The translations under genes were made by a program, and so were the position numbers. From a virus (lineage: Duplodnaviria > Caudoviricetes): a DNA stretch of 56,698 nucleotides. The notes beneath the pieces are model-generated. The model was not told the DNA's origin and did no database searches. It saw nothing but the letters and a program-made list of their open reading frames with translations. Positions 1 to 56,698 of this stretch are shown here, one piece after another (positions within the stretch are counted from its first letter, which is position 1; the number at the start of each line of letters is the position of its first letter). The stretch lies in the IMG/VR virus record IMGVR_UViG_3300044646_000655, positions 1 to 56,698 of that record; one strand, given 5' to 3'.

Positions 1-1
1 A

Positions 2-3000
2 TACGAACAACTAAGTTCTAATCCAGAATTTTCCGCAATGTTTGGAAGTAAGACTGAATTTGAAAACTTCATGACTGAAAATCCAGACGCTAATGATATA
101 TTGAAAGAAGCATTCGATGTCAATCCGATAGAGATGGACTTAAAAAAAAAAGAAGAAACAGAAAGTTTTACTTCTCCATCTCCTTCGGTTGGTCAAACGA
201 TTGAAAATGTCGATGTTGCACCTCAGCCAGTTGCCCAAACGCCCCAATTGGGAGTTCAAGATAACAATATCAATAGGCAGCCGGACCCATACTTAAATAA
301 TTTAAGAAATAGTCTACAGACTCAGATAGAAAAAATTTCTAAAAACCAAAGCCCATTCGGTGCTTTTATGGAGATTCAGAAACTTTCTAAAAGTGCTGAG
401 TACCAAAAGTATAAAAATGCTGGTAAATTAGATGACCTTTTGGGTTCTTTGAATACATCATTCAACGATGTATTCTTACAGAATCCTTCGTATTCAAGTA
501 GTTTTAATACTCCTAACGCCAAAAAGGATTTGGAGAATATTGGTATCACATCAAAGGTATCGGTTGGTAAAGGTCCTGTAAAGACTCCTTTGCAAATGGC
601 CTCAGAACAAACTCAAGCAGATTTAGATTACAAAAGAAAACAAGAAATCGAAGCTAGATTATATAGTGGTGGAGACATTGCTCAAAGAGGTAAACCTGGT
701 TACAGAGTAGAGCAAGAAGCAAAACAAAAAGAAAATGCTGAGAATATTCAAGCACAGATAAAAGCACCCAAAGAGACGTTGTCTCAAGCGTATGCTACTG
801 ACTTTATGGGAAGAAGAGTTGAGAAGTCAGAGAGTAGAATGGAAGAGGCTGATGAGCAAATTCAACCATTGGTAAATGACTTGCGTGACTATGTTTACTT
901 GAATCAACAAAGAGCAACATCTCAAGGTGATCAAGAGTCTGATGAATTCGCTAGGCAAAATTTGGCAAACAAAATTTACGATAAAGTAAAAGATAATATC
1001 GTTCCAGAAATCCTATCTGATTTTAAAGATAACTACGATGATTTAAACAAAGAAGGTGTTTTCTTTAGAAGAGATATCGATGGGTTTGTTGATGTTGATA
1101 ATGGTTATATTGCCGATAAAATAGATAAGTACTTCTTGGGTAAAGAACCAGGAGAAAAAGGATATATTCCAAATACTCCAGAGGGTAATGAGTACAGATA
1201 TCAATTAAGAGGTATTATCGAGGGTCGATTGAGGGCTGAGTATCGGGCTCAGATAGACAAAAGAGTAATAGAAAAAGAGTTAGGTAAATTTAGTGCTTCT
1301 ACAGATGAAAAAGAAGTAGAGAACTCTATACTATTAATTAAAAATGATATTGAATCATCTTTAGAAAATAAACAGATGGAGTTCCAAAAGAACTTAGAGT
1401 CTGAAATAAAAGAAAGAACGAAGTATTTTGCAGAGCAAAAAAGTTTAATTGTTCCAGAAAACTTTGACACACCTGAGCAATATAATTTGGCAGCTCAGAA
1501 CTATAACGATGAACTTGCTGCTTACAATACTGAGGTAACTAATAAAATTGCACAATTTGGCGAAGAGTTTTCCAAGTTTCAAAAACTTAAAAAAGATGAG
1601 TATTCTCAGCGTTTAGATGAATTAGGAACTATTTTTCAAAATAGAACTTCTGAGGAATTTAAAGAATACAATAAAAAAGCATTAGAGGTTCTAAATAAGT
1701 ACAAGCAAAGTCAAGTAGATAAGAATGCATTTGATTTTACTGATGGCAGTAAAATTATGATGCTTGGAGACTTTGTTCAGTCTTCTCTAGCTAACTTTAT
1801 GAGATCATCTCTTGAGATGTCTGGTGTCAAAGATTTAGATATCGGATTCGTCAATAGAACAATTAATGATATGGCCACTTTTGCTAGTGGTAATGCTTAT
1901 GCTGGTAATAGTTTATCAAATGCTCGTTCTTTCTCAGAAGGCTTTGGTGCTTTTGCCCAACAGATGATTGACCAATTACCGACAATTGGTGGTGGTGCAC
2001 TCGCTACTTATTTAACTGGTAATCCTTACTTGGCTAGTACGTTTCTTATGTACACAGATATGGCAAGGGAAAGCGTGTCTGTTAGAGACGAGATTTTAAA
2101 TGGTGGAGGTAGTGTTGCTGATGCTGATCGTGCATCTAAAAGAATAGCACAAGCACATTTAGGTATGATGCCATTCTACTTTGCACAAGGTTCACTCTTG
2201 TTTGGTAATAAGGTTGGTTCTACTGCCTTTTGGAAGAATTACTTAAAAGCAACTCCTCTTGAGTATGGAGTAGAATTAACCCAAGAGATTATACAGCAAT
2301 ATACTAGTGACAAAGAGACAGGTAAATTAACTATACAATCGGTAAATCCAACAACAGGTGAAGTAGAGACAAGGGATAAGACTATGTTGGAGTATTTGGC
2401 TACAACAGGAAAAGATTTAGCAATAGATGTTTTACCTACTGTGGCAACCTTCGGTGGCGTTCAAGCAAGAGGTGAAACTACAAGGGCACTAAAGGTAGAA
2501 AGTGATTATGCAGACGTAAGTAAATTCCTAGGAGACTCTCATCAATTGGATTACTTCAATGATTTGTATTCAGTTATGGGTGAAAATGCTGCGTATGCAC
2601 TTCCTGATATGTTACGTTTTAGAGGTGAAATAACTCAGCAGCAATACGATGACTTAAAGAATAAACTTCCGAACTATATTCAGAAAATCCAAGAGGTACA
2701 AGATGCTGGTATTTTGAATTTAGATGATTCTAGATATTATTTGAATCGTCTACAAGAGAAAGAAATGTTAGAGCAGAAATTAAAAACTGCTCGGACTCAG
2801 ACATCTAAAAACGCAACACAAATCAAACTAGATGAGGTAAATCAAAATATAGATGATGTTATAAAGGGTAAGGAGTTATCTTATACTAAGATTTCATTTG
2901 CCAATGGAATGTCTGTAGTTTTAGACAATAAGCAAGTAGATGGTTATCTCAATAACTTAGAAAACCCTATTGCTAGAGTATTGACTAATGAATTTAGAGA

Positions 3001-6000
3001 TGGTAATGGTAAAGCAAAACCAATTGCTACTTTGCAGACCGATGATGCGAAGTTGAATAAGAAATTAAATAAGTTGTTTGATCTCAAGAAAGAAAGAGAA
3101 GGAGAGCAAACTGTTGAAGGTGTGGACTTAAAAGTAGAAAATAAGATTGACTTTAACAACGATGATAATATTCAAGATATTGCTAAAGAAAACAATTTAG
3201 ATGAGGCTGTTGTTCAGTCTCGATTTAACCAGGCAAAGAATGCTCAAGCTGTTCTAAATGAGAAAATGAGTGGTGTTGAGATAGTTTTGTTAGCAGATAA
3301 AGACTTTAAGGCATTGATGCCTAAGGTTGGAGGAAATGTTAATTCTAATGGAAACTTTGCATACACTTATGATAAAAAGACTAAGAGGTATAAAGCACAG
3401 ATACAAATTAATTTAGATAAATCAAACTCTAGAACTATAAATCACGAGTTAACACACGCCTTGCTTTTACAGAAGTTTGGTGAAGATGTATTGGCATTCC
3501 AAGATTTTCGCCAAGGGTTAACTAAGGTGATGAAGAATAGCGACATAAAAAACTTAGAGGAGTTTACTAGTCAGTATAATGAGTTAGATAAGTTTGAAGA
3601 GTTTATGGCTGAGGCTGCTGGTTTGTTGTCTCAAGAGTACGAGGGTTCGGTCTCAGATCTTAAGAAGAGCAAATTACAAAATATAGCATCTTACATCTCA
3701 AAGTATGTATCTAACTTAACCGGAGGTACTGTTAATCTATTTAGAGATTTAAATAATACCGATGCTGCAATAGAGTTCTTTAATACTTTGTCTCAGAAGA
3801 CAAATGCTACTCAAGAGACTCCTGTAGTAACGCCTGAGACCCAAGAAACCACAGTTACTCCAATGGAGAGTAAGTCTCAGCAAACACCCGAAGTCACTAC
3901 TCAACAAGAACAAATAACACAATCAATATATGAAAACAAACCAAGAAGAGAAATTTCCGACTTTGGAGGAATTTCAGAAGAACAATCCCTTTTACCAACG
4001 AGCGGCAGCAAGATTGGCATTTCGGGAGAAAAGGCGGCTTATGCGGCAAGAAGAGTTAGCACAGGAGAACGAAAAACAGGAAGCGTCCAAGAAGAAATAA
4101 AGGCTTTTAGGGCAATCCAAAGAGGAGAAAAACCCGATGCTGAGTATCTAAGAGAATGGGCCAAGAACAACAACTTTTTTATTGAAAGAAAGGAGTTGGA
4201 CAAAATGATTACCAAAAATAAACTCAAAGAACTTCCAGAAGGTACAGAATCTAGAGTTTTCCTTGGGTCTCAGAAAAACTTTGTTTACAAAATATCGAAT
4301 GGTAGTAAAATGGCTGCTACTTGGAATGATGTTTTCAAGAGAATAGCAGCTCATAATTTCTTGTTTCCTGATACCTCTTATGAGATTATGGGTTTTACCG
4401 ATATAGGTGATAATCTAGGTATGGTATTGAAGCAAGAATATATTCCTCACGAAACAGGATTAAATCAAGATGAGGTTTATGATTTAATGACCGCAAATGG
4501 CTTCGATACCAACCCTAAAGAAAAATGGAGAATGGAGGGTAGGAATAAGACATTAGGAGTTGTAATTGATGATTTACATTCTGGAAACGTAGTTAGGGAC
4601 TTGGATAGAAATCAAGAACCTGCTTTTATTGATCCATATATAACATTTTTACCCGATAGTTATTTAGAAAAACTAATCGAAAAGAATATCGATGAGGAAT
4701 TTTCAAAAGATACTGAATTAGAAAGTATCGCAATAAAGACAACAACACCACAAGAAGAAATAACTCCTACAGAAACGATTGAAGAAGCAGGAGAAATGAA
4801 TGAAGGGACAAAACCTTTTATTGAACAACCTATCGAAATAGATGTTGACATCTTAAGCAAATCTCAGTTGGGCCAAGAAATTAATATACCTTCAGAACAA
4901 TTATTAGGAGGTAAACAAGTAGATGTAATTGCCGAACTAAGAAAATTTAAAGAAGACAATGGTAGAAATCCAAAAGTTTGGTTTTGGATGGCTGATCAAT
5001 TAAAAAGAGGGATGTATGAAAACCCAAAAACTGGTGTTACACATTTCTTAGAGGGTGGTTATAATTTTGCTAATGACCCTAAAAATGTTGAAAATGAAGA
5101 AATTTGGGCAACTGGTTTAGATGAGAAATTATTAAATACAAGACTTCCTGCTACAGATTTTATTTGGTTAATGGCTGGGTCTCCGAATACATCTTTTAAC
5201 TTTTCTAAAGGTACAAGTAAAGCATTAGTCAAAGAAATTGAAGCAGGTCTTAAAAACAATATAGGGAAGACAATAGAAGGTGTATCGATAAATAATGGAA
5301 CATTTGATGAGTTTGTAAAAATTGCTGAAAAAATGCTACCATCAAATGTTAAGAAATGGGATAGTTTTTTAAGTGCAATCAAAAATCCTAATATGATTGA
5401 AACTTCTGCAAGAAAAACATTCGCAGAAACATTACTTCACGAGGGTGGCGATAAAAAAATTACATTACCATTTCAGCAATTTGTACATCAAGAGTTAGGT
5501 GTCCCCACTTTAAAAGAATTTTTACCACTAGTTAGAGAACCATTTCTGATTGAAAATGATTTCAAAAATGGAGATATGGGTATTTTACTTAAACCTAATG
5601 GTAAAGTAAAATTCAATAGTGGCTCACACGATACTTATCAAAATGCTATTTTAGGGGAGGTTGTTGGTTTCCCAAATAGAAAAATAAATGTAAAAGAAGT
5701 TTTACCTAAAAAAGCATTAGAGGTTATTTCGAAAGAAACTAATCTGCCTTTGGAAAAACCAAGTGAGCCAGCAATTATCAAAACTGCTGTTGGTGATTTG
5801 GGTAAGGTTTATGCGGCAGAGGATTTGAATACTTTTTTAAGTAAATCTCAGAAAGTTCGTTCGGAAAAATCTAGTGGTACAACTCAAGTCGCTACTACTA
5901 CTGGCTCTTATATAAAAGCTGCTAATTTAATTAAGGACATCCAAGGGGACGTTTTGGACTATGGGGCAGGATTGGGTCTCGGAACAGACGCAATGTCAAA

Positions 6001-9000
6001 TACTCTAGGACGTAAGGTAGATTCATTTGAACCTAATCCTGAAAGATGGCAAGGTAAAGAAGAAGCAACATTTACTAGTTCTGAAGATATAAATAAAAAA
6101 TACGATGGTATTGTTTCTTTAAATGTATTAAATGTTGTACCTAAAGATATCAGAGACGCAATCGTTACAGACATCTATGAGAAGTTAAATGTTGGCGGTA
6201 AGGCAGTAATTAGCACAAGAGGGTGGAATGGTGATGTCAAAGCGGCTAAGAATGCTGTTCTTGGTCCAGAAGAAAAAAGTCTTATTATAACTAGAAAACA
6301 AGGCGGTAAAGATGTAGAAGTATTTCAAAAAGGTTTCGATGGTAATGAATTAGTTGATTATGTTAAAGAGTTATTGGGTGATAAAGTAAATGTCGTTAAA
6401 AATAATACTTTTGGAAAAAGTGGTGTTATTATTACTAAGCAGCAAGAGTTCACTTCTAAATCACAACTAGATGCCAATCAGATTAATGCTGAGTTCAATC
6501 AAATAACTAATCAAGGTGGTTCGGTCTCAGATGCATTAGATAATCTTATTGACATGGGCTATGGTAAGAAAGACATCCAAGAACAACTTGGTAAGAATAC
6601 AATAAGTGATGACTTTTATAACCAAAGAATAACTCAAAAAGGATTCGAAGCATTTGAGAAAATCAGAGATACTTTTGCAGATAGAAAAACCAATCTAATA
6701 ACAGAGATTGAAAATATGTCCGGGATGGACATTGCAGATATTAGAGCAGACCTAAAGCAGAACGGATACAATGACGTAGAAATATTCAATGCGATGGTTA
6801 GTGGTGACTTTGCACTTAATGAAGATTTAGAAAATGTTTTCGGTGCTGAGTTTAGAAAGACTATCGCCAATCTTTTCGAAAGAGAGGGTGAAGTTGCTAA
6901 TTTAGAGTTCTTAGAAGACTTGACTGAAGAAGGTAGAGCATTAAAATCTACTCATAAATTAGGAGATATTGCAGGAATGTTCCAAGAGTCTGGTTTGGTG
7001 TTCGCAGATGCCTCTGTGATGATTGAGTATCTGATGAGTCAAATGGCATTGCCAACAGAAGTAGCGGCCAAAGAAATGCGTAGACAACTAGGTGAATTAC
7101 TTGATAAGTTAAAACAAGCACCTGGAATGTTCGAAAAAGAGGTCGAACTGAAAGAAGACTTGTTGAGATATTCTAATCTTTTGAGTTTCGCAGGTAGAAT
7201 ATTGGCTACAGGTCGTAACCTATTCCCTAAGTCTATGGCTTCTCTAATAGAGCAAAGTTTGGCTAAAGAGGGAATTGTCTTGACTCAGAAACAAAAAGAA
7301 ACACTTGCAGGTCTTGTTGCTGATTTTAATACTGCTACGGCTACAGAAAAGCAAGCACAAACTGAACTAAACAATGGAGACTTGTCTGACCAGGCTTTTC
7401 AAGCGTATCAAGCAGCACAGAAAAACTTAGGTTTGGCAAATGTTCGCCTTATGCAGTTCTTGAATAATAGAAAGCCAACATATTGGAATGAGGTATTAAC
7501 CTCTGGTGGTAGTAGAGGTTTGTTAAATTTAAGTACTGTTGTGTTGAGTATAACTTCGAACATAGAAAACTTATTGTATAGTTCATACGACCCAAATGGT
7601 ATTGCGATCAGAAAACTCAGAGATAGTTTTAAGGATGGAATAGCAGGAAATACTCTTAGCTTTAACAATTGGCGTTTGGCTTATTCTTTATCTAGAAGAA
7701 ATTCATTGAATGAAATGAATTTAATGGCTAAGTATGGTGCATTGGGTTCGGTTTCAGATAAAAACTTCGATAGTTTTGGTACTGTAAACTTCTTCCGTGA
7801 GCCTCAAATTGTTTACAAATGGGTTATTACTCAGATGGAAAAATTGTCAGGAAAACAAGCAGCAAATATGACTGACGAAGAGTTTGTAGATGCTATGGAC
7901 TTAACCTTACAAAGAATGAACAATCAAGCAGATCCGAAAGTAAGAAGTGGTAAAACTTATAATATTGCTAAAGCAATGTTTATGAGCACTTTGGGTATTG
8001 GCTCGCAAGTTACAGAAGGTGTCGGACGTACTATGGCATATGGTGGTGATATACTTTTTGGAAAGTTGGCTGCAACAAGAGCAATGCTTGACTACTTTAG
8101 CAATATAAACAATGAGAAATTCTCTCAAGGTTTATTTGAAAACTTTTTAGACGGTAAAAAAGACTTAAGTAAAGAGTCAATGCGTTCTATGATATCTATT
8201 ATGTCTACTTATGCAGAATTAAATTCTAAATTCGAACAAGCTGGTTTGAAGAGAGTATTTATGAATGACAATGGAGTAAGTAAGATGATTGGTAAGGGTA
8301 GAATGGGACTGAAGCAGAAAGTTCGTCAACTTGGGGCTCAGATTAACAAAGGCGAGGAGAAGAAATTATCACTTGCCGCTGTTAAAAAACAAGCATACCA
8401 AGTTGGTGATGTTGCATTTTGGACTCTTATGCCATTTATAAAAGTTCCTACTAACTTCTTGGGTTCTGCAATAAGTAAAACTGTTCCTTTTGTATCGATG
8501 CCTAAATATGTATTTAAGGAGTTTTCATATAGAAGAGAACTAGCTGAATTCAATAAAAAATATCCAGAAGGTAAAAAAATATCTGATAATAAGAAAAAAG
8601 CCTATGAGACAGCAAAAGTAGATTTATTCTTGAAGAAAAGGGATTTGAATAATAGTGCTGCTGAGGTTATAACTAGTATTGAGTTGAGCGTTATATCAAT
8701 GATGGCTTATGCTTCTGGTGCTTTATTGACCGGAGGTTCTCCAGAAAAAGAAAAAGAACTCAAGAAAAACGGATTAAAGGGTAACTCAATAAATTGGAGT
8801 TTGTTCTCTGAATTTATTGCTGCCGCCTTGAGGAATGAAGACTTGAAGAATTTCGCAGTTAAGAGAGGCGGTGTAGTTAAAAAAGGTGATAAAGTAATGT
8901 CTCTTGGTAACGCTGGTTTTATGGGGTATTCTATGGGGCTTTGGGGTTCTGTTTTAGACTCTGTAAAAGAAGGTAAAAATTCTAATATAGTAGAGGTAAT

Positions 9001-10039
9001 GAATCCAGAGAGTGGTATCATAGGTGTTATGATGTATCAGATGTTTGGAAATGGTGTACAAAACCTACCGATGTTACAAGGTGTTGCTCGTGTTGGACAG
9101 TTACTCAAGGAAGATAAATCTGAAAACAAATTTGAAGAATTTACTAGTGGTACATTGAGTACTTCTTTGGCTACTTTTTTCCCTTCGTTTGGTTCATTTA
9201 AAAGCAAAGCAGAGGCAGAGAATATTCAAACCATAAGTGATATAAATACACAATCAGAAGAGTTTAATTTACCTACTTCACTTGGTAGAGTTTCATTGGG
9301 TGTAGTTCAAAAGTTAAGTCGAAATGTTCCTTTTGATGCTGGCTATAATCCATATTACAAGGCCGCAATAGGTATCATGGGAGAGGACTTAAGCAATAGA
9401 GTTACTTTTTCAGAACCTGGCAGTTGGGAGTCTTATGTAGAGGCCATGTTTAACCCATTCCAATTTAGAAGGTGGTCTCCGGGTCTCAGAGAAAATGAAG
9501 ATTCTAGATTATACGAACACTCTACATTCATACAGAGTAATTTAATCAAGTATGCTGAAATGTATAAACTAATAACAGGTAGAACCTATGATTATACATA
9601 CGAAGGTAAAACTTCAGATTTCTACACTATGATGACTATGCCTGTTAAGAATGAATTAGAGTACGATGGAACAGGTATTGTCACAAAGTATTCTGATGTC
9701 AACACACCAAATAAGTTTAAATACTCTTTGCCTAATGATTTGTATCGTGAAGAACTAAGAAAAAGAGGTGAGATTATGTTCTCGAATACTCAGAATCTAA
9801 GAAATGTATTTGAAAATTTAAACGCAAGTATAAAGTTCAATGCATTCTTAGATAATACGGAACTAGTCAAAGATGATATAGTCAAGGCTTTTGAAGCCTA
9901 CAGAGCTAATATTCAAGCGGCAAATGATGGGTGGAAGAGTGACTATACAACCAATAGAGAGAAGAAATATCTCAAGATTATGTATGACAGAGGTGTTATA
10001 GATGCTGAACCTTTAAAGAGAGTCGGAATTTTGGAATAA
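2..10039 (+). CDS. Giant (>3333 aa) virion/ejected polyvalent protein, probably 5'-truncated: zincin metallopeptidase + kinase-like domain + unknown domain + SAM methyltransferase + helical C-terminal region
   Basis: Frame is open from nt 2 (YEQLSSNPEFSAM...), so the start may lie outside the window. HELTH (3443-3457) followed by EEFMAE; kinase motifs GTESRV/VYKI/HNFLFPDTSY/DLHSGNV/FIDP (4241-4640); VLDYGAGLG..FEP..YDGIVSLNVLNVV (5950-6140). Confidence 0.8.
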   Translation, partial: YEQLSSNPEFSAMFGSKTEFENFMTENPDANDILKEAFDVNPIEMDLKKKEETESFTSPSPSVGQTIENVDVAPQPVAQTPQLGVQDNNINRQPDPYLNNLRNSLQTQIEKISKNQSPFGAFMEIQKLSKSAEYQKYKNAGKLDDLLGSLNTSFNDVFLQNPSYSSSFNTPNAKKDLENIGITSKVSVGKGPVKTPLQMASEQTQADLDYKRKQEIEARLYSGGDIAQRGKPGYRVEQEAKQKENAENIQAQIKAPKETLSQAYATDFMGRRVEKSESRMEEADEQIQPLVNDLRDYVYLNQQRATSQGDQESDEFARQNLANKIYDKVKDNIVPEILSDFKDNYDDLNKEGVFFRRDIDGFVDVDNGYIADKIDKYFLGKEPGEKGYIPNTPEGNEYRYQLRGIIEGRLRAEYRAQIDKRVIEKELGKFSASTDEKEVENSILLIKNDIESSLENKQMEFQKNLESEIKERTKYFAEQKSLIVPENFDTPEQYNLAAQNYNDELAAYNTEVTNKIAQFGEEFSKFQKLKKDEYSQRLDELGTIFQNRTSEEFKEYNKKALEVLNKYKQSQVDKNAFDFTDGSKIMMLGDFVQSSLANFMRSSLEMSGVKDLDIGFVNRTINDMATFASGNAYAGNSLSNARSFSEGFGAFAQQMIDQLPTIGGGALATYLTGNPYLASTFLMYTDMARESVSVRDEILNGGGSVADADRASKRIAQAHLGMMPFYFAQGSLLFGNKVGSTAFWKNYLKATPLEYGVELTQEIIQQYTSDKETGKLTIQSVNPTTGEVETRDKTMLEYLATTGKDLAIDVLPTVATFGGVQARGETTRALKVESDYADVSKFLGDSHQLDYFNDLYSVMGENAAYALPDMLRFRGEITQQQYDDLKNKLPNYIQKIQEVQDAGILNLDDSRYYLNRLQEKEMLEQKLKTARTQTSKNATQIKLDEVNQNIDDVIKGKELSYTKISFANGMSVVLDNKQVDGYLNNLENPIARVLTNEFRDGNGKAKPIATLQTDDAKLNKKLNKLFDLKKEREGEQTVEGVDLKVENKIDFNNDDNIQDIAKENNLDEAVVQSRFNQAKNAQAVLNEKMSGVEIVLLADKDFKALMPKVGGNVNSNGNFAYTYDKKTKRYKAQIQINLDKSNSRTINHELTHALLLQKFGEDVLAFQDFRQGLTKVMKNSDIKNLEEFTSQYNELDKFEEFMAEAAGLLSQEYEGSVSDLKKSKLQNIASYISKYVSNLTGGTVNLFRDLNNTDAAIEFFNTLSQKTNATQETPVVTPETQETTVTPMESKSQQTPEVTTQQEQITQSIYENKPRREISDFGGISEEQSLLPTSGSKIGISGEKAAYAARRVSTGERKTGSVQEEIKAFRAIQRGEKPDAEYLREWAKNNNFFIERKELDKMITKNKLKELPEGTESRVFLGSQKNFVYKISNGSKMAATWNDVFKRIAAHNFLFPDTSYEIMGFTDIGDNLGMVLKQEYIPHETGLNQDEVYDLMTANGFDTNPKEKWRMEGRNKTLGVVIDDLHSGNVVRDLDRNQEPAFIDPYITFLPDSYLEKLIEKNIDEEFSKDTELESIAIKTTTPQEEITPTETIEEAGEMNEGTKPFIEQPIEIDVDILSKSQLGQEINIPSEQLLGGKQVDVIAELRKFKEDNGRNPKVWFWMADQLKRGMYENPKTGVTHFLEGGYNFANDPKNVENEEIWATGLDEKLLNTRLPATDFIWLMAGSPNTSFNFSKGTSKALVKEIEAGLKNNIGKTIEGVSINNGTFDEFVKIAEKMLPSNVKKWDSFLSAIKNPNMIETSARKTFAETLLHEGGDKKITLPFQQFVHQELGVPTLKEFLPLVREPFLIENDFKNGDMGILLKPNGKVKFNSGSHDTYQNAILGEVVGFPNRKINVKEVLPKKALEVISKETNLPLEKPSEPAIIKTAVGDLGKVYAAEDLNTFLSKSQKVRSEKSSGTTQVATTTGSYIKAANLIKDIQGDVLDYGAGLGLGTDAMSNTLGRKVDSFEPNPERWQGKEEATFTSSEDINKKYDGIVSLNVLNVVPKDIRDAIVTDIYEKLNVGGKAVISTRGWNGDVKAAKNAVLGPEEKSLIITRKQGGKDVEVFQKGFDGNELVDYVKELLGDKVNVVKNNTFGKSGVIITKQQEFTSKSQLDANQINAEFNQITNQGGSVSDALDNLIDMGYGKKDIQEQLGKNTISDDFYNQRITQKGFEAFEKIRDTFADRKTNLITEIENMSGMDIADIRADLKQNGYNDVEIFNAMVSGDFALNEDLENVFGAEFRKTIANLFEREGEVANLEFLEDLTEEGRALKSTHKLGDIAGMFQESGLVFADASVMIEYLMSQMALPTEVAAKEMRRQLGELLDKLKQAPGMFEKEVELKEDLLRYSNLLSFAGRILATGRNLFPKSMASLIEQSLAKEGIVLTQKQKETLAGLVADFNTATATEKQAQTELNNGDLSDQAFQAYQAAQKNLGLANVRLMQFLNNRKPTYWNEVLTSGGSRGLLNLSTVVLSITSNIENLLYSSYDPNGIAIRKLRDSFKDGIAGNTLSFNNWRLAYSLSRRNSLNEMNLMAKYGALGSVSDKNFDSFGTVNFFREPQIVYKWVITQMEKLSGKQAANMTDEEFVDAMDLTLQRMNNQADPKVRSGKTYNIAKAMFMSTLGIGSQVTEGVGRTMAYGGDILFGKLAATRAMLDYFSNINNEKFSQGLFENFLDGKKDLSKESMRSMISIMSTYAELNSKFEQAGLKRVFMNDNGVSKMIGKGRMGLKQKVRQLGAQINKGEEKKLSLAAVKKQAYQVGDVAFWTLMPFIKVPTNFLGSAISKTVPFVSMPKYVFKEFSYRRELAEFNKKYPEGKKISDNKKKAYETAKVDLFLKKRDLNNSAAEVITSIELSVISMMAYASGALLTGGSPEKEKELKKNGLKGNSINWSLFSEFIAAALRNEDLKNFAVKRGGVVKKGDKVMSLGNAGFMGYSMGLWGSVLDSVKEGKNSNIVEVMNPESGIIGVMMYQMFGNGVQNLPMLQGVARVGQLLKEDKSENKFEEFTSGTLSTSLATFFPSFGSFKSKAEAENIQTISDINTQSEEFNLPTSLGRVSLGVVQKLSRNVPFDAGYNPYYKAAIGIMGEDLSNRVTFSEPGSWESYVEAMFNPFQFRRWSPGLRENEDSRLYEHSTFIQSNLIKYAEMYKLITGRTYDYTYEGKTSDFYTMMTMPVKNELEYDGTGIVTKYSDVNTPNKFKYSLPNDLYREELRKRGEIMFSNTQNLRNVFENLNASIKFNAFLDNTELVKDDIVKAFEAYRANIQAANDGWKSDYTTNREKKYLKIMYDRGVIDAEPLKRVGILE

Positions 10040-10045
10040 TTTTCG

Positions 10046-10053
10046 TAAATTTG
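10046..10053 (+). promoter_or_regulatory. Bacteroidota-type -7 promoter element TAAATTTG
   Basis: Matches TAnnTTTG; intergenic; 4 nt before ATG 10058. Confidence 0.6.
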
Positions 10054-10057
10054 AGAT

Positions 10058-10627
10058 ATGCCACTAGAATTAAAAATAGGTATTATAAATAACTCAGACA
10101 ATATCATTATAACTGATGATACTGGGGATTATAATGCCATTACTAATCCAGGAGGTTGGGGCTCACTAAATCCAGCCCATACTACACCATCTCCGGTTTC
10201 TGCTTTATCATTAGACATATATTTACCTGGAAGTACTACTTCTATAGGTGCTTCTAATCTTTTGGGAACAACCTTTTTCACTAGTACAGATCGAGCATAC
10301 AATTTGTTTACTGACCCATCAACTGTTGTTCCGACATTTATATTGCAAGATGGAGTATGGAAGTTCGTTACTACTTTTACAATTAGTAGCATACAATATG
10401 TAATTACAAAGTATGCACTTCGTACAAATGAAATTCGTTGTCAAATTGCAAAATTGGCATTGGGTGACATGGATACCAATAACTACGAAGAGGCAAAAAC
10501 TTTGTATGACAAAATGATTCAAGCATTTGAGTGTGAAGAATACATTCTTGCCCAAGATTTATATGAGGAAATCAATGATTTCTTTACTGATTGCTCTCCA
10601 TACTCAATTAATTCTTGTGGCTGCTAA
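10058..10627 (+). CDS. Putative virion structural protein
   Basis: DDTGDYNAITNPGGWG N-terminus, beta-rich, Cys-rich C-terminus; in structural module. Confidence 0.55.
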   Translation: MPLELKIGIINNSDNIIITDDTGDYNAITNPGGWGSLNPAHTTPSPVSALSLDIYLPGSTTSIGASNLLGTTFFTSTDRAYNLFTDPSTVVPTFILQDGVWKFVTTFTISSIQYVITKYALRTNEIRCQIAKLALGDMDTNNYEEAKTLYDKMIQAFECEEYILAQDLYEEINDFFTDCSPYSINSCGC

Positions 10628-11013
10628 TGACTTTTGCTACTCTATATAGTTACATTGGAACTTACTTAGCGGTTCGTAAGGCTATCGTAGAAACTGAGGC
10701 CAAAATAGAAAATGCTAAGAAGTATGACAAGCCTTGTTGTGACCTAGAAAAAAGTCAGAAGAAAGGTTTGTTTTTATTGTGGTGCTTAGAAAATATCAAT
10801 TGCTACGAGGATCAAACAGATAGATTCCTTTCTGTAGCAAACAGATGGAGTAGAAATTGTGGGGATTGCAGCGTTTCACAAGCAGAAATAGATGCATTCT
10901 TATTGACAGAAAAAGGTGATGAACTAACTTACATTTCGGGTCTCAGCGGATATCTTTTGACTCAAAATGGAACTTGGTTATTACAACAAAACGGATATCA
11001 AATTATATTATAA
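10627..11013 (+). CDS. Hypothetical structural protein
   Basis: TAATG coupling gives start 10627; Cys-rich; C-terminal LLTQNG repeats. Confidence 0.55.
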   Translation: MTFATLYSYIGTYLAVRKAIVETEAKIENAKKYDKPCCDLEKSQKKGLFLLWCLENINCYEDQTDRFLSVANRWSRNCGDCSVSQAEIDAFLLTEKGDELTYISGLSGYLLTQNGTWLLQQNGYQIIL

Positions 11014-11714
11014 TGGCATTTAAACCAGAAAGAACAAGTGAACTTGACGAACTATTATTAGCGGATTTATCGCCCGATGATGAATATATTATTGTCGATA
11101 AATCAGATACTGCACAGGGAAAAACTAAAAAGATTAAGCATTCTACGTTACTTGCTGCTTTTGGTGGTGTCCCTACAACAGACGCTGGGGATTTGGTTAC
11201 TGGTACTTTGTCTGATGCTCGTTTGAGTGTCAATGTGACTAGACAAGGAAATACATTTAATGGTGCTAACCAATTAGTTAGATTAAGTGCACTTGCTAAA
11301 TATCCATCTAATGATGGTTCTGAAATCACCAACTTAAATGCTTCAAACATCGCAAGTGGAGAGATAAACGACAATAGAATACCATCAACAGTAGCAAGAA
11401 CAAGAAGGATTATTACTCCTCTTAATACGGCTACCGGTGTTTCCCTTACTGACGCACAGACAAATCATATTTTCAGAGTTGCTCATGTAACAGGAACTGT
11501 TGTATTTAATTTAGAACCAACAATAACTCCAGGTGCATTCTTTACAATTTGTACAATGAGCGTAGGTGATGTTCAGATAAGTAGTGCTAGTGGTTTGATT
11601 ATTCAACCATCTGCTACAGGTAACGTGTCTCTTCCTGGAAGAATTACTGGAGGAAGAAGGATTGAGATTGTATGCTTAGAACCTAACGTGTTTATTGTAT
11701 CAGGAGACATATGA
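11013..11714 (+). CDS. Putative tail fibre/structural protein
   Basis: TAATG coupling; SGTL/ASNIASG-type fibre repeats. Confidence 0.55.
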   Translation: MAFKPERTSELDELLLADLSPDDEYIIVDKSDTAQGKTKKIKHSTLLAAFGGVPTTDAGDLVTGTLSDARLSVNVTRQGNTFNGANQLVRLSALAKYPSNDGSEITNLNASNIASGEINDNRIPSTVARTRRIITPLNTATGVSLTDAQTNHIFRVAHVTGTVVFNLEPTITPGAFFTICTMSVGDVQISSASGLIIQPSATGNVSLPGRITGGRRIEIVCLEPNVFIVSGDI

Positions 11715-12361
11715 TAAAACTAGAAGACTTAAATATCCAAATGCATCTTTTGCCTGACAATCAATATGTTAAGCAAGAGACAACCAAGAAGCAAATTTAT
11801 TTGCATCATACTGTCGGAGGCCCAAGTGGTGAAAACACTATTGATATTTGGGAGAGAGACGCTGTTAAGATTGGAACATCTGTTTGTATTTCTAGAGATG
11901 GAACAATCGTTCAGGCTTTTTCATCCAAGTATTGGGCATTCCATTTAGGTTTGAAAGAGGGTGTGTTTGAAAAACATGGTCTTCCTTACATTTCATTAGA
12001 TAAGATTTCTTTGGGTATCGAGTTGTGTTCCTATGGTCCATTAAAATTTGAAGGAGGTAGATATAAAACTGTCTATGGTCAATTCATTAAGGATGAGGAA
12101 GTTACACAATTAGATAAAGAATTTAGAGGATCTAAATATTGGCATAAGTATACAGATGCTCAGATTGAAAGTACTCGTAAGTTACTTTTATTCTGGGGTC
12201 AGAAATTTAACATCCCTTTGGCTTACGATGAGAAGATTTGGGATGTGTACACTAAGGCTTTGATGGGAGAACCAGGAGTTTACTCTCACGTTAGTGTTCG
12301 CTACGACAAGAGTGATGTGTTTCCTCAACCAGAGCTAATTGCAATGCTTAAGACTTTATAA
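11711..12361 (+). CDS. N-acetylmuramoyl-L-alanine amidase (Amidase_2) endolysin
   Basis: IYLHHT, WAFHLG, SLGIELC, YTDAQI, HVSVRYDKSD zinc-amidase motifs. Confidence 0.85.
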   Translation: MIKLEDLNIQMHLLPDNQYVKQETTKKQIYLHHTVGGPSGENTIDIWERDAVKIGTSVCISRDGTIVQAFSSKYWAFHLGLKEGVFEKHGLPYISLDKISLGIELCSYGPLKFEGGRYKTVYGQFIKDEEVTQLDKEFRGSKYWHKYTDAQIESTRKLLLFWGQKFNIPLAYDEKIWDVYTKALMGEPGVYSHVSVRYDKSDVFPQPELIAMLKTL

Positions 12362-13647
12362 TGGCGTTTGATGTTACGAGACAAGAACTATTAAAACAAG
12401 CCAACGACCTATTAAGGTTGTTTCAGCAGACTCGTGACAAAAAATATAAAGACGAAGAAATAAGACTCAGACGAATTGTTACTGAGTTAGAGGCTACAGA
12501 TATAAGTGGGTCTCAGAGCCTTGATGACTTAACTGATGTTGCTATAAGTGCTCCTGCCAATGCTCAAGTACTAACCTACAACTCAACCACATCACAATGG
12601 GAAAACCAAACTCCTGGAGGAGGTGGTGGTGGAGGTGATATGTACAAAAGTACATACGATGTTGACAATAGCGGTATTGTAGATAAGGCTGAGGCCTTAA
12701 TGACCATAGGAAGAAACTCTACAGGAGCTACACTTTATAAAGGTACGATTGTACGAATTCAAGGTTCTACAGGAAATAGACCAAACTTTGTAAAAGCACA
12801 AGGAAACAACGATGCTAATTCTGCACAGACTTTTGGGGTAGTCGTGACAAATATGCCTAACAATACAGATGGCTATGTTTTGGTTCAAGGGACTATTCAC
12901 GACTTAGATACTAGATCAGGAGCAACACATCCCTTTACAGACGTTACTCTAGCAGATGGAGACTTGCTTTATCTTCACCCTACAATTGCAGGCTATGTAA
13001 CCAATATTAAACCTTTAGCTCCTCAGCACTTGGTTTATGTAGGAGTGGTAACTCGAACCTCTCCTACCAACGGAACTATAGTTTATAGAGTTCAAAATGG
13101 TTATGAGTTGTATGAATTACACGATGTGTCCATAAATTCTCCTACGGATGGACAAGTATTAAAATTCAACGCAGCTCTTAACCTTTGGCAAAATGCAAGC
13201 GGTGCAAATTTTTTATATACAAAGACTATAGTTGCTTACAGAACAACTAACCAACCAAGCGGTACTACTATGAATTTAAGTACAAATGGTACTGGAGTTA
13301 GTGGATTGATTGGACCAACAACAGCTAATGCTACCTGGAACGTAACTATAGATACAATAGCAACTGTTATTGGTATTACAGGAGACGTTACAGGCGTTGT
13401 TATTGGTGATACATATTCTGAAACAACAAGATTGGTGTTCAAAAAGGTAAGTGGTATTTCAACTCTTGTTGCTATTGTTTCATCAGAGGCAGGTTTTGAT
13501 AGTTCTATGACAACAGCATTGATGAACTACTCTGTCGGGGGGACTCAGAACTTGAACTTGCAATTCCAATTCCCTACCTTTGTAGGAACAGGATTAATTC
13601 AAATAAACGCAATAAGTAAACTAGAAATAGTGGAGGTAACATACTAA
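12361..13647 (+). CDS. Tail fibre protein
   Basis: LDDLTDV/LHDV..GQVL repeats, poly-Gly hinge, GDMYKSTYD motif. Confidence 0.65.
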   Translation: MAFDVTRQELLKQANDLLRLFQQTRDKKYKDEEIRLRRIVTELEATDISGSQSLDDLTDVAISAPANAQVLTYNSTTSQWENQTPGGGGGGGDMYKSTYDVDNSGIVDKAEALMTIGRNSTGATLYKGTIVRIQGSTGNRPNFVKAQGNNDANSAQTFGVVVTNMPNNTDGYVLVQGTIHDLDTRSGATHPFTDVTLADGDLLYLHPTIAGYVTNIKPLAPQHLVYVGVVTRTSPTNGTIVYRVQNGYELYELHDVSINSPTDGQVLKFNAALNLWQNASGANFLYTKTIVAYRTTNQPSGTTMNLSTNGTGVSGLIGPTTANATWNVTIDTIATVIGITGDVTGVVIGDTYSETTRLVFKKVSGISTLVAIVSSEAGFDSSMTTALMNYSVGGTQNLNLQFQFPTFVGTGLIQINAISKLEIVEVTY

Positions 13648-14048
13648 TGGGACAGAGACATAAACTATATGGACAGCTAGAAGTTGAAGGCCAAATGCAA
13701 GTTGGTGGTGAGATGGACGTTGCTGGTCAGATGAATGTCGGTGGTGCATTGGTTGTTACTGATGACACTACTACGAATCTACCTAGTGGTACAACAGGAA
13801 GTCTTGTTTACTACAACCTTGCTACTGGTCAACTTACTTATGGTGGCCCACCACCTGCTCTAGAAAAGGAATTGAGACAAGATTTTGTGTCTCCTTACTC
13901 TTATTGTGGTAAGGCAGATGCTGGGGCCTCAGAATCATCAAATGTATGGCTTGTAACAAGAATACAGATACTAGATGACGGAACAACAACTGTTACAACA
14001 GCAAATAACGTAAACTGGACAAATAGATACACACATATATACTCATGA
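13647..14048 (+). CDS. Tail fibre-associated hypothetical protein
   Basis: GQL/GQM V repeats; YSYCGKA..W..RI..W.NR motif; coupled ORF. Confidence 0.5.
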   Translation: MGQRHKLYGQLEVEGQMQVGGEMDVAGQMNVGGALVVTDDTTTNLPSGTTGSLVYYNLATGQLTYGGPPPALEKELRQDFVSPYSYCGKADAGASESSNVWLVTRIQILDDGTTTVTTANNVNWTNRYTHIYS

Positions 14049-14338
14049 AATTAATATCTAAAAAACCAACAATAAAAGATGGCGTAGAATATCCTTACTT
14101 GGCAGTTAGTCTTTCTATGTCACCTCTTTGGAAGCCAAACTTAGGTGCTTCTGTAGCAATTCGCTTTACTCCATTTAGAGAGTTACAAGACGGAACTTAT
14201 GAGTCTTTACCTGATGAACCTAAAGCAATTTCTCTTTTAGACATATTTGAAACTGCACAAGGAGATCCTGCTTTTGAAGATGCTATTCAAGGTATGTTAA
14301 AGACTTTGCAAGATTTAGTAGATAAGAAGGAGTTGTAA
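14045..14338 (+). CDS. Hypothetical protein (possible fibre chaperone)
   Basis: Coupled ORF in tail module. Confidence 0.5.
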   Translation: MKLISKKPTIKDGVEYPYLAVSLSMSPLWKPNLGASVAIRFTPFRELQDGTYESLPDEPKAISLLDIFETAQGDPAFEDAIQGMLKTLQDLVDKKEL

Positions 14339-16203
14339 TGCCACTACCAAGACTTAGAGCAGCAGTAGCAAATGGGGATTGGAATAATCCTTCAACATGG
14401 AATGATGGAGTAGTTCCTAATTCTTTAAACGATGTAGTAGCTTTAAATAACTTTAACGTAACTGTAAATCAAGATATTAATATATATCAATTAACAAATT
14501 TTCAGTTATTTTATACTAGTTATAACTCGTTTGCTCTAATGACATCTAATACGGATCCAGCAGGAAAAGCCGAAAGTTCTTTTAACGATTTTAGAAGTTT
14601 TTATCCTTTTTCTTTAAGTGGAACTACTGTTGACGTAGATACAACTCTTGCGAATCCTTTGTGGTATTCTTATGAATATCCAAATCAAGAACTTGTAGTA
14701 ATTAATAGATATTCTTTTGGTACTGTAGGCAACCATGTTTTAGATCCTAAAGACTGGAAATTACAGGGATGGAATGCTACTACTCAGTTATGGCAAGATT
14801 TAGATTCACAAGTAAATCAAACTACTTATGGAAGTACTTATTTAAGTGGTATTTTAACAAATACTGTAGCTTATTCTAAATATCGAATTATTATATTTCA
14901 AGTAAGAAATGGATATGGATCTTGCAGAATGCAAAACATTCGTTTTTATGAAAAAAATACTTATTACGGAACAGCTACTTCACCAAGAGGTACAGCAGAT
15001 GTAAATGCTTCTAGAAATATTACTATAGGAGCAGGTAATTTACGATGTGCAAATTTTCATACTTTAATGAGATTTAGTTCGCCTTTAGGAAGTGTAATTA
15101 ATTTTAATGGTAAAATAGAACCTCCTTCTGCAAGTTCAGCTACAATTCATACAGTAGAAATAACAGGATCGGGTACATATAATTTTACAGGTGAGTTAGT
15201 AGTGGGTTTAAATTATTCTGGCCAAGGTGCAAATACAATCAGAATTAGTCAAGCGTGTACTTTAAATTTTTATGGTAATGTTTATGGAAATGGAACACAA
15301 GGTAATACTACAGGAGCTATTCTTATTGCAGCATCGGGATCAACTGTAAATATATTTGGAGATGTAGAAGGAGGTAATGGTCTTAATGATGGGGCAATTG
15401 TTGTAAATAGTGCTAGTAATTTAAATGTTTATGGTAATGTCTACGGAACAAGACCAAGCAGTATTCAATATGGAACCGTAGGAATAATCTGTTATAACAG
15501 TGGAGCAAATATACTTATAGTTGGTAATGTAGTGGCTTCATCAGTTATAGGTACTGGGGGACAAGGAGTTCGTTCTGGTATGATAGTAAATAATGCAAAT
15601 CGTGTTGAAATAACAGGAAATATAATTGCTGGTACATTTTACATAACTAATCCAAGTCAAAGATTTTATGGATTATTTATAGGGTCTGTTACAACACTAA
15701 GTATAATTGGAACTATACAAGCTTCTCAAAGAGAATCTGGATTAATTAGCTCTGCTACTCCAATAAATTTTGAACAGTTTTCATATAATTATCAATTATC
15801 TGGTCCTTTTATTTCTGGTCCTACAGGAATACTTCCTTTTAGGGCATCTAGTTTTAAACTAATTTCAAATATTGGTAATTACTATCAGTTTAGAGATTTA
15901 AATCTTAATTCTACGTCTATGGTCTCTCCTAATACTATGGTTGACGTACCTTCTCCTCAAAATGTTAGACAAGGAACTTCTTATGGAAGTGGAAACTATG
16001 TAGGTTCTTTAGCTGTTCCTCCTACGAATAGAGTATCATTAGGCATTCCAGTAGATAACACCGTAGGTACAGCAGTACTAACAGCAGATGATGTATGGAA
16101 TGCACAAACAAGTGCAATGAATACAGCTGGATCCATAGGAAAGCGTTTAAAGAATGCTGCTACTGTAGATAGTACCGGAGATCAATTATCGGCATTATTA
16201 TAA
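14338..16203 (+). CDS. Tail fibre/spike with discoidin (F5/8C)-like domain and beta-helix-like region
   Basis: NGDWNNPSTW start; PKDWKLQG..W..LD..Y.KYRI discoidin-like motif; G/N/T/I-rich repeats. Confidence 0.6.
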   Translation: MPLPRLRAAVANGDWNNPSTWNDGVVPNSLNDVVALNNFNVTVNQDINIYQLTNFQLFYTSYNSFALMTSNTDPAGKAESSFNDFRSFYPFSLSGTTVDVDTTLANPLWYSYEYPNQELVVINRYSFGTVGNHVLDPKDWKLQGWNATTQLWQDLDSQVNQTTYGSTYLSGILTNTVAYSKYRIIIFQVRNGYGSCRMQNIRFYEKNTYYGTATSPRGTADVNASRNITIGAGNLRCANFHTLMRFSSPLGSVINFNGKIEPPSASSATIHTVEITGSGTYNFTGELVVGLNYSGQGANTIRISQACTLNFYGNVYGNGTQGNTTGAILIAASGSTVNIFGDVEGGNGLNDGAIVVNSASNLNVYGNVYGTRPSSIQYGTVGIICYNSGANILIVGNVVASSVIGTGGQGVRSGMIVNNANRVEITGNIIAGTFYITNPSQRFYGLFIGSVTTLSIIGTIQASQRESGLISSATPINFEQFSYNYQLSGPFISGPTGILPFRASSFKLISNIGNYYQFRDLNLNSTSMVSPNTMVDVPSPQNVRQGTSYGSGNYVGSLAVPPTNRVSLGIPVDNTVGTAVLTADDVWNAQTSAMNTAGSIGKRLKNAATVDSTGDQLSALL

Positions 16204-16204
16204 T

Positions 16205-16414
16205 ATGAAACAATTTATAAAAGAAATGTTCTCTGGGAGTGACGGTGTGTCACATAAGAGAGTTTTAGGGACTATTGGGTTTCTATGCATCATTGTTTTT
16301 ATGTTTAAAACAGAAAAGAATGAAGCTGTAGAGGCTGTTGAGTTTGTGACCATGACAATGGTTGCTGGTTCTGTTGCAGAAAAATTTGTAAGAAGATATG
16401 AAAAAGGATCCTAG
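16205..16414 (+). CDS. Small membrane protein, holin candidate
   Basis: SHKRV followed by two hydrophobic segments. Confidence 0.45.
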   Translation: MKQFIKEMFSGSDGVSHKRVLGTIGFLCIIVFMFKTEKNEAVEAVEFVTMTMVAGSVAEKFVRRYEKGS

Positions 16415-16703
16415 ATTAGCAAGGGCTGGGGTCTCAGGTTATAATAAACCCAAGGCCACTCCTAGTCATCCCAAGAAAAGCCACATAGTAGTGGCAAAAG
16501 AAGGTGACAAAGTGAAGACTCTTCGCTTTGGACAACAAGGCGTTAAAACAAATCAAACTGCTGGTCAGCGTGAGGCGTTTAAATCTCGTCATGCCAAGAA
16601 CATCTCTAAGGGAAAGATGTCTGCTGCCTATTGGGCTGACAAAGTAAAATGGAGTCCAAGCAAGACTGCTTCTCCAAGCAAAAAATGGAAGAAAGGAAGT
16701 TAA
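16398..16703 (+). CDS. Small basic phage protein
   Basis: KPKATPSHPKKSH..RFGQQG..FKSRH..SAAYWA, a pattern I recognise from aquatic phages. Confidence 0.7.
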   Translation: MKKDPRLARAGVSGYNKPKATPSHPKKSHIVVAKEGDKVKTLRFGQQGVKTNQTAGQREAFKSRHAKNISKGKMSAAYWADKVKWSPSKTASPSKKWKKGS

Positions 16704-16704
16704 T

Positions 16705-16896
16705 ATGAAAAAATCTATAAAGAAATCCGCAAGTAGATCGATTAGCGTACCCAAGGGTATGAAAATCGAGATCGAGAAAGAAGAAAGTGCTGCCTACAAG
16801 AAGAAAGAAAAGGCAGAAAAAGCAGCTAAGATGAAGAAGATGGAAAAAATGATTTCCTCTGCTGTGTCAAAAGGTTTATCCAAAAGGAAAAAATAA
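16705..16896 (+). CDS. Small Lys-rich protein
   Basis: 63 aa, very basic; coupled spacing. Confidence 0.6.
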   Translation: MKKSIKKSASRSISVPKGMKIEIEKEESAAYKKKEKAEKAAKMKKMEKMISSAVSKGLSKRKK

Positions 16897-16897
16897 T

Positions 16898-17044
16898 ATG
16901 CCACTAGGAAAAAACATATCCAAGAACATTAGCGAACTCACTAAGAAAAACAAAGAGTACGCCAAGCCAGGTGGAAGAACTCCTCGTAGTAAGAAGCAGA
17001 TTCTTGCTATTGCTATTAGTGCTTCCAAAAGAAAGAAAAAATAA
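16898..17044 (+). CDS. Small basic protein (48 aa, not in ORF track)
   Basis: MPLGKNISKNISEL...KQILAIAISASKRKKK; starts 1 nt after previous stop. Confidence 0.65.
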   Translation: MPLGKNISKNISELTKKNKEYAKPGGRTPRSKKQILAIAISASKRKKK

Positions 17045-17056
17045 TTATATTTGTAT

Positions 17057-17182
17057 ATGATGTACGGAAAGAAAGCTAGTGGTAAGGCGATGCCTAAAGC
17101 TGGTAAAATGATGGAAAAGCCTATGGCTAAGGCTATGGTTGCCAAGAAAATGATAGCTAAGAAGTCAGCTAAGAAAAAGTAA
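17057..17182 (+). CDS. Small Lys/Met/Ala-rich protein (41 aa, not in ORF track)
   Basis: MMYGKKASGKAMPKAGKMMEKPMAK...; preceded by TATATTTG (17046-17053). Confidence 0.6.
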   Translation: MMYGKKASGKAMPKAGKMMEKPMAKAMVAKKMIAKKSAKKK

Positions 17183-17325
17183 TGGCGAAAAAAGAGAAAC
17201 CCTCTTCTAGCTCTTGGTCTCCTAAACCTAGTATTAAGAGACCAGGAGTTCACGCTAAGACAAAAACTAGCGGAACGAAAGGTAGTAAAAACTACAAAAA
17301 ACCCTATAGAGGTCAAGGAAAATGA
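17182..17325 (+). CDS. Small basic protein (47 aa, not in ORF track)
   Basis: MAKKEK...RPGVHAK..KNYKKPYRGQGK; TAATG coupling. Confidence 0.65.
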   Translation: MAKKEKPSSSSWSPKPSIKRPGVHAKTKTSGTKGSKNYKKPYRGQGK

Positions 17326-17471
17326 AACAAGGATTGTATGCAAACATTCACGCCAAACGTAAGCGTATTGCTGAGGGAAGCGGAGAGAAGATGAGAAAGC
17401 CTGGCTCAAAAGGTTCTCCCACAACAAAAGCATTTAAACAGTCTGCAAAGACGGCAAAGAAGCGAGGTTAG
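17322..17471 (+). CDS. Small basic protein (49 aa, not in ORF track)
   Basis: MKQGLYANIHAKRKRI..KMRKPGSKGSPT..AFK; ATGA coupling. Confidence 0.7.
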   Translation: MKQGLYANIHAKRKRIAEGSGEKMRKPGSKGSPTTKAFKQSAKTAKKRG

Positions 17472-17488
17472 TCTCGCTTTTGTTTTTT
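17460..17488 (+). terminator. Intrinsic terminator
   Basis: AAGCGAG-gttagt-CTCGCTT followed by TTGTTTTTT. Confidence 0.65.
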
Positions 17489-17500
17489 ACCAAAATTTAG

Positions 17501-17508
17501 TATCTTTG
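17501..17508 (+). promoter_or_regulatory. Bacteroidota-type -7 element TATCTTTG
   Basis: Directly after terminator, 4 nt before ATG 17513. Confidence 0.65.
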
Positions 17509-17512
17509 TTAT

Positions 17513-17788
17513 ATGCAAGAAGTATTTTCAAGGACCTTAGATTATTCAGCAGGATTAACAGGTTCTACTATGATACATGGTACATCTCCGATTACTGGAG
17601 CATTTCAGAGTTTTATTGTAAATGACGATGCCGTTATTGCTGCCGCCTTAGATAAAAATGGTGTTAATATTGTATCTAGATTTGGGGCTCAGACCCTAAA
17701 CAGAGGTGCATATTGGGTAATGCCTAAAGGTGACTACATAACTTCAATAACACTTACAAGCGGTTCTGTGATTGCCTACGGTATATGA
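17513..17788 (+). CDS. Small structural protein
   Basis: Ends ITSITLTSGSVIAY; precedes fibre gene. Confidence 0.55.
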   Translation: MQEVFSRTLDYSAGLTGSTMIHGTSPITGAFQSFIVNDDAVIAAALDKNGVNIVSRFGAQTLNRGAYWVMPKGDYITSITLTSGSVIAYGI

Positions 17789-19947
17789 TAGGACCAAACC
17801 TAAATATACCCAATCCCATAAGAGCAGCAGCAACGTCAACTGTTACTGTAACTCTATTACCTGCAACTAATGTCGGAGCAACTTTCTTTACAGCCAATTG
17901 GGGACCTCTTCCGAAGGCTTATTATTATCTTATAGATCTTAGTACTTCTCCCACATTTGCTACGTTTGTTTATGAAAACCTTGAAGTAACAGGAGACTCC
18001 TATCAGTTTATAAATTTAACTAATGGAGTAACTTATTACTACAGAGTTTCTGCTGTCATAGACACACAATTTTTAAATTTCCACGACCAATTTAATAACT
18101 CTACTGGCTATATTGAAGTAAACACTAGTTCAGACAATAGATCTGACTTGTTTGCTGACTTTTCTTTGTTAAACTATCCTGCTGTATATCAAGAGGATAA
18201 AGTATTTACACAGTTCCCTATTGGGGGCGGTGGTGACTTGGAGTTCCTTAGAAGCACGGCTAAGACAGCCTATGATAAAGATGGTTTTGTTGTTGATGCT
18301 CCTTGGAATAATGGTGCTCGGACAAATGACTTTAACGATACTTCTGTTTGGAATACTAATAATAACATTACTAAAACTCCTAATGTTATAGCAAATCCTT
18401 TAGACGGACAAGTAAATGCTTGGAAAGTTGAAGCTACTGCTAATGGGCTTTTCTCGTTTTTCGGTAGTCCAGGGGGATCACTTTATTATGGCTATGCACA
18501 AACCGAAAGTCTTTTTGTAAAGGCCGGAAGTTGTTATGTTTTGGGTCTCAGAGACGGATCTGTAACAGGACAAGAAGTTAAATTCAATATTGCTACTGGT
18601 GCTGTTATTTCTTCAAACGTAGGAAATAGATGGACTATAGAAGAATACGGTGGAGGTTGGTACAGAATAAGTAAGACAGTTATATCTGGGAATGGGTCAG
18701 CTGGTATTAGAATAGAATTTACTGGCAACGAGTCTGGTGGTGCAGCGGTAGCAGGTCAGTTTTGCTATATATATGGATACCAATGGGAGCAGACAAATAA
18801 AACTGCTGCACCTTGGTCTCCTCGTCCATATTTCCAATTAACCGATAGATTAAATGTTCCTGCTATGGACCATTACTATGGTAATGAGCAAGGAATAACT
18901 ATAGAGCCAACTAGAACAAACCTCGTAAGATACAGTGAAAACATGACTGTAACTGGAGGAATTTGGAGCCCTAATGCTAGTGGCACATTGGTTCAAGCTG
19001 GGGTTCGTTGTCCTGATGGGAGCAATAATTCTTTTAGAATGACTACATCGGGTAGTAATTTTAGTGGTTGGTATCAGTCTATTTCTAATTCAATACAATG
19101 TCAGAGCGTCTATGCTAAATATGAGAATACTCGTTATTTAACTGTTGTTGATGTCTTGGGTAATTTTCCGGGTGCTTCTTTTGATTTGTTAAACGGAGTG
19201 GTATCGGGAACTAGAGCTGGGCATTTTGCTTATATGGAAAATGTTGGTAATGGTTGGTTTAGATGTGTGTGGTGGAATCCAACAACAGATTACTTCTTAG
19301 TTCAATTCTGGCTGAGTAATTCCTCTTTAACTGATATTACTCCAGCAGGAGGAACTGTTTTACTATGGGGCCCACAAGCTGAAACAATGGTCCCAAGATC
19401 TTCAAACACAAGAGCAACTAGTTACATTAGAACTTGGGCCACAACAGTTACAAGAGGTGCTGATCAATTAATTAAAACCGGAATATCTAGTCTTATTGGT
19501 GCTACAGCAGGAACTGCGTTTATAGAATACATTCACAACCCATATAACGAGGGAACAGTATTTGGTTGGAGATCAGCGAATACTCCTTATTGGGCACATT
19601 CTTCTGGTGTATTTAACAATGGAGGTGGATTCTTATGGTGGCAGACTTATTCTGGAGGTACTTATCAAGGCAACCTGGCTATAGATATGTCTCCGTATGC
19701 TTTTGGAAGTAGAATAAAAATAGCTTTAGTATATACTACAACAACTCAAAAGTTATTCATAAATGGCGTACTCAAAGGTAGTCATACAATAGGAGCAATG
19801 TCTTTGAATATGGATGCAATTAGAGTATTGAGTTACGAGGGTTCCACTTCAGAGGTAGAGCCATACAACAACACAACCAAACTTTTTGCGGTTGGAATTG
19901 CTAAGAGAGCATTTACAGACGCAGAAGCAATAGCAATAACATCATAA
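17785..19947 (+). CDS. Tail fibre/receptor-binding protein (FN3 + duplicated CBM-like + LamG-like)
   Basis: LTNGVTYYYRVSA FN3 motif; two GGGWYR/GNGWFR..GxQxE repeats; TSYIRT..VTRGAD; LFING. Confidence 0.65.
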   Translation: MIGPNLNIPNPIRAAATSTVTVTLLPATNVGATFFTANWGPLPKAYYYLIDLSTSPTFATFVYENLEVTGDSYQFINLTNGVTYYYRVSAVIDTQFLNFHDQFNNSTGYIEVNTSSDNRSDLFADFSLLNYPAVYQEDKVFTQFPIGGGGDLEFLRSTAKTAYDKDGFVVDAPWNNGARTNDFNDTSVWNTNNNITKTPNVIANPLDGQVNAWKVEATANGLFSFFGSPGGSLYYGYAQTESLFVKAGSCYVLGLRDGSVTGQEVKFNIATGAVISSNVGNRWTIEEYGGGWYRISKTVISGNGSAGIRIEFTGNESGGAAVAGQFCYIYGYQWEQTNKTAAPWSPRPYFQLTDRLNVPAMDHYYGNEQGITIEPTRTNLVRYSENMTVTGGIWSPNASGTLVQAGVRCPDGSNNSFRMTTSGSNFSGWYQSISNSIQCQSVYAKYENTRYLTVVDVLGNFPGASFDLLNGVVSGTRAGHFAYMENVGNGWFRCVWWNPTTDYFLVQFWLSNSSLTDITPAGGTVLLWGPQAETMVPRSSNTRATSYIRTWATTVTRGADQLIKTGISSLIGATAGTAFIEYIHNPYNEGTVFGWRSANTPYWAHSSGVFNNGGGFLWWQTYSGGTYQGNLAIDMSPYAFGSRIKIALVYTTTTQKLFINGVLKGSHTIGAMSLNMDAIRVLSYEGSTSEVEPYNNTTKLFAVGIAKRAFTDAEAIAITS

Positions 19948-20297
19948 TGATATTTTGTAAATATGAATTTGAGCCTTCTATTTGGGAATCGTTGAAACCA
20001 ACGATACAGCAAGAAGTGCGTGAGAATGTATACGGATTTAAAGACTGCATGGTCGTAGAGATAGGACATTTGTGCACAAAGTATGGCCCGGATAAGATGG
20101 GTAGAAATGTATGCGTTGAAACTAGCCCTAAGTATTCAGTCGATATACTTTGGTACTCAGATATTCCTGAAGACTTTAACCAATACGAAGTGTTTCCAGA
20201 ACCCACAGGAATTCATACATTCGATGGCTTAGATTATCTTTATAAACAAAGATTCTGTCAGTTCAACCCCAATAGTCCTCATTGCGATGTTAACTAA
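19947..20297 (+). CDS. Hypothetical protein (possible fibre chaperone)
   Basis: YSVDILW..P..G.HTF.G motif; coupled. Confidence 0.55.
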   Translation: MIFCKYEFEPSIWESLKPTIQQEVRENVYGFKDCMVVEIGHLCTKYGPDKMGRNVCVETSPKYSVDILWYSDIPEDFNQYEVFPEPTGIHTFDGLDYLYKQRFCQFNPNSPHCDVN

Positions 20298-21393
20298 AGT
20301 AATACCAGACTCCAAAACTAGAACAACAAGAACTCCTGGGGACTTATTAATAAGTGGAACATTCAGTAGTCCTGCAAACAGATTGTATGCGATATCCAAT
20401 TTAGATAATAATCCAGATACAACTATAAACACAAACATAGGAAGTGGTTTAAATAACTATGTTTGGGATGGTATATTATACAATGATAAGGTTTTACTTT
20501 ATGGTTTTTTTACCACATATGGTACAGAGACTGCTCCTTATTTTGCAGAAATAAATAGAAATGGTACTTTCTCTAGAACAGGCTTAGGTAGTGGTTTTAA
20601 CGGTAGTGTAAGAGCAGTAATAGTTCAACCCGATGGTAAATTAATCTGTGCTGGTACATTTACTTCATACAACACACTAGGTGTAAATAGAATAGTGCGT
20701 TTAAATCCAGACTTTACTGTTGACGCAACATTCAATGTTGGATCAGGAATTCCTAGTGGTGAGGTAAACAGCATGGTTACAGATGGAACAAATATCTATC
20801 TAGTTGGTATTTTTAATAACTATAAAGGTACAACGAGAAACAATTTTGTTAAAATTAGAATGAGTGACGGTGCTGACGTTACTGGTACAAATAGTGGTTT
20901 TAACAATAGCACATTTGGAATTGCTATTTATGGTGACCACTTGTATGTTGGAGGAGATGGGTTCAATGGTTTCAATGGTACTACTGTTCCTCAAAACTTT
21001 TGTAAAATACATAAAGACACATTAGTTCCAGACAGTACTTTTTCTACAAATTTCTCTGGGGGAACAAATGGTAGAGTTTTGAGTACAATTAGCGTAGATA
21101 GTCAATACGTTTATTTTAATGGTAACTTTACTTCTCCTAAAGGTTTTTTCGCTAGAGTTTCTCACAATGGTACACTAGATGCATCCTTTCCAAAAGTTGC
21201 TCCTCCTAATAATGTTTTGTATCATCGCTTTATAAGAAACTCTACAAAAATAGCTATCGCAGGTACATTTATTTCTTTCAATGGCAATGCCAATGGGAAT
21301 AGATTTGGGGTTTATGACACAACTGTTGGTAGCGTGGATACTAACTTCTATGTAAACTTAAATAATATCGGAACCTTTGTAATTGAATTTTAA
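20287..21393 (+). CDS. Delta-60-repeat (DUF5122-like) beta-propeller protein
   Basis: VQPDGKLICAGTFTSYN..RIVRLNPD..VDATF repeats. Confidence 0.75.
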   Translation: MLTKVIPDSKTRTTRTPGDLLISGTFSSPANRLYAISNLDNNPDTTINTNIGSGLNNYVWDGILYNDKVLLYGFFTTYGTETAPYFAEINRNGTFSRTGLGSGFNGSVRAVIVQPDGKLICAGTFTSYNTLGVNRIVRLNPDFTVDATFNVGSGIPSGEVNSMVTDGTNIYLVGIFNNYKGTTRNNFVKIRMSDGADVTGTNSGFNNSTFGIAIYGDHLYVGGDGFNGFNGTTVPQNFCKIHKDTLVPDSTFSTNFSGGTNGRVLSTISVDSQYVYFNGNFTSPKGFFARVSHNGTLDASFPKVAPPNNVLYHRFIRNSTKIAIAGTFISFNGNANGNRFGVYDTTVGSVDTNFYVNLNNIGTFVIEF

Positions 21394-21394
21394 T

Positions 21395-21847
21395 ATGAAG
21401 ATTATAGTTAGAAAATCAGACGCAACAATTATATGGGGAACCGATAATAACAACACAGAAGTCGTTGTTTCAAACAAAGATTTAGTGATTGATGGTGTTG
21501 TGGTAGCAACAAATGTAAACTCTGAAGAATACGAATTAGTAAGTGATACCCAGAGTACTCTACCTTCCTATTTCTTTGTAGGTTATTCTGTCTATGTTAA
21601 CGAAGTGGTTTCTCCATCAGATGAGTATATACTTTGGAATAATAAAATTCACGATTGCATCAGTACCGTACAGCAAGAATATATTGCTAAATCTCTAGAT
21701 GAAAAATACACCAAAGAAGAAAGAGATGCTTTCTTTGATTACAATTTGAGTTTGCAGGAAATATTGGAAATAGAATACATTGAGCCAAGCTTTACATTTC
21801 CTTGTCCTCCAGATGAATTGTTTCCTTACTATCCCCCTTGTTTATAA
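21395..21847 (+). CDS. Hypothetical protein (tail fibre assembly-like)
   Basis: Acidic; C-terminal FPCPP; ATG start at 21395. Confidence 0.5.
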   Translation: MKIIVRKSDATIIWGTDNNNTEVVVSNKDLVIDGVVVATNVNSEEYELVSDTQSTLPSYFFVGYSVYVNEVVSPSDEYILWNNKIHDCISTVQQEYIAKSLDEKYTKEERDAFFDYNLSLQEILEIEYIEPSFTFPCPPDELFPYYPPCL

Positions 21848-21855
21848 TTACTTAA

Positions 21856-22113
21856 ATGAAATTACCTATAGACTTCGAACAATTTAAATCTGACCCAACC
21901 AAAGCCATTACGTTTTTAATGTTGGTTGTTGTCAGCGTGTTGTATTATCGTGCAGAAAGTCAGAGCAAACATATTAATGAACGATGCGAACAACGATTGG
22001 CACTTTGTGAGGCAAAACTCGATAGAATGTCTAAAATGTTAAAAACTCAAGATAGTTTATGTTCTGCACTAATAACAGAAATAAGCATCTATAAAAACCT
22101 CGGTAAGATATGA
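21856..22113 (+). CDS. Membrane protein, holin candidate
   Basis: One TM segment plus coiled coil. Confidence 0.45.
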   Translation: MKLPIDFEQFKSDPTKAITFLMLVVVSVLYYRAESQSKHINERCEQRLALCEAKLDRMSKMLKTQDSLCSALITEISIYKNLGKI

Positions 22114-22310
22114 AACTTCTTTATGCACTAGCAATTGTTGCCTTGATTATGGCGGTTGCTGTTCGCCCCAATGTTGAAGAGCAAGCAGAAGAGCAGATAC
22201 ATCACTCAGAGCTAATGTGTGATTCTGCGGCAATGGTGTTGGAAGATATAAGAAAAGTTAATGACAGCCTTTTGATTGATAAATATTTTTATAACGATGC
22301 CCAAAAATAA
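22110..22310 (+). CDS. Small secreted/membrane protein
   Basis: N-terminal hydrophobic helix; ATGA coupling. Confidence 0.45.
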   Translation: MKLLYALAIVALIMAVAVRPNVEEQAEEQIHHSELMCDSAAMVLEDIRKVNDSLLIDKYFYNDAQK

Positions 22311-22572
22311 GATTGTCGGTAAGAATAAGAGAGCTAGTTCAAACAAAGCTACAGGTAGAGACTATTCTACTCAGAAAGAATATAACAACCGACCCGACCA
22401 AATTGCTAAACGAGTTGAGTTAAATCGTGAGGCTCGCAAAAGAAAAATTTATGGTAAGCGTCATTCTAATGGAGTTGACCTAAGTCACACAAAGTCAGGC
22501 AAAATGGTGCTTGAAAAGAGTTCTGCTAATCGTGCTCGTAACGGCAGAAACGGAAAATCAACTAAAAAATAA
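22297..22572 (+). CDS. Small basic protein, degenerate HNH-like
   Basis: RDYS..KR.ELN..R..G.DLSH..NRARN pattern. Confidence 0.5.
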   Translation: MPKNKIVGKNKRASSNKATGRDYSTQKEYNNRPDQIAKRVELNREARKRKIYGKRHSNGVDLSHTKSGKMVLEKSSANRARNGRNGKSTKK

Positions 22573-22597
22573 TTTGTTTTTGTGCTGGGGCTCAGAT

Positions 22598-22605
22598 TAT
22601 ATTTG
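22598..22605 (+). promoter_or_regulatory. Bacteroidota-type -7 element TATATTTG
   Basis: 8 nt before ATG 22614. Confidence 0.55.
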
Positions 22606-22613
22606 TAGCCCTT

Positions 22614-23012
22614 ATGAAAAATTTAATAGCACAAGCACACCTAACAGCCAAAGAAAAAGGCTTTTGGGACACAGAGAGAAATGTGTCAGAAATGTTGATG
22701 TTAATCGTATCCGAATTAGCAGAAGCACAAGAAGCATTACGCAAAGATTATCGTTGCGATTCAATTGCAGCAAATGAATTACGCAGAGATTTAGCATTGG
22801 ATTCTAGTGATGAAGAATTTTTACTTCATACGTTAGAATGGAAGCACAAATTTGAAGAGGCTGTGAAATCTTCTTTTGAAGACGAAGTAGCAGACGTTGC
22901 TATTCGTCTATTTGATTTGTGCGGAGGTTTAGATATTGACCTTGAGAAGCACATCGAGTTGAAAATGAAGTACAATTCATTGCGTGGGTACAAACACGGA
23001 AAGAAATTTTAA
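22614..23012 (+). CDS. MazG-like nucleotide pyrophosphohydrolase
   Basis: SELAEAQE and DEVADVAIR motifs; KMKYN..R..KHGK. Confidence 0.8.
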   Translation: MKNLIAQAHLTAKEKGFWDTERNVSEMLMLIVSELAEAQEALRKDYRCDSIAANELRRDLALDSSDEEFLLHTLEWKHKFEEAVKSSFEDEVADVAIRLFDLCGGLDIDLEKHIELKMKYNSLRGYKHGKKF

Positions 23013-23014
23013 TT

Positions 23015-24871
23015 ATGGAAGTAAATCACGAAATTCTATCGGACATCGTTGTATGGAGCAAGTATGCCAAGTACGATGAGAAAAAATTCAGAAGAGAGAC
23101 TTGGGAAGAATTAGTGACTCGCAACATGGAGATGCACATTCGTAAGTTTCCAAATTTAGAAACATTAATCAGAACAAACTATGAAATGGTGTTTGAAAAG
23201 AAAGTTCTTCCGTCAATGCGGTCTCTGCAATTTAGTGGTAAGCCCATTGAAGTTAATAATGCTCGTCTTTTTAACTGTAGTTATCTTCACATTGATGATT
23301 ATAGGGCCTTTAATGAGACTATGTTCCTCTTGCTTTCAGGAACTGGAGTTGGTTATAGCGTCAGCCGTAACCACATTAACAAACTTCCTGCAATATCTAA
23401 ACCTACGAAACAAAGGAGGTTCTTAATTCCCGATAATATCGAGGGATGGGCCGATGCTGTAAAGGTATTGATGAAGTCTTACTTCGGCCTCAGTTCTTGG
23501 AAACCCAACTTTGATTTCCGTTCTATCCGTGCAAAGGGAGAGAGACTAATCACAAGTGGTGGTGTTGCTCCAGGTCCTGAACCATTGAAGATTTGCTTAA
23601 CGCACATCGAAGCAATCCTTGATCGTAAGAAAGACGGAGAACAACTATCATCATTGGAGTGCCACGATATTCTATGTCACATTGCAAATGCAGTTTTGGC
23701 TGGTGGTATTCGCAGATCAGCAATGATTGCTTTGTTTGATTACGATGACGAAGAGATGCTTACTTGCAAATCTGGAAAATGGTACGAAACAAACCCACAG
23801 CGAGGTAGAGCAAATAACTCTGTAAAGATTTTACGCAATGGTGCTGTATCCAAAAATATGTTCTTGAACCTATGGAAAAAAGTTGAAGCAAGTAACGCAG
23901 GAGAGCCTGGGTTCTTGTTTACAAATGACCTAGAACTTGGAACAAATCCTTGTGCAGAAATCAGTTTGAACTCATTCCAATTCTGTAACTTAGTGGAAAT
24001 TAATGCGTCTGATATCATAGACCAATTTGATTTAGAACAGAGAGCAGAGAGTGCAGCATTCATTGGAACACTTCAAGCATCGTACACAGACTTCCATTAT
24101 CTGAGACCCGAATGGAAAGAAGTAACTGAACGTGAGGCTTTGTTGGGTGTTGGTATGACCGGAATAGCGTCCGGAGTTGTTCTTAACCTTGATTTGTCAG
24201 AAGCAGCAGAGGCGGCCGTTCGCACGAATAAATTCGTAGCAAATACCATCGGAATTAATGAGTCAGCAAGAGTCACAACAATCAAGCCATCGGGAACTGC
24301 ATCAATCGTTCTTGGATGTTCTTCTGGAGTACACGCTTGGCATTCTGAGTACTACATTCGTAGAATGCGTGTGGGTAAATCTGAGGCGTTGTACACTTAC
24401 TTGTATATTAATCATCCAGACTTATTGGAGGATAGCGTCTATGATTCTAGAGAGGCTTATGTTTCTGTTCCCATTGCTGCTCCTAAACGTGCTTTGACAA
24501 GGGGCTCAGAATCAGCAATTTCATTTTTGGAGAGAGTAAAGTTACTCCACGAAAAATGGATTAAGCCTGGTCACATCTATGGTGAGAATACACACAACGT
24601 ATCAGCTACTGTTACCATGAAACAGAACGAGTGGGGAATGGTGGGCGAATGGTTGTGGGAAAACCAAAACCATTACAACGGTCTGTCATTTATGCCTGAG
24701 GATTTAGGATCTTATGAGCAGACTCCTTTTGAGGAAATCGATGAGGCTAAGTATTTAGAATTGTCAAAGTCTCTAAAGGGAATCAATGTCGCAAATATTG
24801 TCGAAACTAGCGACAACACAAACTTGGCAGGTGAAGCAGCGTGTGCTGGTGGAGCTTGCGAGATTTCATAA
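23015..24871 (+). CDS. nrdJ: Class II (adenosylcobalamin-dependent) ribonucleotide reductase
   Basis: FNCS, GTGVG, TNPCAEI, TTIKPSGT, C-terminal ACAGGACEI; no beta subunit gene nearby. Confidence 0.9.
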   Translation: MEVNHEILSDIVVWSKYAKYDEKKFRRETWEELVTRNMEMHIRKFPNLETLIRTNYEMVFEKKVLPSMRSLQFSGKPIEVNNARLFNCSYLHIDDYRAFNETMFLLLSGTGVGYSVSRNHINKLPAISKPTKQRRFLIPDNIEGWADAVKVLMKSYFGLSSWKPNFDFRSIRAKGERLITSGGVAPGPEPLKICLTHIEAILDRKKDGEQLSSLECHDILCHIANAVLAGGIRRSAMIALFDYDDEEMLTCKSGKWYETNPQRGRANNSVKILRNGAVSKNMFLNLWKKVEASNAGEPGFLFTNDLELGTNPCAEISLNSFQFCNLVEINASDIIDQFDLEQRAESAAFIGTLQASYTDFHYLRPEWKEVTEREALLGVGMTGIASGVVLNLDLSEAAEAAVRTNKFVANTIGINESARVTTIKPSGTASIVLGCSSGVHAWHSEYYIRRMRVGKSEALYTYLYINHPDLLEDSVYDSREAYVSVPIAAPKRALTRGSESAISFLERVKLLHEKWIKPGHIYGENTHNVSATVTMKQNEWGMVGEWLWENQNHYNGLSFMPEDLGSYEQTPFEEIDEAKYLELSKSLKGINVANIVETSDNTNLAGEAACAGGACEIS

Positions 24872-24964
24872 GGCGATTCGGAAAAAATCCAAAATTTGTA
24901 ACAAAATTAACATATATTTGTTACGTTGTTTTTTGGTTTTCCATTCTGAATTGTTTAGGTAAAG

Positions 24965-24996
24965 TTGAGGTCGCATTTTGTGGCCTCAATTTTTTT
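24965..24996 (+). terminator. Intrinsic terminator
   Basis: TTGAGGTCGC-atttt-GTGGCCTCAA followed by T7. Confidence 0.75.
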
Positions 24997-25021
24997 GTAA
25001 CAATATTGCAAGGTTAAACAT

Positions 25022-25029
25022 TATATTTG
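25022..25029 (+). promoter_or_regulatory. Bacteroidota-type -7 element TATATTTG
   Basis: After terminator; 4 nt before ATG 25034. Confidence 0.65.
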
Positions 25030-25033
25030 CACT

Positions 25034-25468
25034 ATGAATAAAACAAAAAAAACAGCATTGATACTTTTGTTCTTCTATGTATTGATACTTGTTCTTGCAG
25101 CCTCTTGCAGAAGCCCACAGAGAAGACACGCTTGTTTAGTTAATCACTATGGTGTAGAACTTTGCAGCACAGATACCGTAGTCATAAGAGATACGATTAT
25201 CAAGCAGATAAAAGTTCCAGTTCCTGAGTATAGGGATTCATTTATTTTCAAACACGATACTACTTACGAAACAAAAAGAGTTGTTGTGTATAAAAAAGGA
25301 GATCGTATTTTCTTACGAGTAAAACCAGATACAATACAACTCAGAGATACAATACCTTTTGAAGTAAAAGTCCCAAGCCCAGTCATTACCAAAGAACATT
25401 TTAATTGGTGGTATCTAGTAGTGTCTTGCCTTATAGGAATGATTCTCGCCTATAGGTTTAGAAATTGA
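25034..25468 (+). CDS. Lipoprotein with C-terminal TM helix (unimolecular spanin candidate)
   Basis: Signal peptide + LAASC lipobox, beta-rich DT repeats, C-terminal WWYLVVSCLIGMILAY. Confidence 0.6.
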   Translation: MNKTKKTALILLFFYVLILVLAASCRSPQRRHACLVNHYGVELCSTDTVVIRDTIIKQIKVPVPEYRDSFIFKHDTTYETKRVVVYKKGDRIFLRVKPDTIQLRDTIPFEVKVPSPVITKEHFNWWYLVVSCLIGMILAYRFRN

Positions 25469-25908
25469 GATTCAATCAAAAATCGTTTGATGATAATGAT
25501 GCCGTAGGTAAGGAATTACTTATGGCATTTTTGCGTTCTGTAGGTCACGATATTTCGGAGAATTGTGACATCTATGGTATTGATTTCTTTTCGGAACGCA
25601 ACGGTATTAAATACTATTGGGAAGTAGAAATGAAGTCTAGGAGACAATGGACTACTCGTGAAGACTTCCCTTTTGAATCGGTCTCATTCCTACAACGCAA
25701 AGAGAAGTGGAAAGAAACTCCTTTTTGGTATGTGATTATCTGCAAGGAAACTAATGCTGCAATCTTTTGCAAATCAAGTATTATATTCAACGAAAAATAT
25801 AAGGAAAAGGTTAGAATTTTCACTCAAGATCGTAAAGGATTTGATAATTTCTATCGAGTACCCAAAGAATTATGTATATTTGTGCCACCTAATGAATTTA
25901 AAAAATGA
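25465..25908 (+). CDS. PD-(D/E)XK-like nuclease
   Basis: IDFF...WEVEMK motif. Confidence 0.5.
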   Translation: MRFNQKSFDDNDAVGKELLMAFLRSVGHDISENCDIYGIDFFSERNGIKYYWEVEMKSRRQWTTREDFPFESVSFLQRKEKWKETPFWYVIICKETNAAIFCKSSIIFNEKYKEKVRIFTQDRKGFDNFYRVPKELCIFVPPNEFKK

Positions 25909-26126
25909 GTTTTGACGTAGTAAATAAACCAAAGCATTACAATCAAGGAAGTGTAGAATGTCTAGAAGCCATTGAGGCATCTATGACCAAAGAGCAATTT
26001 GTAGGATACCTCAAAGGAAACATTCAAAAATACTTGTGGAGATTTGAACACAAGAATGGGATAGAAGATCTGAAGAAAGCAGAGTTCTATTTGAGCAGAT
26101 TAATCGTATCATACCAAAGAGAATGA
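25905..26126 (+). CDS. DUF3310 (SaV-like) protein
   Basis: VNKPKHY..ECLEAI..GNIQKYLWR..K.GIEDLKKA..YL. Confidence 0.85.
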   Translation: MSFDVVNKPKHYNQGSVECLEAIEASMTKEQFVGYLKGNIQKYLWRFEHKNGIEDLKKAEFYLSRLIVSYQRE

Positions 26127-26494
26127 AACTCTATTGGACATACAGCAAGAAAAATTTAAGAGTAGGTGATGTTCACTCCCACGAAAAAGGTAAAGTAAAA
26201 TTTACCTCTGAAAAATATCATATTGGTGGGCTCGAAAGAACTCCTCTTTTTACGCATTGTATTTGTCCAAATGGAAATCTTTACGTTCTAGATTATTGTC
26301 CCGGAAATGAAATACATTTGGCTCTTATTGGAGGGCTTGATGATGACGATAGATTCAAGAATACTGCTACTAGAGAGCAGTTATTTACTCTAGGGAATAT
26401 TTGCAGATTTTACTTATCTTTGGGAGAACCAATCACAGAAGGTGATTTGTCAAATTTTGATTTAGAATTATGGCTAAAAGCAATAAACAAATAA
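26123..26494 (+). CDS. Hypothetical protein, degenerate T7-lysozyme-like amidase fold
   Basis: H.I..NG / LIGGLD..NTAT.EQ..TL resembles amidase core, but no HC/HxD zinc motifs. Confidence 0.4.
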   Translation: MKLYWTYSKKNLRVGDVHSHEKGKVKFTSEKYHIGGLERTPLFTHCICPNGNLYVLDYCPGNEIHLALIGGLDDDDRFKNTATREQLFTLGNICRFYLSLGEPITEGDLSNFDLELWLKAINK

Positions 26495-26658
26495 TTGAAA
26501 AAGAAGTTATTGAACTTCAGAAATTAATTTCTTGGTGTGAGTATTACTCAGCAGTAGGAAACCCAATCGAAGCAAACAAAACACAAAAAGAAATTGAAGA
26601 CCAAAAGCGAAAAATCAGCGAACTTAGAGATACTCTCGGAGTACCTAAAGGCAAATAA
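26470..26658 (+). CDS. Hypothetical protein
   Basis: Coiled-coil ORF in operon. Confidence 0.4.
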   Translation: MAKSNKQIIEKEVIELQKLISWCEYYSAVGNPIEANKTQKEIEDQKRKISELRDTLGVPKGK

Positions 26659-26941
26659 TATTTCTGAGGCCGAAGCCATTGAGAAACTCCAGGTTCAAGG
26701 TTTTGATCCTGCGAAAGACTTTTATGCTACTCTAGTCTCAGCATCTAAACAGTTGATGCAAAAGGTCCGGGATGAAATGCTCGACCTTGATGACCCATAT
26801 CAGAAGGGTTTATTTCAATTACTCCAAGCAGGAGATAAAATTAATAAGAGTTTGAAATTAGCGAAACTAGAAGCCTACCCCGAAGATGATAATCTAGAGG
26901 ATGAAGGTGGTTTCTTGGATCGTGTATCACAAAGGAAATGA
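26594..26941 (+). CDS. Hypothetical protein, terminase small subunit candidate
   Basis: Helical; ATGA-coupled directly to terL. Confidence 0.45.
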   Translation: MKTKSEKSANLEILSEYLKANNISEAEAIEKLQVQGFDPAKDFYATLVSASKQLMQKVRDEMLDLDDPYQKGLFQLLQAGDKINKSLKLAKLEAYPEDDNLEDEGGFLDRVSQRK

Positions 26942-28755
26942 AGGCATCCAAATTTGAATACGAAAAATGGTTTTCGAAACATGGTCTAAACCCGAACGCA
27001 ACACAAAAGGAAAAAGAACTTTGGTGGGGCAAAGAGAAAGAGTATTGGGTAGAGGGTCGTTTTGGTTTGGTTGGGCCTCACTATTACTCATTGACTCAAG
27101 GCTTCGTGAAAGACGCCAGAGGTTTCAAAAAGAGACCGATTTGGCGAGATATAGATGATTTAATCTATAACGGATATCTAGAAGCAAGACGAACCAATCA
27201 CGATTTATTTATAACAAAGAGGCGTGAGGTAGGTTTGTCGTTTATATTTGGGGGAATTATTCCGATGTGGATTGCAATGACTAATCCAGGATCAACATCC
27301 TTGATAACATCGGCAGACAAGAAACGTCTTGAAGCATTATTTAAAGATAAACTTCGTGTAGTATATGATGAATTTGATGATTACGCTCGGCCTGGTATTG
27401 TATCAACTAGACAAGAAGGTTACTTACACCTTGGGCGAAGAGATACAAAGACAGGTCGTGTTACTGGTTTGGACTCTCAAATCATTACTAAGGAGACCGT
27501 AGATACTCCAACAGCATTTGAGGCGTATCGTGCAATGCACGTTTTTATAGACGAGTGTATGCTCCATCCTAAGGCAGATAAGGTTTATAAATCTGCTCAA
27601 GCAAGTACCAAGTCGGGTTTCGTAAAGGTTGCTCCAATTGTCATTGGAGGAAGTGCCGGAGAGGCTACTTCAATTGGCCAGAAATTAGCCAAAACTTTGT
27701 GGGAAAATGCCGAAGAATTGAAGATACTCACCCTCTTTCTCCCTGGTAATCAAGGGATTATGGAAGCACCCGAATTAGACATAAATGGGAAAGAAACTGG
27801 CAAAATTCTGAACTTCTGCCCTAATGGTCACAGCGATGAGAAAGCTGCAACTGAGTGGATTATGAAGACAAGGGAGACGCTAGATAAACTAGAAGATAAG
27901 TCTTACCTCAATTCATTTATCAAGCAGTACCCATTGGAAATCAATGAGGTATTTTCTGTTGCTGGTCATGGTGCTTTTCCGAAACATATCATGACTAAGT
28001 TGGATAACCAAGAAAGAATTATCCTAAGCACTCGGCCTCCGATTGATCGTTCTTATTTAATCTATGACTACGATGGAACAATCAAAAAGAAAGCAGAGAT
28101 AACAAGTGCTATGCATTTCTTGGAAGAACCAAGAGATGGACATACTTACATTGCAGGTATTGACCCTATTCCATTCAACTCTAAAAATATGGGAGATGGT
28201 TCTAACCAAGCAATTGTAATTAAGGATATTGATACCAATAGATATGTAGCTCACTATTCGGAAAGGGACTCAGACCCTGATATGATTGTAAAGAATATGA
28301 TACTTATGCAAGAGTATTATAACAACGCAATCGCAATGATTGAGATTAACCGTGGTGGTGTTGTAAAGCAAAAGTATAAAGACGCTGGTAAACTGCATCT
28401 ATTGGCCAAGAAACCAATCTTCCTAGGTAAGGGATTTTTTAAGGACGATGACTCCGTAGGATATTATAAAAACGATATCACCGCAGAACGAGGTAACTCT
28501 TATTTGATTGATTACCTGAACACTTACTGCGATGATATTTGGTTTCTTTCAATGATTACCGATTTAAAAAACTATTTGATTGATAATACAGACTTAGCAG
28601 ATGCTATGGTAGCTTGTGAGATAATGCATAAAAACATTGTCAAGAAGTCGGAGAAATCAAAACCACAAGAAATCTTAGTAAAAGAAATACCCATCCTCAA
28701 GTTTATCAATGGTAGATACACAAGAGAATGGGTTAAGGTAAATATCAGTAAGTAA
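26938..28755 (+). CDS. terL: Terminase large subunit
   Basis: TKRREVGLS Walker A, VFIDE Walker B, GGSAG, AGIDP and DLADA RNase H-like nuclease motifs. Confidence 0.85.
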   Translation: MKASKFEYEKWFSKHGLNPNATQKEKELWWGKEKEYWVEGRFGLVGPHYYSLTQGFVKDARGFKKRPIWRDIDDLIYNGYLEARRTNHDLFITKRREVGLSFIFGGIIPMWIAMTNPGSTSLITSADKKRLEALFKDKLRVVYDEFDDYARPGIVSTRQEGYLHLGRRDTKTGRVTGLDSQIITKETVDTPTAFEAYRAMHVFIDECMLHPKADKVYKSAQASTKSGFVKVAPIVIGGSAGEATSIGQKLAKTLWENAEELKILTLFLPGNQGIMEAPELDINGKETGKILNFCPNGHSDEKAATEWIMKTRETLDKLEDKSYLNSFIKQYPLEINEVFSVAGHGAFPKHIMTKLDNQERIILSTRPPIDRSYLIYDYDGTIKKKAEITSAMHFLEEPRDGHTYIAGIDPIPFNSKNMGDGSNQAIVIKDIDTNRYVAHYSERDSDPDMIVKNMILMQEYYNNAIAMIEINRGGVVKQKYKDAGKLHLLAKKPIFLGKGFFKDDDSVGYYKNDITAERGNSYLIDYLNTYCDDIWFLSMITDLKNYLIDNTDLADAMVACEIMHKNIVKKSEKSKPQEILVKEIPILKFINGRYTREWVKVNISK

Positions 28756-30685
28756 ACAAACTCAATTGGTTGGGTTTTATCAACTCAATTAGTTTCCTAC
28801 ATTCGTTTTCAAAGAATCCGTAATTCAAATTAGCCATATTAAAGGCATCCTTTTTGTTGAATGGGTATGTCTGATACCCTTCGCATAATTGGTGCTCTCT
28901 GCCGTCCTTATTTATCTTCAGAGATACACCTCCCTTAATGACAGGTATGAAGCGATATATCTTTCCGAAGTTCAATCGTTTCTCACGATCTCCATCAAGA
29001 TAAACAAACTCGGAGTGCCATCCTTTGGTTGCCTTATATCGACCACAGAAGTCTAGAATGTTTTCGTGTTTGCGTAGGGTCTCAGATACCGGAGTCCCAT
29101 TCACAAAGTATTCACGAACTGCTAGGGGAACAACCATATAAGAGTTATCCTTATGCCAATCCTTTTTGGTTTCAAACGCTCCCTTCTCTTTAATCTTACC
29201 ATTCTCACCAACTGCAATGTAATTGTTTACGTCTCGGATAATCATCTTTGCATAATCTGCATATTCCAAAGTCAATTTGGTCTCAGCCTCCCATCTCTTA
29301 CAGATTTCAAGTATCTCAGCCTCTTGCTTACGAGGTACACTTACAGTAACACCATCAGTATTTACTTGGAGCAACTCAGCACCAGCCAATACCAATCGTT
29401 CTACAAGCATAGAGATGAACAATTGTCCATTCACGGTAATGGCATAGAACACGAACGGATCGTAGAAACAAGACACATCAGAACCAGTCTTACCAAACAT
29501 TCCATTCAACGCTAACTTCAATGCATCGCTCGTCAACTTATCCCCTTCTTGCTGTGCCTTGACCCTCTCTTGGAAAATATCAGAGTATACCTTGACAAAT
29601 ACATCTTGCTTCATTTGGCGAGGGTGTAAACGATTTTGAATAAATAGATTTGGATAGTATGATTTTACATCAATGTCTAAAATTTTATATGTTTTACTAG
29701 AAGTATATACTCCAGGGGGTACACATCCGTGTATACCACCAACACCATAATCTAATCTCATCCCTCCAAAGTTCGCAGAGAAACTAAAACTCTTCTTTTG
29801 TTGGGCGATTCTCTGAACCCTAATGTTGTTGTCCCGGAACTTATCCAACAATTCGTTAGTGCTTATTCCTGTGTTAAGTCCTTCGACAAACTTTTTCAGA
29901 AACGTAGAAGACGATGTTGTATCCTTCATTAAAGTCAACAACTTATTGAATTGAGGTGTCTCAAACTTTACGTTGGAAAGAATAATCTGCTTCAAAGGTA
30001 CATCTGCTCGTTTACCTCTGATTTCTGTTAATTGTCTTACTGGTATTCGCATTGCTTCAGATAAATATTTTAAAAAGATAGACTCACCGATAACCACATC
30101 ACTCTTGTTTAACACTTTAAGGTTGTATTTCTTGCCAATTCTCTTGCGTAATTCAACTTTATCGTTGCATAACTCATAAAAGTATGCAGTAAATTCCACA
30201 TCATTTTTGTTGTAGGCAATCACATTTTCTAGACTAATCTTATCAATCTTTGAGGTGTGATCCAAAGGCATATCCATTACGTTATCCCATCCGCAAGAAA
30301 CCTCCAAGGCCTTCAAAGAAGTACTGCGAGATTTGTTATCGTAGTGATTCAGTAAATACAAATCCAACTGAGGTATCTCTTGTGGTAGATAGGATCGCTT
30401 CTCTTGAGAAATAATCTGTTGAGCCAACGCATAAATCTGTTGGGCAGTATGAACCTCATCTTCCATAATTGCACGGACAATGGGCCAGTCAAAGAATACG
30501 TTATTAAAGCCAACCATACCAGCTTTCTTGTCTTTCAAATCTCTCAGATAAATTTGGAAAGCATCCAAATCTGAGCCCAAACTATCATCACCAATTACAA
30601 AGATATCCATCTCCTTGGTGTCAACATTCATACCTATGTAGGTAAAACAATTACTAAATGTTTCAATATCGTATACTATTATCAT
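28745..30685 (-). CDS. Family B DNA polymerase with 3'-5' exonuclease
   Basis: YDIET, GFNNVFFD, DVKSYYPN, KLALNGMFGK, VNTDG. Confidence 0.9.
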   Translation of the reverse strand: MIIVYDIETFSNCFTYIGMNVDTKEMDIFVIGDDSLGSDLDAFQIYLRDLKDKKAGMVGFNNVFFDWPIVRAIMEDEVHTAQQIYALAQQIISQEKRSYLPQEIPQLDLYLLNHYDNKSRSTSLKALEVSCGWDNVMDMPLDHTSKIDKISLENVIAYNKNDVEFTAYFYELCNDKVELRKRIGKKYNLKVLNKSDVVIGESIFLKYLSEAMRIPVRQLTEIRGKRADVPLKQIILSNVKFETPQFNKLLTLMKDTTSSSTFLKKFVEGLNTGISTNELLDKFRDNNIRVQRIAQQKKSFSFSANFGGMRLDYGVGGIHGCVPPGVYTSSKTYKILDIDVKSYYPNLFIQNRLHPRQMKQDVFVKVYSDIFQERVKAQQEGDKLTSDALKLALNGMFGKTGSDVSCFYDPFVFYAITVNGQLFISMLVERLVLAGAELLQVNTDGVTVSVPRKQEAEILEICKRWEAETKLTLEYADYAKMIIRDVNNYIAVGENGKIKEKGAFETKKDWHKDNSYMVVPLAVREYFVNGTPVSETLRKHENILDFCGRYKATKGWHSEFVYLDGDREKRLNFGKIYRFIPVIKGGVSLKINKDGREHQLCEGYQTYPFNKKDAFNMANLNYGFFENECRKLIELIKPNQLSLFTY

Positions 30686-30926
30686 TTCTTAGTTTATAAA
30701 TATAGTTTGTTGTATAAATTATTCCTTGTGCTGTCTTCAGTTCTATGTAAAAATACTTTTCTATTTTTAACCAACCTTCGCATACTAAATCTATTTGCTT
30801 GTCATTGTAAATCAATACCTTCTTGACCATCTTTTCATAGAAGTGTGGACTGAGGTTGAATTCCTGCACCTCTTCCCCACGCTTCTTGTGAAGAGAACAA
30901 ATCATTCTCATCTGATTGTATATCAT
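30663..30926 (-). CDS. Hypothetical protein
   Basis: Fills the gap between helicase and polymerase, overlapping both. Confidence 0.4.
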   Translation of the reverse strand: MIYNQMRMICSLHKKRGEEVQEFNLSPHFYEKMVKKVLIYNDKQIDLVCEGWLKIEKYFYIELKTAQGIIYTTNYIYKLRNDNSIRY

Positions 30927-32574
30927 GTTTTAAATTTATTAATGAATTAAATTTACCGTCCTCTGAATATTGACCACTACCTCGGTCAAATTCGTAATCT
31001 ACTCGCCCAAGTTTTCCTCGGAAGTGCCACTTGATTTTTTGGATGTGAACCTCGACCGGATCTTTCTGACCATTTTGGAATGAACGATGGACTGCCAAAC
31101 CCCAATCAGGCACATTAAAAAAATGATGAGATCCACTAATATCGTAAAGCCTAGGAACATTATACCCAGCGGATGTTCTATCCATTTTTCTAGGATGGGC
31201 AACCAAAACGACCAATACATTATTCTTTACTGCAAATTTCTTCAAAGTTCGTAATAAAATACCAATCTTTTCATTCGAACTATCCTCAGTTGAGTCATTT
31301 TCGATGTAGTTAAAAGGGTCTAGCAGTAGACAATCAATACCGTGGCGTTTGATTAGGGTCTCACCCAATCTCAATAGGTTACCCAAGGTATAGTCCTCCA
31401 AGGTTTCTACGTTATAAAACCAAAAATGATTACTGATTATTTGTACTGAATGCTCAATCTCAACGGAGTTCATCGCACTTAATGGCTTACCCAATAACTG
31501 CTCAGACATACGAGTAATCTTCAATGGTGCTATGTTCTCTGGAGAGAATACACCGAACTTCCAATTCTTCAGATAGGCAAGGCGTATAAACATATAGTCT
31601 AACCACGTTGACTTACCCGAACCAGGAATACCTGTGACTACACCTAACTCCCCACGATTCCAAGAGATATGCTCATCGGTCTCAGACATTCCTACAAGCG
31701 ATCCTACCGGATAGCCATCCTTGTGATACGATTGTATAGTAGAGAGATAATCTAATGCAGAAGAGATTTCTGATATAGGTAGAGGCTTGGCATTTTCAAA
31801 TAGGCGAGTGATAAAGTCTTGGCCGTATCTCTTAAGACAATCGTTAGCATCCTTCTCATTCTCAGGGAACTCGATGATACGAATATCGGCAGATGTAAAC
31901 CTACGAGCTAAGTCTTCCTTTAGTTTTCTTCCAGGCTCATCGTTATCTGTAGCAAGGTAGATTACCTTCTCGTCAAATAATTCATAAGTAGAATCCAACC
32001 AATCAAGGTTATTGTTGTTTTTACTAGCACCATTCGGAACAGAAACTGCTCTGAGACCCGATTGATGCCAGACCATAGTTTCTTCTTCGCCTTCGCATAT
32101 AATAACATAATGACTATCCTTGATTGCATCGATATTATATGGAATCTTTCTTGCGTCCTTGACCATCTTGAACTTCTTGTCAGCGGTCTTGAATTTGATA
32201 TTGATGAGTTCTCCATCTAAAAAATAATTGAAACAAATTACACGATGTTCCTTCTGATCCTGAGGCATCCATTCCTTGGACTCTGCAATACCAAAGTATT
32301 CAACAGTTTCCTTGGAGATTTTTCTTTTCTCAAAGTATTCATAGATGCCATCGGTTTGAATTGGTTGCTTAGGTTCGGGCCTCACATACTGATTAACCGA
32401 ACCACTCCAACCACAATGGTGACACTTCCAAACTCCGGTATCTATATTAACACCAAGAGATGGGTCACTCTTTTTCTTACGTTGATGCGAACACTTAGGA
32501 CATAGTGTTTTAACTTCCCCACTCCATCTGTCCCGGAGATCAATTCCTAATTTAACTAGCTTGTCTGCGTTCAT
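30835..32574 (-). CDS. Twinkle/T7 gp4-like primase-helicase
   Basis: CPKC..CHHC zinc finger, EGE/DND TOPRIM, GIPGSGKS Walker A, AHPRK, YDISGS. Confidence 0.9.
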   Translation of the reverse strand: MNADKLVKLGIDLRDRWSGEVKTLCPKCSHQRKKKSDPSLGVNIDTGVWKCHHCGWSGSVNQYVRPEPKQPIQTDGIYEYFEKRKISKETVEYFGIAESKEWMPQDQKEHRVICFNYFLDGELINIKFKTADKKFKMVKDARKIPYNIDAIKDSHYVIICEGEEETMVWHQSGLRAVSVPNGASKNNNNLDWLDSTYELFDEKVIYLATDNDEPGRKLKEDLARRFTSADIRIIEFPENEKDANDCLKRYGQDFITRLFENAKPLPISEISSALDYLSTIQSYHKDGYPVGSLVGMSETDEHISWNRGELGVVTGIPGSGKSTWLDYMFIRLAYLKNWKFGVFSPENIAPLKITRMSEQLLGKPLSAMNSVEIEHSVQIISNHFWFYNVETLEDYTLGNLLRLGETLIKRHGIDCLLLDPFNYIENDSTEDSSNEKIGILLRTLKKFAVKNNVLVVLVAHPRKMDRTSAGYNVPRLYDISGSHHFFNVPDWGLAVHRSFQNGQKDPVEVHIQKIKWHFRGKLGRVDYEFDRGSGQYSEDGKFNSLINLKHDIQSDENDLFSSQEAWGRGAGIQPQSTLL

Positions 32575-32974
32575 ACTTATCCTCTATCCATTTAACTGCC
32601 TCGTTAAAACTTTGTTCAGTAGTGATAATATTACCCTCTGCTGAATATATTCTGAACTCATCTTTGTTATTTACCATTGCCTTAACAATTCGCTCAGGGT
32701 AGGTGATAATAATTTTGTTTCCACTTTCTTCGTCAACAGTTATGTAATTAACAATCTTACCTATCCAACTTTGGTGAATGTAACCCATCGTCATACCTTG
32801 TGAGATATACGGCCCTCCGCTTGGGTCAACAAAAGAATATCGTTTGGCTTGTATATCTTCTTCTGAGTCCCATCCGTAGCGACAATATTTACCGCCTTGC
32901 ATAAGAAACTTATTTTCTTCAAGTTGGGTAAATGTAATTGCATCGTTGTAACGATTATTAATTGTTATCTGCAT
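32552..32974 (-). CDS. Hypothetical protein
   Basis: FVDPSGGPYI motif; operon position. Confidence 0.55.
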   Translation of the reverse strand: MQITINNRYNDAITFTQLEENKFLMQGGKYCRYGWDSEEDIQAKRYSFVDPSGGPYISQGMTMGYIHQSWIGKIVNYITVDEESGNKIIITYPERIVKAMVNNKDEFRIYSAEGNIITTEQSFNEAVKWIEDKYERRQAS

Positions 32975-33230
32975 CCCACTCGCCAGTTTTGATTGCCAAC
33001 AATACAGTTACAAATGAATCTATCGTATAGAACTTAACTTGATAATCGAATATAGTACCATACCATTCGTCTCCGTTATCAGAGTCATCATTAGATAACA
33101 TAAATTGTATATCACCAATTTGAAAAACAAAGTAGTGGTACACATGGTCGCATCCAGATGCCTCAGTTGTTACGGTTTTTCTTGCGAATCCGAATTCCTT
33201 CGTGATTCTCAACGCTTCTTTTAGTGTCAT
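32958..33230 (-). CDS. Hypothetical protein
   Basis: ORF in operon. Confidence 0.5.
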   Translation of the reverse strand: MTLKEALRITKEFGFARKTVTTEASGCDHVYHYFVFQIGDIQFMLSNDDSDNGDEWYGTIFDYQVKFYTIDSFVTVLLAIKTGEWDADNN

Positions 33231-33384
33231 AGTTATTTAGTTGTTTTAAAATGTTCTCTTGGAATTCATTAAAGTCTACCATAGTGTCTGGATAACAAAC
33301 ACTCTGTGCTTTAGGGTTATGCTCACAAATACTTTCTTTGATTACTCTTAATTCTATAATTGCCATATGTTTCTTTTTACACAT
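33163..33384 (-). CDS. Hypothetical protein
   Basis: TAATG-coupled to upstream gene. Confidence 0.4.
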   Translation of the reverse strand: MCKKKHMAIIELRVIKESICEHNPKAQSVCYPDTMVDFNEFQENILKQLNNYDTKRSVENHEGIRIRKKNRNN

Positions 33385-33881
33385 TAACGCATTGATTTAA
33401 TCTTGCTAATATACTCAGAATCTGATGCATATACGCCATTGATTCGGGTCAAATAATGATCTTGAATATGTATATAGCACTTAATATTATCCTCATACTT
33501 ATCATACTTAGCATACACTCCGTGCTTACCTATTACATATTTACATTTATGATGCACAATGCCAAACATATTCTTGGCATTCTTTCCCACACTACTCTTA
33601 CCAAGATTCGATTCCAATCTTGCTTGAGCCAACGCTACGTTGGGTAAAACGCAACCATTCTCGTGCAGACATTTAACAATACCTTCTTCCGTTAGTTCGA
33701 CATCTTGTACAGATTGTTGTACTTCAGGATGTACAATCTGATATATAATCTTTACCGATTCTTTTCTGAGAAAATATAATACCGACCCACCAATCAATAA
33801 GGTGACTAGTAAATAAGATAACCATTTGTAGTTGTTCCGAACTGGAACAAGTTGAAGTTGTTCGTTTAATTTGTAAGTCAT
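33384..33881 (-). CDS. Membrane-anchored glucosaminidase (GH73-like)
   Basis: N-terminal TM; AQARLES..KNMFGI..YAKY..YASD..Y..KI. Confidence 0.7.
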   Translation of the reverse strand: MTYKLNEQLQLVPVRNNYKWLSYLLVTLLIGGSVLYFLRKESVKIIYQIVHPEVQQSVQDVELTEEGIVKCLHENGCVLPNVALAQARLESNLGKSSVGKNAKNMFGIVHHKCKYVIGKHGVYAKYDKYEDNIKCYIHIQDHYLTRINGVYASDSEYISKIKSMR

Positions 33882-33984
33882 ATCTTTGATAATTTATTTA
33901 AAACGATATAGAACAAGTATACCGAATACGTTAAAAAGCAAATATATGCGATATATATAATATTTTGTAAAGTTTTTTTCAGAA

Positions 33985-34296
33985 TCATACTAAAAGATTG
34001 TCTTTGTCAAAGTTCCATGTTTTAATTGCTGCCTTCCAGGACTTCATCTTATTCTTTCCAATCATCCAATTCTTGGCCTCATAAAAGTTCCAGAACTTGT
34101 CTGCTTGTTGCTGATAATTACGAACCCTCTGACTCTTCAACTCTTCAGTTACTTCTTGTAATGATGGAGGTGTAAATCGTTTACTCTGAGTCCCTTTAAT
34201 TTTCTCAAGAGTTTCCACGACTGCCTCATTGGTTTTCCATCTTGGTTCTATCTGATCCAAAATGTACTCGAACAATTCAACTATTTCTTTGCTCAT
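33985..34296 (-). CDS. Phage replication-organiser-like C-terminal domain protein
   Basis: FTPPSL.EV..F.NFYE..NW..GKNKMK.WKAA..TW. Confidence 0.65.
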   Translation of the reverse strand: MSKEIVELFEYILDQIEPRWKTNEAVVETLEKIKGTQSKRFTPPSLQEVTEELKSQRVRNYQQQADKFWNFYEAKNWMIGKNKMKSWKAAIKTWNFDKDNLLV

Positions 34297-34609
34297 ATTT
34301 TTCGAATGCTTTGGTTATAATTAAATTTTGATACGGATAATTTTCTTTTTGTTTTTTCCATACATCAACTATGCGATGTGTTCTTATTACTGATGTATGA
34401 TACTTCAATCGACAGATGTCTGCGATTTCTTGTCTTGTTTTTTCTGTCAGTTCACACAGCATATAGATGTATATCTGTCGAACAATAACTTCTTCTTTTT
34501 TCTTAGTTCTTTTTTGTTCCCAATACTCTCTTGGGATACCAACAACATCTTCAAGACATTCAAGTATGGTCTCTCTGATTTCTCTATCTATTTTACTTTC
34601 TTGCCTCAT
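34277..34609 (-). CDS. DnaA C-terminal-like HTH protein
   Basis: RQIYIY.L.ELT....EIA....HTSVI. Confidence 0.65.
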   Translation of the reverse strand: MRQESKIDREIRETILECLEDVVGIPREYWEQKRTKKKEEVIVRQIYIYMLCELTEKTRQEIADICRLKYHTSVIRTHRIVDVWKKQKENYPYQNLIITKAFEKYEQRNS

Positions 34610-35276
34610 AAATTGGATTGTTTAAAACTTTTTGAATTGTACTAGCATAGAACTTACCGCCCTTGTTACCATTGATACCACTTGCATTTAATGTCTCAGC
34701 AATTGTTCGCATTGACATACCTTGCTGACGATAAGAGAATATCTGATCAACAATTTGGAAAGCCTTTGGGTCTCGGATTAATTTACCATCCTCAACTACA
34801 AAACCAAGGGGAGCATAAGGACAATACACTTGCTTATTCTTTTTGAGATTCGCCTTAACCGAACGAGTATGCTCTCCTGTTACATCTGACTGATACTCGG
34901 CAAACACAGCCATAAGATTTCGCATAGCCTTACCGGATGAACCGCTCATCTCCGGTTCCTCTAATGAATAGAACTTAACCTTCTTCTTCTCAAGGTCAGC
35001 CATATGATTTATAAAGTCACGGAGATTACGAGCAAAACGAGTAGAGTGCCATACAATTAACACACCGATACCGCCTTGGTTTATTCTATTAAGCATTGCC
35101 TGGAAGCCAGGACGATTCGTATTTTTTCCACTAAAACCTGCATCTTGGAAAATATTTTCCAACATAAGCCCTTTGGCTTTTGCAAACTCTTGGATACGAG
35201 CAATCTGATTATCAAGGGATGTACCCTTATCAGCTTGCATATCGGTTGATACACGGATATAACCTATTGCTTTCAT
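34593..35276 (-). CDS. Serine recombinase (catalytic + recombinase domain)
   Basis: YIRVST..Q, DAGFSG..RPG, RFARN, LGF..MR.IA..LN..G. Confidence 0.9.
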   Translation of the reverse strand: MKAIGYIRVSTDMQADKGTSLDNQIARIQEFAKAKGLMLENIFQDAGFSGKNTNRPGFQAMLNRINQGGIGVLIVWHSTRFARNLRDFINHMADLEKKKVKFYSLEEPEMSGSSGKAMRNLMAVFAEYQSDVTGEHTRSVKANLKKNKQVYCPYAPLGFVVEDGKLIRDPKAFQIVDQIFSYRQQGMSMRTIAETLNASGINGNKGGKFYASTIQKVLNNPIYEARK

Positions 35277-35551
35277 TCTAATAAACGACTTAATTTTTTT
35301 CTTATGTAATCTTTTTTGCTTATGCTTCTCTTAACACATATATCATTGAGATACTGATAGATTTCATCTCGCAAGAATATGTTGATCTCTTCTCTTGGAA
35401 CATATTCTTTAGCCTTCTGATTCATCAAAGCATTTTTAATACTGCTTTCTATTCTTAATGAGATGATGTCCTCTACTCTTTTCTGAGACCCAAATCTATC
35501 TATCAGAGCATCGTACATTTTCTTGGTGACTTCTATCTTAATGTATTTCAT
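35273..35551 (-). CDS. Hypothetical protein (possible ribbon-helix-helix pair)
   Basis: Coupled ORF; two beta-alpha-alpha-like units. Confidence 0.45.
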   Translation of the reverse strand: MKYIKIEVTKKMYDALIDRFGSQKRVEDIISLRIESSIKNALMNQKAKEYVPREEINIFLRDEIYQYLNDICVKRSISKKDYIRKKLSRLLE

Positions 35552-35915
35552 CTTCTAAATCTTCTTGCTCATCATATACTTCTACAGATATTTCTTCCAA
35601 TTCAGGATAGTATTCATCCGTAATAAAAACCAATCTCAGTTCATAAAAAGATTCAGTTGCTAAAACCTCGTAGGCAAAAATGTGCTTAAAACTCTCATCA
35701 GTCATAATGTCATTGTAAAGGGTTTCAGCCTTCTGATTAATATGTTCTATGTAATCACCCAATGACATAGAATCTACCGGAATCTCATCGTAGTAATCCA
35801 GGATAAATGAATACCTACCCTTGAGTTCTTGTTGAGTGAATGGATTGTAGTCTACGAACCCTATGGTCAGTATCGCATCGACTATAGGGCTATTGAAGTT
35901 ATTATCTCTTTGCAT
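35538..35915 (-). CDS. Hypothetical acidic protein
   Basis: ATG at 35915 preferred over 36002. Confidence 0.5.
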   Translation of the reverse strand: MQRDNNFNSPIVDAILTIGFVDYNPFTQQELKGRYSFILDYYDEIPVDSMSLGDYIEHINQKAETLYNDIMTDESFKHIFAYEVLATESFYELRLVFITDEYYPELEEISVEVYDEQEDLEDEIH

Positions 35916-36508
35916 AATTGATAGGGGATTTGTGATCTTAAATACGAACCTTTGAGTCCTTGAGTTCCGGTACGACTGCCACGAGGTGCAGAGATATGGC
36001 AAGTATCACCATTCTTACAAGCAGGGCGTGGTGTCCAATCATAGTTATTGGTCCAGATGTCTGTAGGTTTCATACGAGAATCTCCGTACTGACAATAGGT
36101 AACTGTGTGGCGAGTGTGCAATATGTTATTCCATAAATCTAGTTTACGCATCATACCACGAGGGTTTTCGATGTGCCATATTAGATTGGGATTCAACTGC
36201 TTGAAGTGTTCAACAATGTCAATTGTTTTCTTGAGGATTTGCAAACCCATAATGGCTGCTATAGTTTTGGGTCTCCGATTCATATCCCAATGCTTACCTA
36301 TAGAGGCAACAGAGAATGTAGTACATGGAGGAGATGCCCATATCACATCCGGGACAAAGGGAACTTTATCAGCATCAAACTTAAGGATATCTACAGCATA
36401 GTCAATGCCGTCAAATTCTTGCCAATCTGAGGAGAACACCTCGTGTCCTAACTCATCGCATACCTTACCGATTGAACGGCTACCTGCGAATAATTCTAAT
36501 ACCTTCAT
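35882..36508 (-). CDS. DNA (cytosine-5) methyltransferase, short type
   Basis: LELFAG, WASPPC, IENP, KPTDIW, RSQIP. Confidence 0.85.
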   Translation of the reverse strand: MKVLELFAGSRSIGKVCDELGHEVFSSDWQEFDGIDYAVDILKFDADKVPFVPDVIWASPPCTTFSVASIGKHWDMNRRPKTIAAIMGLQILKKTIDIVEHFKQLNPNLIWHIENPRGMMRKLDLWNNILHTRHTVTYCQYGDSRMKPTDIWTNNYDWTPRPACKNGDTCHISAPRGSRTGTQGLKGSYLRSQIPYQLCKEIITSIAL

Positions 36509-36750
36509 TTGTTGCCTCCTTCTATTTCGTTGTACACTCGTTCATATGCAGCATCTAACGATAAACCCATAAGGGCTACATTTAAACCTTGGTTAAACCA
36601 TTCTTCTTTAACCCAGTTATCGTGATGATAATAATCTGTCCATCCGTTTTGCCTCAAGAAATATGCTTTTGGGTTGGTAGTTTTACCAATACCAAATTTT
36701 TCCTGTAATTCTTCAATTGTGGGTGTTTGTTTTTGTTGTTTGTTGCTCAT
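36505..36750 (-). CDS. Hypothetical early protein
   Basis: Ends GGNK; coupled. Confidence 0.55.
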   Translation of the reverse strand: MSNKQQKQTPTIEELQEKFGIGKTTNPKAYFLRQNGWTDYYHHDNWVKEEWFNQGLNVALMGLSLDAAYERVYNEIEGGNK

Positions 36751-36761
36751 TTGTTACCTCC

Positions 36762-37043
36762 TTAATTTTTATATATTGCTAATACGCCTGGGTTAACCCA
36801 TTGAGGATTCCATCCAGCAGAATCTAATAAGTCTACCAATTCATTATGTACACCGAACTCCCAATGTTCATAGTTCTGAGTCCAATAGTTTAGGAGATCG
36901 TATCCATTGGATGCAGTAATGCCATCCTCTGCACCGATAACGAATGAGTCTTCTGATTCCTCTATCCATCCGTTACCATCTTCCATGATGGACATCTTAG
37001 GATACTTCTTCTGTAGTGTTCTTATTAATTGATTCTTGTTCAT
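36762..37043 (-). CDS. Hypothetical early protein
   Basis: FGVH..L...GW.P.W.NPG. Confidence 0.55.
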   Translation of the reverse strand: MNKNQLIRTLQKKYPKMSIMEDGNGWIEESEDSFVIGAEDGITASNGYDLLNYWTQNYEHWEFGVHNELVDLLDSAGWNPQWVNPGVLAIYKN

Positions 37044-37045
37044 AA

Positions 37046-37315
37046 TTAAAATGGTAATTGTGATATGTTAAAATGGGTCAAAGATTCTAAATAGTCTTCT
37101 AACTTCTGATTGATAAACTCACAAATCTCATCCTCGTGTACATCAAAGAAGTCTTCAAGTAGCATTACCTTATCGGTCTTATCCATCAAAGGTATCTCGT
37201 TAGCATTACCAACAGCTCGTAGTCTTGCGTCAATATCATCTGCTGTCCATTGGAGAGCAGTAGGGAATACATATCCCTTTTCTTTTAACTTAGCGATTAA
37301 TGTTTCTGTTTTCAT
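37046..37315 (-). CDS. Hypothetical early protein
   Basis: Acidic; coupled. Confidence 0.55.
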   Translation of the reverse strand: MKTETLIAKLKEKGYVFPTALQWTADDIDARLRAVGNANEIPLMDKTDKVMLLEDFFDVHEDEICEFINQKLEDYLESLTHFNISQLPF

Positions 37316-37608
37316 TGTTTTAAATATAATGTTTGTACTCTTGTTCTACCGGAGTCAAAGGTTTCCAATTCAATCTCAAAGATGTGGTTATCAATAGATG
37401 TAACTTTGTAAAAACCAGATGCCATACGCTCAAGAGCATTCTTAATCTTGCGTATGTTTTTGTCGGGATAGTAATAATTACCACCACAACCACAACGGCA
37501 ACAATCTCCTCTACCCTCGTATAATTGTTCCACCATATCAATATCAATTTTCTTGGTGTTGTCCTTTATAAAAAGTTCAAGTGGTGTATGCTCAATGTTA
37601 TAAATCAT
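37312..37608 (-). CDS. Hypothetical protein with CCRCGCGG motif
   Basis: Cys cluster; ATGA coupling. Confidence 0.55.
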   Translation of the reverse strand: MIYNIEHTPLELFIKDNTKKIDIDMVEQLYEGRGDCCRCGCGGNYYYPDKNIRKIKNALERMASGFYKVTSIDNHIFEIELETFDSGRTRVQTLYLKQ

Positions 37609-37889
37609 AACGTACCTCCGTATATTTTCTTTTGAAGAATAACTCGTTCGTATACATCGTATCTGCTGACAACCATTTCGGGATCAGATTCTAACTTTGC
37701 CTTTTCTAATTCTTTTTCTACTCTATCTTGCCACTGGTCCATCGTATCATAAAGATAGTCAGACGTTTCTTCCAATTCATAATCGGGTGGTAGGTTTAGT
37801 TCGATTGTTGCAGTTTTAGTGAATGTTCTTGTTACTTGTACTTTAATGATTTTTTCCATGATTACTTTTCGTTTAAGATTGTTTTCCAT
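37605..37889 (-). CDS. Hypothetical early protein
   Basis: Coupled ORF. Confidence 0.5.
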   Translation of the reverse strand: MENNLKRKVIMEKIIKVQVTRTFTKTATIELNLPPDYELEETSDYLYDTMDQWQDRVEKELEKAKLESDPEMVVSRYDVYERVILQKKIYGGTL

Positions 37890-38113
37890 TTGTTGTTAGT
37901 GGTGATGTAAGACATCATCTTGTCTGCCCAATAGGGAGTTGATACTTCTTCCAAGTAGGATTCTAATTCATCCAAGCCATATACGAATCTCCAGGCTACA
38001 ACTTGTTTTGTATAATAGTCAATACACTTAACTTGGTATACTCCACGAGGGCGTGAGTTAACTTGAATCACACCCCCGATGGCTTGTTCTCCTATCTTGA
38101 AAGATTTCATCAT
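37862..38113 (-). CDS. Hypothetical early protein
   Basis: ATGA-coupled start (MMKSFKIGE). Confidence 0.5.
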   Translation of the reverse strand: MMKSFKIGEQAIGGVIQVNSRPRGVYQVKCIDYYTKQVVAWRFVYGLDELESYLEEVSTPYWADKMMSYITTNNKWKTILNEK

Positions 38114-38367
38114 TTGCTTATACCCTTTCCGTTTAAAGTTACAATGGTCTGAGTATTCAATAGGCGATACTCTTTCTTTCTCAAATCCCATATGGTAAGG
38201 TAACCACGCTCGGCTGGTTTATACACTTGAGGTTTAGCATTGGGCTTAAGATGTTTCTTCACACCATATTGTCCGGTGATTTGACGAGTCGATCCGTCTT
38301 TCTTGATGAATTCAGCAGAGAAAAATCTCTTGCTCTTGATGATTTCGATTGCTTGTTTAGTGTTCAT
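38110..38367 (-). CDS. SH3 beta-barrel (WYL_2/DUF2693-like) protein
   Basis: FFSAEFIKKDGSTR..WD....YR; TATATTTG element upstream (38386-38393). Confidence 0.6.
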   Translation of the reverse strand: MNTKQAIEIIKSKRFFSAEFIKKDGSTRQITGQYGVKKHLKPNAKPQVYKPAERGYLTIWDLRKKEYRLLNTQTIVTLNGKGISK

Positions 38368-38403
38368 AATTGTGTTTTGTTTGTGCAAATATAATATTAT
38401 TTT

Positions 38404-39168
38404 TTATAATTTGTTATAATGTGATAAAACTATTTCTTTCTCTTCTTCAGATAACTTGCTGAAGATATCATCGGGTATTGTGTTCCCAAGGTATCCATCC
38501 TCATTAAAGTTCTGATCTACATAGAATCCGGGGAGAACTTCTTCAGTTGACAAAGAGGATGGTCTACCTAAGGTAAAGCAGATATCTGTTCCAAATTTAT
38601 CCTCCTCATCTTGTTTGTAGTTAGCAACTGTTTCGCACTCAATGTAATCATATTCATCTGAATCTACAATCTTACCATTCTCTACAATAAAGGTAGCACC
38701 GAATCCTTGCTCCTCTTCCCAATGCCAAATAAAGTCAGGGAAATCCAAGGCAAACAATTCTACGATTTCGGGACGCATTGGTGACCAGGCGGTGGTGCAA
38801 GTGTAGGTTTCACCATCGATATCGTTATCATAGCATCCCCATTTTGTACCCCATCTATCGTTCGACCAATCGTACCAATTGTCGTGACCATACAATTGAA
38901 TGAGGCGAGACTGCATCTTCTTGGTGATGGGCTTGGGTTCATAGAAGTATGGCTTGGTACGATCAATCTTTTCATTCTCTTTCATTATCCGTTTGTATTC
39001 GGACTCAGATACTACATTGGCTGGAGATTGCGTGTCAACCAAGTCAGTAGGTATAGGGATGTAGTATCCACATAAGCCGTGGTGATTAGACTCGATTTTC
39101 TTTAAGATTTCTTTTTGCTTGTCTGTCAAGTTAGACATTGCGAAGTGGTGTGAAACGTGATTTGGCAT
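38404..39168 (-). CDS. DUF1281/YubB-like protein
   Basis: MPN start, NWYDW....WGTKW, TAWSP. Confidence 0.7.
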   Translation of the reverse strand: MPNHVSHHFAMSNLTDKQKEILKKIESNHHGLCGYYIPIPTDLVDTQSPANVVSESEYKRIMKENEKIDRTKPYFYEPKPITKKMQSRLIQLYGHDNWYDWSNDRWGTKWGCYDNDIDGETYTCTTAWSPMRPEIVELFALDFPDFIWHWEEEQGFGATFIVENGKIVDSDEYDYIECETVANYKQDEEDKFGTDICFTLGRPSSLSTEEVLPGFYVDQNFNEDGYLGNTIPDDIFSKLSEEEKEIVLSHYNKL

Positions 39169-39178
39169 AGTATTATTT

Positions 39179-39424
39179 TTAGTTTTTTATTGAAAATTTA
39201 ATTGAATCATCGGATATACATTTACATCCACCATAGACGGTACCATTGGTTGCTTCCTCTACCATCTCTATTAATTTCCAAGATGATAAGCCATTGGCTT
39301 TGTGTTTAGTGTGGTAAAAGTATTCTTTACCTTGATTAGCTACTGATTGAGCATAGTCTAAAACTGATTGTAATTCTTGCTGATGCAATTTTTCTTGTGC
39401 GTCTTTGTTTACTCTGATTTCCAT
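39179..39424 (-). CDS. Hypothetical early protein
   Basis: ORF in operon. Confidence 0.5.
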   Translation of the reverse strand: MEIRVNKDAQEKLHQQELQSVLDYAQSVANQGKEYFYHTKHKANGLSSWKLIEMVEEATNGTVYGGCKCISDDSIKFSIKN

Positions 39425-39428
39425 AATT

Positions 39429-40088
39429 TTATTTGTTTAAGATGTAATTTGAATATTGAACTGCGATTGCCTCGGCAATACCTTTGAATGTACGATTGCG
39501 TATCTTCTGACGCTCTTCGGGACTCTTACCCTTAAATGCATCCATATACCATTGTGCTTGGCGTTTAGTCTTACCGGTCTTTGGATCTACCCATTCAAAG
39601 AATTGACCTTTGTCAACTACATTGGTGTGCTTGAGTAGTGGTAAGTCTTTAAGCCATAAGCAAGTTGACTTTTGGAATGGGTCTCCGAACTGCCACGGCT
39701 GAATAATCTGATCAGGCTTACGAAATACGGATGACATAATACCGATTGGATTCTCAACGGCAATGTGAGGGATGGGAGCATCGATGAGAGTTTTGAAAAA
39801 CTCTATGGCATCAGCTCGTTGTTGCTGACGATTGGGATAGAGATGTTTGTACTCATCTTTGTACCATCTATTCCCGGAAACAGTAAGGTAGGTACAAGGT
39901 GGATGGGCAATCATTAAGTCCCACTCATATGCATTGATGACATTACGCACATCGCATTGGTAATGGTAAGGACTATTGTCTTCTGATGGTACAATGTCAC
40001 AAGAGTATGCATTGTGACCTAATTTACGGAATTCGTTACGGATCGCACCGCTGAATTCACAAGCGATTAATACATTTAGTTTTCTCAT
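39429..40088 (-). CDS. DNA cytosine methyltransferase-like protein
   Basis: IACEFSG, IAHPPCT, VENP, KSTCLWL, R.RTF.GIA.A.A.Q. Confidence 0.8.
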   Translation of the reverse strand: MRKLNVLIACEFSGAIRNEFRKLGHNAYSCDIVPSEDNSPYHYQCDVRNVINAYEWDLMIAHPPCTYLTVSGNRWYKDEYKHLYPNRQQQRADAIEFFKTLIDAPIPHIAVENPIGIMSSVFRKPDQIIQPWQFGDPFQKSTCLWLKDLPLLKHTNVVDKGQFFEWVDPKTGKTKRQAQWYMDAFKGKSPEERQKIRNRTFKGIAEAIAVQYSNYILNK

Positions 40089-40216
40089 TTCTTTTTAAAA
40101 ATAATCCACCAATGGTGATTTAGTACGACAAAGGATATTTGAATATAGTCATCGTTATTGATGAGATTGATGTATGGGGTACTATAAGTACCCCATTTTG
40201 TGTGATTGATTTTCAT
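40085..40216 (-). CDS. Small hypothetical protein (43 aa, not in ORF track)
   Basis: MKINHTKWG...WWIIFKKK; ATGA overlap at both ends. Confidence 0.45.
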   Translation of the reverse strand: MKINHTKWGTYSTPYINLINNDDYIQISFVVLNHHWWIIFKKK

Positions 40217-40587
40217 AATTGTTCTTTTAATTTTTTGATTTCTGATTCTAATTCTTCGATACGCATTGCTACGTTTATATAGTCCGTTATCCGATCGTCA
40301 ATCCACTCAAGGATATTCCAATAGTCTGGTGAGTTATGTAGAAATTGGAACTCTTCGTAACTATCCCACCAATCGGTGTGAATGAACCTCTGATACAAGT
40401 AGTTGTATAGATTTCCATTTAAATCGAGATAATCGATTAGTAATTCGGTAGTCATTTCACCTTGCCAAAAGTTAATACCTACTAACTGATTGTTGTCAAA
40501 ATGCATTACGATATTTCTATCTGATGCACCGATTGTTTCCACGACTAATGTTCTGTCGGGCATATTGTTTTTCTTTAAGTTTATCAT
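40213..40587 (-). CDS. Hypothetical early protein
   Basis: ORF; start at 40587 or 40563. Confidence 0.5.
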   Translation of the reverse strand: MINLKKNNMPDRTLVVETIGASDRNIVMHFDNNQLVGINFWQGEMTTELLIDYLDLNGNLYNYLYQRFIHTDWWDSYEEFQFLHNSPDYWNILEWIDDRITDYINVAMRIEELESEIKKLKEQL

Positions 40588-40600
40588 TTGTTTTCTTCTA

Positions 40601-40774
40601 TTAATTTTGACAAGCATCCCAACATTCACTCAAATTCTCGTAGAGTAAATGTTGCTTATAATATTTGTAAGTTCCATCCATAGTGATTTGATCATCACTT
40701 AATTCAATCTTGGTATAACTACCGGTCCTTTGACCATACGAATCACGATTGCAATAATAATAAGTCTTTCTCAT
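40601..40774 (-). CDS. Small hypothetical protein (57 aa, not in ORF track)
   Basis: MRKTYYYCNRDSYG...; ATGA coupling. Confidence 0.5.
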   Translation of the reverse strand: MRKTYYYCNRDSYGQRTGSYTKIELSDDQITMDGTYKYYKQHLLYENLSECWDACQN

Positions 40775-40953
40775 TGGTTTTCTTCTATTAATTGGTTGAT
40801 TGATTCGATGGCTAAACCTACCTCTTGGAATGTTGACCCACCCTCGTGAATTTCATCTTGGGCAAGGTAGTAAAGGTCTACGATTTGTTCTTTTAATTCT
40901 GGATGCTCTGCGATTTTCTCGTGGCAGAATTCTTTTAGATAATCTAAATTCAT
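40771..40953 (-). CDS. Hypothetical early protein
   Basis: HP.LK..I..LY.L..DEI.EGGS motif. Confidence 0.55.
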   Translation of the reverse strand: MNLDYLKEFCHEKIAEHPELKEQIVDLYYLAQDEIHEGGSTFQEVGLAIESINQLIEENQ

Positions 40954-41192
40954 TTGAATAATTGTTTAAGTTCTTGTTTAATTTGTTTGGCTTTATCACC
41001 TCGCCAGGCGGTTGCATTGGATAAGAAATAGGTTACGATTGTTTTGGCTGAGTCCGAACCATAGGTATCGTTAGGTTTGTCTAACCACATCATTGCTGAT
41101 AGGTATGGCATAGCACCATAGTTAACTTTCTTCCAATCGGCTTTGATATCCGATGCGATTTCGTGAATTGGTCTGTTAGTCGTTGTATTCAT
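40950..41192 (-). CDS. Conserved phage early protein
   Basis: RPIHEIA..I..DW..V..GA.PYL.AM..YFLSNA..WRG..AK..K.EL; start 41192. Confidence 0.65.
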   Translation of the reverse strand: MNTTTNRPIHEIASDIKADWKKVNYGAMPYLSAMMWLDKPNDTYGSDSAKTIVTYFLSNATAWRGDKAKQIKQELKQLFK

Positions 41193-41463
41193 GGCATTGT
41201 TCTGAATTAAGTCTACCCCAATAGTCGTTGTACATTTCAAGGAAGTCATCTTCATTACGGCAGTCCCATACTTTGAATTGCCAATACTCTTTCTCGTTCT
41301 CTGATGCATAGTAGATAAGCATATCGAGACGCATTTCTTTTTCTGAATCATACTCGTTATGCATACCATCGAATGAAGATGTCCATACTCTGTCTTCGGA
41401 ATGGTAGGTACTAACATAACTGAAAGTACCTACCTCGTTTTTGAATTCTTGTTCTTTAATCAT
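41176..41463 (-). CDS. Hypothetical early protein
   Basis: ATG 41463 (MIKEQEF). Confidence 0.5.
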   Translation of the reverse strand: MIKEQEFKNEVGTFSYVSTYHSEDRVWTSSFDGMHNEYDSEKEMRLDMLIYYASENEKEYWQFKVWDCRNEDDFLEMYNDYWGRLNSEQCHEYND

Positions 41464-41530
41464 TTCTTTTCTATAAAATAAGTTATTACTGACATTACAC
41501 ATAGTGCAACCATACCCCATACAAATACTA

Positions 41531-41791
41531 CTACTCCGCACATACTTTCTTGATTGTTGGTTTTGTTGGATCAATGGGTGCGATACTTACATAATGCTTT
41601 AGCTCTTCAATCTCTTCAGTAAATTCATCAGAGGGAAAATTTGCATAAGTCTCAAGTATTTTGAGTGCTTGTTCTTTTTGGTCTTCCGTTAAGAATGAAC
41701 TAAAGTGAGCGAAATGATGTAAGGCATCACCGATGTTTTGCCACCATTTGAATGCAATGTGCATTACTCTAAAAGGAATTGTCTTGTTCAT
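41531..41791 (-). CDS. Hypothetical early protein
   Basis: ORF in operon. Confidence 0.45.
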   Translation of the reverse strand: MNKTIPFRVMHIAFKWWQNIGDALHHFAHFSSFLTEDQKEQALKILETYANFPSDEFTEEIEELKHYVSIAPIDPTKPTIKKVCAE

Positions 41792-41792
41792 A

Positions 41793-42506
41793 TTAATGTT
41801 CTAAAATTATTACTGATTTTTTACCTTTACCTTTTGTACCACTACATAGTCCACACTTGGAGCAGTTAGATTTGAATCCCATTTCTTCTGATGCTGGGCA
41901 ACTGATGAATTGTGATTGGGTCTCAGATGCTACAACGAATGACCTATACCCGATGAGGGTTGCAATTTCCTCCTCCATTGCTGAATGAACACTTGCCATA
42001 AAGTACGGAGCATACTCGTCACGTTTACGCCATTGGTGGGTGTACCCCGTCCAAGACTTGGCAACATTACACATACGTTCTACCAAATCCAGGGGAAGTA
42101 AGGACGGCTCACCATATGTACCAAAGCGGATATACCTACCGACAGACATACTGATGATTTGGATATTGTGAAGATCGTGATATGTAGGTATGTCATCAAA
42201 GCTTTTGTATTGCTTACCTACACTACGCAATTGAGATAGGAATCCACTATACTGCATCATCTTGTGAGTATAACACGCTGACAACTTTGCACCATTGGAT
42301 ACTGCGAATGGGCAGTCCATACATACCTTGCCGTCCCCGGAGAAGAAGTCACGCATGGTTGTCTTGCCTTGTGCCTCATCGAATTGTTCACGGCTAAAGT
42401 GATATGTCTGAACAATCTTTTCTTTAGGGGATGCAATCTTCTTGTTGCTTGTGGTGGAGGCACTAACGATATGTAGCACCTCCCCGATTCTGAATACTAA
42501 TTTCAT
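41793..42506 (-). CDS. Cys-rich Gp88-like/possible Fe-S protein
   Basis: C..CP..CY, RFGTYGEP, WTGYTHQW, CPA..C..C.LC. Confidence 0.55.
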   Translation of the reverse strand: MKLVFRIGEVLHIVSASTTSNKKIASPKEKIVQTYHFSREQFDEAQGKTTMRDFFSGDGKVCMDCPFAVSNGAKLSACYTHKMMQYSGFLSQLRSVGKQYKSFDDIPTYHDLHNIQIISMSVGRYIRFGTYGEPSLLPLDLVERMCNVAKSWTGYTHQWRKRDEYAPYFMASVHSAMEEEIATLIGYRSFVVASETQSQFISCPASEEMGFKSNCSKCGLCSGTKGKGKKSVIILEH

Positions 42507-42832
42507 TTCAATAGGTCTTTATGTGAATTTCTAACAAGGTCAGTAATGAATTCGCCAATGGTATTGTACAACTTGTATCCTTTCTCACAAAATCCAAGAT
42601 CGTCAGAATACATTAGCATATAAGTTGCAGTTTCTTCTTCTTCATTACGCCATGAATTGGGTAAGAACAAGGTATAGGTTTGGGTCTCAGTCTCAATTTC
42701 CAGTGAGGGACTGATATCATTAAGGGAAGTAACATCAGTAATACCAATGTACAACTCTTCATGCTTAACTAAATTCTCTAATAGAGAATGCACATAGTTC
42801 AGATTCTCGTTCCAATAAAAATTATGTCTCAT
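42503..42832 (-). CDS. Hypothetical early protein
   Basis: Start MRHNFYW. Confidence 0.5.
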   Translation of the reverse strand: MRHNFYWNENLNYVHSLLENLVKHEELYIGITDVTSLNDISPSLEIETETQTYTLFLPNSWRNEEEETATYMLMYSDDLGFCEKGYKLYNTIGEFITDLVRNSHKDLLK

Positions 42833-42836
42833 GATA

Positions 42837-43064
42837 TTATTTATTTTTCTTTTCTTCAATGTGAAATACTGACATGATAACACCAACAAAGTAACCCAAT
42901 ACACTAAAGACAAGCATTGCATTTGAACTAACGATACCGAAGAAATACGATTGGGTTAGGACGGCTAATAGTCCGCTAATAGTGAAGTTGATTAGAATAA
43001 TGGCGATTGCATTGATAACAAATACGCCAATTACTTTTGCGATTGTTTTAATTAAGTTTCGCAT
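42837..43064 (-). CDS. Small membrane protein
   Basis: Two TM helices. Confidence 0.55.
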   Translation of the reverse strand: MRNLIKTIAKVIGVFVINAIAIILINFTISGLLAVLTQSYFFGIVSSNAMLVFSVLGYFVGVIMSVFHIEEKKNK

Positions 43065-43084
43065 ATATTTTTTATTTAAGTTTG

Positions 43085-43153
43085 AGATGTCAGTAGAATC
43101 GAACTACTAATAGTTTTAGTCAAATTATTGTCTATCGTAACCATACGACATCT
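43085..43153 (-). ncRNA. tRNA-like RNA A (no canonical anticodon arm)
   Basis: AGATGTC/GACATCT stem, GTA-TGGT-TAC hairpin, AGTAG-TTCGATT-CTACT T-arm. Confidence 0.55.
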
Positions 43154-43345
43154 ATGAATCTAATACGTCAATGAACGAGTTAATTAGTCAAATAAGGCTT
43201 GGATATCTCTATCCACATTCAATTATAATCCCTCCGCAAACATTCACCCATTTATGTACAACAAATTACATGGACTACCTTTTACATTGGCAACTATAAA
43301 CCAAGACTAATAAACCAAAGAACGGATGTCCAGTAAATTGGACAT

Positions 43346-43395
43346 TGGATGCCGTTAGTAGAATCGAACTACTATAAACCCACCAAGGACGGCAT
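43346..43395 (-). ncRNA. tRNA-like mini RNA B ending in CCA
   Basis: ATGCCGT/ACGGCAT stem, CCT-TGGT-GGG hairpin, identical T-arm, 3' CCA. Confidence 0.6.
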
Positions 43396-43409
43396 TGGGA
43401 CTCAGACTA

Positions 43410-43883
43410 TTAGTCTAAGAAATCAACTACTTGTGTATCCAAGAATTCACGAATTTCTGATTCACTATTTTTTGAAGTATAGCATACATCGTAAATATCA
43501 CCAAAGTTAGATGCTTTATATGTATCGTCTAATGATGCATATAGCATAGCACAAAGCAATTTCACAAATCTTTGTTGACCATCTTTGGTGTTTGACATTC
43601 TTGCCTTGGATTTAATTTCTTCAGTAACATCCATGTCTTTGTGCATTGGATTCGCAATTGTATCGCATAAACGATTGCCCTCTACTTCAAGAATGAAATC
43701 AAATGATTTGTTAAATGAGAATCCTTTGTTCCCACATTTACGAATCAAAATTGCTGACCTAAAAAACTTGAATACGATTTGACCTACTAACTGACCAAAT
43801 GTACAAGTGAATGAAGGATTCAATTCTACTGCAATAGTGTGTGAGAATTCGCTGCCTTGTGTTAATGTGAATGTTGTTTTCAT
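43410..43883 (-). CDS. Hypothetical protein (first gene of the leftward early operon)
   Basis: 157 aa ORF immediately downstream of a consensus promoter. Confidence 0.6.
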   Translation of the reverse strand: MKTTFTLTQGSEFSHTIAVELNPSFTCTFGQLVGQIVFKFFRSAILIRKCGNKGFSFNKSFDFILEVEGNRLCDTIANPMHKDMDVTEEIKSKARMSNTKDGQQRFVKLLCAMLYASLDDTYKASNFGDIYDVCYTSKNSESEIREFLDTQVVDFLD

Positions 43884-43942
43884 GGTGTGTGTGTTTTTTA
43901 ATTAGTGTTTAAAATGTGTTTTGATTTCGTGATTCGATGTTG

Positions 43943-43974
43943 CAATTATACAATCATATCGTTTCGTTTGTCAA
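43943..43974 (-). promoter_or_regulatory. Strong early promoter TTGACA-N18-TATAAT(TG)
   Basis: -35 at 43969-43974, -10 at 43945-43950; also reads TATAATTG, a TAnnTTTG variant. Confidence 0.6.
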
Positions 43975-44027
43975 GTATTTTTTTTTTGAATAAGAAAATA
44001 TACCAAAGCTTTTTTCAAATTGGTTAA

Positions 44028-44476
44028 TTGAAAATGAATGAGTTAAGTATGTTATTTAGAATCATTATGAGTTTGAAAATATTTTTTCTGATAGTCAAAA
44101 TTGGATAAAAAAAGTAGCAAATGAACGAATGAGATGAATCAGAAATTTGGTCAAAATTATTTTGCCCGAAATCAAAACAAGATAAAAAATTGAGATTGGA
44201 AATTGAAGTTGGGAATTAACCTATAGAATGTGGAGCAATCGAATTTTGAAAATAGGCAAAAACAGTTAGTGTCCAGTTTATTAGACACAAGCTTAACGAT
44301 CCAAGTATAGATCCCTATTTTATTTCATTGATATGCAATGAGTTAGCATTGATTTAAATGTATATGTTTGTTCGAATGTGTATAGATAAAGATGGGTTTA
44401 TGTTTTTGATTTTCAATGAGTTAGGTTGATGTTGCGTATAAAAAATGATTTAAATTGCTGAAAATCAAGGAGTTAG
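44028..44476 (+). repeat. Four co-oriented TGAwwwnnAAnGAGTTA (IHF-box-like) repeats
   Basis: At 44028, 44328, 44406, 44458; the last matches WATCAAnnnnTTR exactly. Confidence 0.55.
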
Positions 44477-44641
44477 GGCGGGGATGTTTTTTTTCGCCAC
44501 CCTACCGACTAAAGCAACGTAATTACCTTCACCACTCGCACAAACTTTATTTTGCACTAGGTATCACTTTCCACTACTTTTTGCAAATTTATTCTCTTCA
44601 AACAATCGCCACTAAATTATATCTGCTGTCAAATATTAGCC

Positions 44642-44692
44642 GGGGGGTATTTTTCAGACATGGGGGGTAAACTTGGGGGGTGACTTGGGGGG
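44642..44692 (+). repeat. Four G6 tracts (G-quadruplex-forming motif)
   Basis: G6-N14-G6-N7-G6-N6-G6. Confidence 0.7.
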
Positions 44693-45119
44693 TACTTTTT
44701 TTCAACCCCATATTGTTTTACCAAATTATACCGATACTAAAAATTTTTTGGTCTAAACACGGGAATTTTCGAGACCGACTAAAGTAAAACTAAAGAAATT
44801 CATCATTGCAACAGCATTTTACCGATAGGGCATATTTATGCATAAAGGCGAATTCTCTAGGAATTTATTACCGATAGGGTATAAAAGATAATATACTAGC
44901 TGGTATTATACCACAAGGGGTATAATGTCGCATATATTAACCATTAGCATATGTCTTTGCATATAATGAATGAAAAAGCCGACATATTATATCGGCTTGC
45001 ATATAGTTCCTTAAGATGTGGCGAAAAGTTCCTTAAGTTGCACTTTTGGTAATAAGTGGTAACAAAAGGACCTGAAATGTGGGGTTTTGTGCTTTTTAAT
45101 ACACGTTATTGTGATTTTT

Positions 45120-45455
45120 TCACAATTCCTTATGATTAGACAAATCTTCCTTAAGTCTACGGAGGAATGATTCTTCTCCATCGTCTCCTGATAATAACCA
45201 ATCTATACGATGGGCATATATCTGAGCCCTATGCAAAAGGTTAACTGCTTCCTTGAACTTCTCTATTACCTCTGGAGGATATTCATAGTGGTTTATGTGA
45301 CCTGGGTTTCTTTCTAGCCATTCTTTATTTACCCAGGGTTCTTGTCTGAGTTCTTCCTCTGTCTTTCTTCTACCGTTCTTTTCTATTTGGGTTTCTATGC
45401 TTTCTGCTATATACCCTATCTTGTATTGATCGTAATCAAAGTGTCCTCCGCTCAT
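45120..45455 (-). CDS. Conserved phage hypothetical protein
   Basis: MSGGHFDY...IDWLLSGDDGEE. Confidence 0.7.
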   Translation of the reverse strand: MSGGHFDYDQYKIGYIAESIETQIEKNGRRKTEEELRQEPWVNKEWLERNPGHINHYEYPPEVIEKFKEAVNLLHRAQIYAHRIDWLLSGDDGEESFLRRLKEDLSNHKEL

Positions 45456-45613
45456 TGTTGTTTCCTCCAGCTTATGTAAACAGAATGGAATCCGAGACCC
45501 AAAGTAAACAGGTACTTATGCTTGTCCCACTCCCTAGTCTGTACGGTGATTCCTAATTCAAACCACCAAGGGTCATTCTCTATCAATTGGTGCTTAACTA
45601 ATTTTATCTTCAT
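45452..45613 (-). CDS. Small hypothetical protein (53 aa, not in ORF track)
   Basis: MKIKLVKHQ...; ATGA overlaps at both ends. Confidence 0.5.
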   Translation of the reverse strand: MKIKLVKHQLIENDPWWFELGITVQTREWDKHKYLFTLGLGFHSVYISWRKQQ

Positions 45614-45741
45614 TTGTTACCTCCGTGAATTACTACTTTATCAAATTTTAATTTACCCCAATATCTTATCATAACACATTTGTTATTGTAGCAAAATTCC
45701 ACACTAGGGAATTTACATTTTAAATCAAAGTTTATTTTCAT
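45610..45741 (-). CDS. Small hypothetical protein (43 aa, not in ORF track)
   Basis: Ends GGNK; ATGA overlaps at both ends. Confidence 0.5.
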   Translation of the reverse strand: MKINFDLKCKFPSVEFCYNNKCVMIRYWGKLKFDKVVIHGGNK

Positions 45742-45965
45742 TTGTCACCTCCCATCTTTGGAGCATCAACTTCAAACTTGTAGATTTCACACTCGTGTCC
45801 GTGATTACGCATTCCATAGGCGTAATTCTCTATCGATTGCTTATCTCTACTAGGACCATTGGAGAACATCATTCCGTTACTCCAATAAATGCAGCAGTAT
45901 ACTGTAACCTTACTTGGTATTGCTACTTCTACTGCTTCAACTGATTTTATTTCTATGTCTTTCAT
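45738..45965 (-). CDS. Hypothetical protein
   Basis: Ends GGDK. Confidence 0.5.
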   Translation of the reverse strand: MKDIEIKSVEAVEVAIPSKVTVYCCIYWSNGMMFSNGPSRDKQSIENYAYGMRNHGHECEIYKFEVDAPKMGGDK

Positions 45966-45966
45966 A

Positions 45967-46188
45967 TTAGTCTAAACTTAATCCGTCTTCATTCATCTTT
46001 TGATATAGCATATCTCTTATCTCTTCATATACCTTATATTGCTCTTCTGATAACTTATCGTTGTACTTAAGCTGAGACCGAAGATGTTGGTCGAAGTCCC
46101 AAACCATAAGTCTCCACTTCTGTCCATTGACAGCATCCTGGAAATCCTCTTGATCATCCGGGAGATTGAATTCTATTGTTGCTTTCAT
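45967..46188 (-). CDS. Conserved phage hypothetical protein
   Basis: MKATIEFNLPDD..F..A..G..W. Confidence 0.65.
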   Translation of the reverse strand: MKATIEFNLPDDQEDFQDAVNGQKWRLMVWDFDQHLRSQLKYNDKLSEEQYKVYEEIRDMLYQKMNEDGLSLD

Positions 46189-46193
46189 AGTTG

Positions 46194-46336
46194 TAGTCAG
46201 GACAGGATTTGAACCTGTAATTATGTTTCAAAGTCCGAGTCCAAAACATAAATATTGTGTTGAGGTATTGATCTTCATCGGTCATTCTACCAACCCTCTC
46301 TACCACACTTGCGTCTACCAATTTCGCCACCTGACT
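46194..46336 (-). ncRNA. tRNA-Leu-derived pseudo-tRNA with expanded anticodon and variable arms
   Basis: AGTCAGG/CCTGACT acceptor, TGGCGAAATTGGTAGACGC D-arm, ACAGG-TTCAAAT-CCTGT T-arm, about 90 nt insert. Confidence 0.65.
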
Positions 46337-46453
46337 ATGTTCAGGTTTTTGCATTAAGCATCCATAGAACCTGATAACTATGCCGACTCACGATTCGGAA
46401 GGTCTGCTGTTCTTATGGGAAGCTTCCTTGTTTTCGATCCCCTGGCCTAGAGG

Positions 46454-46747
46454 CTAATATCTTTTCCAGACGATGGTGATGTCGGGATAACGAATTACAA
46501 CTTTGTCTTCGCCTTCTATGTTTACTCTCTCTGCATTGCGGATGAATAATGGGTTGACAGTTACGCTGTCCCCTACTTCAACTCCGGTTACTTCTGTACC
46601 AATGGCGAATACTTCTAGTTTATTAAACTTCTGCATTTCCTTTTCCATCCATTGTCTTTCTAACTCCTCTGACAATTGGAGAGTTGGCTTGTTAATTTGG
46701 GGTAGGGTCAAAAGAATCCGAGGCCCAAGCAGTTTAAATTCTGACAT
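46454..46747 (-). CDS. GroES-like co-chaperonin
   Basis: LLGPRILL...VFAIG.EV..VEVGD.V. Confidence 0.65.
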   Translation of the reverse strand: MSEFKLLGPRILLTLPQINKPTLQLSEELERQWMEKEMQKFNKLEVFAIGTEVTGVEVGDSVTVNPLFIRNAERVNIEGEDKVVIRYPDITIVWKRY

Positions 46748-46760
46748 ATTAGTGTATATA

Positions 46761-46991
46761 TTATTTGTATTTTCTGATAATTCTAAAGATTTCTGACAGA
46801 TCAGTCAACTCTACACTCCAATTGTAATAAGCTATGGTGAATCCGTGATTGGCTGTCCAATCCTCCTTTTCAACCCATTTACCATTTACACTATACAAGT
46901 ATATCCAAGGCAAATTGGCTGCTAGTTCAATTTCAATCCCTATCTTCTTAAGCCTTTTGCGTAGTTTGTTTAAGTTGTCTGTATTTGTCAT
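46761..46991 (-). CDS. Hypothetical protein
   Basis: N.PWIYL..VNG..V.E...NHGFT. Confidence 0.6.
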   Translation of the reverse strand: MTNTDNLNKLRKRLKKIGIEIELAANLPWIYLYSVNGKWVEKEDWTANHGFTIAYYNWSVELTDLSEIFRIIRKYK

Positions 46992-47160
46992 TTTGTTTTT
47001 TTTGTCTTGCTCTAGCTTCTGGAGTGCACTTGAATTCCAAGTAATATTTCTTCTGTTCCTTTAGAGTACACTCTATACACTTTTTACTGAGGCCGTCCTT
47101 GTTCCACTTGTGCTTGTAGTACTTGTCCGTTATCTTCTTGCACGTTTTGCATTCCTTCAT
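46948..47160 (-). CDS. Zinc-finger protein
   Basis: CKTC...KDGL...CIEC. Confidence 0.55.
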   Translation of the reverse strand: MKECKTCKKITDKYYKHKWNKDGLSKKCIECTLKEQKKYYLEFKCTPEARARQKKQNDKYRQLKQTTQKA

Positions 47161-47404
47161 TTTCTTTGTGTTTCATTACTTCCATTATGGCGTATACGTC
47201 TGTCATTGATACATTGGTTGTTCTGAGGCCGTCCCCAGTCTCAACAAAATTAATAGCATCCTCAACCGTAGTTGCATCTACAGGATAATTTTCCAAGACT
47301 CCCTTTTTATTTATCTGGAGTAGTTCTTCCATACTCTTCTTGCTCGCCCATACGAAAGTCTTCATATAGCGGAGGTATTGTTTTTTATCTATTTTCGAGT
47401 TCAT
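47084..47404 (-). CDS. Hypothetical protein
   Basis: ORF in operon. Confidence 0.5.
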   Translation of the reverse strand: MNSKIDKKQYLRYMKTFVWASKKSMEELLQINKKGVLENYPVDATTVEDAINFVETGDGLRTTNVSMTDVYAIMEVMKHKENEGMQNVQEDNGQVLQAQVEQGRPQ

Positions 47405-48320
47405 TTATAGTTGCAAATATACGGTAAGCGATTTGTGGAACAATGGCGTTACCATATCCCATTAAGGATTCTTTTCTCCACTTTGAAAAGGTAAGTCCGT
47501 CCAATTCAGAGGGAAGCCCATCATCTCCGCTACAAAGTGGGGATTTAACTGGGAACCAGGTCCAAGCCTCGGATGGTCCACCTTGTTGGGAATAAACATT
47601 GTCATCTGACGGAGAGTCATTTGTAGATTTACGTTGTTCTCTTTGTGTCTCTGACTCCTGGCGATATATGTCTCCGGCCTTGTTGCTGTGTTCCAATCTT
47701 GAGCGTTCGGAGTCGGAAGTATTCCCCTCTTGAAGATGAATCCTGTCGCTACCTCTTGTGCTAGTGTCCCGGAGTTCCCGAACTTCTGTTCCTTCTTGCT
47801 CAGATTCTCGCTGTATCCGTCCATCGCTGCTGGTGTCTTTAGCAACAATGTAAACCCTGTCCCTTTTGTGTGGGGCATTGATGCTGACAGCTGGAAGTAA
47901 AAACGTTTGGATTTCGTATCCTTCACTTTCCAAATCAGCGTACACCTCTTCGAGAACCAATCCGTCCGACCAACTAAGCAGTCCACGAACATTTTCCCCC
48001 ACGACATAGCGTGGTCTGATTTCTCTGATTGCTCTGTGGAACTCTGGCCAAAGATGGCGTTCGTCTTCTTTTCCCATCCTTTTTCCAGCGATGCTGAAGG
48101 GCTGGCAAGGAAATCCACCGGAGAGGACATCGATTTTTCCTCTCCAAATTTTAAAGTCAGTTGTTTTGATGTTGTCATAACTTTGGGCCTCAGGCCAATA
48201 AAAACTACATAATTGTCTACTAAAAGGATTGATATCGCAATGGAACTTATTGGTCCAACCCATCCATTCCGCTGCGAGATCAAATCCTCCTATGCCACTA
48301 AATAAACTACCGTGATTCAT
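47385..48320 (-). CDS. DNA (cytosine-5) methyltransferase, alpha chain
   Basis: SLFSGIGG, GGFPCQ, ENV, H.R.R, YGNAIVPQ; motif IX missing in this frame. Confidence 0.9.
   Translation of the reverse strand: MNHGSLFSGIGGFDLAAEWMGWTNKFHCDINPFSRQLCSFYWPEAQSYDNIKTTDFKIWRGKIDVLSGGFPCQPFSIAGKRMGKEDERHLWPEFHRAIREIRPRYVVGENVRGLLSWSDGLVLEEVYADLESEGYEIQTFLLPAVSINAPHKRDRVYIVAKDTSSDGRIQRESEQEGTEVRELRDTSTRGSDRIHLQEGNTSDSERSRLEHSNKAGDIYRQESETQREQRKSTNDSPSDDNVYSQQGGPSEAWTWFPVKSPLCSGDDGLPSELDGLTFSKWRKESLMGYGNAIVPQIAYRIFATINELENR
47462..48283 (-). CDS. Overlapping-frame beta chain of the C5-MTase (TRD + motif IX)
   Basis: LLKTP.A.D / LPTP.A.D repeats and LNPHFVAEMMGFPLNWT; start uncertain (possibly ATG 47878). 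Confidence 0.65.
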   Translation of the reverse strand: MISQRNGWVGPISSIAISILLVDNYVVFIGLRPKVMTTSKQLTLKFGEEKSMSSPVDFLASPSASLEKGWEKKTNAIFGQSSTEQSEKSDHAMSWGKMFVDCLVGRTDWFSKRCTLIWKVKDTKSKRFYFQLSASMPHTKGTGFTLLLKTPAAMDGYSENLSKKEQKFGNSGTLAQEVATGFIFKRGILPTPNAQDWNTATRPETYIARSQRHKENNVNLQMTLRQMTMFIPNKVDHPRLGPGSQLNPHFVAEMMGFPLNWTDLPFQSGEKNP

Positions 48321-48591
48321 GATACTCTCTTTTTAATTTTTCAGCAATCTCCATTGCTCTCGAATATGTCTTCATCTCCTTCCTCTTCCCAAATTCCCAT
48401 TTCTGATGACATTGCATACAATATAGCATCCAATTTTCGGGATGTGTCCTCAAACTCGGATACGCTCCTTTGGTAATGATATGCGATACAAACATCGGAC
48501 TGAAGTGTAGTAGTCGCAACCCACACTCCTCGCACTGGTGATTCTGCCGTGTTGACCACATATCTTTGTACCATTGGATATCTCCTTTCAT
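48307..48591 (-). CDS. HNH/NinG-like protein
   Basis: CEECG..SHI..R..PEN...C.QCH. Confidence 0.65.
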   Translation of the reverse strand: MKGDIQWYKDMWSTRQNHQCEECGLRLLHFSPMFVSHIITKGAYPSLRTHPENWMLYCMQCHQKWEFGKRKEMKTYSRAMEIAEKLKREYHESR

Positions 48592-49571
48592 TAACTTATT
48601 CTGAAAACTCTCGATCCGTTCTTATTGGGTCTCCAAGTTACCTTAGCCACTTCACTATTTATCATCGAGTAATTACCCATATGAGTTTTAATCATATTGG
48701 CGTGCTCTCTCTTACCATCTTCCATTGCTGAAATTTCAGAGTTGAGTTCTAAATAACGAGTGATGTGATGGTCAATCTCTGGACTACTTGCGATAGTCTT
48801 ATCTTCAGGATTGGAGAAACGCTCTGACAAATATTCAGAGTATGCTTCTGTCCCATCTGGCGGTGGAGCAAACTGATCGTAGTCTGTACCATTGGCAACG
48901 GCCTCACGACCTAACTTAACTCTTTCCCAAAAGTCCTCGGTGATATTGATAATGGAACTGATAATCTCCTCATCTACATCATACTCGTGTACCTTGAAGT
49001 TTCTTCCGTCCTCTAGTACAACCAGGTAACCCTTTTCAACTCCGAGGCCCATCATATAGGTTTGAAGCTGCAAGTAATAAGACGGAGGAATACCACCATC
49101 CCATTGCTTACTACTCCAACCACTAATGGTCTTAATCTCAGCGATTGCATCTACGTTATCTAGATTGATTGTGTTATTACGAACACGAATGTCCTTACTG
49201 ATAATCAATCGGTCTGGAGAAAAGAACAAGTGAGGAAAACTTGGGTTAACAATATAACCACTAGGCTCATACAAATGACGAACTTTTTTAGCCTCACGAA
49301 AGTTTTTAATCATTGTGGGCTCATCAGTCTCCCAAAACTCAAAGATATCTGCCACCGTCTGCTCAAGGATAGTACCCATAAACATAGGCATATTCTCAAC
49401 TTGCTTTTGTGGGATGATACCAATCTTTTGGTAGTATAACTCGGCCGGAGATTTCCAAGAGTTCACACCCATAAGTGTTCCAATCTCAGAAGCACCCAAA
49501 CCGTTATCTCTAAAGTTTAACCACTCTTGGTATTGCTTATCTTTACTGATTTGAATTATCTCTAGTTTCAT
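48591..49571 (-). CDS. YqaJ/lambda-type exonuclease
   Basis: WL..R..GLGASE, G..LE, SPDRL, EIKT, Y.LQ.Q.YM. Confidence 0.85.
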   Translation of the reverse strand: MKLEIIQISKDKQYQEWLNFRDNGLGASEIGTLMGVNSWKSPAELYYQKIGIIPQKQVENMPMFMGTILEQTVADIFEFWETDEPTMIKNFREAKKVRHLYEPSGYIVNPSFPHLFFSPDRLIISKDIRVRNNTINLDNVDAIAEIKTISGWSSKQWDGGIPPSYYLQLQTYMMGLGVEKGYLVVLEDGRNFKVHEYDVDEEIISSIINITEDFWERVKLGREAVANGTDYDQFAPPPDGTEAYSEYLSERFSNPEDKTIASSPEIDHHITRYLELNSEISAMEDGKREHANMIKTHMGNYSMINSEVAKVTWRPNKNGSRVFRIS

Positions 49572-49809
49572 CTCTTGTTACCCACTTTTCAAAAGTTTCA
49601 GCGGTTTCTAATGTGAAATTCTTAAACTCTTCTACTGTGAAATTACCATCTAAACGTGGCATAATTGACTCTACAAACTGCACCGCAGCTTTGAGGCTTG
49701 ACTGCCTGATAATAGACAGTTGTTCCTGCCCATAGTGTTTCATATGGACAGGTTCAACTTTCTTACCGATTTTTGCAGCCAAGTTTGAATTACTTACTCC
49801 TCTTGGCAT
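49543..49809 (-). CDS. Hypothetical protein
   Basis: IIRQSSLKAAV motif. Confidence 0.6.
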   Translation of the reverse strand: MPRGVSNSNLAAKIGKKVEPVHMKHYGQEQLSIIRQSSLKAAVQFVESIMPRLDGNFTVEEFKNFTLETAETFEKWVTRDETRDNSNQ

Positions 49810-50426
49810 TAGAATGGCAAATCATCATCTTCTTGTTCAACCTCTGCTTGTTTTTCTTCAAGCACGTCTGGTTCAGCAATCAAATTGTTAACGTGAGCAA
49901 CTTCTTTAATTTTAGCGTGAAACTCGTTTACTTTATCCATACGGAATGCTTCAACTTCGCTCCAATCAATTGAAACTAGTTCACCCTTTTTGTTAAATAC
50001 TTCTTCGGGGTCAGGCATACCTTCACCTTTTTTAAAAGCCCATTTAATTGTCTCACCATTCTGATTTAAGAACAAAGCAGAACGCTTCTTACCATCAATT
50101 TCTTTCAAAGACGGAACGAATTCAACTTTCTTTGATGGATCAATGTTTGGAGAACAATGTGCAAATGCAATGAAGTAAGATGTTTGCTTGGCCAACTGAC
50201 CAGGCTGATCTTCTCCTTTGATTCTGATTTGTAGTTGGTAAACTACATCGTCTTTCAAATCAATACATAACACTGGTCCATACTGAGTGTCACGAGTACT
50301 CATTCCTACGATGTAACCTTCTACTGAATCGTAAAGTTCATACTTCTTGTCACCTAAATACTTGGCAATTTTGCCTTCTCTAATTGTAAGATACTCACGA
50401 GTACCTAATCCTTTGTTTAATCCCAT
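49809..50426 (-). CDS. Putative single-stranded DNA-binding protein
   Basis: Beta-rich; acidic tail EDDDLPF; adjacent to exonuclease. Confidence 0.6.
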   Translation of the reverse strand: MGLNKGLGTREYLTIREGKIAKYLGDKKYELYDSVEGYIVGMSTRDTQYGPVLCIDLKDDVVYQLQIRIKGEDQPGQLAKQTSYFIAFAHCSPNIDPSKKVEFVPSLKEIDGKKRSALFLNQNGETIKWAFKKGEGMPDPEEVFNKKGELVSIDWSEVEAFRMDKVNEFHAKIKEVAHVNNLIAEPDVLEEKQAEVEQEDDDLPF

Positions 50427-50502
50427 AATTTTTCTATTGAGTAGTGCGAATATACTAGAATATTTTGTAATTTCAAGAATTTTTTGTAAAATTGTATGAA
50501 AT

Positions 50503-50749
50503 TATGAACAACGAATTAAAATCTAGAGTTTTAGAACTCAAGGAAAAATTAAAAAGAGGGGACATGGCAAGAATTGTAGAAAGAACTGAAAAGTTTGGAG
50601 TTCAGAAATATGATGTTTACAATATCTTGAACGGCAAGTCTCTGGTAGATCATCAAAAATTAATAATTGTGATGCGTGAGGTGAAGAAGTGCATTGAAGA
50701 GAATGAACGCTACATCCAAGAATTTGAGATGAAAATTTCTGAACTATGA
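50503..50749 (+). CDS. HTH-like regulator
   Basis: LKRGDMARI...YDVYNILNG; divergent from the early operon. Confidence 0.55.
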
Positions 50750-51159
50750 CTCTAGATGAGCTAGAAGAGAAAATAATATCCATACGCAAAAGAGGACTTA
50801 ATATTTTATTAGAAAACGAACTCATCGCATTAGTCAGAAAAGACTACTACGATATCCAAATCGAAAAGCAGATTGAACATATGGGCAATCGTTTTCGAAA
50901 CAATGTATTATTTCTAAACTCTTTGCATAAGGAGAATTGTTCGGCCCAAAAAATCAAAGAGTTTATGGGTGTTGACATTGATGTGTCTGTCAATAAAATT
51001 TTCTATGGAGATAGAAATATCTACTCTTTAAAACAAGCTATAATCATTTCTGAGTTCTTCGGTTTGCCGGTAGAACTACTTTTATTTCAAGACTTAAGTG
51101 CTATCCGTGAAACAATCCAAAAAGAATACCCTACTCTTTTCAGACAGAGTAGAAATTAA
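50746..51159 (+). CDS. XRE-like HTH protein
   Basis: SLKQAIIISEFFGLPVELL. Confidence 0.55.
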   Translation: MTLDELEEKIISIRKRGLNILLENELIALVRKDYYDIQIEKQIEHMGNRFRNNVLFLNSLHKENCSAQKIKEFMGVDIDVSVNKIFYGDRNIYSLKQAIIISEFFGLPVELLLFQDLSAIRETIQKEYPTLFRQSRN

Positions 51160-51502
51160 ACCATTGTCTGTTAATCAAGCCTGGCAAGGTAAAAGATTCA
51201 AAACCAAAAATTATCAAAACTACGAAAAGGAGGTTCTCCTAAAATTACATCCCTACACGCTTGTTATCAAAGAGCCAGTCGAACTAATTATCATTGTTGG
51301 TTTTAGCAATGCGGCCTCAGATGCAGACAACGCTGTAAAACCTTTTCTTGACATCCTTCAGAAAAAATATGACTTCAACGATAAGTATATCTATCGCCTT
51401 GTTGTTGAGAAAGTTATAGTCAAAAAAGGAGAGGAGTTTATAGAATTTTTCATAAAAAATTATGAGCCTCTTGAATACAATGTTGCAAATTCTGAAAATT
51501 GA
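51098..51502 (+). CDS. rusA: RusA-like Holliday junction resolvase
   Basis: KPLSVN.AW...KT..Y, DADN.VKPFLD.L..Y.FNDK.I. Confidence 0.8.
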   Translation: MLSVKQSKKNTLLFSDRVEIKPLSVNQAWQGKRFKTKNYQNYEKEVLLKLHPYTLVIKEPVELIIIVGFSNAASDADNAVKPFLDILQKKYDFNDKYIYRLVVEKVIVKKGEEFIEFFIKNYEPLEYNVANSEN

Positions 51503-51784
51503 TATTAATATTGCAGCACGGTGGACTTTGTAATGGGGGTATGTTAGAAACCGTCTGGTGAGTAAAGCAGGTGAGACTTGCGGAATCAACCAGCCCGACC
51601 TGAACCAATTTTCTTAAAAGTCAAAAACGGCTTTTTTGGAAAGGGGGGAAAGGGGGGTATGGTTTATTTCTGGTTCCGTAAGCAGATGCATTGTTGTTAC
51701 TAGTACCAGGTTCTACGAAGAATATATCTAAATGACCTAAGTGTGTCTAAACTAAAAAAAGGTCATAATTTCAACTTTTTTTTA

Positions 51785-51792
51785 TATTTTTG
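51785..51792 (+). promoter_or_regulatory. Bacteroidota-type -7 element TATTTTTG
   Basis: 6 nt before portal ATG. Confidence 0.55.
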
Positions 51793-51798
51793 TAATAA

Positions 51799-53979
51799 AT
51801 GGCGTTTACTATTACAAATCAACCAAAACAATTCTTAACGGAAAGCGAAAAGAATAAAATTTGGTACAAGGAGAACATCCAGTTCATAATGTCCCATTTC
51901 AACAAGAGACACGATAGGATTTCAAGAATTAGAAAAAAAGATGACTTAATGAATCCCATTGACGAGGTAGTTAGAATGTTTACTTACTACTTGGGGAGAC
52001 AAGACAACAAAGATTATTACTACACTACTCAAGACCAAAACAATTGTGATTTACCTACGGTATGGATCAATGGTCAAAAAGTTACATCTCTAGTTGACTA
52101 CATGGTAGGTAATGCTATCAAAATGGTGGAGAATATTGAACCAGTAGTAAAGGCTCAGAGTAAAAACGCAATCAATAAAAAAACGGACATTTTAGAAAAG
52201 GCATTGATGAAGTTTGATATGCCGGAACTATTTGAGATGCTTATGGAGTTTGGTTTGGAATACAAACCACTTGGGCCTCAGACTCCTCAGATGGAAATAC
52301 CCGAAGATGTTTATAGATACATGGAGTATGACTATCAAGAATACTCTGAAGTACTAGCTACTAAAATCTGTGAAGATATATTAAACAGAAATTCTTATAA
52401 GCACAAACTAAAGCAAGCTTTCTTATATACCTTGCTAGGAGGATATGTAGGAATAGAAAATAGAATTGAAAATGGTAAACAATACTTTGATCCTGTATTA
52501 CCTCATAACTTGATTGTAGACAGAGCAAAGGATGATGACTTTAATTCTGAGGCCCGATTCGTAGGAAAAGTAGATTGGTTAAACATCACCGACATAGTGG
52601 AGCGTTATCAAGATTACTTGACCACAGAAGAACTTGAGGAGATTAAGCAAATCAATATGAACAACTTGTATCAGTTGCTTGATTTGACTACTCACCCATA
52701 CGCTACAAACTGGGCGTTCAATGTAAATAATCTTCCAACCTTGGCGTGTGTTACTGGCTATTGGATTGGTATGAAAGATTTGGGTTATGAGAAGTCTAAA
52801 GACAAATTTGGAAATACTCACTACCAAAGAATCCGTAACGGAAGAAAAGGTCAGTATTGGACAAAGACTGTATACAAAGCTACTCTCATAGGCAACAAGT
52901 ATGTTGTAGAACATGGAGAGACTACGAACATTGTTCGTAAGCATGATAATCCTGGAGATGTAGAATTACCATTGAAAGTATTTATTCCGAATATGGTAAT
53001 GGGTGAGAATCGTTCTGTTGTTGCTCGTTTGCATCAGCACCAAGATCGTATTGATTACATCACCAATGAAATCACTAAGATGATGACTCGTGCCAAAGGT
53101 AAGGTGTATATCATCAACCGACAAAAACTTGGTACTTCATCTGCAAAAGATGTTATTACAGATTTCGAAAGAATGGGTATCCACATCACAGATGGTTCTG
53201 CTACCGGAGAAGATTTTGTAAGTGGGCAAGAGGCTCGTATGGTTGAAGTAGTTGATATGACACTAGATCCAAATGTGCAGCAACTTGTTGCACTAAGAAG
53301 AGAAGAAGAGCGTTTGATGGAAGAGATTGTAAACATTCCAAAGATTGCTCTCGGACAACAAAGCGGATATGTTGGTGCTAAAACTCAAGCAGGTACTATT
53401 GCACAATCTAACTTGGGAACAACTTATTTGTACCAAGGCTTTATTGAGTTCTTTGAAAAACAATTAGCATTTGCTTTGAACCAATATAAAATTTCATTGA
53501 TGGATGAGTCTGAAGATGAAATACCAATTGTAGGTACAAGAGGTAAAGAGTGGTTGAAGATTACCAAAGACTTCCAGTTTGAAGAACTAGGTGTTTACAT
53601 CCGTGTTAAAGACTTTATTGATGACCAATCTAAGGAGAGGTTGTTAATGTTGGCACAAGCTGCAATGCAGAACCAACAGATTGATATGTTAGACTACATC
53701 AGAATAGAAAAGTCTAAGACATATACTGAAATCTTGAATGAGTTGGAATACTCTTTGAATAAGAGAAGAAGAGACCAGGAAAAGCAGCAAGCCATAATGC
53801 AAATGATGCAAGAGGCACAAATGCAACAACAGATGGCTCAACAACAAGACTTAGCGTCAATGAAGGAAGAGGGAGCAAATTACAGAAAAGAATTAGACGT
53901 TCAAGGTAAGGTTGTAGATACTGCAATGAAGCAAGCATTATCTGAAGGTGGTGAACCACCCCAAGAAATGATGATGTAA
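51799..53979 (+). CDS. Portal protein
   Basis: 726 aa, S.V.RL...Q, GQQSGY..A.TQ, Q/M-rich C-terminus; portal-scaffold-MCP order. Confidence 0.75.
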   Translation: MAFTITNQPKQFLTESEKNKIWYKENIQFIMSHFNKRHDRISRIRKKDDLMNPIDEVVRMFTYYLGRQDNKDYYYTTQDQNNCDLPTVWINGQKVTSLVDYMVGNAIKMVENIEPVVKAQSKNAINKKTDILEKALMKFDMPELFEMLMEFGLEYKPLGPQTPQMEIPEDVYRYMEYDYQEYSEVLATKICEDILNRNSYKHKLKQAFLYTLLGGYVGIENRIENGKQYFDPVLPHNLIVDRAKDDDFNSEARFVGKVDWLNITDIVERYQDYLTTEELEEIKQINMNNLYQLLDLTTHPYATNWAFNVNNLPTLACVTGYWIGMKDLGYEKSKDKFGNTHYQRIRNGRKGQYWTKTVYKATLIGNKYVVEHGETTNIVRKHDNPGDVELPLKVFIPNMVMGENRSVVARLHQHQDRIDYITNEITKMMTRAKGKVYIINRQKLGTSSAKDVITDFERMGIHITDGSATGEDFVSGQEARMVEVVDMTLDPNVQQLVALRREEERLMEEIVNIPKIALGQQSGYVGAKTQAGTIAQSNLGTTYLYQGFIEFFEKQLAFALNQYKISLMDESEDEIPIVGTRGKEWLKITKDFQFEELGVYIRVKDFIDDQSKERLLMLAQAAMQNQQIDMLDYIRIEKSKTYTEILNELEYSLNKRRRDQEKQQAIMQMMQEAQMQQQMAQQQDLASMKEEGANYRKELDVQGKVVDTAMKQALSEGGEPPQEMMM

Positions 53980-54025
53980 TAAAATTTGTAAATTTGTTAA
54001 AAATATACTAAATTCGTATAAAACT

Positions 54026-54982
54026 ATGTCGGAAACATTCTTACAAGAAATTGCTGATCAGTTAAGAGGTCAGACTTCCCTTGCAGAGCCTACGCCTGTA
54101 GAACCTGCTGCTGTAGAACCTACACCAGTAAATCCTACACCTGTAGAACCTGCCCCTGTCGCAACTGCTACACTAGCAGTTAATGACCAAATTACAGATA
54201 GTGTAACTGTTAAAAAAGAATGGTGGGAAGATGATCAACCAAATCCACCAGCAGACCCAAAACCTGTTGATGATAAAAAAACAGAAACAACTGAACCTTC
54301 GTTTGACTTAGACGAAGATTTAAAGTTGTTACTCGAATACAAAAAGAGTGGTAAAACTCTAAAGGATTTTGTAAATGAATACAAAATCCAAGATTATTCT
54401 ACCTGGGATGATTCTAAAATCATAGCAGAAGGACTGAAAGAATTTATGAGTCTTTCAGACGAAGAGATGGAGCAGGCAAAATATGAATTTGATTCTGCAT
54501 CTATTTTCCAAAAGAAGCAAATGGTCGATTCGTTTAAACAGAAGTTTGAGCAAAAAAATGAAGGTTTACTGAAACAGTTAACCTCATCTAATGTTCAAAT
54601 TGATGAAAGACAAAAGGCCGTTAGTGATATATTCAATAGTCAGTTGGATACATTCTCAAAAGAAATTGTAGACAAAGAAGTTTATGGAATGAAAATTACA
54701 GATGAAATGTCCAAGGATTTGAAAAATTTCATAGAAAAAGAGTTTACACTTCAGAGACAAGATGGAACATTTGACATTGAAAAAATGTACTCAATCGGTT
54801 TATGGTTGAAGTATGGTAAAGATCTAGTTAAGGCTAACATCACAAAGGCAAAAAACGAAGGAAAGGAACAAGTAATTAGAGAAGTTTCTAACCCTTCTAA
54901 AAATAACACCGGTGGTGGTAGAGTTGTTGGATCTGGTCTTGAGGCTGCACAAGAAGCCTTTAATACCCTGTTCCCAGGTTAA
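54026..54982 (+). CDS. Capsid scaffolding protein
   Basis: EPTPV repeats, acidic helical; between portal and MCP. Confidence 0.6.
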   Translation: MSETFLQEIADQLRGQTSLAEPTPVEPAAVEPTPVNPTPVEPAPVATATLAVNDQITDSVTVKKEWWEDDQPNPPADPKPVDDKKTETTEPSFDLDEDLKLLLEYKKSGKTLKDFVNEYKIQDYSTWDDSKIIAEGLKEFMSLSDEEMEQAKYEFDSASIFQKKQMVDSFKQKFEQKNEGLLKQLTSSNVQIDERQKAVSDIFNSQLDTFSKEIVDKEVYGMKITDEMSKDLKNFIEKEFTLQRQDGTFDIEKMYSIGLWLKYGKDLVKANITKAKNEGKEQVIREVSNPSKNNTGGGRVVGSGLEAAQEAFNTLFPG

Positions 54983-55009
54983 AGGGAAAACAAAAAAAAT
55001 AAAAAATAA

Positions 55010-56353
55010 ATGTCTACTATCTCAAACTTGCCTTTAAGTCAATCACTTTTGCTTAAAGGTCTTTCATTGCCAAATAAAATGGCGATGGTTTATAGCCAAG
55101 ACTTCGGCTATAACGTCTTGACCCAGTTGACTTCTAAACTAGCTTCTTCTATTTCTACTCCACAAGCTAAAGTAGAGATTAGCTCTTTAGGAAACTTGGG
55201 TGTTTACTCTAAAATTACTACTAACGGTACTGCTGTAGGAAGCGGACTTTTGGTTACTATTCTTGATGCTTCTAAATTCCGTATCGGTGACATCGTTGCT
55301 GATGGAAACTTGGTTCAAGCAATTGTAACTGGTGTTGATTATACTGCTAATCAAATCACTATTGCTCCTCATAGCACAGCGTCTTTGACTGCTGGTACTC
55401 ACTTCTTGGCTAACCAACAAGCAAAGCGTTTCTTCGATGCTTCTGCTAACCGTTCTTCTACTGGTAAGAGCACTTTGAACTACACTCCTGATACCGATTA
55501 TGCTTTGACTGCGGTAACTCGTGAAAGTTCACACCAATCTCGTAGAGATCGTATTGCTTCTTTCGTAAAGTGGAATGGCGATTTTTGGTGGAGATCATAT
55601 GACGATTTGACTCTTAAAGCTTTTGCAAAGCAAATGGAGTACAAATATGCGTTCTCTGAGCGTGCTATTCGTACCGGACCTTACGGTGAGTATTACACTA
55701 CTGGTGGTTTGCGTTGGTCAATCATCAACAATGGTGGTTCTTACTTGTCTTTGACTTCTGAGTTAAGTCAGTCTGTGTTCAATGACTTCTTGGAGCAAAT
55801 GGTTCGTGTATCTGCTGAAGGTGGACGTAAACTTGTTGCTTTGATGGGTTCTGCTGCTTTGGCTCGTTTGCAAACTATCTTAGGAGATTACATCAAATAT
55901 GCTGGTACTGCTAACACCTTTGGTGGAACTTCAGTTACAGGTTTGAACGTAATGAAGTATGCTTACGCTGGTATCGAGATTGAATTCGTTCGTTGGGCTT
56001 TATTGGATGACGAGATGTTCCGTGGTGAACTTTCTACCATCAATGGTAAACCTAAGATGAGTAACTCTATCTACTTTATCGACTTGACTCCTATCCCTGC
56101 TGCTGATGGTTCTGGAACTATCGCTGCTCTTCAAAAGTACCACTTCAATAGTGACGAGTTAATCGCTAACTACGTTCCTGGTATGATTGGTCTTGAGACT
56201 AGCGATCCTTCAACTATTAAAGCTGCTTTGAGCGGTGGTACTGTGGCTTCTCTTGGTACTTCTGACGTTGACGGAGTTGACTTCCACATTCTTTCTGACT
56301 GTGGTTTGTATTGTGTTGCAGACAAAATGGGTCTGATTGAATTCGCTATCTAA
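55010..56353 (+). CDS. Major capsid protein
   Basis: 447 aa, strong codon bias, YTTGGL..I motif, position. Confidence 0.75.
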   Translation: MSTISNLPLSQSLLLKGLSLPNKMAMVYSQDFGYNVLTQLTSKLASSISTPQAKVEISSLGNLGVYSKITTNGTAVGSGLLVTILDASKFRIGDIVADGNLVQAIVTGVDYTANQITIAPHSTASLTAGTHFLANQQAKRFFDASANRSSTGKSTLNYTPDTDYALTAVTRESSHQSRRDRIASFVKWNGDFWWRSYDDLTLKAFAKQMEYKYAFSERAIRTGPYGEYYTTGGLRWSIINNGGSYLSLTSELSQSVFNDFLEQMVRVSAEGGRKLVALMGSAALARLQTILGDYIKYAGTANTFGGTSVTGLNVMKYAYAGIEIEFVRWALLDDEMFRGELSTINGKPKMSNSIYFIDLTPIPAADGSGTIAALQKYHFNSDELIANYVPGMIGLETSDPSTIKAALSGGTVASLGTSDVDGVDFHILSDCGLYCVADKMGLIEFAI

Positions 56354-56364
56354 TTTATACTGAA

Positions 56365-56698
56365 ATGTCACAAAAACTTTCATATTTCGTTTTACCTAAT
56401 GGTGGTGCTGCCTCCGTTGCTGGTGATGCCGTTTTCAAAGGCGGTTACTTGAAGATCGGTGGTACTACTGCTGCTTGGTTGGCTTCTCAGCCTGCTGCTA
56501 TTCGTAACCTTTCTATTTCCGTTAACGGATTGAAGAATGGTTTCTTTAAAGCATATGCTGCCGAAGTAGCTCGTGTTATCACTATTACTCCTACTGCTGC
56601 TAACTCAACTGATTATCGTATCACTTTGAGTGCAGAAAAAGGACAAGAGTTTAGCAATAACTTACCTAATGAAGTACAGACTGTGTTCACACACACAA
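56365..56698 (+). CDS. Structural protein (3'-truncated), possible capsid auxiliary protein
   Basis: MSQKLSYFVLPNGG... open to window end; same codon bias as MCP. Confidence 0.6.
   Translation, partial: MSQKLSYFVLPNGGAASVAGDAVFKGGYLKIGGTTAAWLASQPAAIRNLSISVNGLKNGFFKAYAAEVARVITITPTAANSTDYRITLSAEKGQEFSNNLPNEVQTVFTHT

What the first reader, a model, noticed from the sequence alone, without database searches (positions are those of the whole stretch)
598..52554. Genome-wide over-representation of the octamer GGNCTCAG
Hand count gives about 45 copies. GGTCTCAG x17 (3649, 4266, 6523, 9482, 10939, 12509, 16430, 18544, 29078, 29279, 31678, 41919, 42683; minus strand 24101, 32051, 35483, 46072), GGCCTCAG x12, GGACTCAG x9, GGGCTCAG x7. 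At an estimated 35% GC about 2 are expected. Copies occur on both strands, in different reading frames and in intergenic DNA (22588, 43398), usually preceded by G or C, so they are not protein-driven. Inference: either a dispersed binding or recombination signal (Chi-like, nucleoid, packaging or ejection) or a HIP1-like mutational footprint of methylation-coupled repair. The phage encodes three C5-MTases plus a virion MTase domain, and the motif contains the known restriction sites GGTCTC and CTCAG.
Basis: partly seen in the sequence, partly recalled or inferred. Interest (0 to 1): 0.8.

Follow-up and report, generated by a model that had tools for sequence, protein, structure and literature searches.

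The report
Selected dispersed octamer in phage clade
A freshwater phage and its relatives keep the short DNA word GGNCTCAG about once per kilobase across their genomes, on both strands and under natural selection, which marks it as an unreported genome-wide signal whose reader protein is still unknown.

Summary
GGNCTCAG occurs 46 times in this 56.7 kb phage genome against about 3.5 expected, and it survives three codon-preserving nulls. It is the top gapped 8-mer in 1.01 Mb of non-redundant relatives, 721 copies against 55. The full site is W(-9)..TTS-GGNCTC-V-G-A.

Copies lie in every feasible frame, on both strands, and at similar density in coding and non-coding DNA. They are spaced more evenly than random. 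They are retained between relatives 1.5 to 4 times more often than codon-phase-matched neighbours.

One distant relative, G407, carries a dialect, GGNCTCAC, 67 copies against 7 for the control. A sister lineage, G408, carries nothing.

The methyltransferase or repair-footprint idea is not supported. Motif-rich genomes lack the MTases and no precursor word is depleted. HNH and RusA are not determinants either.

The host is unidentified. One co-binned MAG and 401 Pseudomonadota genomes do not show the trait.

Best reading: a selected, lineage-specific protein-recognition site on duplex DNA, most likely a Chi-like self-DNA signal for recombination-dependent replication or repair.

The parts
598..605 (+). 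motif copy GGCCTCAG
   Evidence: sense, frame 2
1245..1252 (+). motif copy GGGCTCAG
   Evidence: sense
2793..2800 (+). motif copy GGACTCAG
   Evidence: sense
3649..3656 (+). motif copy GGTCTCAG
   Evidence: sense
   Evidence: antisense
4266..4273 (+). motif copy GGTCTCAG
6523..6530 (+). motif copy GGTCTCAG
8334..8341 (+). motif copy GGGCTCAG
9482..9489 (+). motif copy GGTCTCAG
10694..10701 (-). motif copy GGCCTCAG
   Evidence: outside my gene calls
10939..10946 (+). motif copy GGTCTCAG
   Evidence: outside my gene calls
12509..12516 (+). motif copy GGTCTCAG
12689..12696 (-). motif copy GGCCTCAG
   Evidence: antisense
13541..13548 (+). motif copy GGACTCAG
13925..13932 (+). motif copy GGCCTCAG
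16430..16437 (+). motif copy GGTCTCAG
   Evidence: at a gene boundary
17685..17692 (+). motif copy GGGCTCAG
18544..18551 (+). motif copy GGTCTCAG
22588..22595 (+). motif copy GGGCTCAG, intergenic, kept in 19 of 19 aligned relatives
23486..23493 (+). motif copy GGCCTCAG in the RNR gene, kept in 21 of 22
24101..24108 (-). motif copy GGTCTCAG
   Evidence: kept in 11 of 23
24502..24509 (+). motif copy GGGCTCAG
   Evidence: kept in 6 of 24
26664..26671 (-). motif copy GGCCTCAG
28266..28273 (+). motif copy GGACTCAG in the large terminase gene, kept in 42 of 45
29078..29085 (+). motif copy GGTCTCAG, antisense in the polymerase gene, kept in 5 of 47
29279..29286 (+). motif copy GGTCTCAG, kept in 2 of 47 (turnover)
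30571..30578 (-). motif copy GGGCTCAG
31678..31685 (+). motif copy GGTCTCAG, kept in 34 of 38
32051..32058 (-). motif copy GGTCTCAG, kept in 2 of 37
32863..32870 (-). motif copy GGACTCAG
34186..34193 (-). motif copy GGACTCAG
35483..35490 (-). motif copy GGTCTCAG
36876..36883 (-). motif copy GGACTCAG
39001..39008 (+). motif copy GGACTCAG
41048..41055 (-). motif copy GGACTCAG
41919..41926 (+). motif copy GGTCTCAG
42683..42690 (+). motif copy GGTCTCAG
43398..43405 (+). motif copy GGACTCAG, intergenic
45222..45229 (-). motif copy GGGCTCAG
46072..46079 (-). motif copy GGTCTCAG
47087..47094 (-). motif copy GGCCTCAG
47223..47230 (-). motif copy GGCCTCAG, kept in 11 of 12
48186..48193 (+). motif copy GGCCTCAG
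51313..51320 (+). motif copy GGCCTCAG, inside the RusA ORF
52274..52281 (+). motif copy GGCCTCAG
52547..52554 (-). motif copy GGCCTCAG
47084..47404 (-). context only: c106, a 106-aa ORF of unknown fold. Present in G407, absent from G408, but also undetected in motif-bearing L088. A weak candidate reader, not shown.
   Evidence: model pLDDT 84.6 with no significant fold match
51098..51502 (+). context only: RusA-family Holliday-junction resolvase. Core in the clade and in G407, absent from G408, but not sufficient for the motif.
48591..49571 (-). context only: YqaJ-type exonuclease, part of the phage's own recombination module

Best explanation
SHOWN. GGNCTCAG is the core of a longer asymmetric site: W at -9, TT at -3 and -2, S at -1, then GGNCTC, then V (A far above C and G), then G, then A at +1. 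This freshwater phage clade keeps it at about 0.6 to 0.8 copies per kb across the whole genome. Copies occur in either orientation, in any reading frame, and equally in coding and non-coding DNA. Existing copies are under purifying selection, individual copies turn over while density is held, and spacing is more even than random. One distant relative uses a one-base dialect (GGNCTCAC followed by W) at about 1 per kb. A sister lineage with the same replication and packaging genes has no such word. The trait does not depend on the phage's methyltransferases, its HNH endonuclease or its RusA resolvase.

INFERRED. The word is the binding or recognition site of a sequence-specific protein acting on phage DNA. 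That protein is not identified and co-evolves with the lineage or with its host. I think its most likely job is a Chi-like 'this is phage DNA' signal. It would tell a DNA-tracking end-processing or replication-recombination machine to switch from degradation to repair or replication restart. The machine could be a host RecBCD/AddAB-type helicase-nuclease or the phage's own YqaJ-centred module. Such a system needs a site within about 1 kb of any break or collapsed fork, on either strand.

ODDS. About 0.9 that this is a selected DNA-level recognition signal. About 0.3 that its role is Chi-like as described.
For: Enrichment and codon independence.
- 46 copies against 3.46 expected, and against 6.6, 7.6 and 14.2 under three codon-preserving nulls.
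- 721 against 55 in 1.01 Mb of non-redundant relatives, the top gapped 8-mer at z about 90.
- All five feasible strand/frame classes are enriched 7.7 to 15.7 times over synonymous shuffles.
- Density is 0.73 per kb in coding and 0.60 per kb in non-ORF DNA.
- Three essentially complete relatives carry 39 to 45 copies against 0 to 2 for the reversed-word control.

Selection.
- Whole-motif retention against phase-matched neighbours: 0.455 against 0.107 at 65-75% identity, 0.622 against 0.218 at 75-85%, 0.887 against 0.598 at 85-97%.
- Per-base identity in the closest band is 0.970 against 0.912.
- Turnover: some sites are kept in 19 of 19 or 42 of 45 alignments, others in 2 of 47.

Even spacing.
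- Gaps under 50 bp: 5 against 25.2 expected. Gaps of 800-1600 bp: 209 against 150.4. CV 0.87 against 1.02.
- In the window, CV 0.77 against 0.96, P = 0.044.

Graded recognition.
- Position 7 counts are A 721, C 94, G 67, T 47. The C and G variants share the flanks.

Dialect and absence.
- G407 has 67 GGNCTCAC against 7 for the control, with the same T-S-GGNCTC-A core. It has only 12 GGNCTCAG against 6.
- G408 has 4 and 6 copies of the two words, which is background.

Fit to a Chi-like role.
- Chi is the one documented case of an octamer accumulated by phage genomes. LLS has 23 Chi, one per 1.86 kb, against 0.85 expected. MD8 has 32 (PMC12315714, passages read).
- The moderate bias to the sense, G-rich strand resembles what I recall for Chi in bacterial chromosomes, about 75% on the leading strand. 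That figure is recalled and comes from no call.
- Under this reading a dialect per lineage, and its absence from a sister lineage, would follow from different hosts or a different strategy.
Against: No reader protein was found.

Chi-rich phages in the literature differ in three respects (PMC12315714).
- Their sites are 87 to 100% in one orientation. Here the split is 63:37 in the window and 64 to 69% in complete relatives.
- Their sites cluster at one genome end. Here they are evenly spread.
- They lack their own recombination genes. This phage has a YqaJ exonuclease and RusA.

The host is unknown, so identity with a host Chi is untested.
- The one co-binned MAG is 64.8% GC and has 31 copies against 27 to 75 expected in 400 kb.
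- None of 401 sampled Pseudomonadota genomes comes near the phage's density. The best ratio, G093, was an artefact of the control.
- That scan could still miss a host with only a modest, Chi-like 3 to 5-fold enrichment.

The retention test uses pairs of sequences that are not phylogenetically independent.

The dialect rests on one genome. No relatives of G407 were found.
Confidence: 0.32

Rival explanations
1. Priming sites. The word is the template recognition and primer-coding sequence of the phage's T7-gp4-type primase-helicase. It would be kept at Okazaki-fragment spacing on whichever strand serves as lagging-strand template.
For: The phage encodes a Toprim + DnaB-type protein with an N-terminal zinc ribbon, CPKC..KCHHC. 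Density of about one site per 1.2 kb over both strands and over-even spacing fit a need for regular priming. The bias to the sense, G-rich strand is what co-directional replication would give. Information in the logo decays on the 5' side only, from -1 out to -9, as a primer-templating stretch might. G407's ribbon differs (KCWNSPC), in step with its dialect.
Against: Known DnaG/gp4-type primases read trinucleotides, extended to about 5 nt in T7. That is recalled and comes from no call. A requirement for 7 of 8 bases has no precedent. Motif-less G408 has nearly the same zinc ribbon as the main clade. The antisense strand of the late region has gaps of 7 to 11 kb, yet antisense copies are still enriched about 8-fold.
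Confidence: 0.15
2. Site-specific nick sites, as in phages T5, tf and phiKMV. A phage nickase would cut one strand at each copy in the packaged DNA.
For: Phage tf has a similar layout, with convergent gene sets and terminal repeats. It carries 14 nicks at a 9-mer consensus, TACT/RTGMC, with lineage variants of the consensus and no known function (PMC3517423, abstract and passages). A conserved 94-aa HNH endonuclease lies in the recombination module. The shortage of very close neighbours, 5 against 25 gaps under 50 bp, would avoid double-strand breaks.
Against: All nick consensus sites in tf, T5 and phiKMV lie on one strand. Here the split is 29:17. The number of sites is 3 to 10 times higher. 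G407 keeps its dialect without a detectable homolog of the HNH. Nicks could not be examined, because every public run is held only as assembled contigs.
Confidence: 0.12
3. Kin-DNA or architectural sites. An orientation-blind DNA-binding protein, used for condensation, compartment targeting, packaging specificity or segregation, recognises the word. This would be a phage counterpart of uptake-sequence or Noc/SlmA-type dispersed sites.
For: The anatomy is closest to DUS/USS: a non-palindromic word of about 10 to 12 bp, both orientations, any frame, even spacing, and dialects that share a core and follow phylogeny (PMC3630211, abstract and passages). As in most DUS dialects, one frame is barred by a TGA. 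The weak fold-search rows for c106 include many winged-helix DNA binders, none of them significant.
Against: No binding protein was identified. c106 is not detectable in at least one motif-bearing locus, L088. An orientation-blind reader does not predict the 1.6-fold sense bias beyond coding constraint or the 80% sense bias in late genes.
Confidence: 0.15
4. Host trait mirrored passively. The word is hyper-abundant in the host chromosome, for example as an uptake sequence, and the phage shares it through recombination or shared mutation and repair bias.
For: The host is unknown, so this cannot be excluded. A dialect per lineage and absence from a sister lineage could reflect different hosts.
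Against: Purifying selection on the phage's own copies and even spacing argue for function in the phage. The co-binned MAG and 401 sampled Pseudomonadota genomes lack it. Non-clade phages carrying a related RusA, fetched from the same viral-contig collection, have 3 copies against 9 expected in 286 kb.
Confidence: 0.1
5. Mutational footprint of methylation-coupled (VSP/HIP1-like) repair driven by the phage's C5-methyltransferases.
For: The window encodes one C5-MTase and two small MTase-like proteins. Many palindromic restriction-type words are avoided.
Against: Motif-rich genomes lack these genes: G403, G402 with a stop codon, and G407. No C-to-T or G-to-A one-off word is depleted on the scale needed; the ratios are mostly 0.5 to 1.5. 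Single-mismatch orthologs are spread over all positions. The word is not palindromic. Spacing is more even than random, which a passive process does not predict.
Confidence: 0.04

Closest known systems
Chi octamers accumulated by phage genomes (lambdoid phage LLS with 23 copies of GCTGGTGG; Pseudomonas phage MD8 with 32 copies of GCTGGCGC; PMC12315714, passages read; PMC3784561 seen only as a search listing)
   Same: A non-palindromic octamer, strongly enriched over expectation in a phage genome at about one per 1 to 2 kb, inside genes. The sequence varies with lineage or host.
   Different: In those phages Chi is 87 to 100% in one orientation, clustered at one end, and found in phages that lack their own recombination genes. 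Here the split is 63:37, spacing is even, and YqaJ and RusA are present. The word is not a known Chi and no RecBCD/AddAB link has been tested.
DNA uptake sequences and their dialects (DUS in Neisseriaceae, PMC3630211; USS in Pasteurellaceae, recalled)
   Same: A dispersed word of about 10 to 12 bp with a strict core and graded flanks. Both orientations, any frame, one frame barred by TGA. Dialects differ by single bases and follow phylogeny. A density near one per kb and over-even spacing are recalled for DUS/USS and come from no call.
   Different: DUS/USS are traits of competent bacterial chromosomes, read by a pilin or uptake receptor. Here the carrier is a virulent-looking phage, and no uptake process or receptor is known or implied.
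Consensus nick sites of phages tf, T5 and phiKMV (PMC3517423)
   Same: A phage-specific asymmetric consensus of 7 to 19 nt scattered through the genome, lineage variants of the consensus, unknown function. Phage tf shares the layout of convergent gene blocks with terminal repeats.
   Different: Those sites number 4 to 14 and all lie on one strand. Here there are 39 to 67 per genome on both strands. Physical nicks are untested.
HIP1 (GCGATCGC) of cyanobacteria
   Same: An octamer at about one per kb that is indifferent to reading frame.
   Different: HIP1 is palindromic, is a host-chromosome trait, and is tied to a cognate methyltransferase. This word is asymmetric and independent of MTase content. 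GATC itself is avoided in this phage.
Stoperators of cluster A mycobacteriophages (recalled; no call)
   Same: An asymmetric site of about 13 bp present in tens of copies across a phage genome and read by one phage protein.
   Different: As I recall them, stoperators are almost all in one orientation relative to transcription and lie mostly between genes. Here about 65% are sense and about 90% are inside genes.

Membership tests
Chi hotspot accumulated in a phage genome | Octamer strongly over-represented relative to composition | tested here: met
   46 against 3.46; 721 against 55
Chi hotspot accumulated in a phage genome | Nearly all copies in the one active orientation relative to the exposed DNA end (20 of 23 in LLS, 32 of 32 in MD8) | tested here: not met
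   29:17 in the window; 30:14, 25:14 and 31:14 in essentially complete relatives
Chi hotspot accumulated in a phage genome | Copies concentrated near one genome end | tested here: not met
   Spacing is more even than random
Chi hotspot accumulated in a phage genome | Phage lacks its own recombination module and RecBCD inhibitor | tested here: not met
   YqaJ exonuclease and RusA resolvase are present. Inhibitors were not searched for.
Chi hotspot accumulated in a phage genome | Word is the host's Chi and alters RecBCD/AddAB activity | not testable with these tools
   Host unknown
Uptake-sequence-like dispersed signal (DUS/USS) | Asymmetric word of about 10 to 12 bp at roughly one per kb, both orientations, any frame | tested here: met
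Uptake-sequence-like dispersed signal (DUS/USS) | Dialects with a shared core that follow phylogeny | tested here: met
   GGNCTCAG against GGNCTCAC with shared T-S-GGNCTC-A. There are only two dialects, and one of them rests on a single genome.
Uptake-sequence-like dispersed signal (DUS/USS) | Carried by a naturally competent bacterium and read by its uptake receptor | tested here: not met
   The carrier is a phage genome. No receptor was sought.
Phage consensus nick sites (T5, tf, phiKMV) | All consensus copies on one strand | tested here: not met
   29 on + and 17 on -, against all 14 on the top strand in tf
Phage consensus nick sites (T5, tf, phiKMV) | Physical single-strand interruption at the site in virion DNA | not testable with these tools
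   Only assembled contigs are available
HIP1-like methylation/repair footprint | Palindromic word | tested here: not met
   GGNCTCAG differs from its reverse complement, CTGAGNCC
HIP1-like methylation/repair footprint | Co-occurrence with a cognate methyltransferase | tested here: not met
   G403, G402 and G407
HIP1-like methylation/repair footprint | Depletion of the one-step precursor words | tested here: not met
   Transition one-off words total 478 observed against about 558 expected. No single position dominates.
Primase recognition site (T7 gp4 type) | Template word at which the primase starts primers | not testable with these tools
   A primase with a zinc ribbon is present. The ribbon is also present in motif-less G408.

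The most novel reading that the evidence does not exclude
The clade carries its own genome-wide 'self' signature, a phage-owned counterpart of Chi or DUS. A phage-encoded reader that is still unidentified would use it to tell phage DNA from host DNA during replication, recombination, degradation or packaging. Reader and word would co-evolve into dialects (...CAG-A in the main clade, ...CAC-W in G407). The system would be absent from a sister lineage that shares the same replication and packaging genes.
Probability: 0.35. Interest if true: 0.85.

Novelty: new variant of a known kind. Interest (0 to 1): 0.74.

Why it matters
Dispersed 'identity' words such as Chi, DUS/USS and KOPS are among the few known cases where a whole genome is shaped by one protein-DNA interaction. 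In phages the only well-understood case is borrowed host Chi.

This case differs. It is a word of about 17 bits, with more than a thousand copies across a freshwater phage clade. It is under measurable selection, evenly spaced, tolerant of orientation, and has a one-base dialect in a distant relative.

If it is the host's Chi or uptake word, the motif becomes a sequence-only tool for assigning hosts to uncultured phages.

Either way it is directly testable by pull-down, nick or methylome mapping, and primase or nuclease assays. It also gives annotators a simple marker for this clade.

Tried and rejected
Codon or protein artefact: rejected.

Methyltransferase dependence: rejected.

One-step repair footprint: rejected.

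HNH endonuclease as determinant: no homolog was detected in G407.

RusA (51098-51502) as determinant. It looked promising: present in 53 of 53 portal loci and in G407, absent from G408. However, 24 non-clade loci with a RusA at 53 to 64% identity have 3 copies against 9.0 expected in 286 kb. It is therefore not sufficient.

c123 (26123-26494). It is universal where the region is covered and absent from G408. Its fold matches T7 lysozyme and Amidase_2 (1lba, E 1e-3), so it is not a DNA reader.

c106 (47084-47404). The model is confident (pLDDT 84.6), but Foldseek found no significant match (best E 2.9). It is undetectable in L088, L096, L103 and L062.

L182's GGACC signal: a collagen-like tandem repeat, not a dispersed motif.

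G093's high ratio in the 401-genome scan: an artefact of the reversed-word control.

Host identification failed by every route tried.
- No tRNA genes.
- The nearest cultured phages have about 31% polymerase identity and mixed hosts.
- The portal has no GenBank phage match.
- The only prokaryote-collection hits are two contigs in a 64.8% GC MAG, probably mis-binned.
- The protein atlas gave only viral clusters.

Read-level test for nicks or ends: not possible, because every run is held as contigs. Laying contigs of 4 runs on 22001-42000 gave short low-depth pieces, with 1 listed change each in X2 to X4 and about 440 in X8. It gave nothing usable about the sites.

Relatives of G407: none in the viral or metagenome collections.

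Literature: no paper in the searched library contains the strings GGNCTCAG or CTGAGNCC. The mixed search returned only primer-type matches in the rows listed.

Supplementary tables could bear on the comparisons of density and orientation but were not opened. These are the Chi counts per phage in PMC12315714, the DUS counts in PMC3630211, and the nick figures in PMC3517423.

Full report
WHAT THE WINDOW IS. The window is the whole assembly, one contig of 56,698 bp. CheckV rates it 83% complete. GC is 36.9%.

It is a tailed phage with no close relative among GenBank phages. The + strand genes at 1-28.7 kb include a 3,333-aa polyvalent protein with a Kinase-PolyVal domain, tail proteins, a class II ribonucleotide reductase, a MazG-like pyrophosphatase and the large terminase. 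The - strand genes at 28.7-50.4 kb include:
- DNA polymerase (phrog_1252);
- a T7-gp4-type primase-helicase;
- a serine recombinase;
- one C5-methyltransferase;
- two small phrog_757 methyltransferase-like paralogs;
- a 94-aa HNH endonuclease;
- a YqaJ exonuclease.

The + strand genes from 50.5 kb include a RusA resolvase, the portal and an SU10-like capsid protein. Complete relatives are 67 to 69 kb with direct terminal repeats. Public runs that hold the sequence are mostly labelled lake or freshwater metagenomes.

GGNCTCAG occurs 46 times, 29 on + and 17 on -. Dinucleotide-preserving shuffles give 3.46 +/- 1.99, and none of 100 reaches 46.

Three codon-preserving nulls give 6.6, 7.6 and 14.2 copies, with maxima of 13, 14 and 23 in 500 shuffles each. 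The copies outside my gene calls were held fixed, which inflates these expectations.

The copies sit in sense frames 0, 1 and 2 (5, 14 and 9), on the antisense strand (12) and outside my gene calls (6). The one antisense frame never used contains TGA. All seven fixed bases are required.

THE SITE IS LONGER THAN THE OCTAMER, AND IT IS CLADE-WIDE. Searches with the polymerase and the portal fetched 103 related viral loci at 57 to 99% amino-acid identity. Together they hold 939 copies against 67 expected.

After masking everything at 95% identity or more to an earlier sequence, 1.01 Mb remains with 721 copies, 0.71 per kb. In that set GGNCTCAG is by a wide margin the top gapped 8-mer, 721 against 55 under an order-3 Markov model. 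Every other top word is a fragment of it.

The pooled logo is as follows:
- W at -9 (85%);
- T at -3 (59%) and at -2 (60%);
- S at -1 (83%);
- N is T 42%, C 25%, G 18%, A 16%;
- A at +1 (66%).

Position 7 is A in 721 copies, C in 94, G in 67 and T in 47. The C and G variants carry the same flanks. This looks like graded recognition by a protein. Some members, L005 and L030, use the C variant about as often as the A form.

IT IS A DUPLEX-DNA SIGNAL WITH ONLY MODERATE POLARITY. Pooled copies are 425 sense, 226 antisense and 70 outside ORFs. Density is 0.73 per kb in ORFs and 0.60 per kb outside them.

Against synonymous shuffles, all five feasible strand/frame classes are enriched 7.7 to 15.7 times. 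Sense is enriched 12.8 times and antisense 7.9 times. The sense to antisense ratio is 2.64 in the late-gene block and 1.21 in the early block. About 60% of copies lie on one absolute strand. Complete relatives show 64 to 69% on one strand and about 80% sense in late genes.

IT IS UNDER SELECTION. Individual sites behave bimodally. Some are kept in 19 of 19, 42 of 45 or 34 of 38 alignments, and others in 2 of 47 or 2 of 37. Density is held throughout the clade.

In all-against-all alignments, the seven fixed positions are all retained far more often than the same pattern shifted by multiples of three bases: 0.455 against 0.107, 0.622 against 0.218, and 0.887 against 0.598 in three identity bands. 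Divergence at motif bases is about a third of the neighbours' in the closest band. These pairs are not phylogenetically independent, but the effect is large.

Spacing is more even than random. There are 5 gaps under 50 bp against 25.2 expected, and 209 gaps of 800-1600 bp against 150.4. The CV is 0.87 against 1.02.

NOT A METHYLATION OR REPAIR FOOTPRINT.
- No one-off word is depleted on the scale needed.
- Orthologous alleles that differ at a single position are spread over all seven positions.
- G403 is complete and has no full C5-MTase, yet has 39 copies. G402's C5-MTase has an in-frame stop, and it has 44.
- G407 has no homolog of any of the window's three MTases or of the HNH, and no PF00145 or PF01555 match.

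A DIALECT AND AN ABSENCE. A polymerase profile reached more distant phages. All eight newly fetched loci whose polymerase matched at 49 to 69% identity carry the word (L151-L153, L159, L168, L172, L176, L178).

A sister group at 41% identity (L154-L158 and L173, which is G408: 64.9 kb, 95% complete, 38% GC) does not. It has 0 to 2 copies per locus, and 6 in the whole of G408 against 5 for the control. It has no other dominant word either.

G407 (66.8 kb, 98% complete, 45% GC, 40% polymerase identity) has 67 copies of GGNCTCAC against 7 for the control, on both strands. Its logo is R, W, T (72%), S (97%), GGNCTC, AC, W. Its second variant is GGNCTCCC, with 20 copies. So it has the same core and the same A-over-C preference at position 7, with a changed last base and +1. 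Its polarity is 37 sense, 23 antisense and 7 intergenic. More distant outgroups at 31 to 38% identity have 0 or 1 copies.

Profile HMMs built from clade homologs found three window ORFs that are present in G407 and absent from G408.
- c123 (26123-26494) is T7-lysozyme-like.
- c106 (47084-47404) has a confident model but no significant fold match. It is missing from at least one well-covered motif-bearing locus.
- c134 (51098-51502) is a RusA resolvase.

RusA was tested directly. 24 non-clade loci with a RusA at 53 to 64% identity have 3 copies against 9.0 expected, while 37 further clade loci have 301 against 24. Many of those 37 overlap contigs fetched earlier.

The primase's zinc ribbon is nearly the same in motif-less G408. 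No reader has been identified. With only one motif-less lineage, the gene-content contrast is a single comparison.

HOST. The host remains unknown. The only prokaryote-collection hits are two phage contigs binned into a MAG whose chromosome is 64.8% GC and has the word at or below expectation. None of 401 evenly drawn Pseudomonadota genomes approaches the phage's density. The best ratio was an artefact of the control. This does not exclude a host in another phylum, or one with only modest enrichment.

COMPARISON WITH KNOWN SYSTEMS. The only documented octamer accumulated by phage genomes is host Chi. LLS has 23 copies, one per 1.86 kb. Twenty of the 23 are in one orientation, half lie in the last 22% of the genome, and the phage has no Rec module. 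MD8 has 32 of 32 in one orientation (PMC12315714). This phage matches on enrichment and density. It fails on polarity, on clustering and on the absence of recombination genes.

In anatomy the closest match is DUS/USS with its dialects (PMC3630211), but those belong to competent bacteria. Phage nick consensus sites are similar in kind but lie on one strand only and are far fewer (PMC3517423). HIP1 is palindromic and tied to an MTase. No paper in the library contains the word.

VERDICT. The word is a selected, lineage-specific recognition site on duplex DNA, with odds of about 0.9. Its function is inferred only. I favour a Chi-like self-DNA signal for recombination-dependent replication or repair, at about 0.3. 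Behind that come:
- priming sites (0.15);
- architectural or kin-DNA binding sites (0.15);
- nick sites (0.12);
- a passively mirrored host trait (0.1);
- a methylation footprint (0.04).

Noticed in passing
whole window and the non-redundant clade set: Strong avoidance of short palindromes typical of restriction sites. In the window (counts over both strands): CATG 86 against 402, AGCT 160 against 350, GATC 188 against 410, plus ACGT, TCGA, GGTACC, TCCGGA and AACGTT. In the clade set: CTGCAG 50 against 407, plus ACATGT, CTCGAG and CGTACG.
   Followed up: no
non-redundant clade set: Hexamers of the form CGNCG with a flank are almost absent. TCGCCG is 1 against 108, TCGGCG 1 against 97, ACGCCG 3 against 104 and CGACGA 3 against 103 under an order-3 Markov model. 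This is far stronger than general CpG or palindrome avoidance and is unexplained.
   Followed up: no
L241, L243, L188 (part of G408): The hexamer GGNCTC is under-represented in non-clade phages and in the motif-less sister lineage. Counts are 0 against 8.7, 1 against 12.6 and 7 against 17.1 with dinucleotide shuffles. It is also low in most polymerase outgroups. This was not controlled for codon usage. If it is real, the word the clade accumulates is one that other phages avoid.
   Followed up: partly
L182:21030-21540 (G407): A collagen-like tandem repeat with 9-bp periodicity (GGACCNGTN units), presumably a Gly-X-Y tail-fibre segment. It produced a false dominant motif in k-mer statistics.
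   Followed up: yes
L104, L105 (G001): Two contigs of this phage clade (about 37 to 40% GC in the clade) are binned into a MAG whose 530 kb chromosome contig is 64.8% GC. This is probably a binning error rather than a host link.
   Followed up: partly
window:26123-26494: A 123-aa protein two genes upstream of the large terminase has a T7-lysozyme/Amidase_2 fold (1lba, E 1e-3) although Pfam and PHROGs miss it. It is universal in the clade, and the window also has two other lysis-type enzymes, at 11711-12361 and 33384-33881.
   Followed up: partly
window:35882-36508 and 39429-40088: Two paralogous small (208 and 219 aa) phrog_757 'DNA methyltransferase' proteins. The first has only a sub-threshold PF00145 match, and neither has a PDB sequence match. 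A homolog of the first is found in all five long relatives.
   Followed up: partly
G402:C1:42787-43332: The C5-methyltransferase of this complete relative carries an in-frame TAA. It may be a pseudogene or a recoded gene.
   Followed up: no
window:39170-39427: A contig of a 90 to 95% identical relative in run X8 skips 256 bases here. That removes the 81-aa ORF at 39179-39424, which also has no homolog in any fetched locus. It looks like a small indel-type accessory gene.
   Followed up: no
window:22588-22611: The fully conserved intergenic copy (19 of 19) is followed, by eye, by a possible short inverted repeat, GGGCT..AGCCC. This was not folded or tested.
   Followed up: no
window:38-10039: The 3,333-aa polyvalent protein is open at its 5' end, and the homolog in G403 is 3,863 aa. 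Only a Kinase-PolyVal domain is confidently assigned, plus a weak methyltransferase-like stretch at residues 1967-2060.
   Followed up: partly

Follow-up and report, generated by a model that had tools for sequence, protein, structure and literature searches.

Why does one tetrapeptide, SKSQ, recur at the domain boundaries of a single giant phage protein? The protein is encoded near the start of the window, meaning the whole 56,698-nt stretch of DNA analysed, and translation from ATG 38 gives 3333 aa. Its reading frame stays open upstream to nt 2, and in contig L001, which is 99% identical, the giant ORF starts 23 nt ahead of the window and is 3353 aa long. The true start of the protein is thus probably 23 nt before the window, and numbering from ATG 38, as used here, lags that of the likely true protein by 20 residues. 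The features of the locus are as follows.

38..10039, plus strand: giant ORF, 3333 aa, translated from ATG 38
38..3127, plus strand: N-terminal conserved frame (aa 1-1030), present in the core family
3128..3790, plus strand: zincin-like metallopeptidase domain (aa 1031-1251)
3791..3868, plus strand: P/T/E-rich linker behind the zincin (aa 1252-1277)
3869..3880, plus strand: junction motif 1, ME-SKSQ-QT (aa 1278-1281), in a disordered linker
3881..4855, plus strand: module 1, linker, Kinase-PolyVal and P/E/T-rich linker (aa 1282-1606)
4856..4867, plus strand: junction motif 2, IL-SKSQ-LG (aa 1607-1610)
4868..5839, plus strand: module 2, a single globular domain, family not assigned (aa 1611-1934)
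5840..5851, plus strand: junction motif 3, FL-SKSQ-KV (aa 1935-1938)
5852..6454, plus strand: module 3, class I SAM-dependent methyltransferase (aa 1939-2139)
6455..6466, plus strand: junction motif 4, FT-SKSQ-LD (aa 2140-2143), immediately N-terminal to the C-terminal frame
6467..10036, plus strand: C-terminal conserved frame (aa 2144-3333), kept in the core family

The number and positions of the SKSQ copies are those given in the preliminary description, with re-translation returning identical coordinates, and all four junctions of the window protein carry the motif. The four copies fall within 866 aa, and composition predicts 0.064 copies in the 3333-aa ORF. A six-frame scan of the window found three further SKSQ, only in frames of 25, 14 and 61 codons, and the motif is absent from all other real ORFs of the window, L001, L002 and L004. 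Whether the motifs fall inside folds had been raised as a check; they lie outside folds, being placed at the edges of domains or within disordered linkers. Site 1 is within a stretch of mostly pLDDT <50 in the AlphaFold2 (AF2) model (aa 1252-1300, segment residues 222-270), sites 2 and 3 flank a domain that is ordered from residue 1 and has a low-confidence tail (last 14 residues pLDDT 68, then 56), and site 4 is 5 residues past the methyltransferase match.

The order zincin, kinase, ~330-aa module and SAM-dependent methyltransferase, proposed from the sequence alone, is borne out by Pfam, AF2 and alignment. Kinase-PolyVal (PF18762) matches aa 1367-1535 (nt 4136-4642; E 2.7e-32 with 112 bits in one scan and E 4e-34 with 118 bits in another, cut-off 27), and Methyltransf_23 (PF13489) matches within aa 1939-2139 (E 3.2e-07, 30.6 bits, cut-off 27). 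The methyltransferase module has 66% identity to its counterpart in the L002 giant protein, with further relatives in Roseobacter, Microcystis, Pelagibacter and Mycobacterium phages. Module 2 (~330 aa) has no Pfam match, and its AF2 model (13 sequences; pLDDT 86, pTM 0.82) has no Foldseek match at E <= 0.001. In the wide VIA comparison the top 20 rows are mostly YTH, ASCH, EVE, McrB-N or VcaM4I-type domains, led by 4u8t_A (Z 7.4, rmsd 3.6, 134 aligned), and on the basis of the model this module may tentatively be described as a barrel that is PUA-like (YTH/ASCH/EVE) and carries a helical insert. Neither the N-terminal frame (aa 1-1030), which jackhmmer on the 87 collected proteins detects in the core family, nor the C-terminal frame has a Pfam match. 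For the C-terminal frame, tblastn of the phage collection was without a match, and no cultured member carries it.

In the predicted zincin, the HExxH motif is formed by H1136, E1137 and H1140 (HELTH beginning at aa 1136, nt 3443-3457), and the putative third zinc ligand is E1188 (nt 3599), within an EEFMAE that begins at aa 1187. In an alignment of 19 sequences N1125, H1136, E1137 and H1140 never vary, and conservation reaches at least 90% at E1188 and Y1180. The active-site signature, HExxH plus Glu, thus looks intact. The AF2 segment has helix 26-46, strands 51-55, 75-82 and 87-95, and helix 103-119 (the first 120 residues have pLDDT 81-97), with the HExxH and the Glu ligand placed on helices 103-119 and 156-169. 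This core of an N-terminal helix, three strands and two active-site helices agrees with the description in the available text of Iyer et al. The whole-domain VIA matches have zincin-like folds, with Z 6.0 for the N-domain of lethal factor (150 aligned, rmsd 4.2), Z 5.7 for PPEP-2 and Z 5.2 for PPEP-3, in a range of Z 4.5-6.0 that also includes collagenases, YbeY and SprT and is below the tool's clear level. The modelled fold resembles site-specific endopeptidases of the lethal factor and PPEP type at a middling Z of 5-6. Foldseek with the zincin model returned no match at E <= 0.001, the PDB profile search with the zincin gave none that was significant, and the Pfam MPTase model did not match the giant protein. 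Among 19 zincin members the sole Pfam match was Reprolysin_3 (2/19, E 0.0094). The zincin profile itself found 1394 representatives at E <= 0.001.

The motif is not peculiar to the window protein. Across 27 core giant proteins there are 80 KSQ between the zincin and the C-terminal frame where 5.3 are expected, and only five outside the array (three in the N-terminal frame and zincin, two in the C-terminal frame) against 19.7 expected. The junction consensus is hydrophobic-x-[S/N/T]-K-S-Q, and 76 of the 80 central KSQ fit the wider consensus. The conserved part is only ~6 residues long, the linkers around it being otherwise unalike, and in 26/27 proteins the C-frame match begins 1 to 8 residues after the end of the last central K[SA]Q. 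In 176 zincin-bearing giants the stretch of 1000 aa behind the zincin contains K[SA]Q at 1.6-2.3 per 1000 aa, against 0.3-1.0 elsewhere, while the control tripeptides KSE, KSN and ESQ are flat. A motif-free count of 3-mers repeated at least three times found SKS (34/141 proteins) and KSQ (31/141) to be commonest after the zincin, and 0 before it. The shortage of KSQ in the frames, which would be a sign of selection against stray cutting, is strong in the 27 core proteins; in the wider 50%-identity set 18 are seen and 25.2 expected, and control tripeptides behave alike, so there the depletion is not specific. Individual sites also vary, as P0004 is without the first junction site and P0021 has KGQ at the position of KSQ in P0018.

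At least 12 module families were found among the motif-bounded segments of the 27 core proteins, in varying number and order, and most of them have no Pfam match. For example, P0003, which is 95% identical, has an unrelated segment in place of module 1, and in P0018 the methyltransferase is ahead of the kinase. The motif-bounded segments are, on these comparisons, evolutionary units, and the suggestion of a swappable array holds in that a conserved motif delimits evolutionarily mobile modules behind the zincin. A stricter form of the suggestion was that modules are gained and lost exactly at the motif. Modules do differ between motif sites; however, the breakpoints in six closely related pairs are mostly 1 to 30 residues off the site, not on it.

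The word itself changes between lineages. Both flanks of the methyltransferase carry SKSQ, NKSQ or TKSQ in the core family, GKAQ in P0015, TRAQK in P0038 and P0041, RQQK in L002, P0037, P0039, P0044 and P0045, and PQFQK in P0049 and P0050; junction motif 3 of the window protein aligns with SRQQ at the equivalent place in L002. Q is constant among these otherwise differing words (KSQ, KAQ, RQQ, RAQ, QFQ), as a residue that sets specificity should be. Matched flank words, four residues or longer, were found in 26/39 proteins with this zincin and 2/18 without it (Fisher p 1.3e-4, indicative only as the rows are related). As zincin and motif are both inherited with the frame, their association is compatible both with a protease acting in cis and with common descent. 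An xxQ word present at least three times behind the zincin is found in only 63/141 representatives, and the cultured Elemovirus gp18 has the zincin and no obvious repeated word.

The neighbourhood of the gene is that of virion proteins. A homologue of the Crassvirus muzzle protein (PF25731, E 3.8e-34) is encoded upstream, with the giant gene two genes downstream of it; in L001 the muzzle homologue (3-3200) is followed by two ORFs, of 365 and 470 aa, and then by the giant ORF (5745-15806), and L010 and L011 have the same order of ORF sizes. An amidase and tail proteins are encoded downstream of the giant gene. The genome is ~57-68 kb and has a family A-like DNA polymerase. The cargo genes of crAss001 likewise lie just downstream of its muzzle gene, according to the available part of PMC10172136. 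Pfam and PHROG scans of the giant protein found no crass cargo family, and the DFDxD RNA polymerase motif is absent from it. The best explanation of the giant ORF is a virion cargo polyprotein of a crass-like podovirus.

The junction peptides are best read as phage polyprotein processing sites cut by the embedded zincin, with a probability of roughly 0.55. The fixed N-terminal frame would end in a site-specific zincin endopeptidase and be followed by a variable array of 1-4 enzyme or binding modules and then the fixed C-terminal frame. The zincin would cut at hydrophobic-x-[S/N/T]-K-S-Q peptides, in cis or between copies, with the scissile bond probably behind the conserved Q, and the N-terminal frame with the zincin, the individual modules and the C-terminal frame would be freed as separate proteins. 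We infer the cutting, its enzyme, its bond and its timing (in the capsid or after ejection) from the observed motif, its module-edge position, conservation and co-variation, the modularity, the zincin signature and the virion-gene context. Substrate recognition by zincins is usually on the P1' side, and the mostly N-terminal position of the conserved residues relative to Q counts against cutting by a zincin. The wider proposal that, across a large family of phage cargo polyproteins, each lineage's zincin reads its own Gln-ending word (KSQ, KAQ, RQQK, TRAQK or PQFQK), and so frees lineage-specific injected enzymes, is put forward tentatively, at slightly short of even odds.

Chance recurrence in a long K/S/Q-rich protein is ruled out: some 4-mer did reach four copies in 19 of 500 shuffles of the giant protein, but dozens of homologues, some with as little as ~35% identity, keep the junction motif at the corresponding places. 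Unlikely, although a more serious rival, is a motif that is never cut, being a capping or hinge element, a docking peptide for packaging or ejection, or the scar of linker-plus-module exchange homogenised within the gene. The breakpoints of the six related pairs fall in linkers near the sites, so that linkers and motifs would travel with the modules, and gene conversion between linkers might account for the likeness of the flanks within a protein; also, the zincin-bearing virion RNA polymerase of phage N4 is packaged unprocessed according to the available text of Iyer et al. (PMC5512222). However, the sites differ synonymously and have no more than about 9 to 14 nt in common, which makes them a poor substrate for conversion, and conservation is confined to about six residues in unalike linkers. 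Q is kept while the rest of the word changes, and the motif also stands ahead of the fixed C-terminal frame, where no module is exchanged.

Cutting by some other protease is improbable. This could be a phage enzyme, in the unsequenced part or unrecognisable, or a host protease acting after ejection. The genome record is 83% complete, so such an enzyme could be in the missing part, and P-side conservation ending in Q is the pattern of chymotrypsin-like viral proteases rather than of zincins. No other peptidase family was found among the 61 other ORFs of the window and L001, but with 18 Pfam families in all (E <= 1e-4) most of these ORFs have no family. Head-maturation proteases typically have more than one virion protein as substrate, several as a rule, whereas here the motif is confined to the giant ORF, and the word changes between clades along with the polyprotein that carries the zincin. 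A host protease would leave the clade-specific words unexplained if, as is probable, the phage hosts are related.

Processing of polyproteins by the embedded zincin has a precedent as an idea. Iyer, Burroughs, Anand, de Souza and Aravind (2017, PMC5512222) proposed zincin self-processing of polyvalent proteins and, in the available text, name lethal factor as a structural relative of the zincin. The framing of the window protein as a polyvalent protein is upheld by unrelated domains in one 3333-aa viral ORF, by Kinase-PolyVal and by the virion gene neighbourhood. Shared with polyvalent proteins are the giant multidomain build, the late or virion context, Kinase-PolyVal, a methyltransferase and an HExxH zincin like lethal factor. 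However, the available sections of that paper name no cleavage site or junction motif, in contrast to the defined, co-varying junction peptide here, and the fixed frame-array-frame plan is unlike the polyvalent proteins described there. The self-processing proposal is already known, without any site, in that text; the conserved co-varying peptide makes it directly testable. The P1 head proteins DdrB and DarA, cited there as processed before packaging, are likened by description: they are virion-delivered anti-restriction proteins, one with a C-terminal zincin, with known proteolytic processing, but as single events for which the same text reports no repeated junction motif. According to the available part of a 2020 preprint (Drobysheva et al., 10.1101/2020.03.07.982082), fused polyproteins of some crass-like phages are 'likely cleaved into individual components', and Crassvirus cargo (Bayfield et al. 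2023, PMC10172136, likewise) shares the placing of a giant gene behind that of the muzzle protein and a zincin-bearing cargo protein. The Crassvirus fused virion RNA polymerase polyprotein differs in its DFDxD motif and in genome size (~100 kb, against ~57-68 kb here), and no cleavage motif is given in the accessible portions of either work (PMC10172136; 10.1101/2020.03.07.982082).

The junction words offer a rule for dividing giant phage proteins into functional units, whose boundaries would help in finding injected anti-defence or takeover enzymes, here mostly without a known family. Outside phages, potyvirus NIa and picornavirus 3C proteases cut the virus's own RNA-virus polyprotein at a virus-specific site ending in Gln. 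One protease, many junctions, one word per polyprotein, lineage differences and a constant Q are shared with the giant protein, whereas NIa and 3C are chymotrypsin-like cysteine/serine enzymes of replication polyproteins and the candidate here is a zincin of DNA phage virion cargo. MARTX toxins have exchangeable effector domains that are freed by an internal cysteine protease domain. The fixed frame, the exchangeable array of effectors (putative ones in the phage protein) and the built-in protease, which in MARTX cuts between effectors after delivery, are shared by architecture, with no sequence relation claimed to these secreted bacterial toxins. Protease-site pairs, if they do differ from lineage to lineage, would mirror in phages the way RNA-virus polyproteins are processed, and might supply orthogonal site-specific metalloproteases; the words would also show exactly where many uncharacterised injected modules begin and end, and the system would be a natural plug-in scaffold to deliver proteins into bacteria.

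The DNA of the junctions had been suggested as microhomology for module exchange. The four sites read, in order, AGTAAGTCTCAG, AGCAAATCTCAG, AGTAAATCTCAG and TCTAAATCACAA, and AG(T/C)AA(A/G)TCTCAG does fit three of the four. The microhomology idea itself is not supported, as no two sites are identical over 12 nt, the breakpoints are off the sites and the codons are ordinary: TCT and AGT are 38% and 28% of the Ser codons of the giant gene, most of the SKSQ codons are common in it, and CAG in three of four sites has a chance of ~0.07 at a CAG share of 28% by simple arithmetic. That the four SKSQ sites differ by synonymous codons points instead to selection at the peptide level.

The giant protein is encoded by an ORF that is open back to nt 2 of the window. 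In L001, a 99%-identical IMG/VR contig, the same ORF has 3353 codons and begins 23 nt before the window start, in the 5745-5767 region. The giant ORF is thus cut by the window start (1-37), and numbering from ATG 38, kept here, leaves out the first 20 residues of what is likely the true protein. Four SKSQ copies are found in its translation, at the module boundaries reported in the preliminary description, against 0.064 copies expected from composition; some 4-mer reached four copies in 19 of 500 shuffles of the protein. Further SKSQ occurrences in a six-frame translation of the window lie only in frames of 25, 14 and 61 codons.

Features of the giant ORF (amino acids counted from ATG 38)
38..10039, + strand: giant ORF, 3333 codons
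aa 1136 (start), + strand: HELTH of the zincin
aa 1187 (start), + strand: EEFMAE of the zincin
nt 3869, 4856, 5840 and 6455 (aa 1278, 1607, 1935 and 2140), + strand: SKSQ copies, sites 1 to 4
aa 1367-1535, + strand: kinase, Kinase-PolyVal (PF18762), E 2.7e-32 (module alone, E 4e-34)
aa 1939-2139, + strand: methyltransferase, Methyltransf_23, E 3.2e-07, 30.6 bits against a cut-off of 27

Across homologues, sequence comparison indicates that the SKSQ-type motif is real and belongs to a widespread plan, in which a frame and a zincin are followed by modules, each preceded by a junction word, and then by a second frame. A whole-length search gave 84 giant proteins among 8000 scored candidates. In the core family of 27 proteins (query counted), each of which has the N-frame, the zincin and the C-frame, 80 KSQ are found between zincin and C-frame (5.3 expected from composition), with three in the N-frame plus zincin (11.3 expected) and two in the C-frame (8.4 expected). 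In 76 of the 80 central copies the K follows an S, N or T, and three positions ahead of that K stands F, V, I, L, M, P, A or T. The final central K[SA]Q ends 1 to 8 residues ahead of the C-frame match in 26 of the 27 proteins. A logo of 108 non-redundant sites reads hydrophobic-x-[S/N/T]-K-S-Q, with L, K, I, V or Q as the next residue. At the junction ahead of the C-frame, P0021 has KGQ at aa 1829 where its close relative P0018 has KSQ (aa 1829), and in P0004 the first site after the zincin is missing altogether.

When the core proteins were cut at the motif and all segments of 100 aa or more were clustered, with alignments required to span at least 60% of the longer segment, 12 module families resulted. 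Each protein carries one to three such modules in varying order, with the methyltransferase present in 23 of 27 and preceding the kinase in P0018 and P0021. Pfam searches of six further members found methyltransferase families in two (P0019 and P0016) and otherwise only a sub-threshold DUF3319 match in P0003. Most modules appear, from their sequences, to belong to no known family.

The junction word co-varies between the two sides of a module. The 3004-aa giant protein of contig L002 has a zincin 28% and a methyltransferase 66% identical to those of the window, and at the places of the window's SKSQ its methyltransferase is flanked by S-RQQ-K and G-RQQ-K; RQQ occurs there four times, all within aa 1206-1826. 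In 57 non-redundant methyltransferase-bearing giants, the longest word common to both 21-residue flanks had a mean length of 3.35 residues within a protein, versus 2.33 for flanks paired between proteins, and Q is the constant residue across the words.

Words shared by both flanks of the methyltransferase
SKSQ, NKSQ or TKSQ: core family
GKAQ: P0015
PKRQGI, adjoining [A/S]KAQ: P0035
TRAQK: P0038, P0041
RQQK(I): L002, P0037, P0039, P0044, P0045
PQFQK: P0049, P0050
LPVSKSQ: P0032, P0033

A shared word of four or more residues occurs in 26 of the 39 proteins that carry this zincin versus 2 of 18 without it (Fisher p 1.3e-4, indicative only, since the rows are related). Several of the 13 zincin-bearing misses are explained by a methyltransferase subtype with an N-terminal extension, which puts the site outside the 21-residue flank.

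A zincin profile matched 1394 representatives at E <= 0.001, of which 937 also pass 1e-10 and 237 pass 1e-30; among the best 150 of the 1394 matches, most have lengths of 2000-4900 aa. Across 176 proteins that exceed 1500 aa and carry the zincin, K[SA]Q occurs at 0.44-1.00 per 1000 aa up to the end of the zincin; the next four 250-aa bins give 1.78, 2.25, 2.10 and 1.58, and the regions farther out 0.30-0.73. No such rise after the zincin is seen for the controls KSE, KSN and ESQ. An unbiased count over 141 proteins, taking all 3-mers with three or more copies within the 1000 aa that follow the zincin, placed SKS (34/141) and KSQ (31/141) at the top, and neither was repeated before the zincin in any of them. 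However, only 63 of the 141 have any xxQ word at least three times after the zincin, which counts against generality, as does Elemovirus gp18, where no word of this kind is evident. Long tandem short-peptide arrays (for example SLTT 9x, ISLP 12x, YENG 7x, TSRG 7x) are seen in some zincin-bearing giants (P0098, P0122, P0132, P0174 and P0218).

In a 19-sequence alignment of the zincin region (domain at aa 1031-1251), N1125, H1136, E1137 and H1140 do not vary, and conservation reaches at least 90% at E1188 and Y1180. The AF2 model from this alignment has a mean pLDDT of 71.5, with 81-97 across the first 120 residues, which form a helix, three strands and the HExxH helix; pLDDT is mostly below 50 at aa 1252-1300, the stretch that holds the first SKSQ. 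Foldseek found no PDB match to the model at E <= 0.001, and PDB profile searches with the zincin and unknown-module alignments, like Pfam searches of their members, returned nothing useful. The whole-domain matches of a wide VIA search are zincin-like folds, the best being the anthrax lethal factor N-domain (Z 6.0, rmsd 4.2, 150 aligned), followed by PPEP-2 (Z 5.7), PPEP-3 (Z 5.2), collagenases, YbeY and SprT; bromodomain helical bundles score similarly, over part of the model only. As these Z values are middling by VIA's own note, the fold assignment rests on motif and topology, both of which fit the zincin description of Iyer et al. 2017 (PMC5512222).

Directly behind the zincin, many homologues (P0005, P0008, P0009, P0011, P0013, P0017 and P0018 among them) have a second conserved linker word, (N/D)AVQEQT(T/A)(G/S)QVPVQPE. 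The window's version (about 3770-3868) is diverged, NATQETPVVTPETQE, and contains Q-ending triplets. This word might be a candidate C-terminal release site of the zincin itself.

Site-specific processing of the giant protein by its embedded zincin is the most likely mechanism to account for the motif, with a probability of roughly 0.55. Processing of polyvalent proteins by the zincin, before packaging, in the head or after injection, was proposed by Iyer et al. 2017 (PMC5512222), who cite P1 DdrB and DarA as processed and the N4 polymerase as unprocessed; the accessible portion of that paper names no cleavage site. The available text of a preprint by Drobysheva et al. (10.1101/2020.03.07.982082) calls fused crass-like polyproteins 'likely cleaved'. 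No defined motif for the cleavage of giant proteins, whether polyvalent or crass-like, turned up in a search of the accessible literature; proteomic tables in supplements may bear on this. That the motif is instead a junction element left uncut seems doubtful. The 27 core proteins, which are related, show a strong avoidance of KSQ in the frames, but in a wider set the avoidance is not specific (18 seen versus 25.2 expected, with control tripeptides behaving similarly), and it is therefore not used as support for cutting. A complex prediction of the zincin (residues 1-240 of the modelled segment) with a 40-residue linker around site 2 and Zn scored 0.03 against a mark of 0.32, which counts neither way.

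Processing at the motif by some protease other than the zincin is distinctly unlikely. Room for such an enzyme is left by the window's record, which is viral, linear and 83% complete with many ORFs that have no assigned family, and the zincin and motif are inherited together; against it, Pfam (E <= 1e-4) assigned 18 families across 61 other ORFs, 59 from the window and 2 from L001, and no peptidase was among them, only a glucosaminidase and an amidase, and the motif is absent from the other real ORFs of the window, L001, L002 and contig L004. P0024 has three KSQ sites and no HExxH, but contig L010, 93% identical to it, carries a complete 3544-codon frame with HExxH, so P0024 is probably a truncated gene call. 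HExxH is also missing from P0030 and P0035. The peptidase-free ORFs, the confinement of the motif to the giant ORF and the P0024 case favour the embedded zincin as the protease.

Gain or loss of modules exactly at SKSQ-like motifs, a check suggested in the preliminary description, was examined in six closely related pairs, where identity breakpoints fall near the sites but not on them. In P0001/P0003 they lie 8 residues past site 1 and 36 ahead of site 2; they lie 16-17 residues past one site and 5 ahead of the next in P0009/P0014, and 2 after and 14 before in P0025/P0029, in which a 12-residue junction stretch aligns on both sides of the insert. Right-hand breakpoints are 8 (P0022/P0023) and 11 (P0012/P0016) residues before the site. 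The exception is P0007/P0011, with a swap inside the module, 58 residues after and 84 before the sites. Here two module families, M1, of about 465 aa, and M2, to which the unknown module of the window belongs, have their first ~58 and last ~84 residues in common and differ only in the middle (P0007 aa 1289-1469 against P0011 aa 1276-1566), which suggests, at the sequence level, that a barrel was kept and an inserted subdomain exchanged. The idea that DNA microhomology at the junctions serves module exchange was rejected on the basis of these breakpoints and of the site DNA, as the four sites all differ from one another over the 12 nt. Codons at the sites are mostly the common ones of the gene; with CAG at a share of 28%, three CAG in four sites would arise by chance with a probability of about 0.07.

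The unknown module (aa 1611-1934; window 4868-5839) has no Pfam match, and only two stand-alone relatives were found. AF2 with 13 sequences predicts one globular domain (pLDDT 86, pTM 0.82), ordered from the first residue, with the last 14 residues dropping to pLDDT 68 and 56. Foldseek found no match to it in the PDB; most of the top 20 rows of a wide VIA search are YTH, ASCH, EVE/THYN1, McrB-N or VcaM4I-type domains (best 4u8t_A, Z 7.4, rmsd 3.6, 134 aligned). The module is tentatively modelled as a PUA-like barrel with a helical insert, on a signal that is consistent but middling. Its invariant residues include, in module numbering, W40, D43, Q44, L45, G104-S105-P106, K242-P243-x-G245 and H254-x-T256-Y257. 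This module, whose model resembles YTH/ASCH/EVE modified-base readers, adjoins the methyltransferase. The methyltransferase itself is also found in Roseobacter phage CRP-738, as part of an 835-aa protein whose gene is the second one past the portal gene (L007 8449-10956), and in Microcystis phage MJing1, as a stand-alone 231-aa protein in the structural-gene block (L008 8908-9603). Thus, it is a recurrent head-associated cargo domain.

From its gene position, the giant protein is predicted to be a virion cargo protein. L001 encodes, in order, a Crassvirus muzzle homologue (3-3200; PF25731, E 3.8e-34), ORFs of 365 and 470 codons and the giant gene; this upstream muzzle homologue belongs to a phage whose genome is only about 60 kb. 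In crAss001, cargo proteins are encoded at the corresponding position (PMC10172136). The same gene order is found in the cultured Flavobacterium phage genus Elemovirus, ending in a 3694-aa 'structural protein' with this zincin. The zincin of Elemovirus gp18 shows 31.5% identity over 146 aa, and gp18 has no evident repeated junction word. The family phrog_18548 is common to the Elemovirus 1470-aa virion protein (L009 581-4993) and the muzzle homologue (L001 3-3200). A literature search for an Elemovirus virion proteome found no paper, and nothing useful came from blastn of window nt 3000-7000 or tblastn of the C-frame against phages; PHROGs on the neighbour genes in L002 and L004 were uninformative. 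A reading of the giant protein as an RNA polymerase polyprotein was ruled out, as it has no DFDxD-type motif.

The record also encodes a terminase, ribonucleotide reductase, tail proteins, an amidase, a portal, a DNA polymerase and a primase-helicase, with a weak match to an SU10-type capsid protein. Other window ORFs include a C-5 cytosine DNA methylase (E 1.8e-42), YqaJ recombinase, RusA, an HNH endonuclease, a DnaA C-terminal HTH and a serine recombinase that matches both Resolvase (E 7e-38) and Recombinase. This last enzyme may point to a temperate lifestyle or one involving site-specific recombination.
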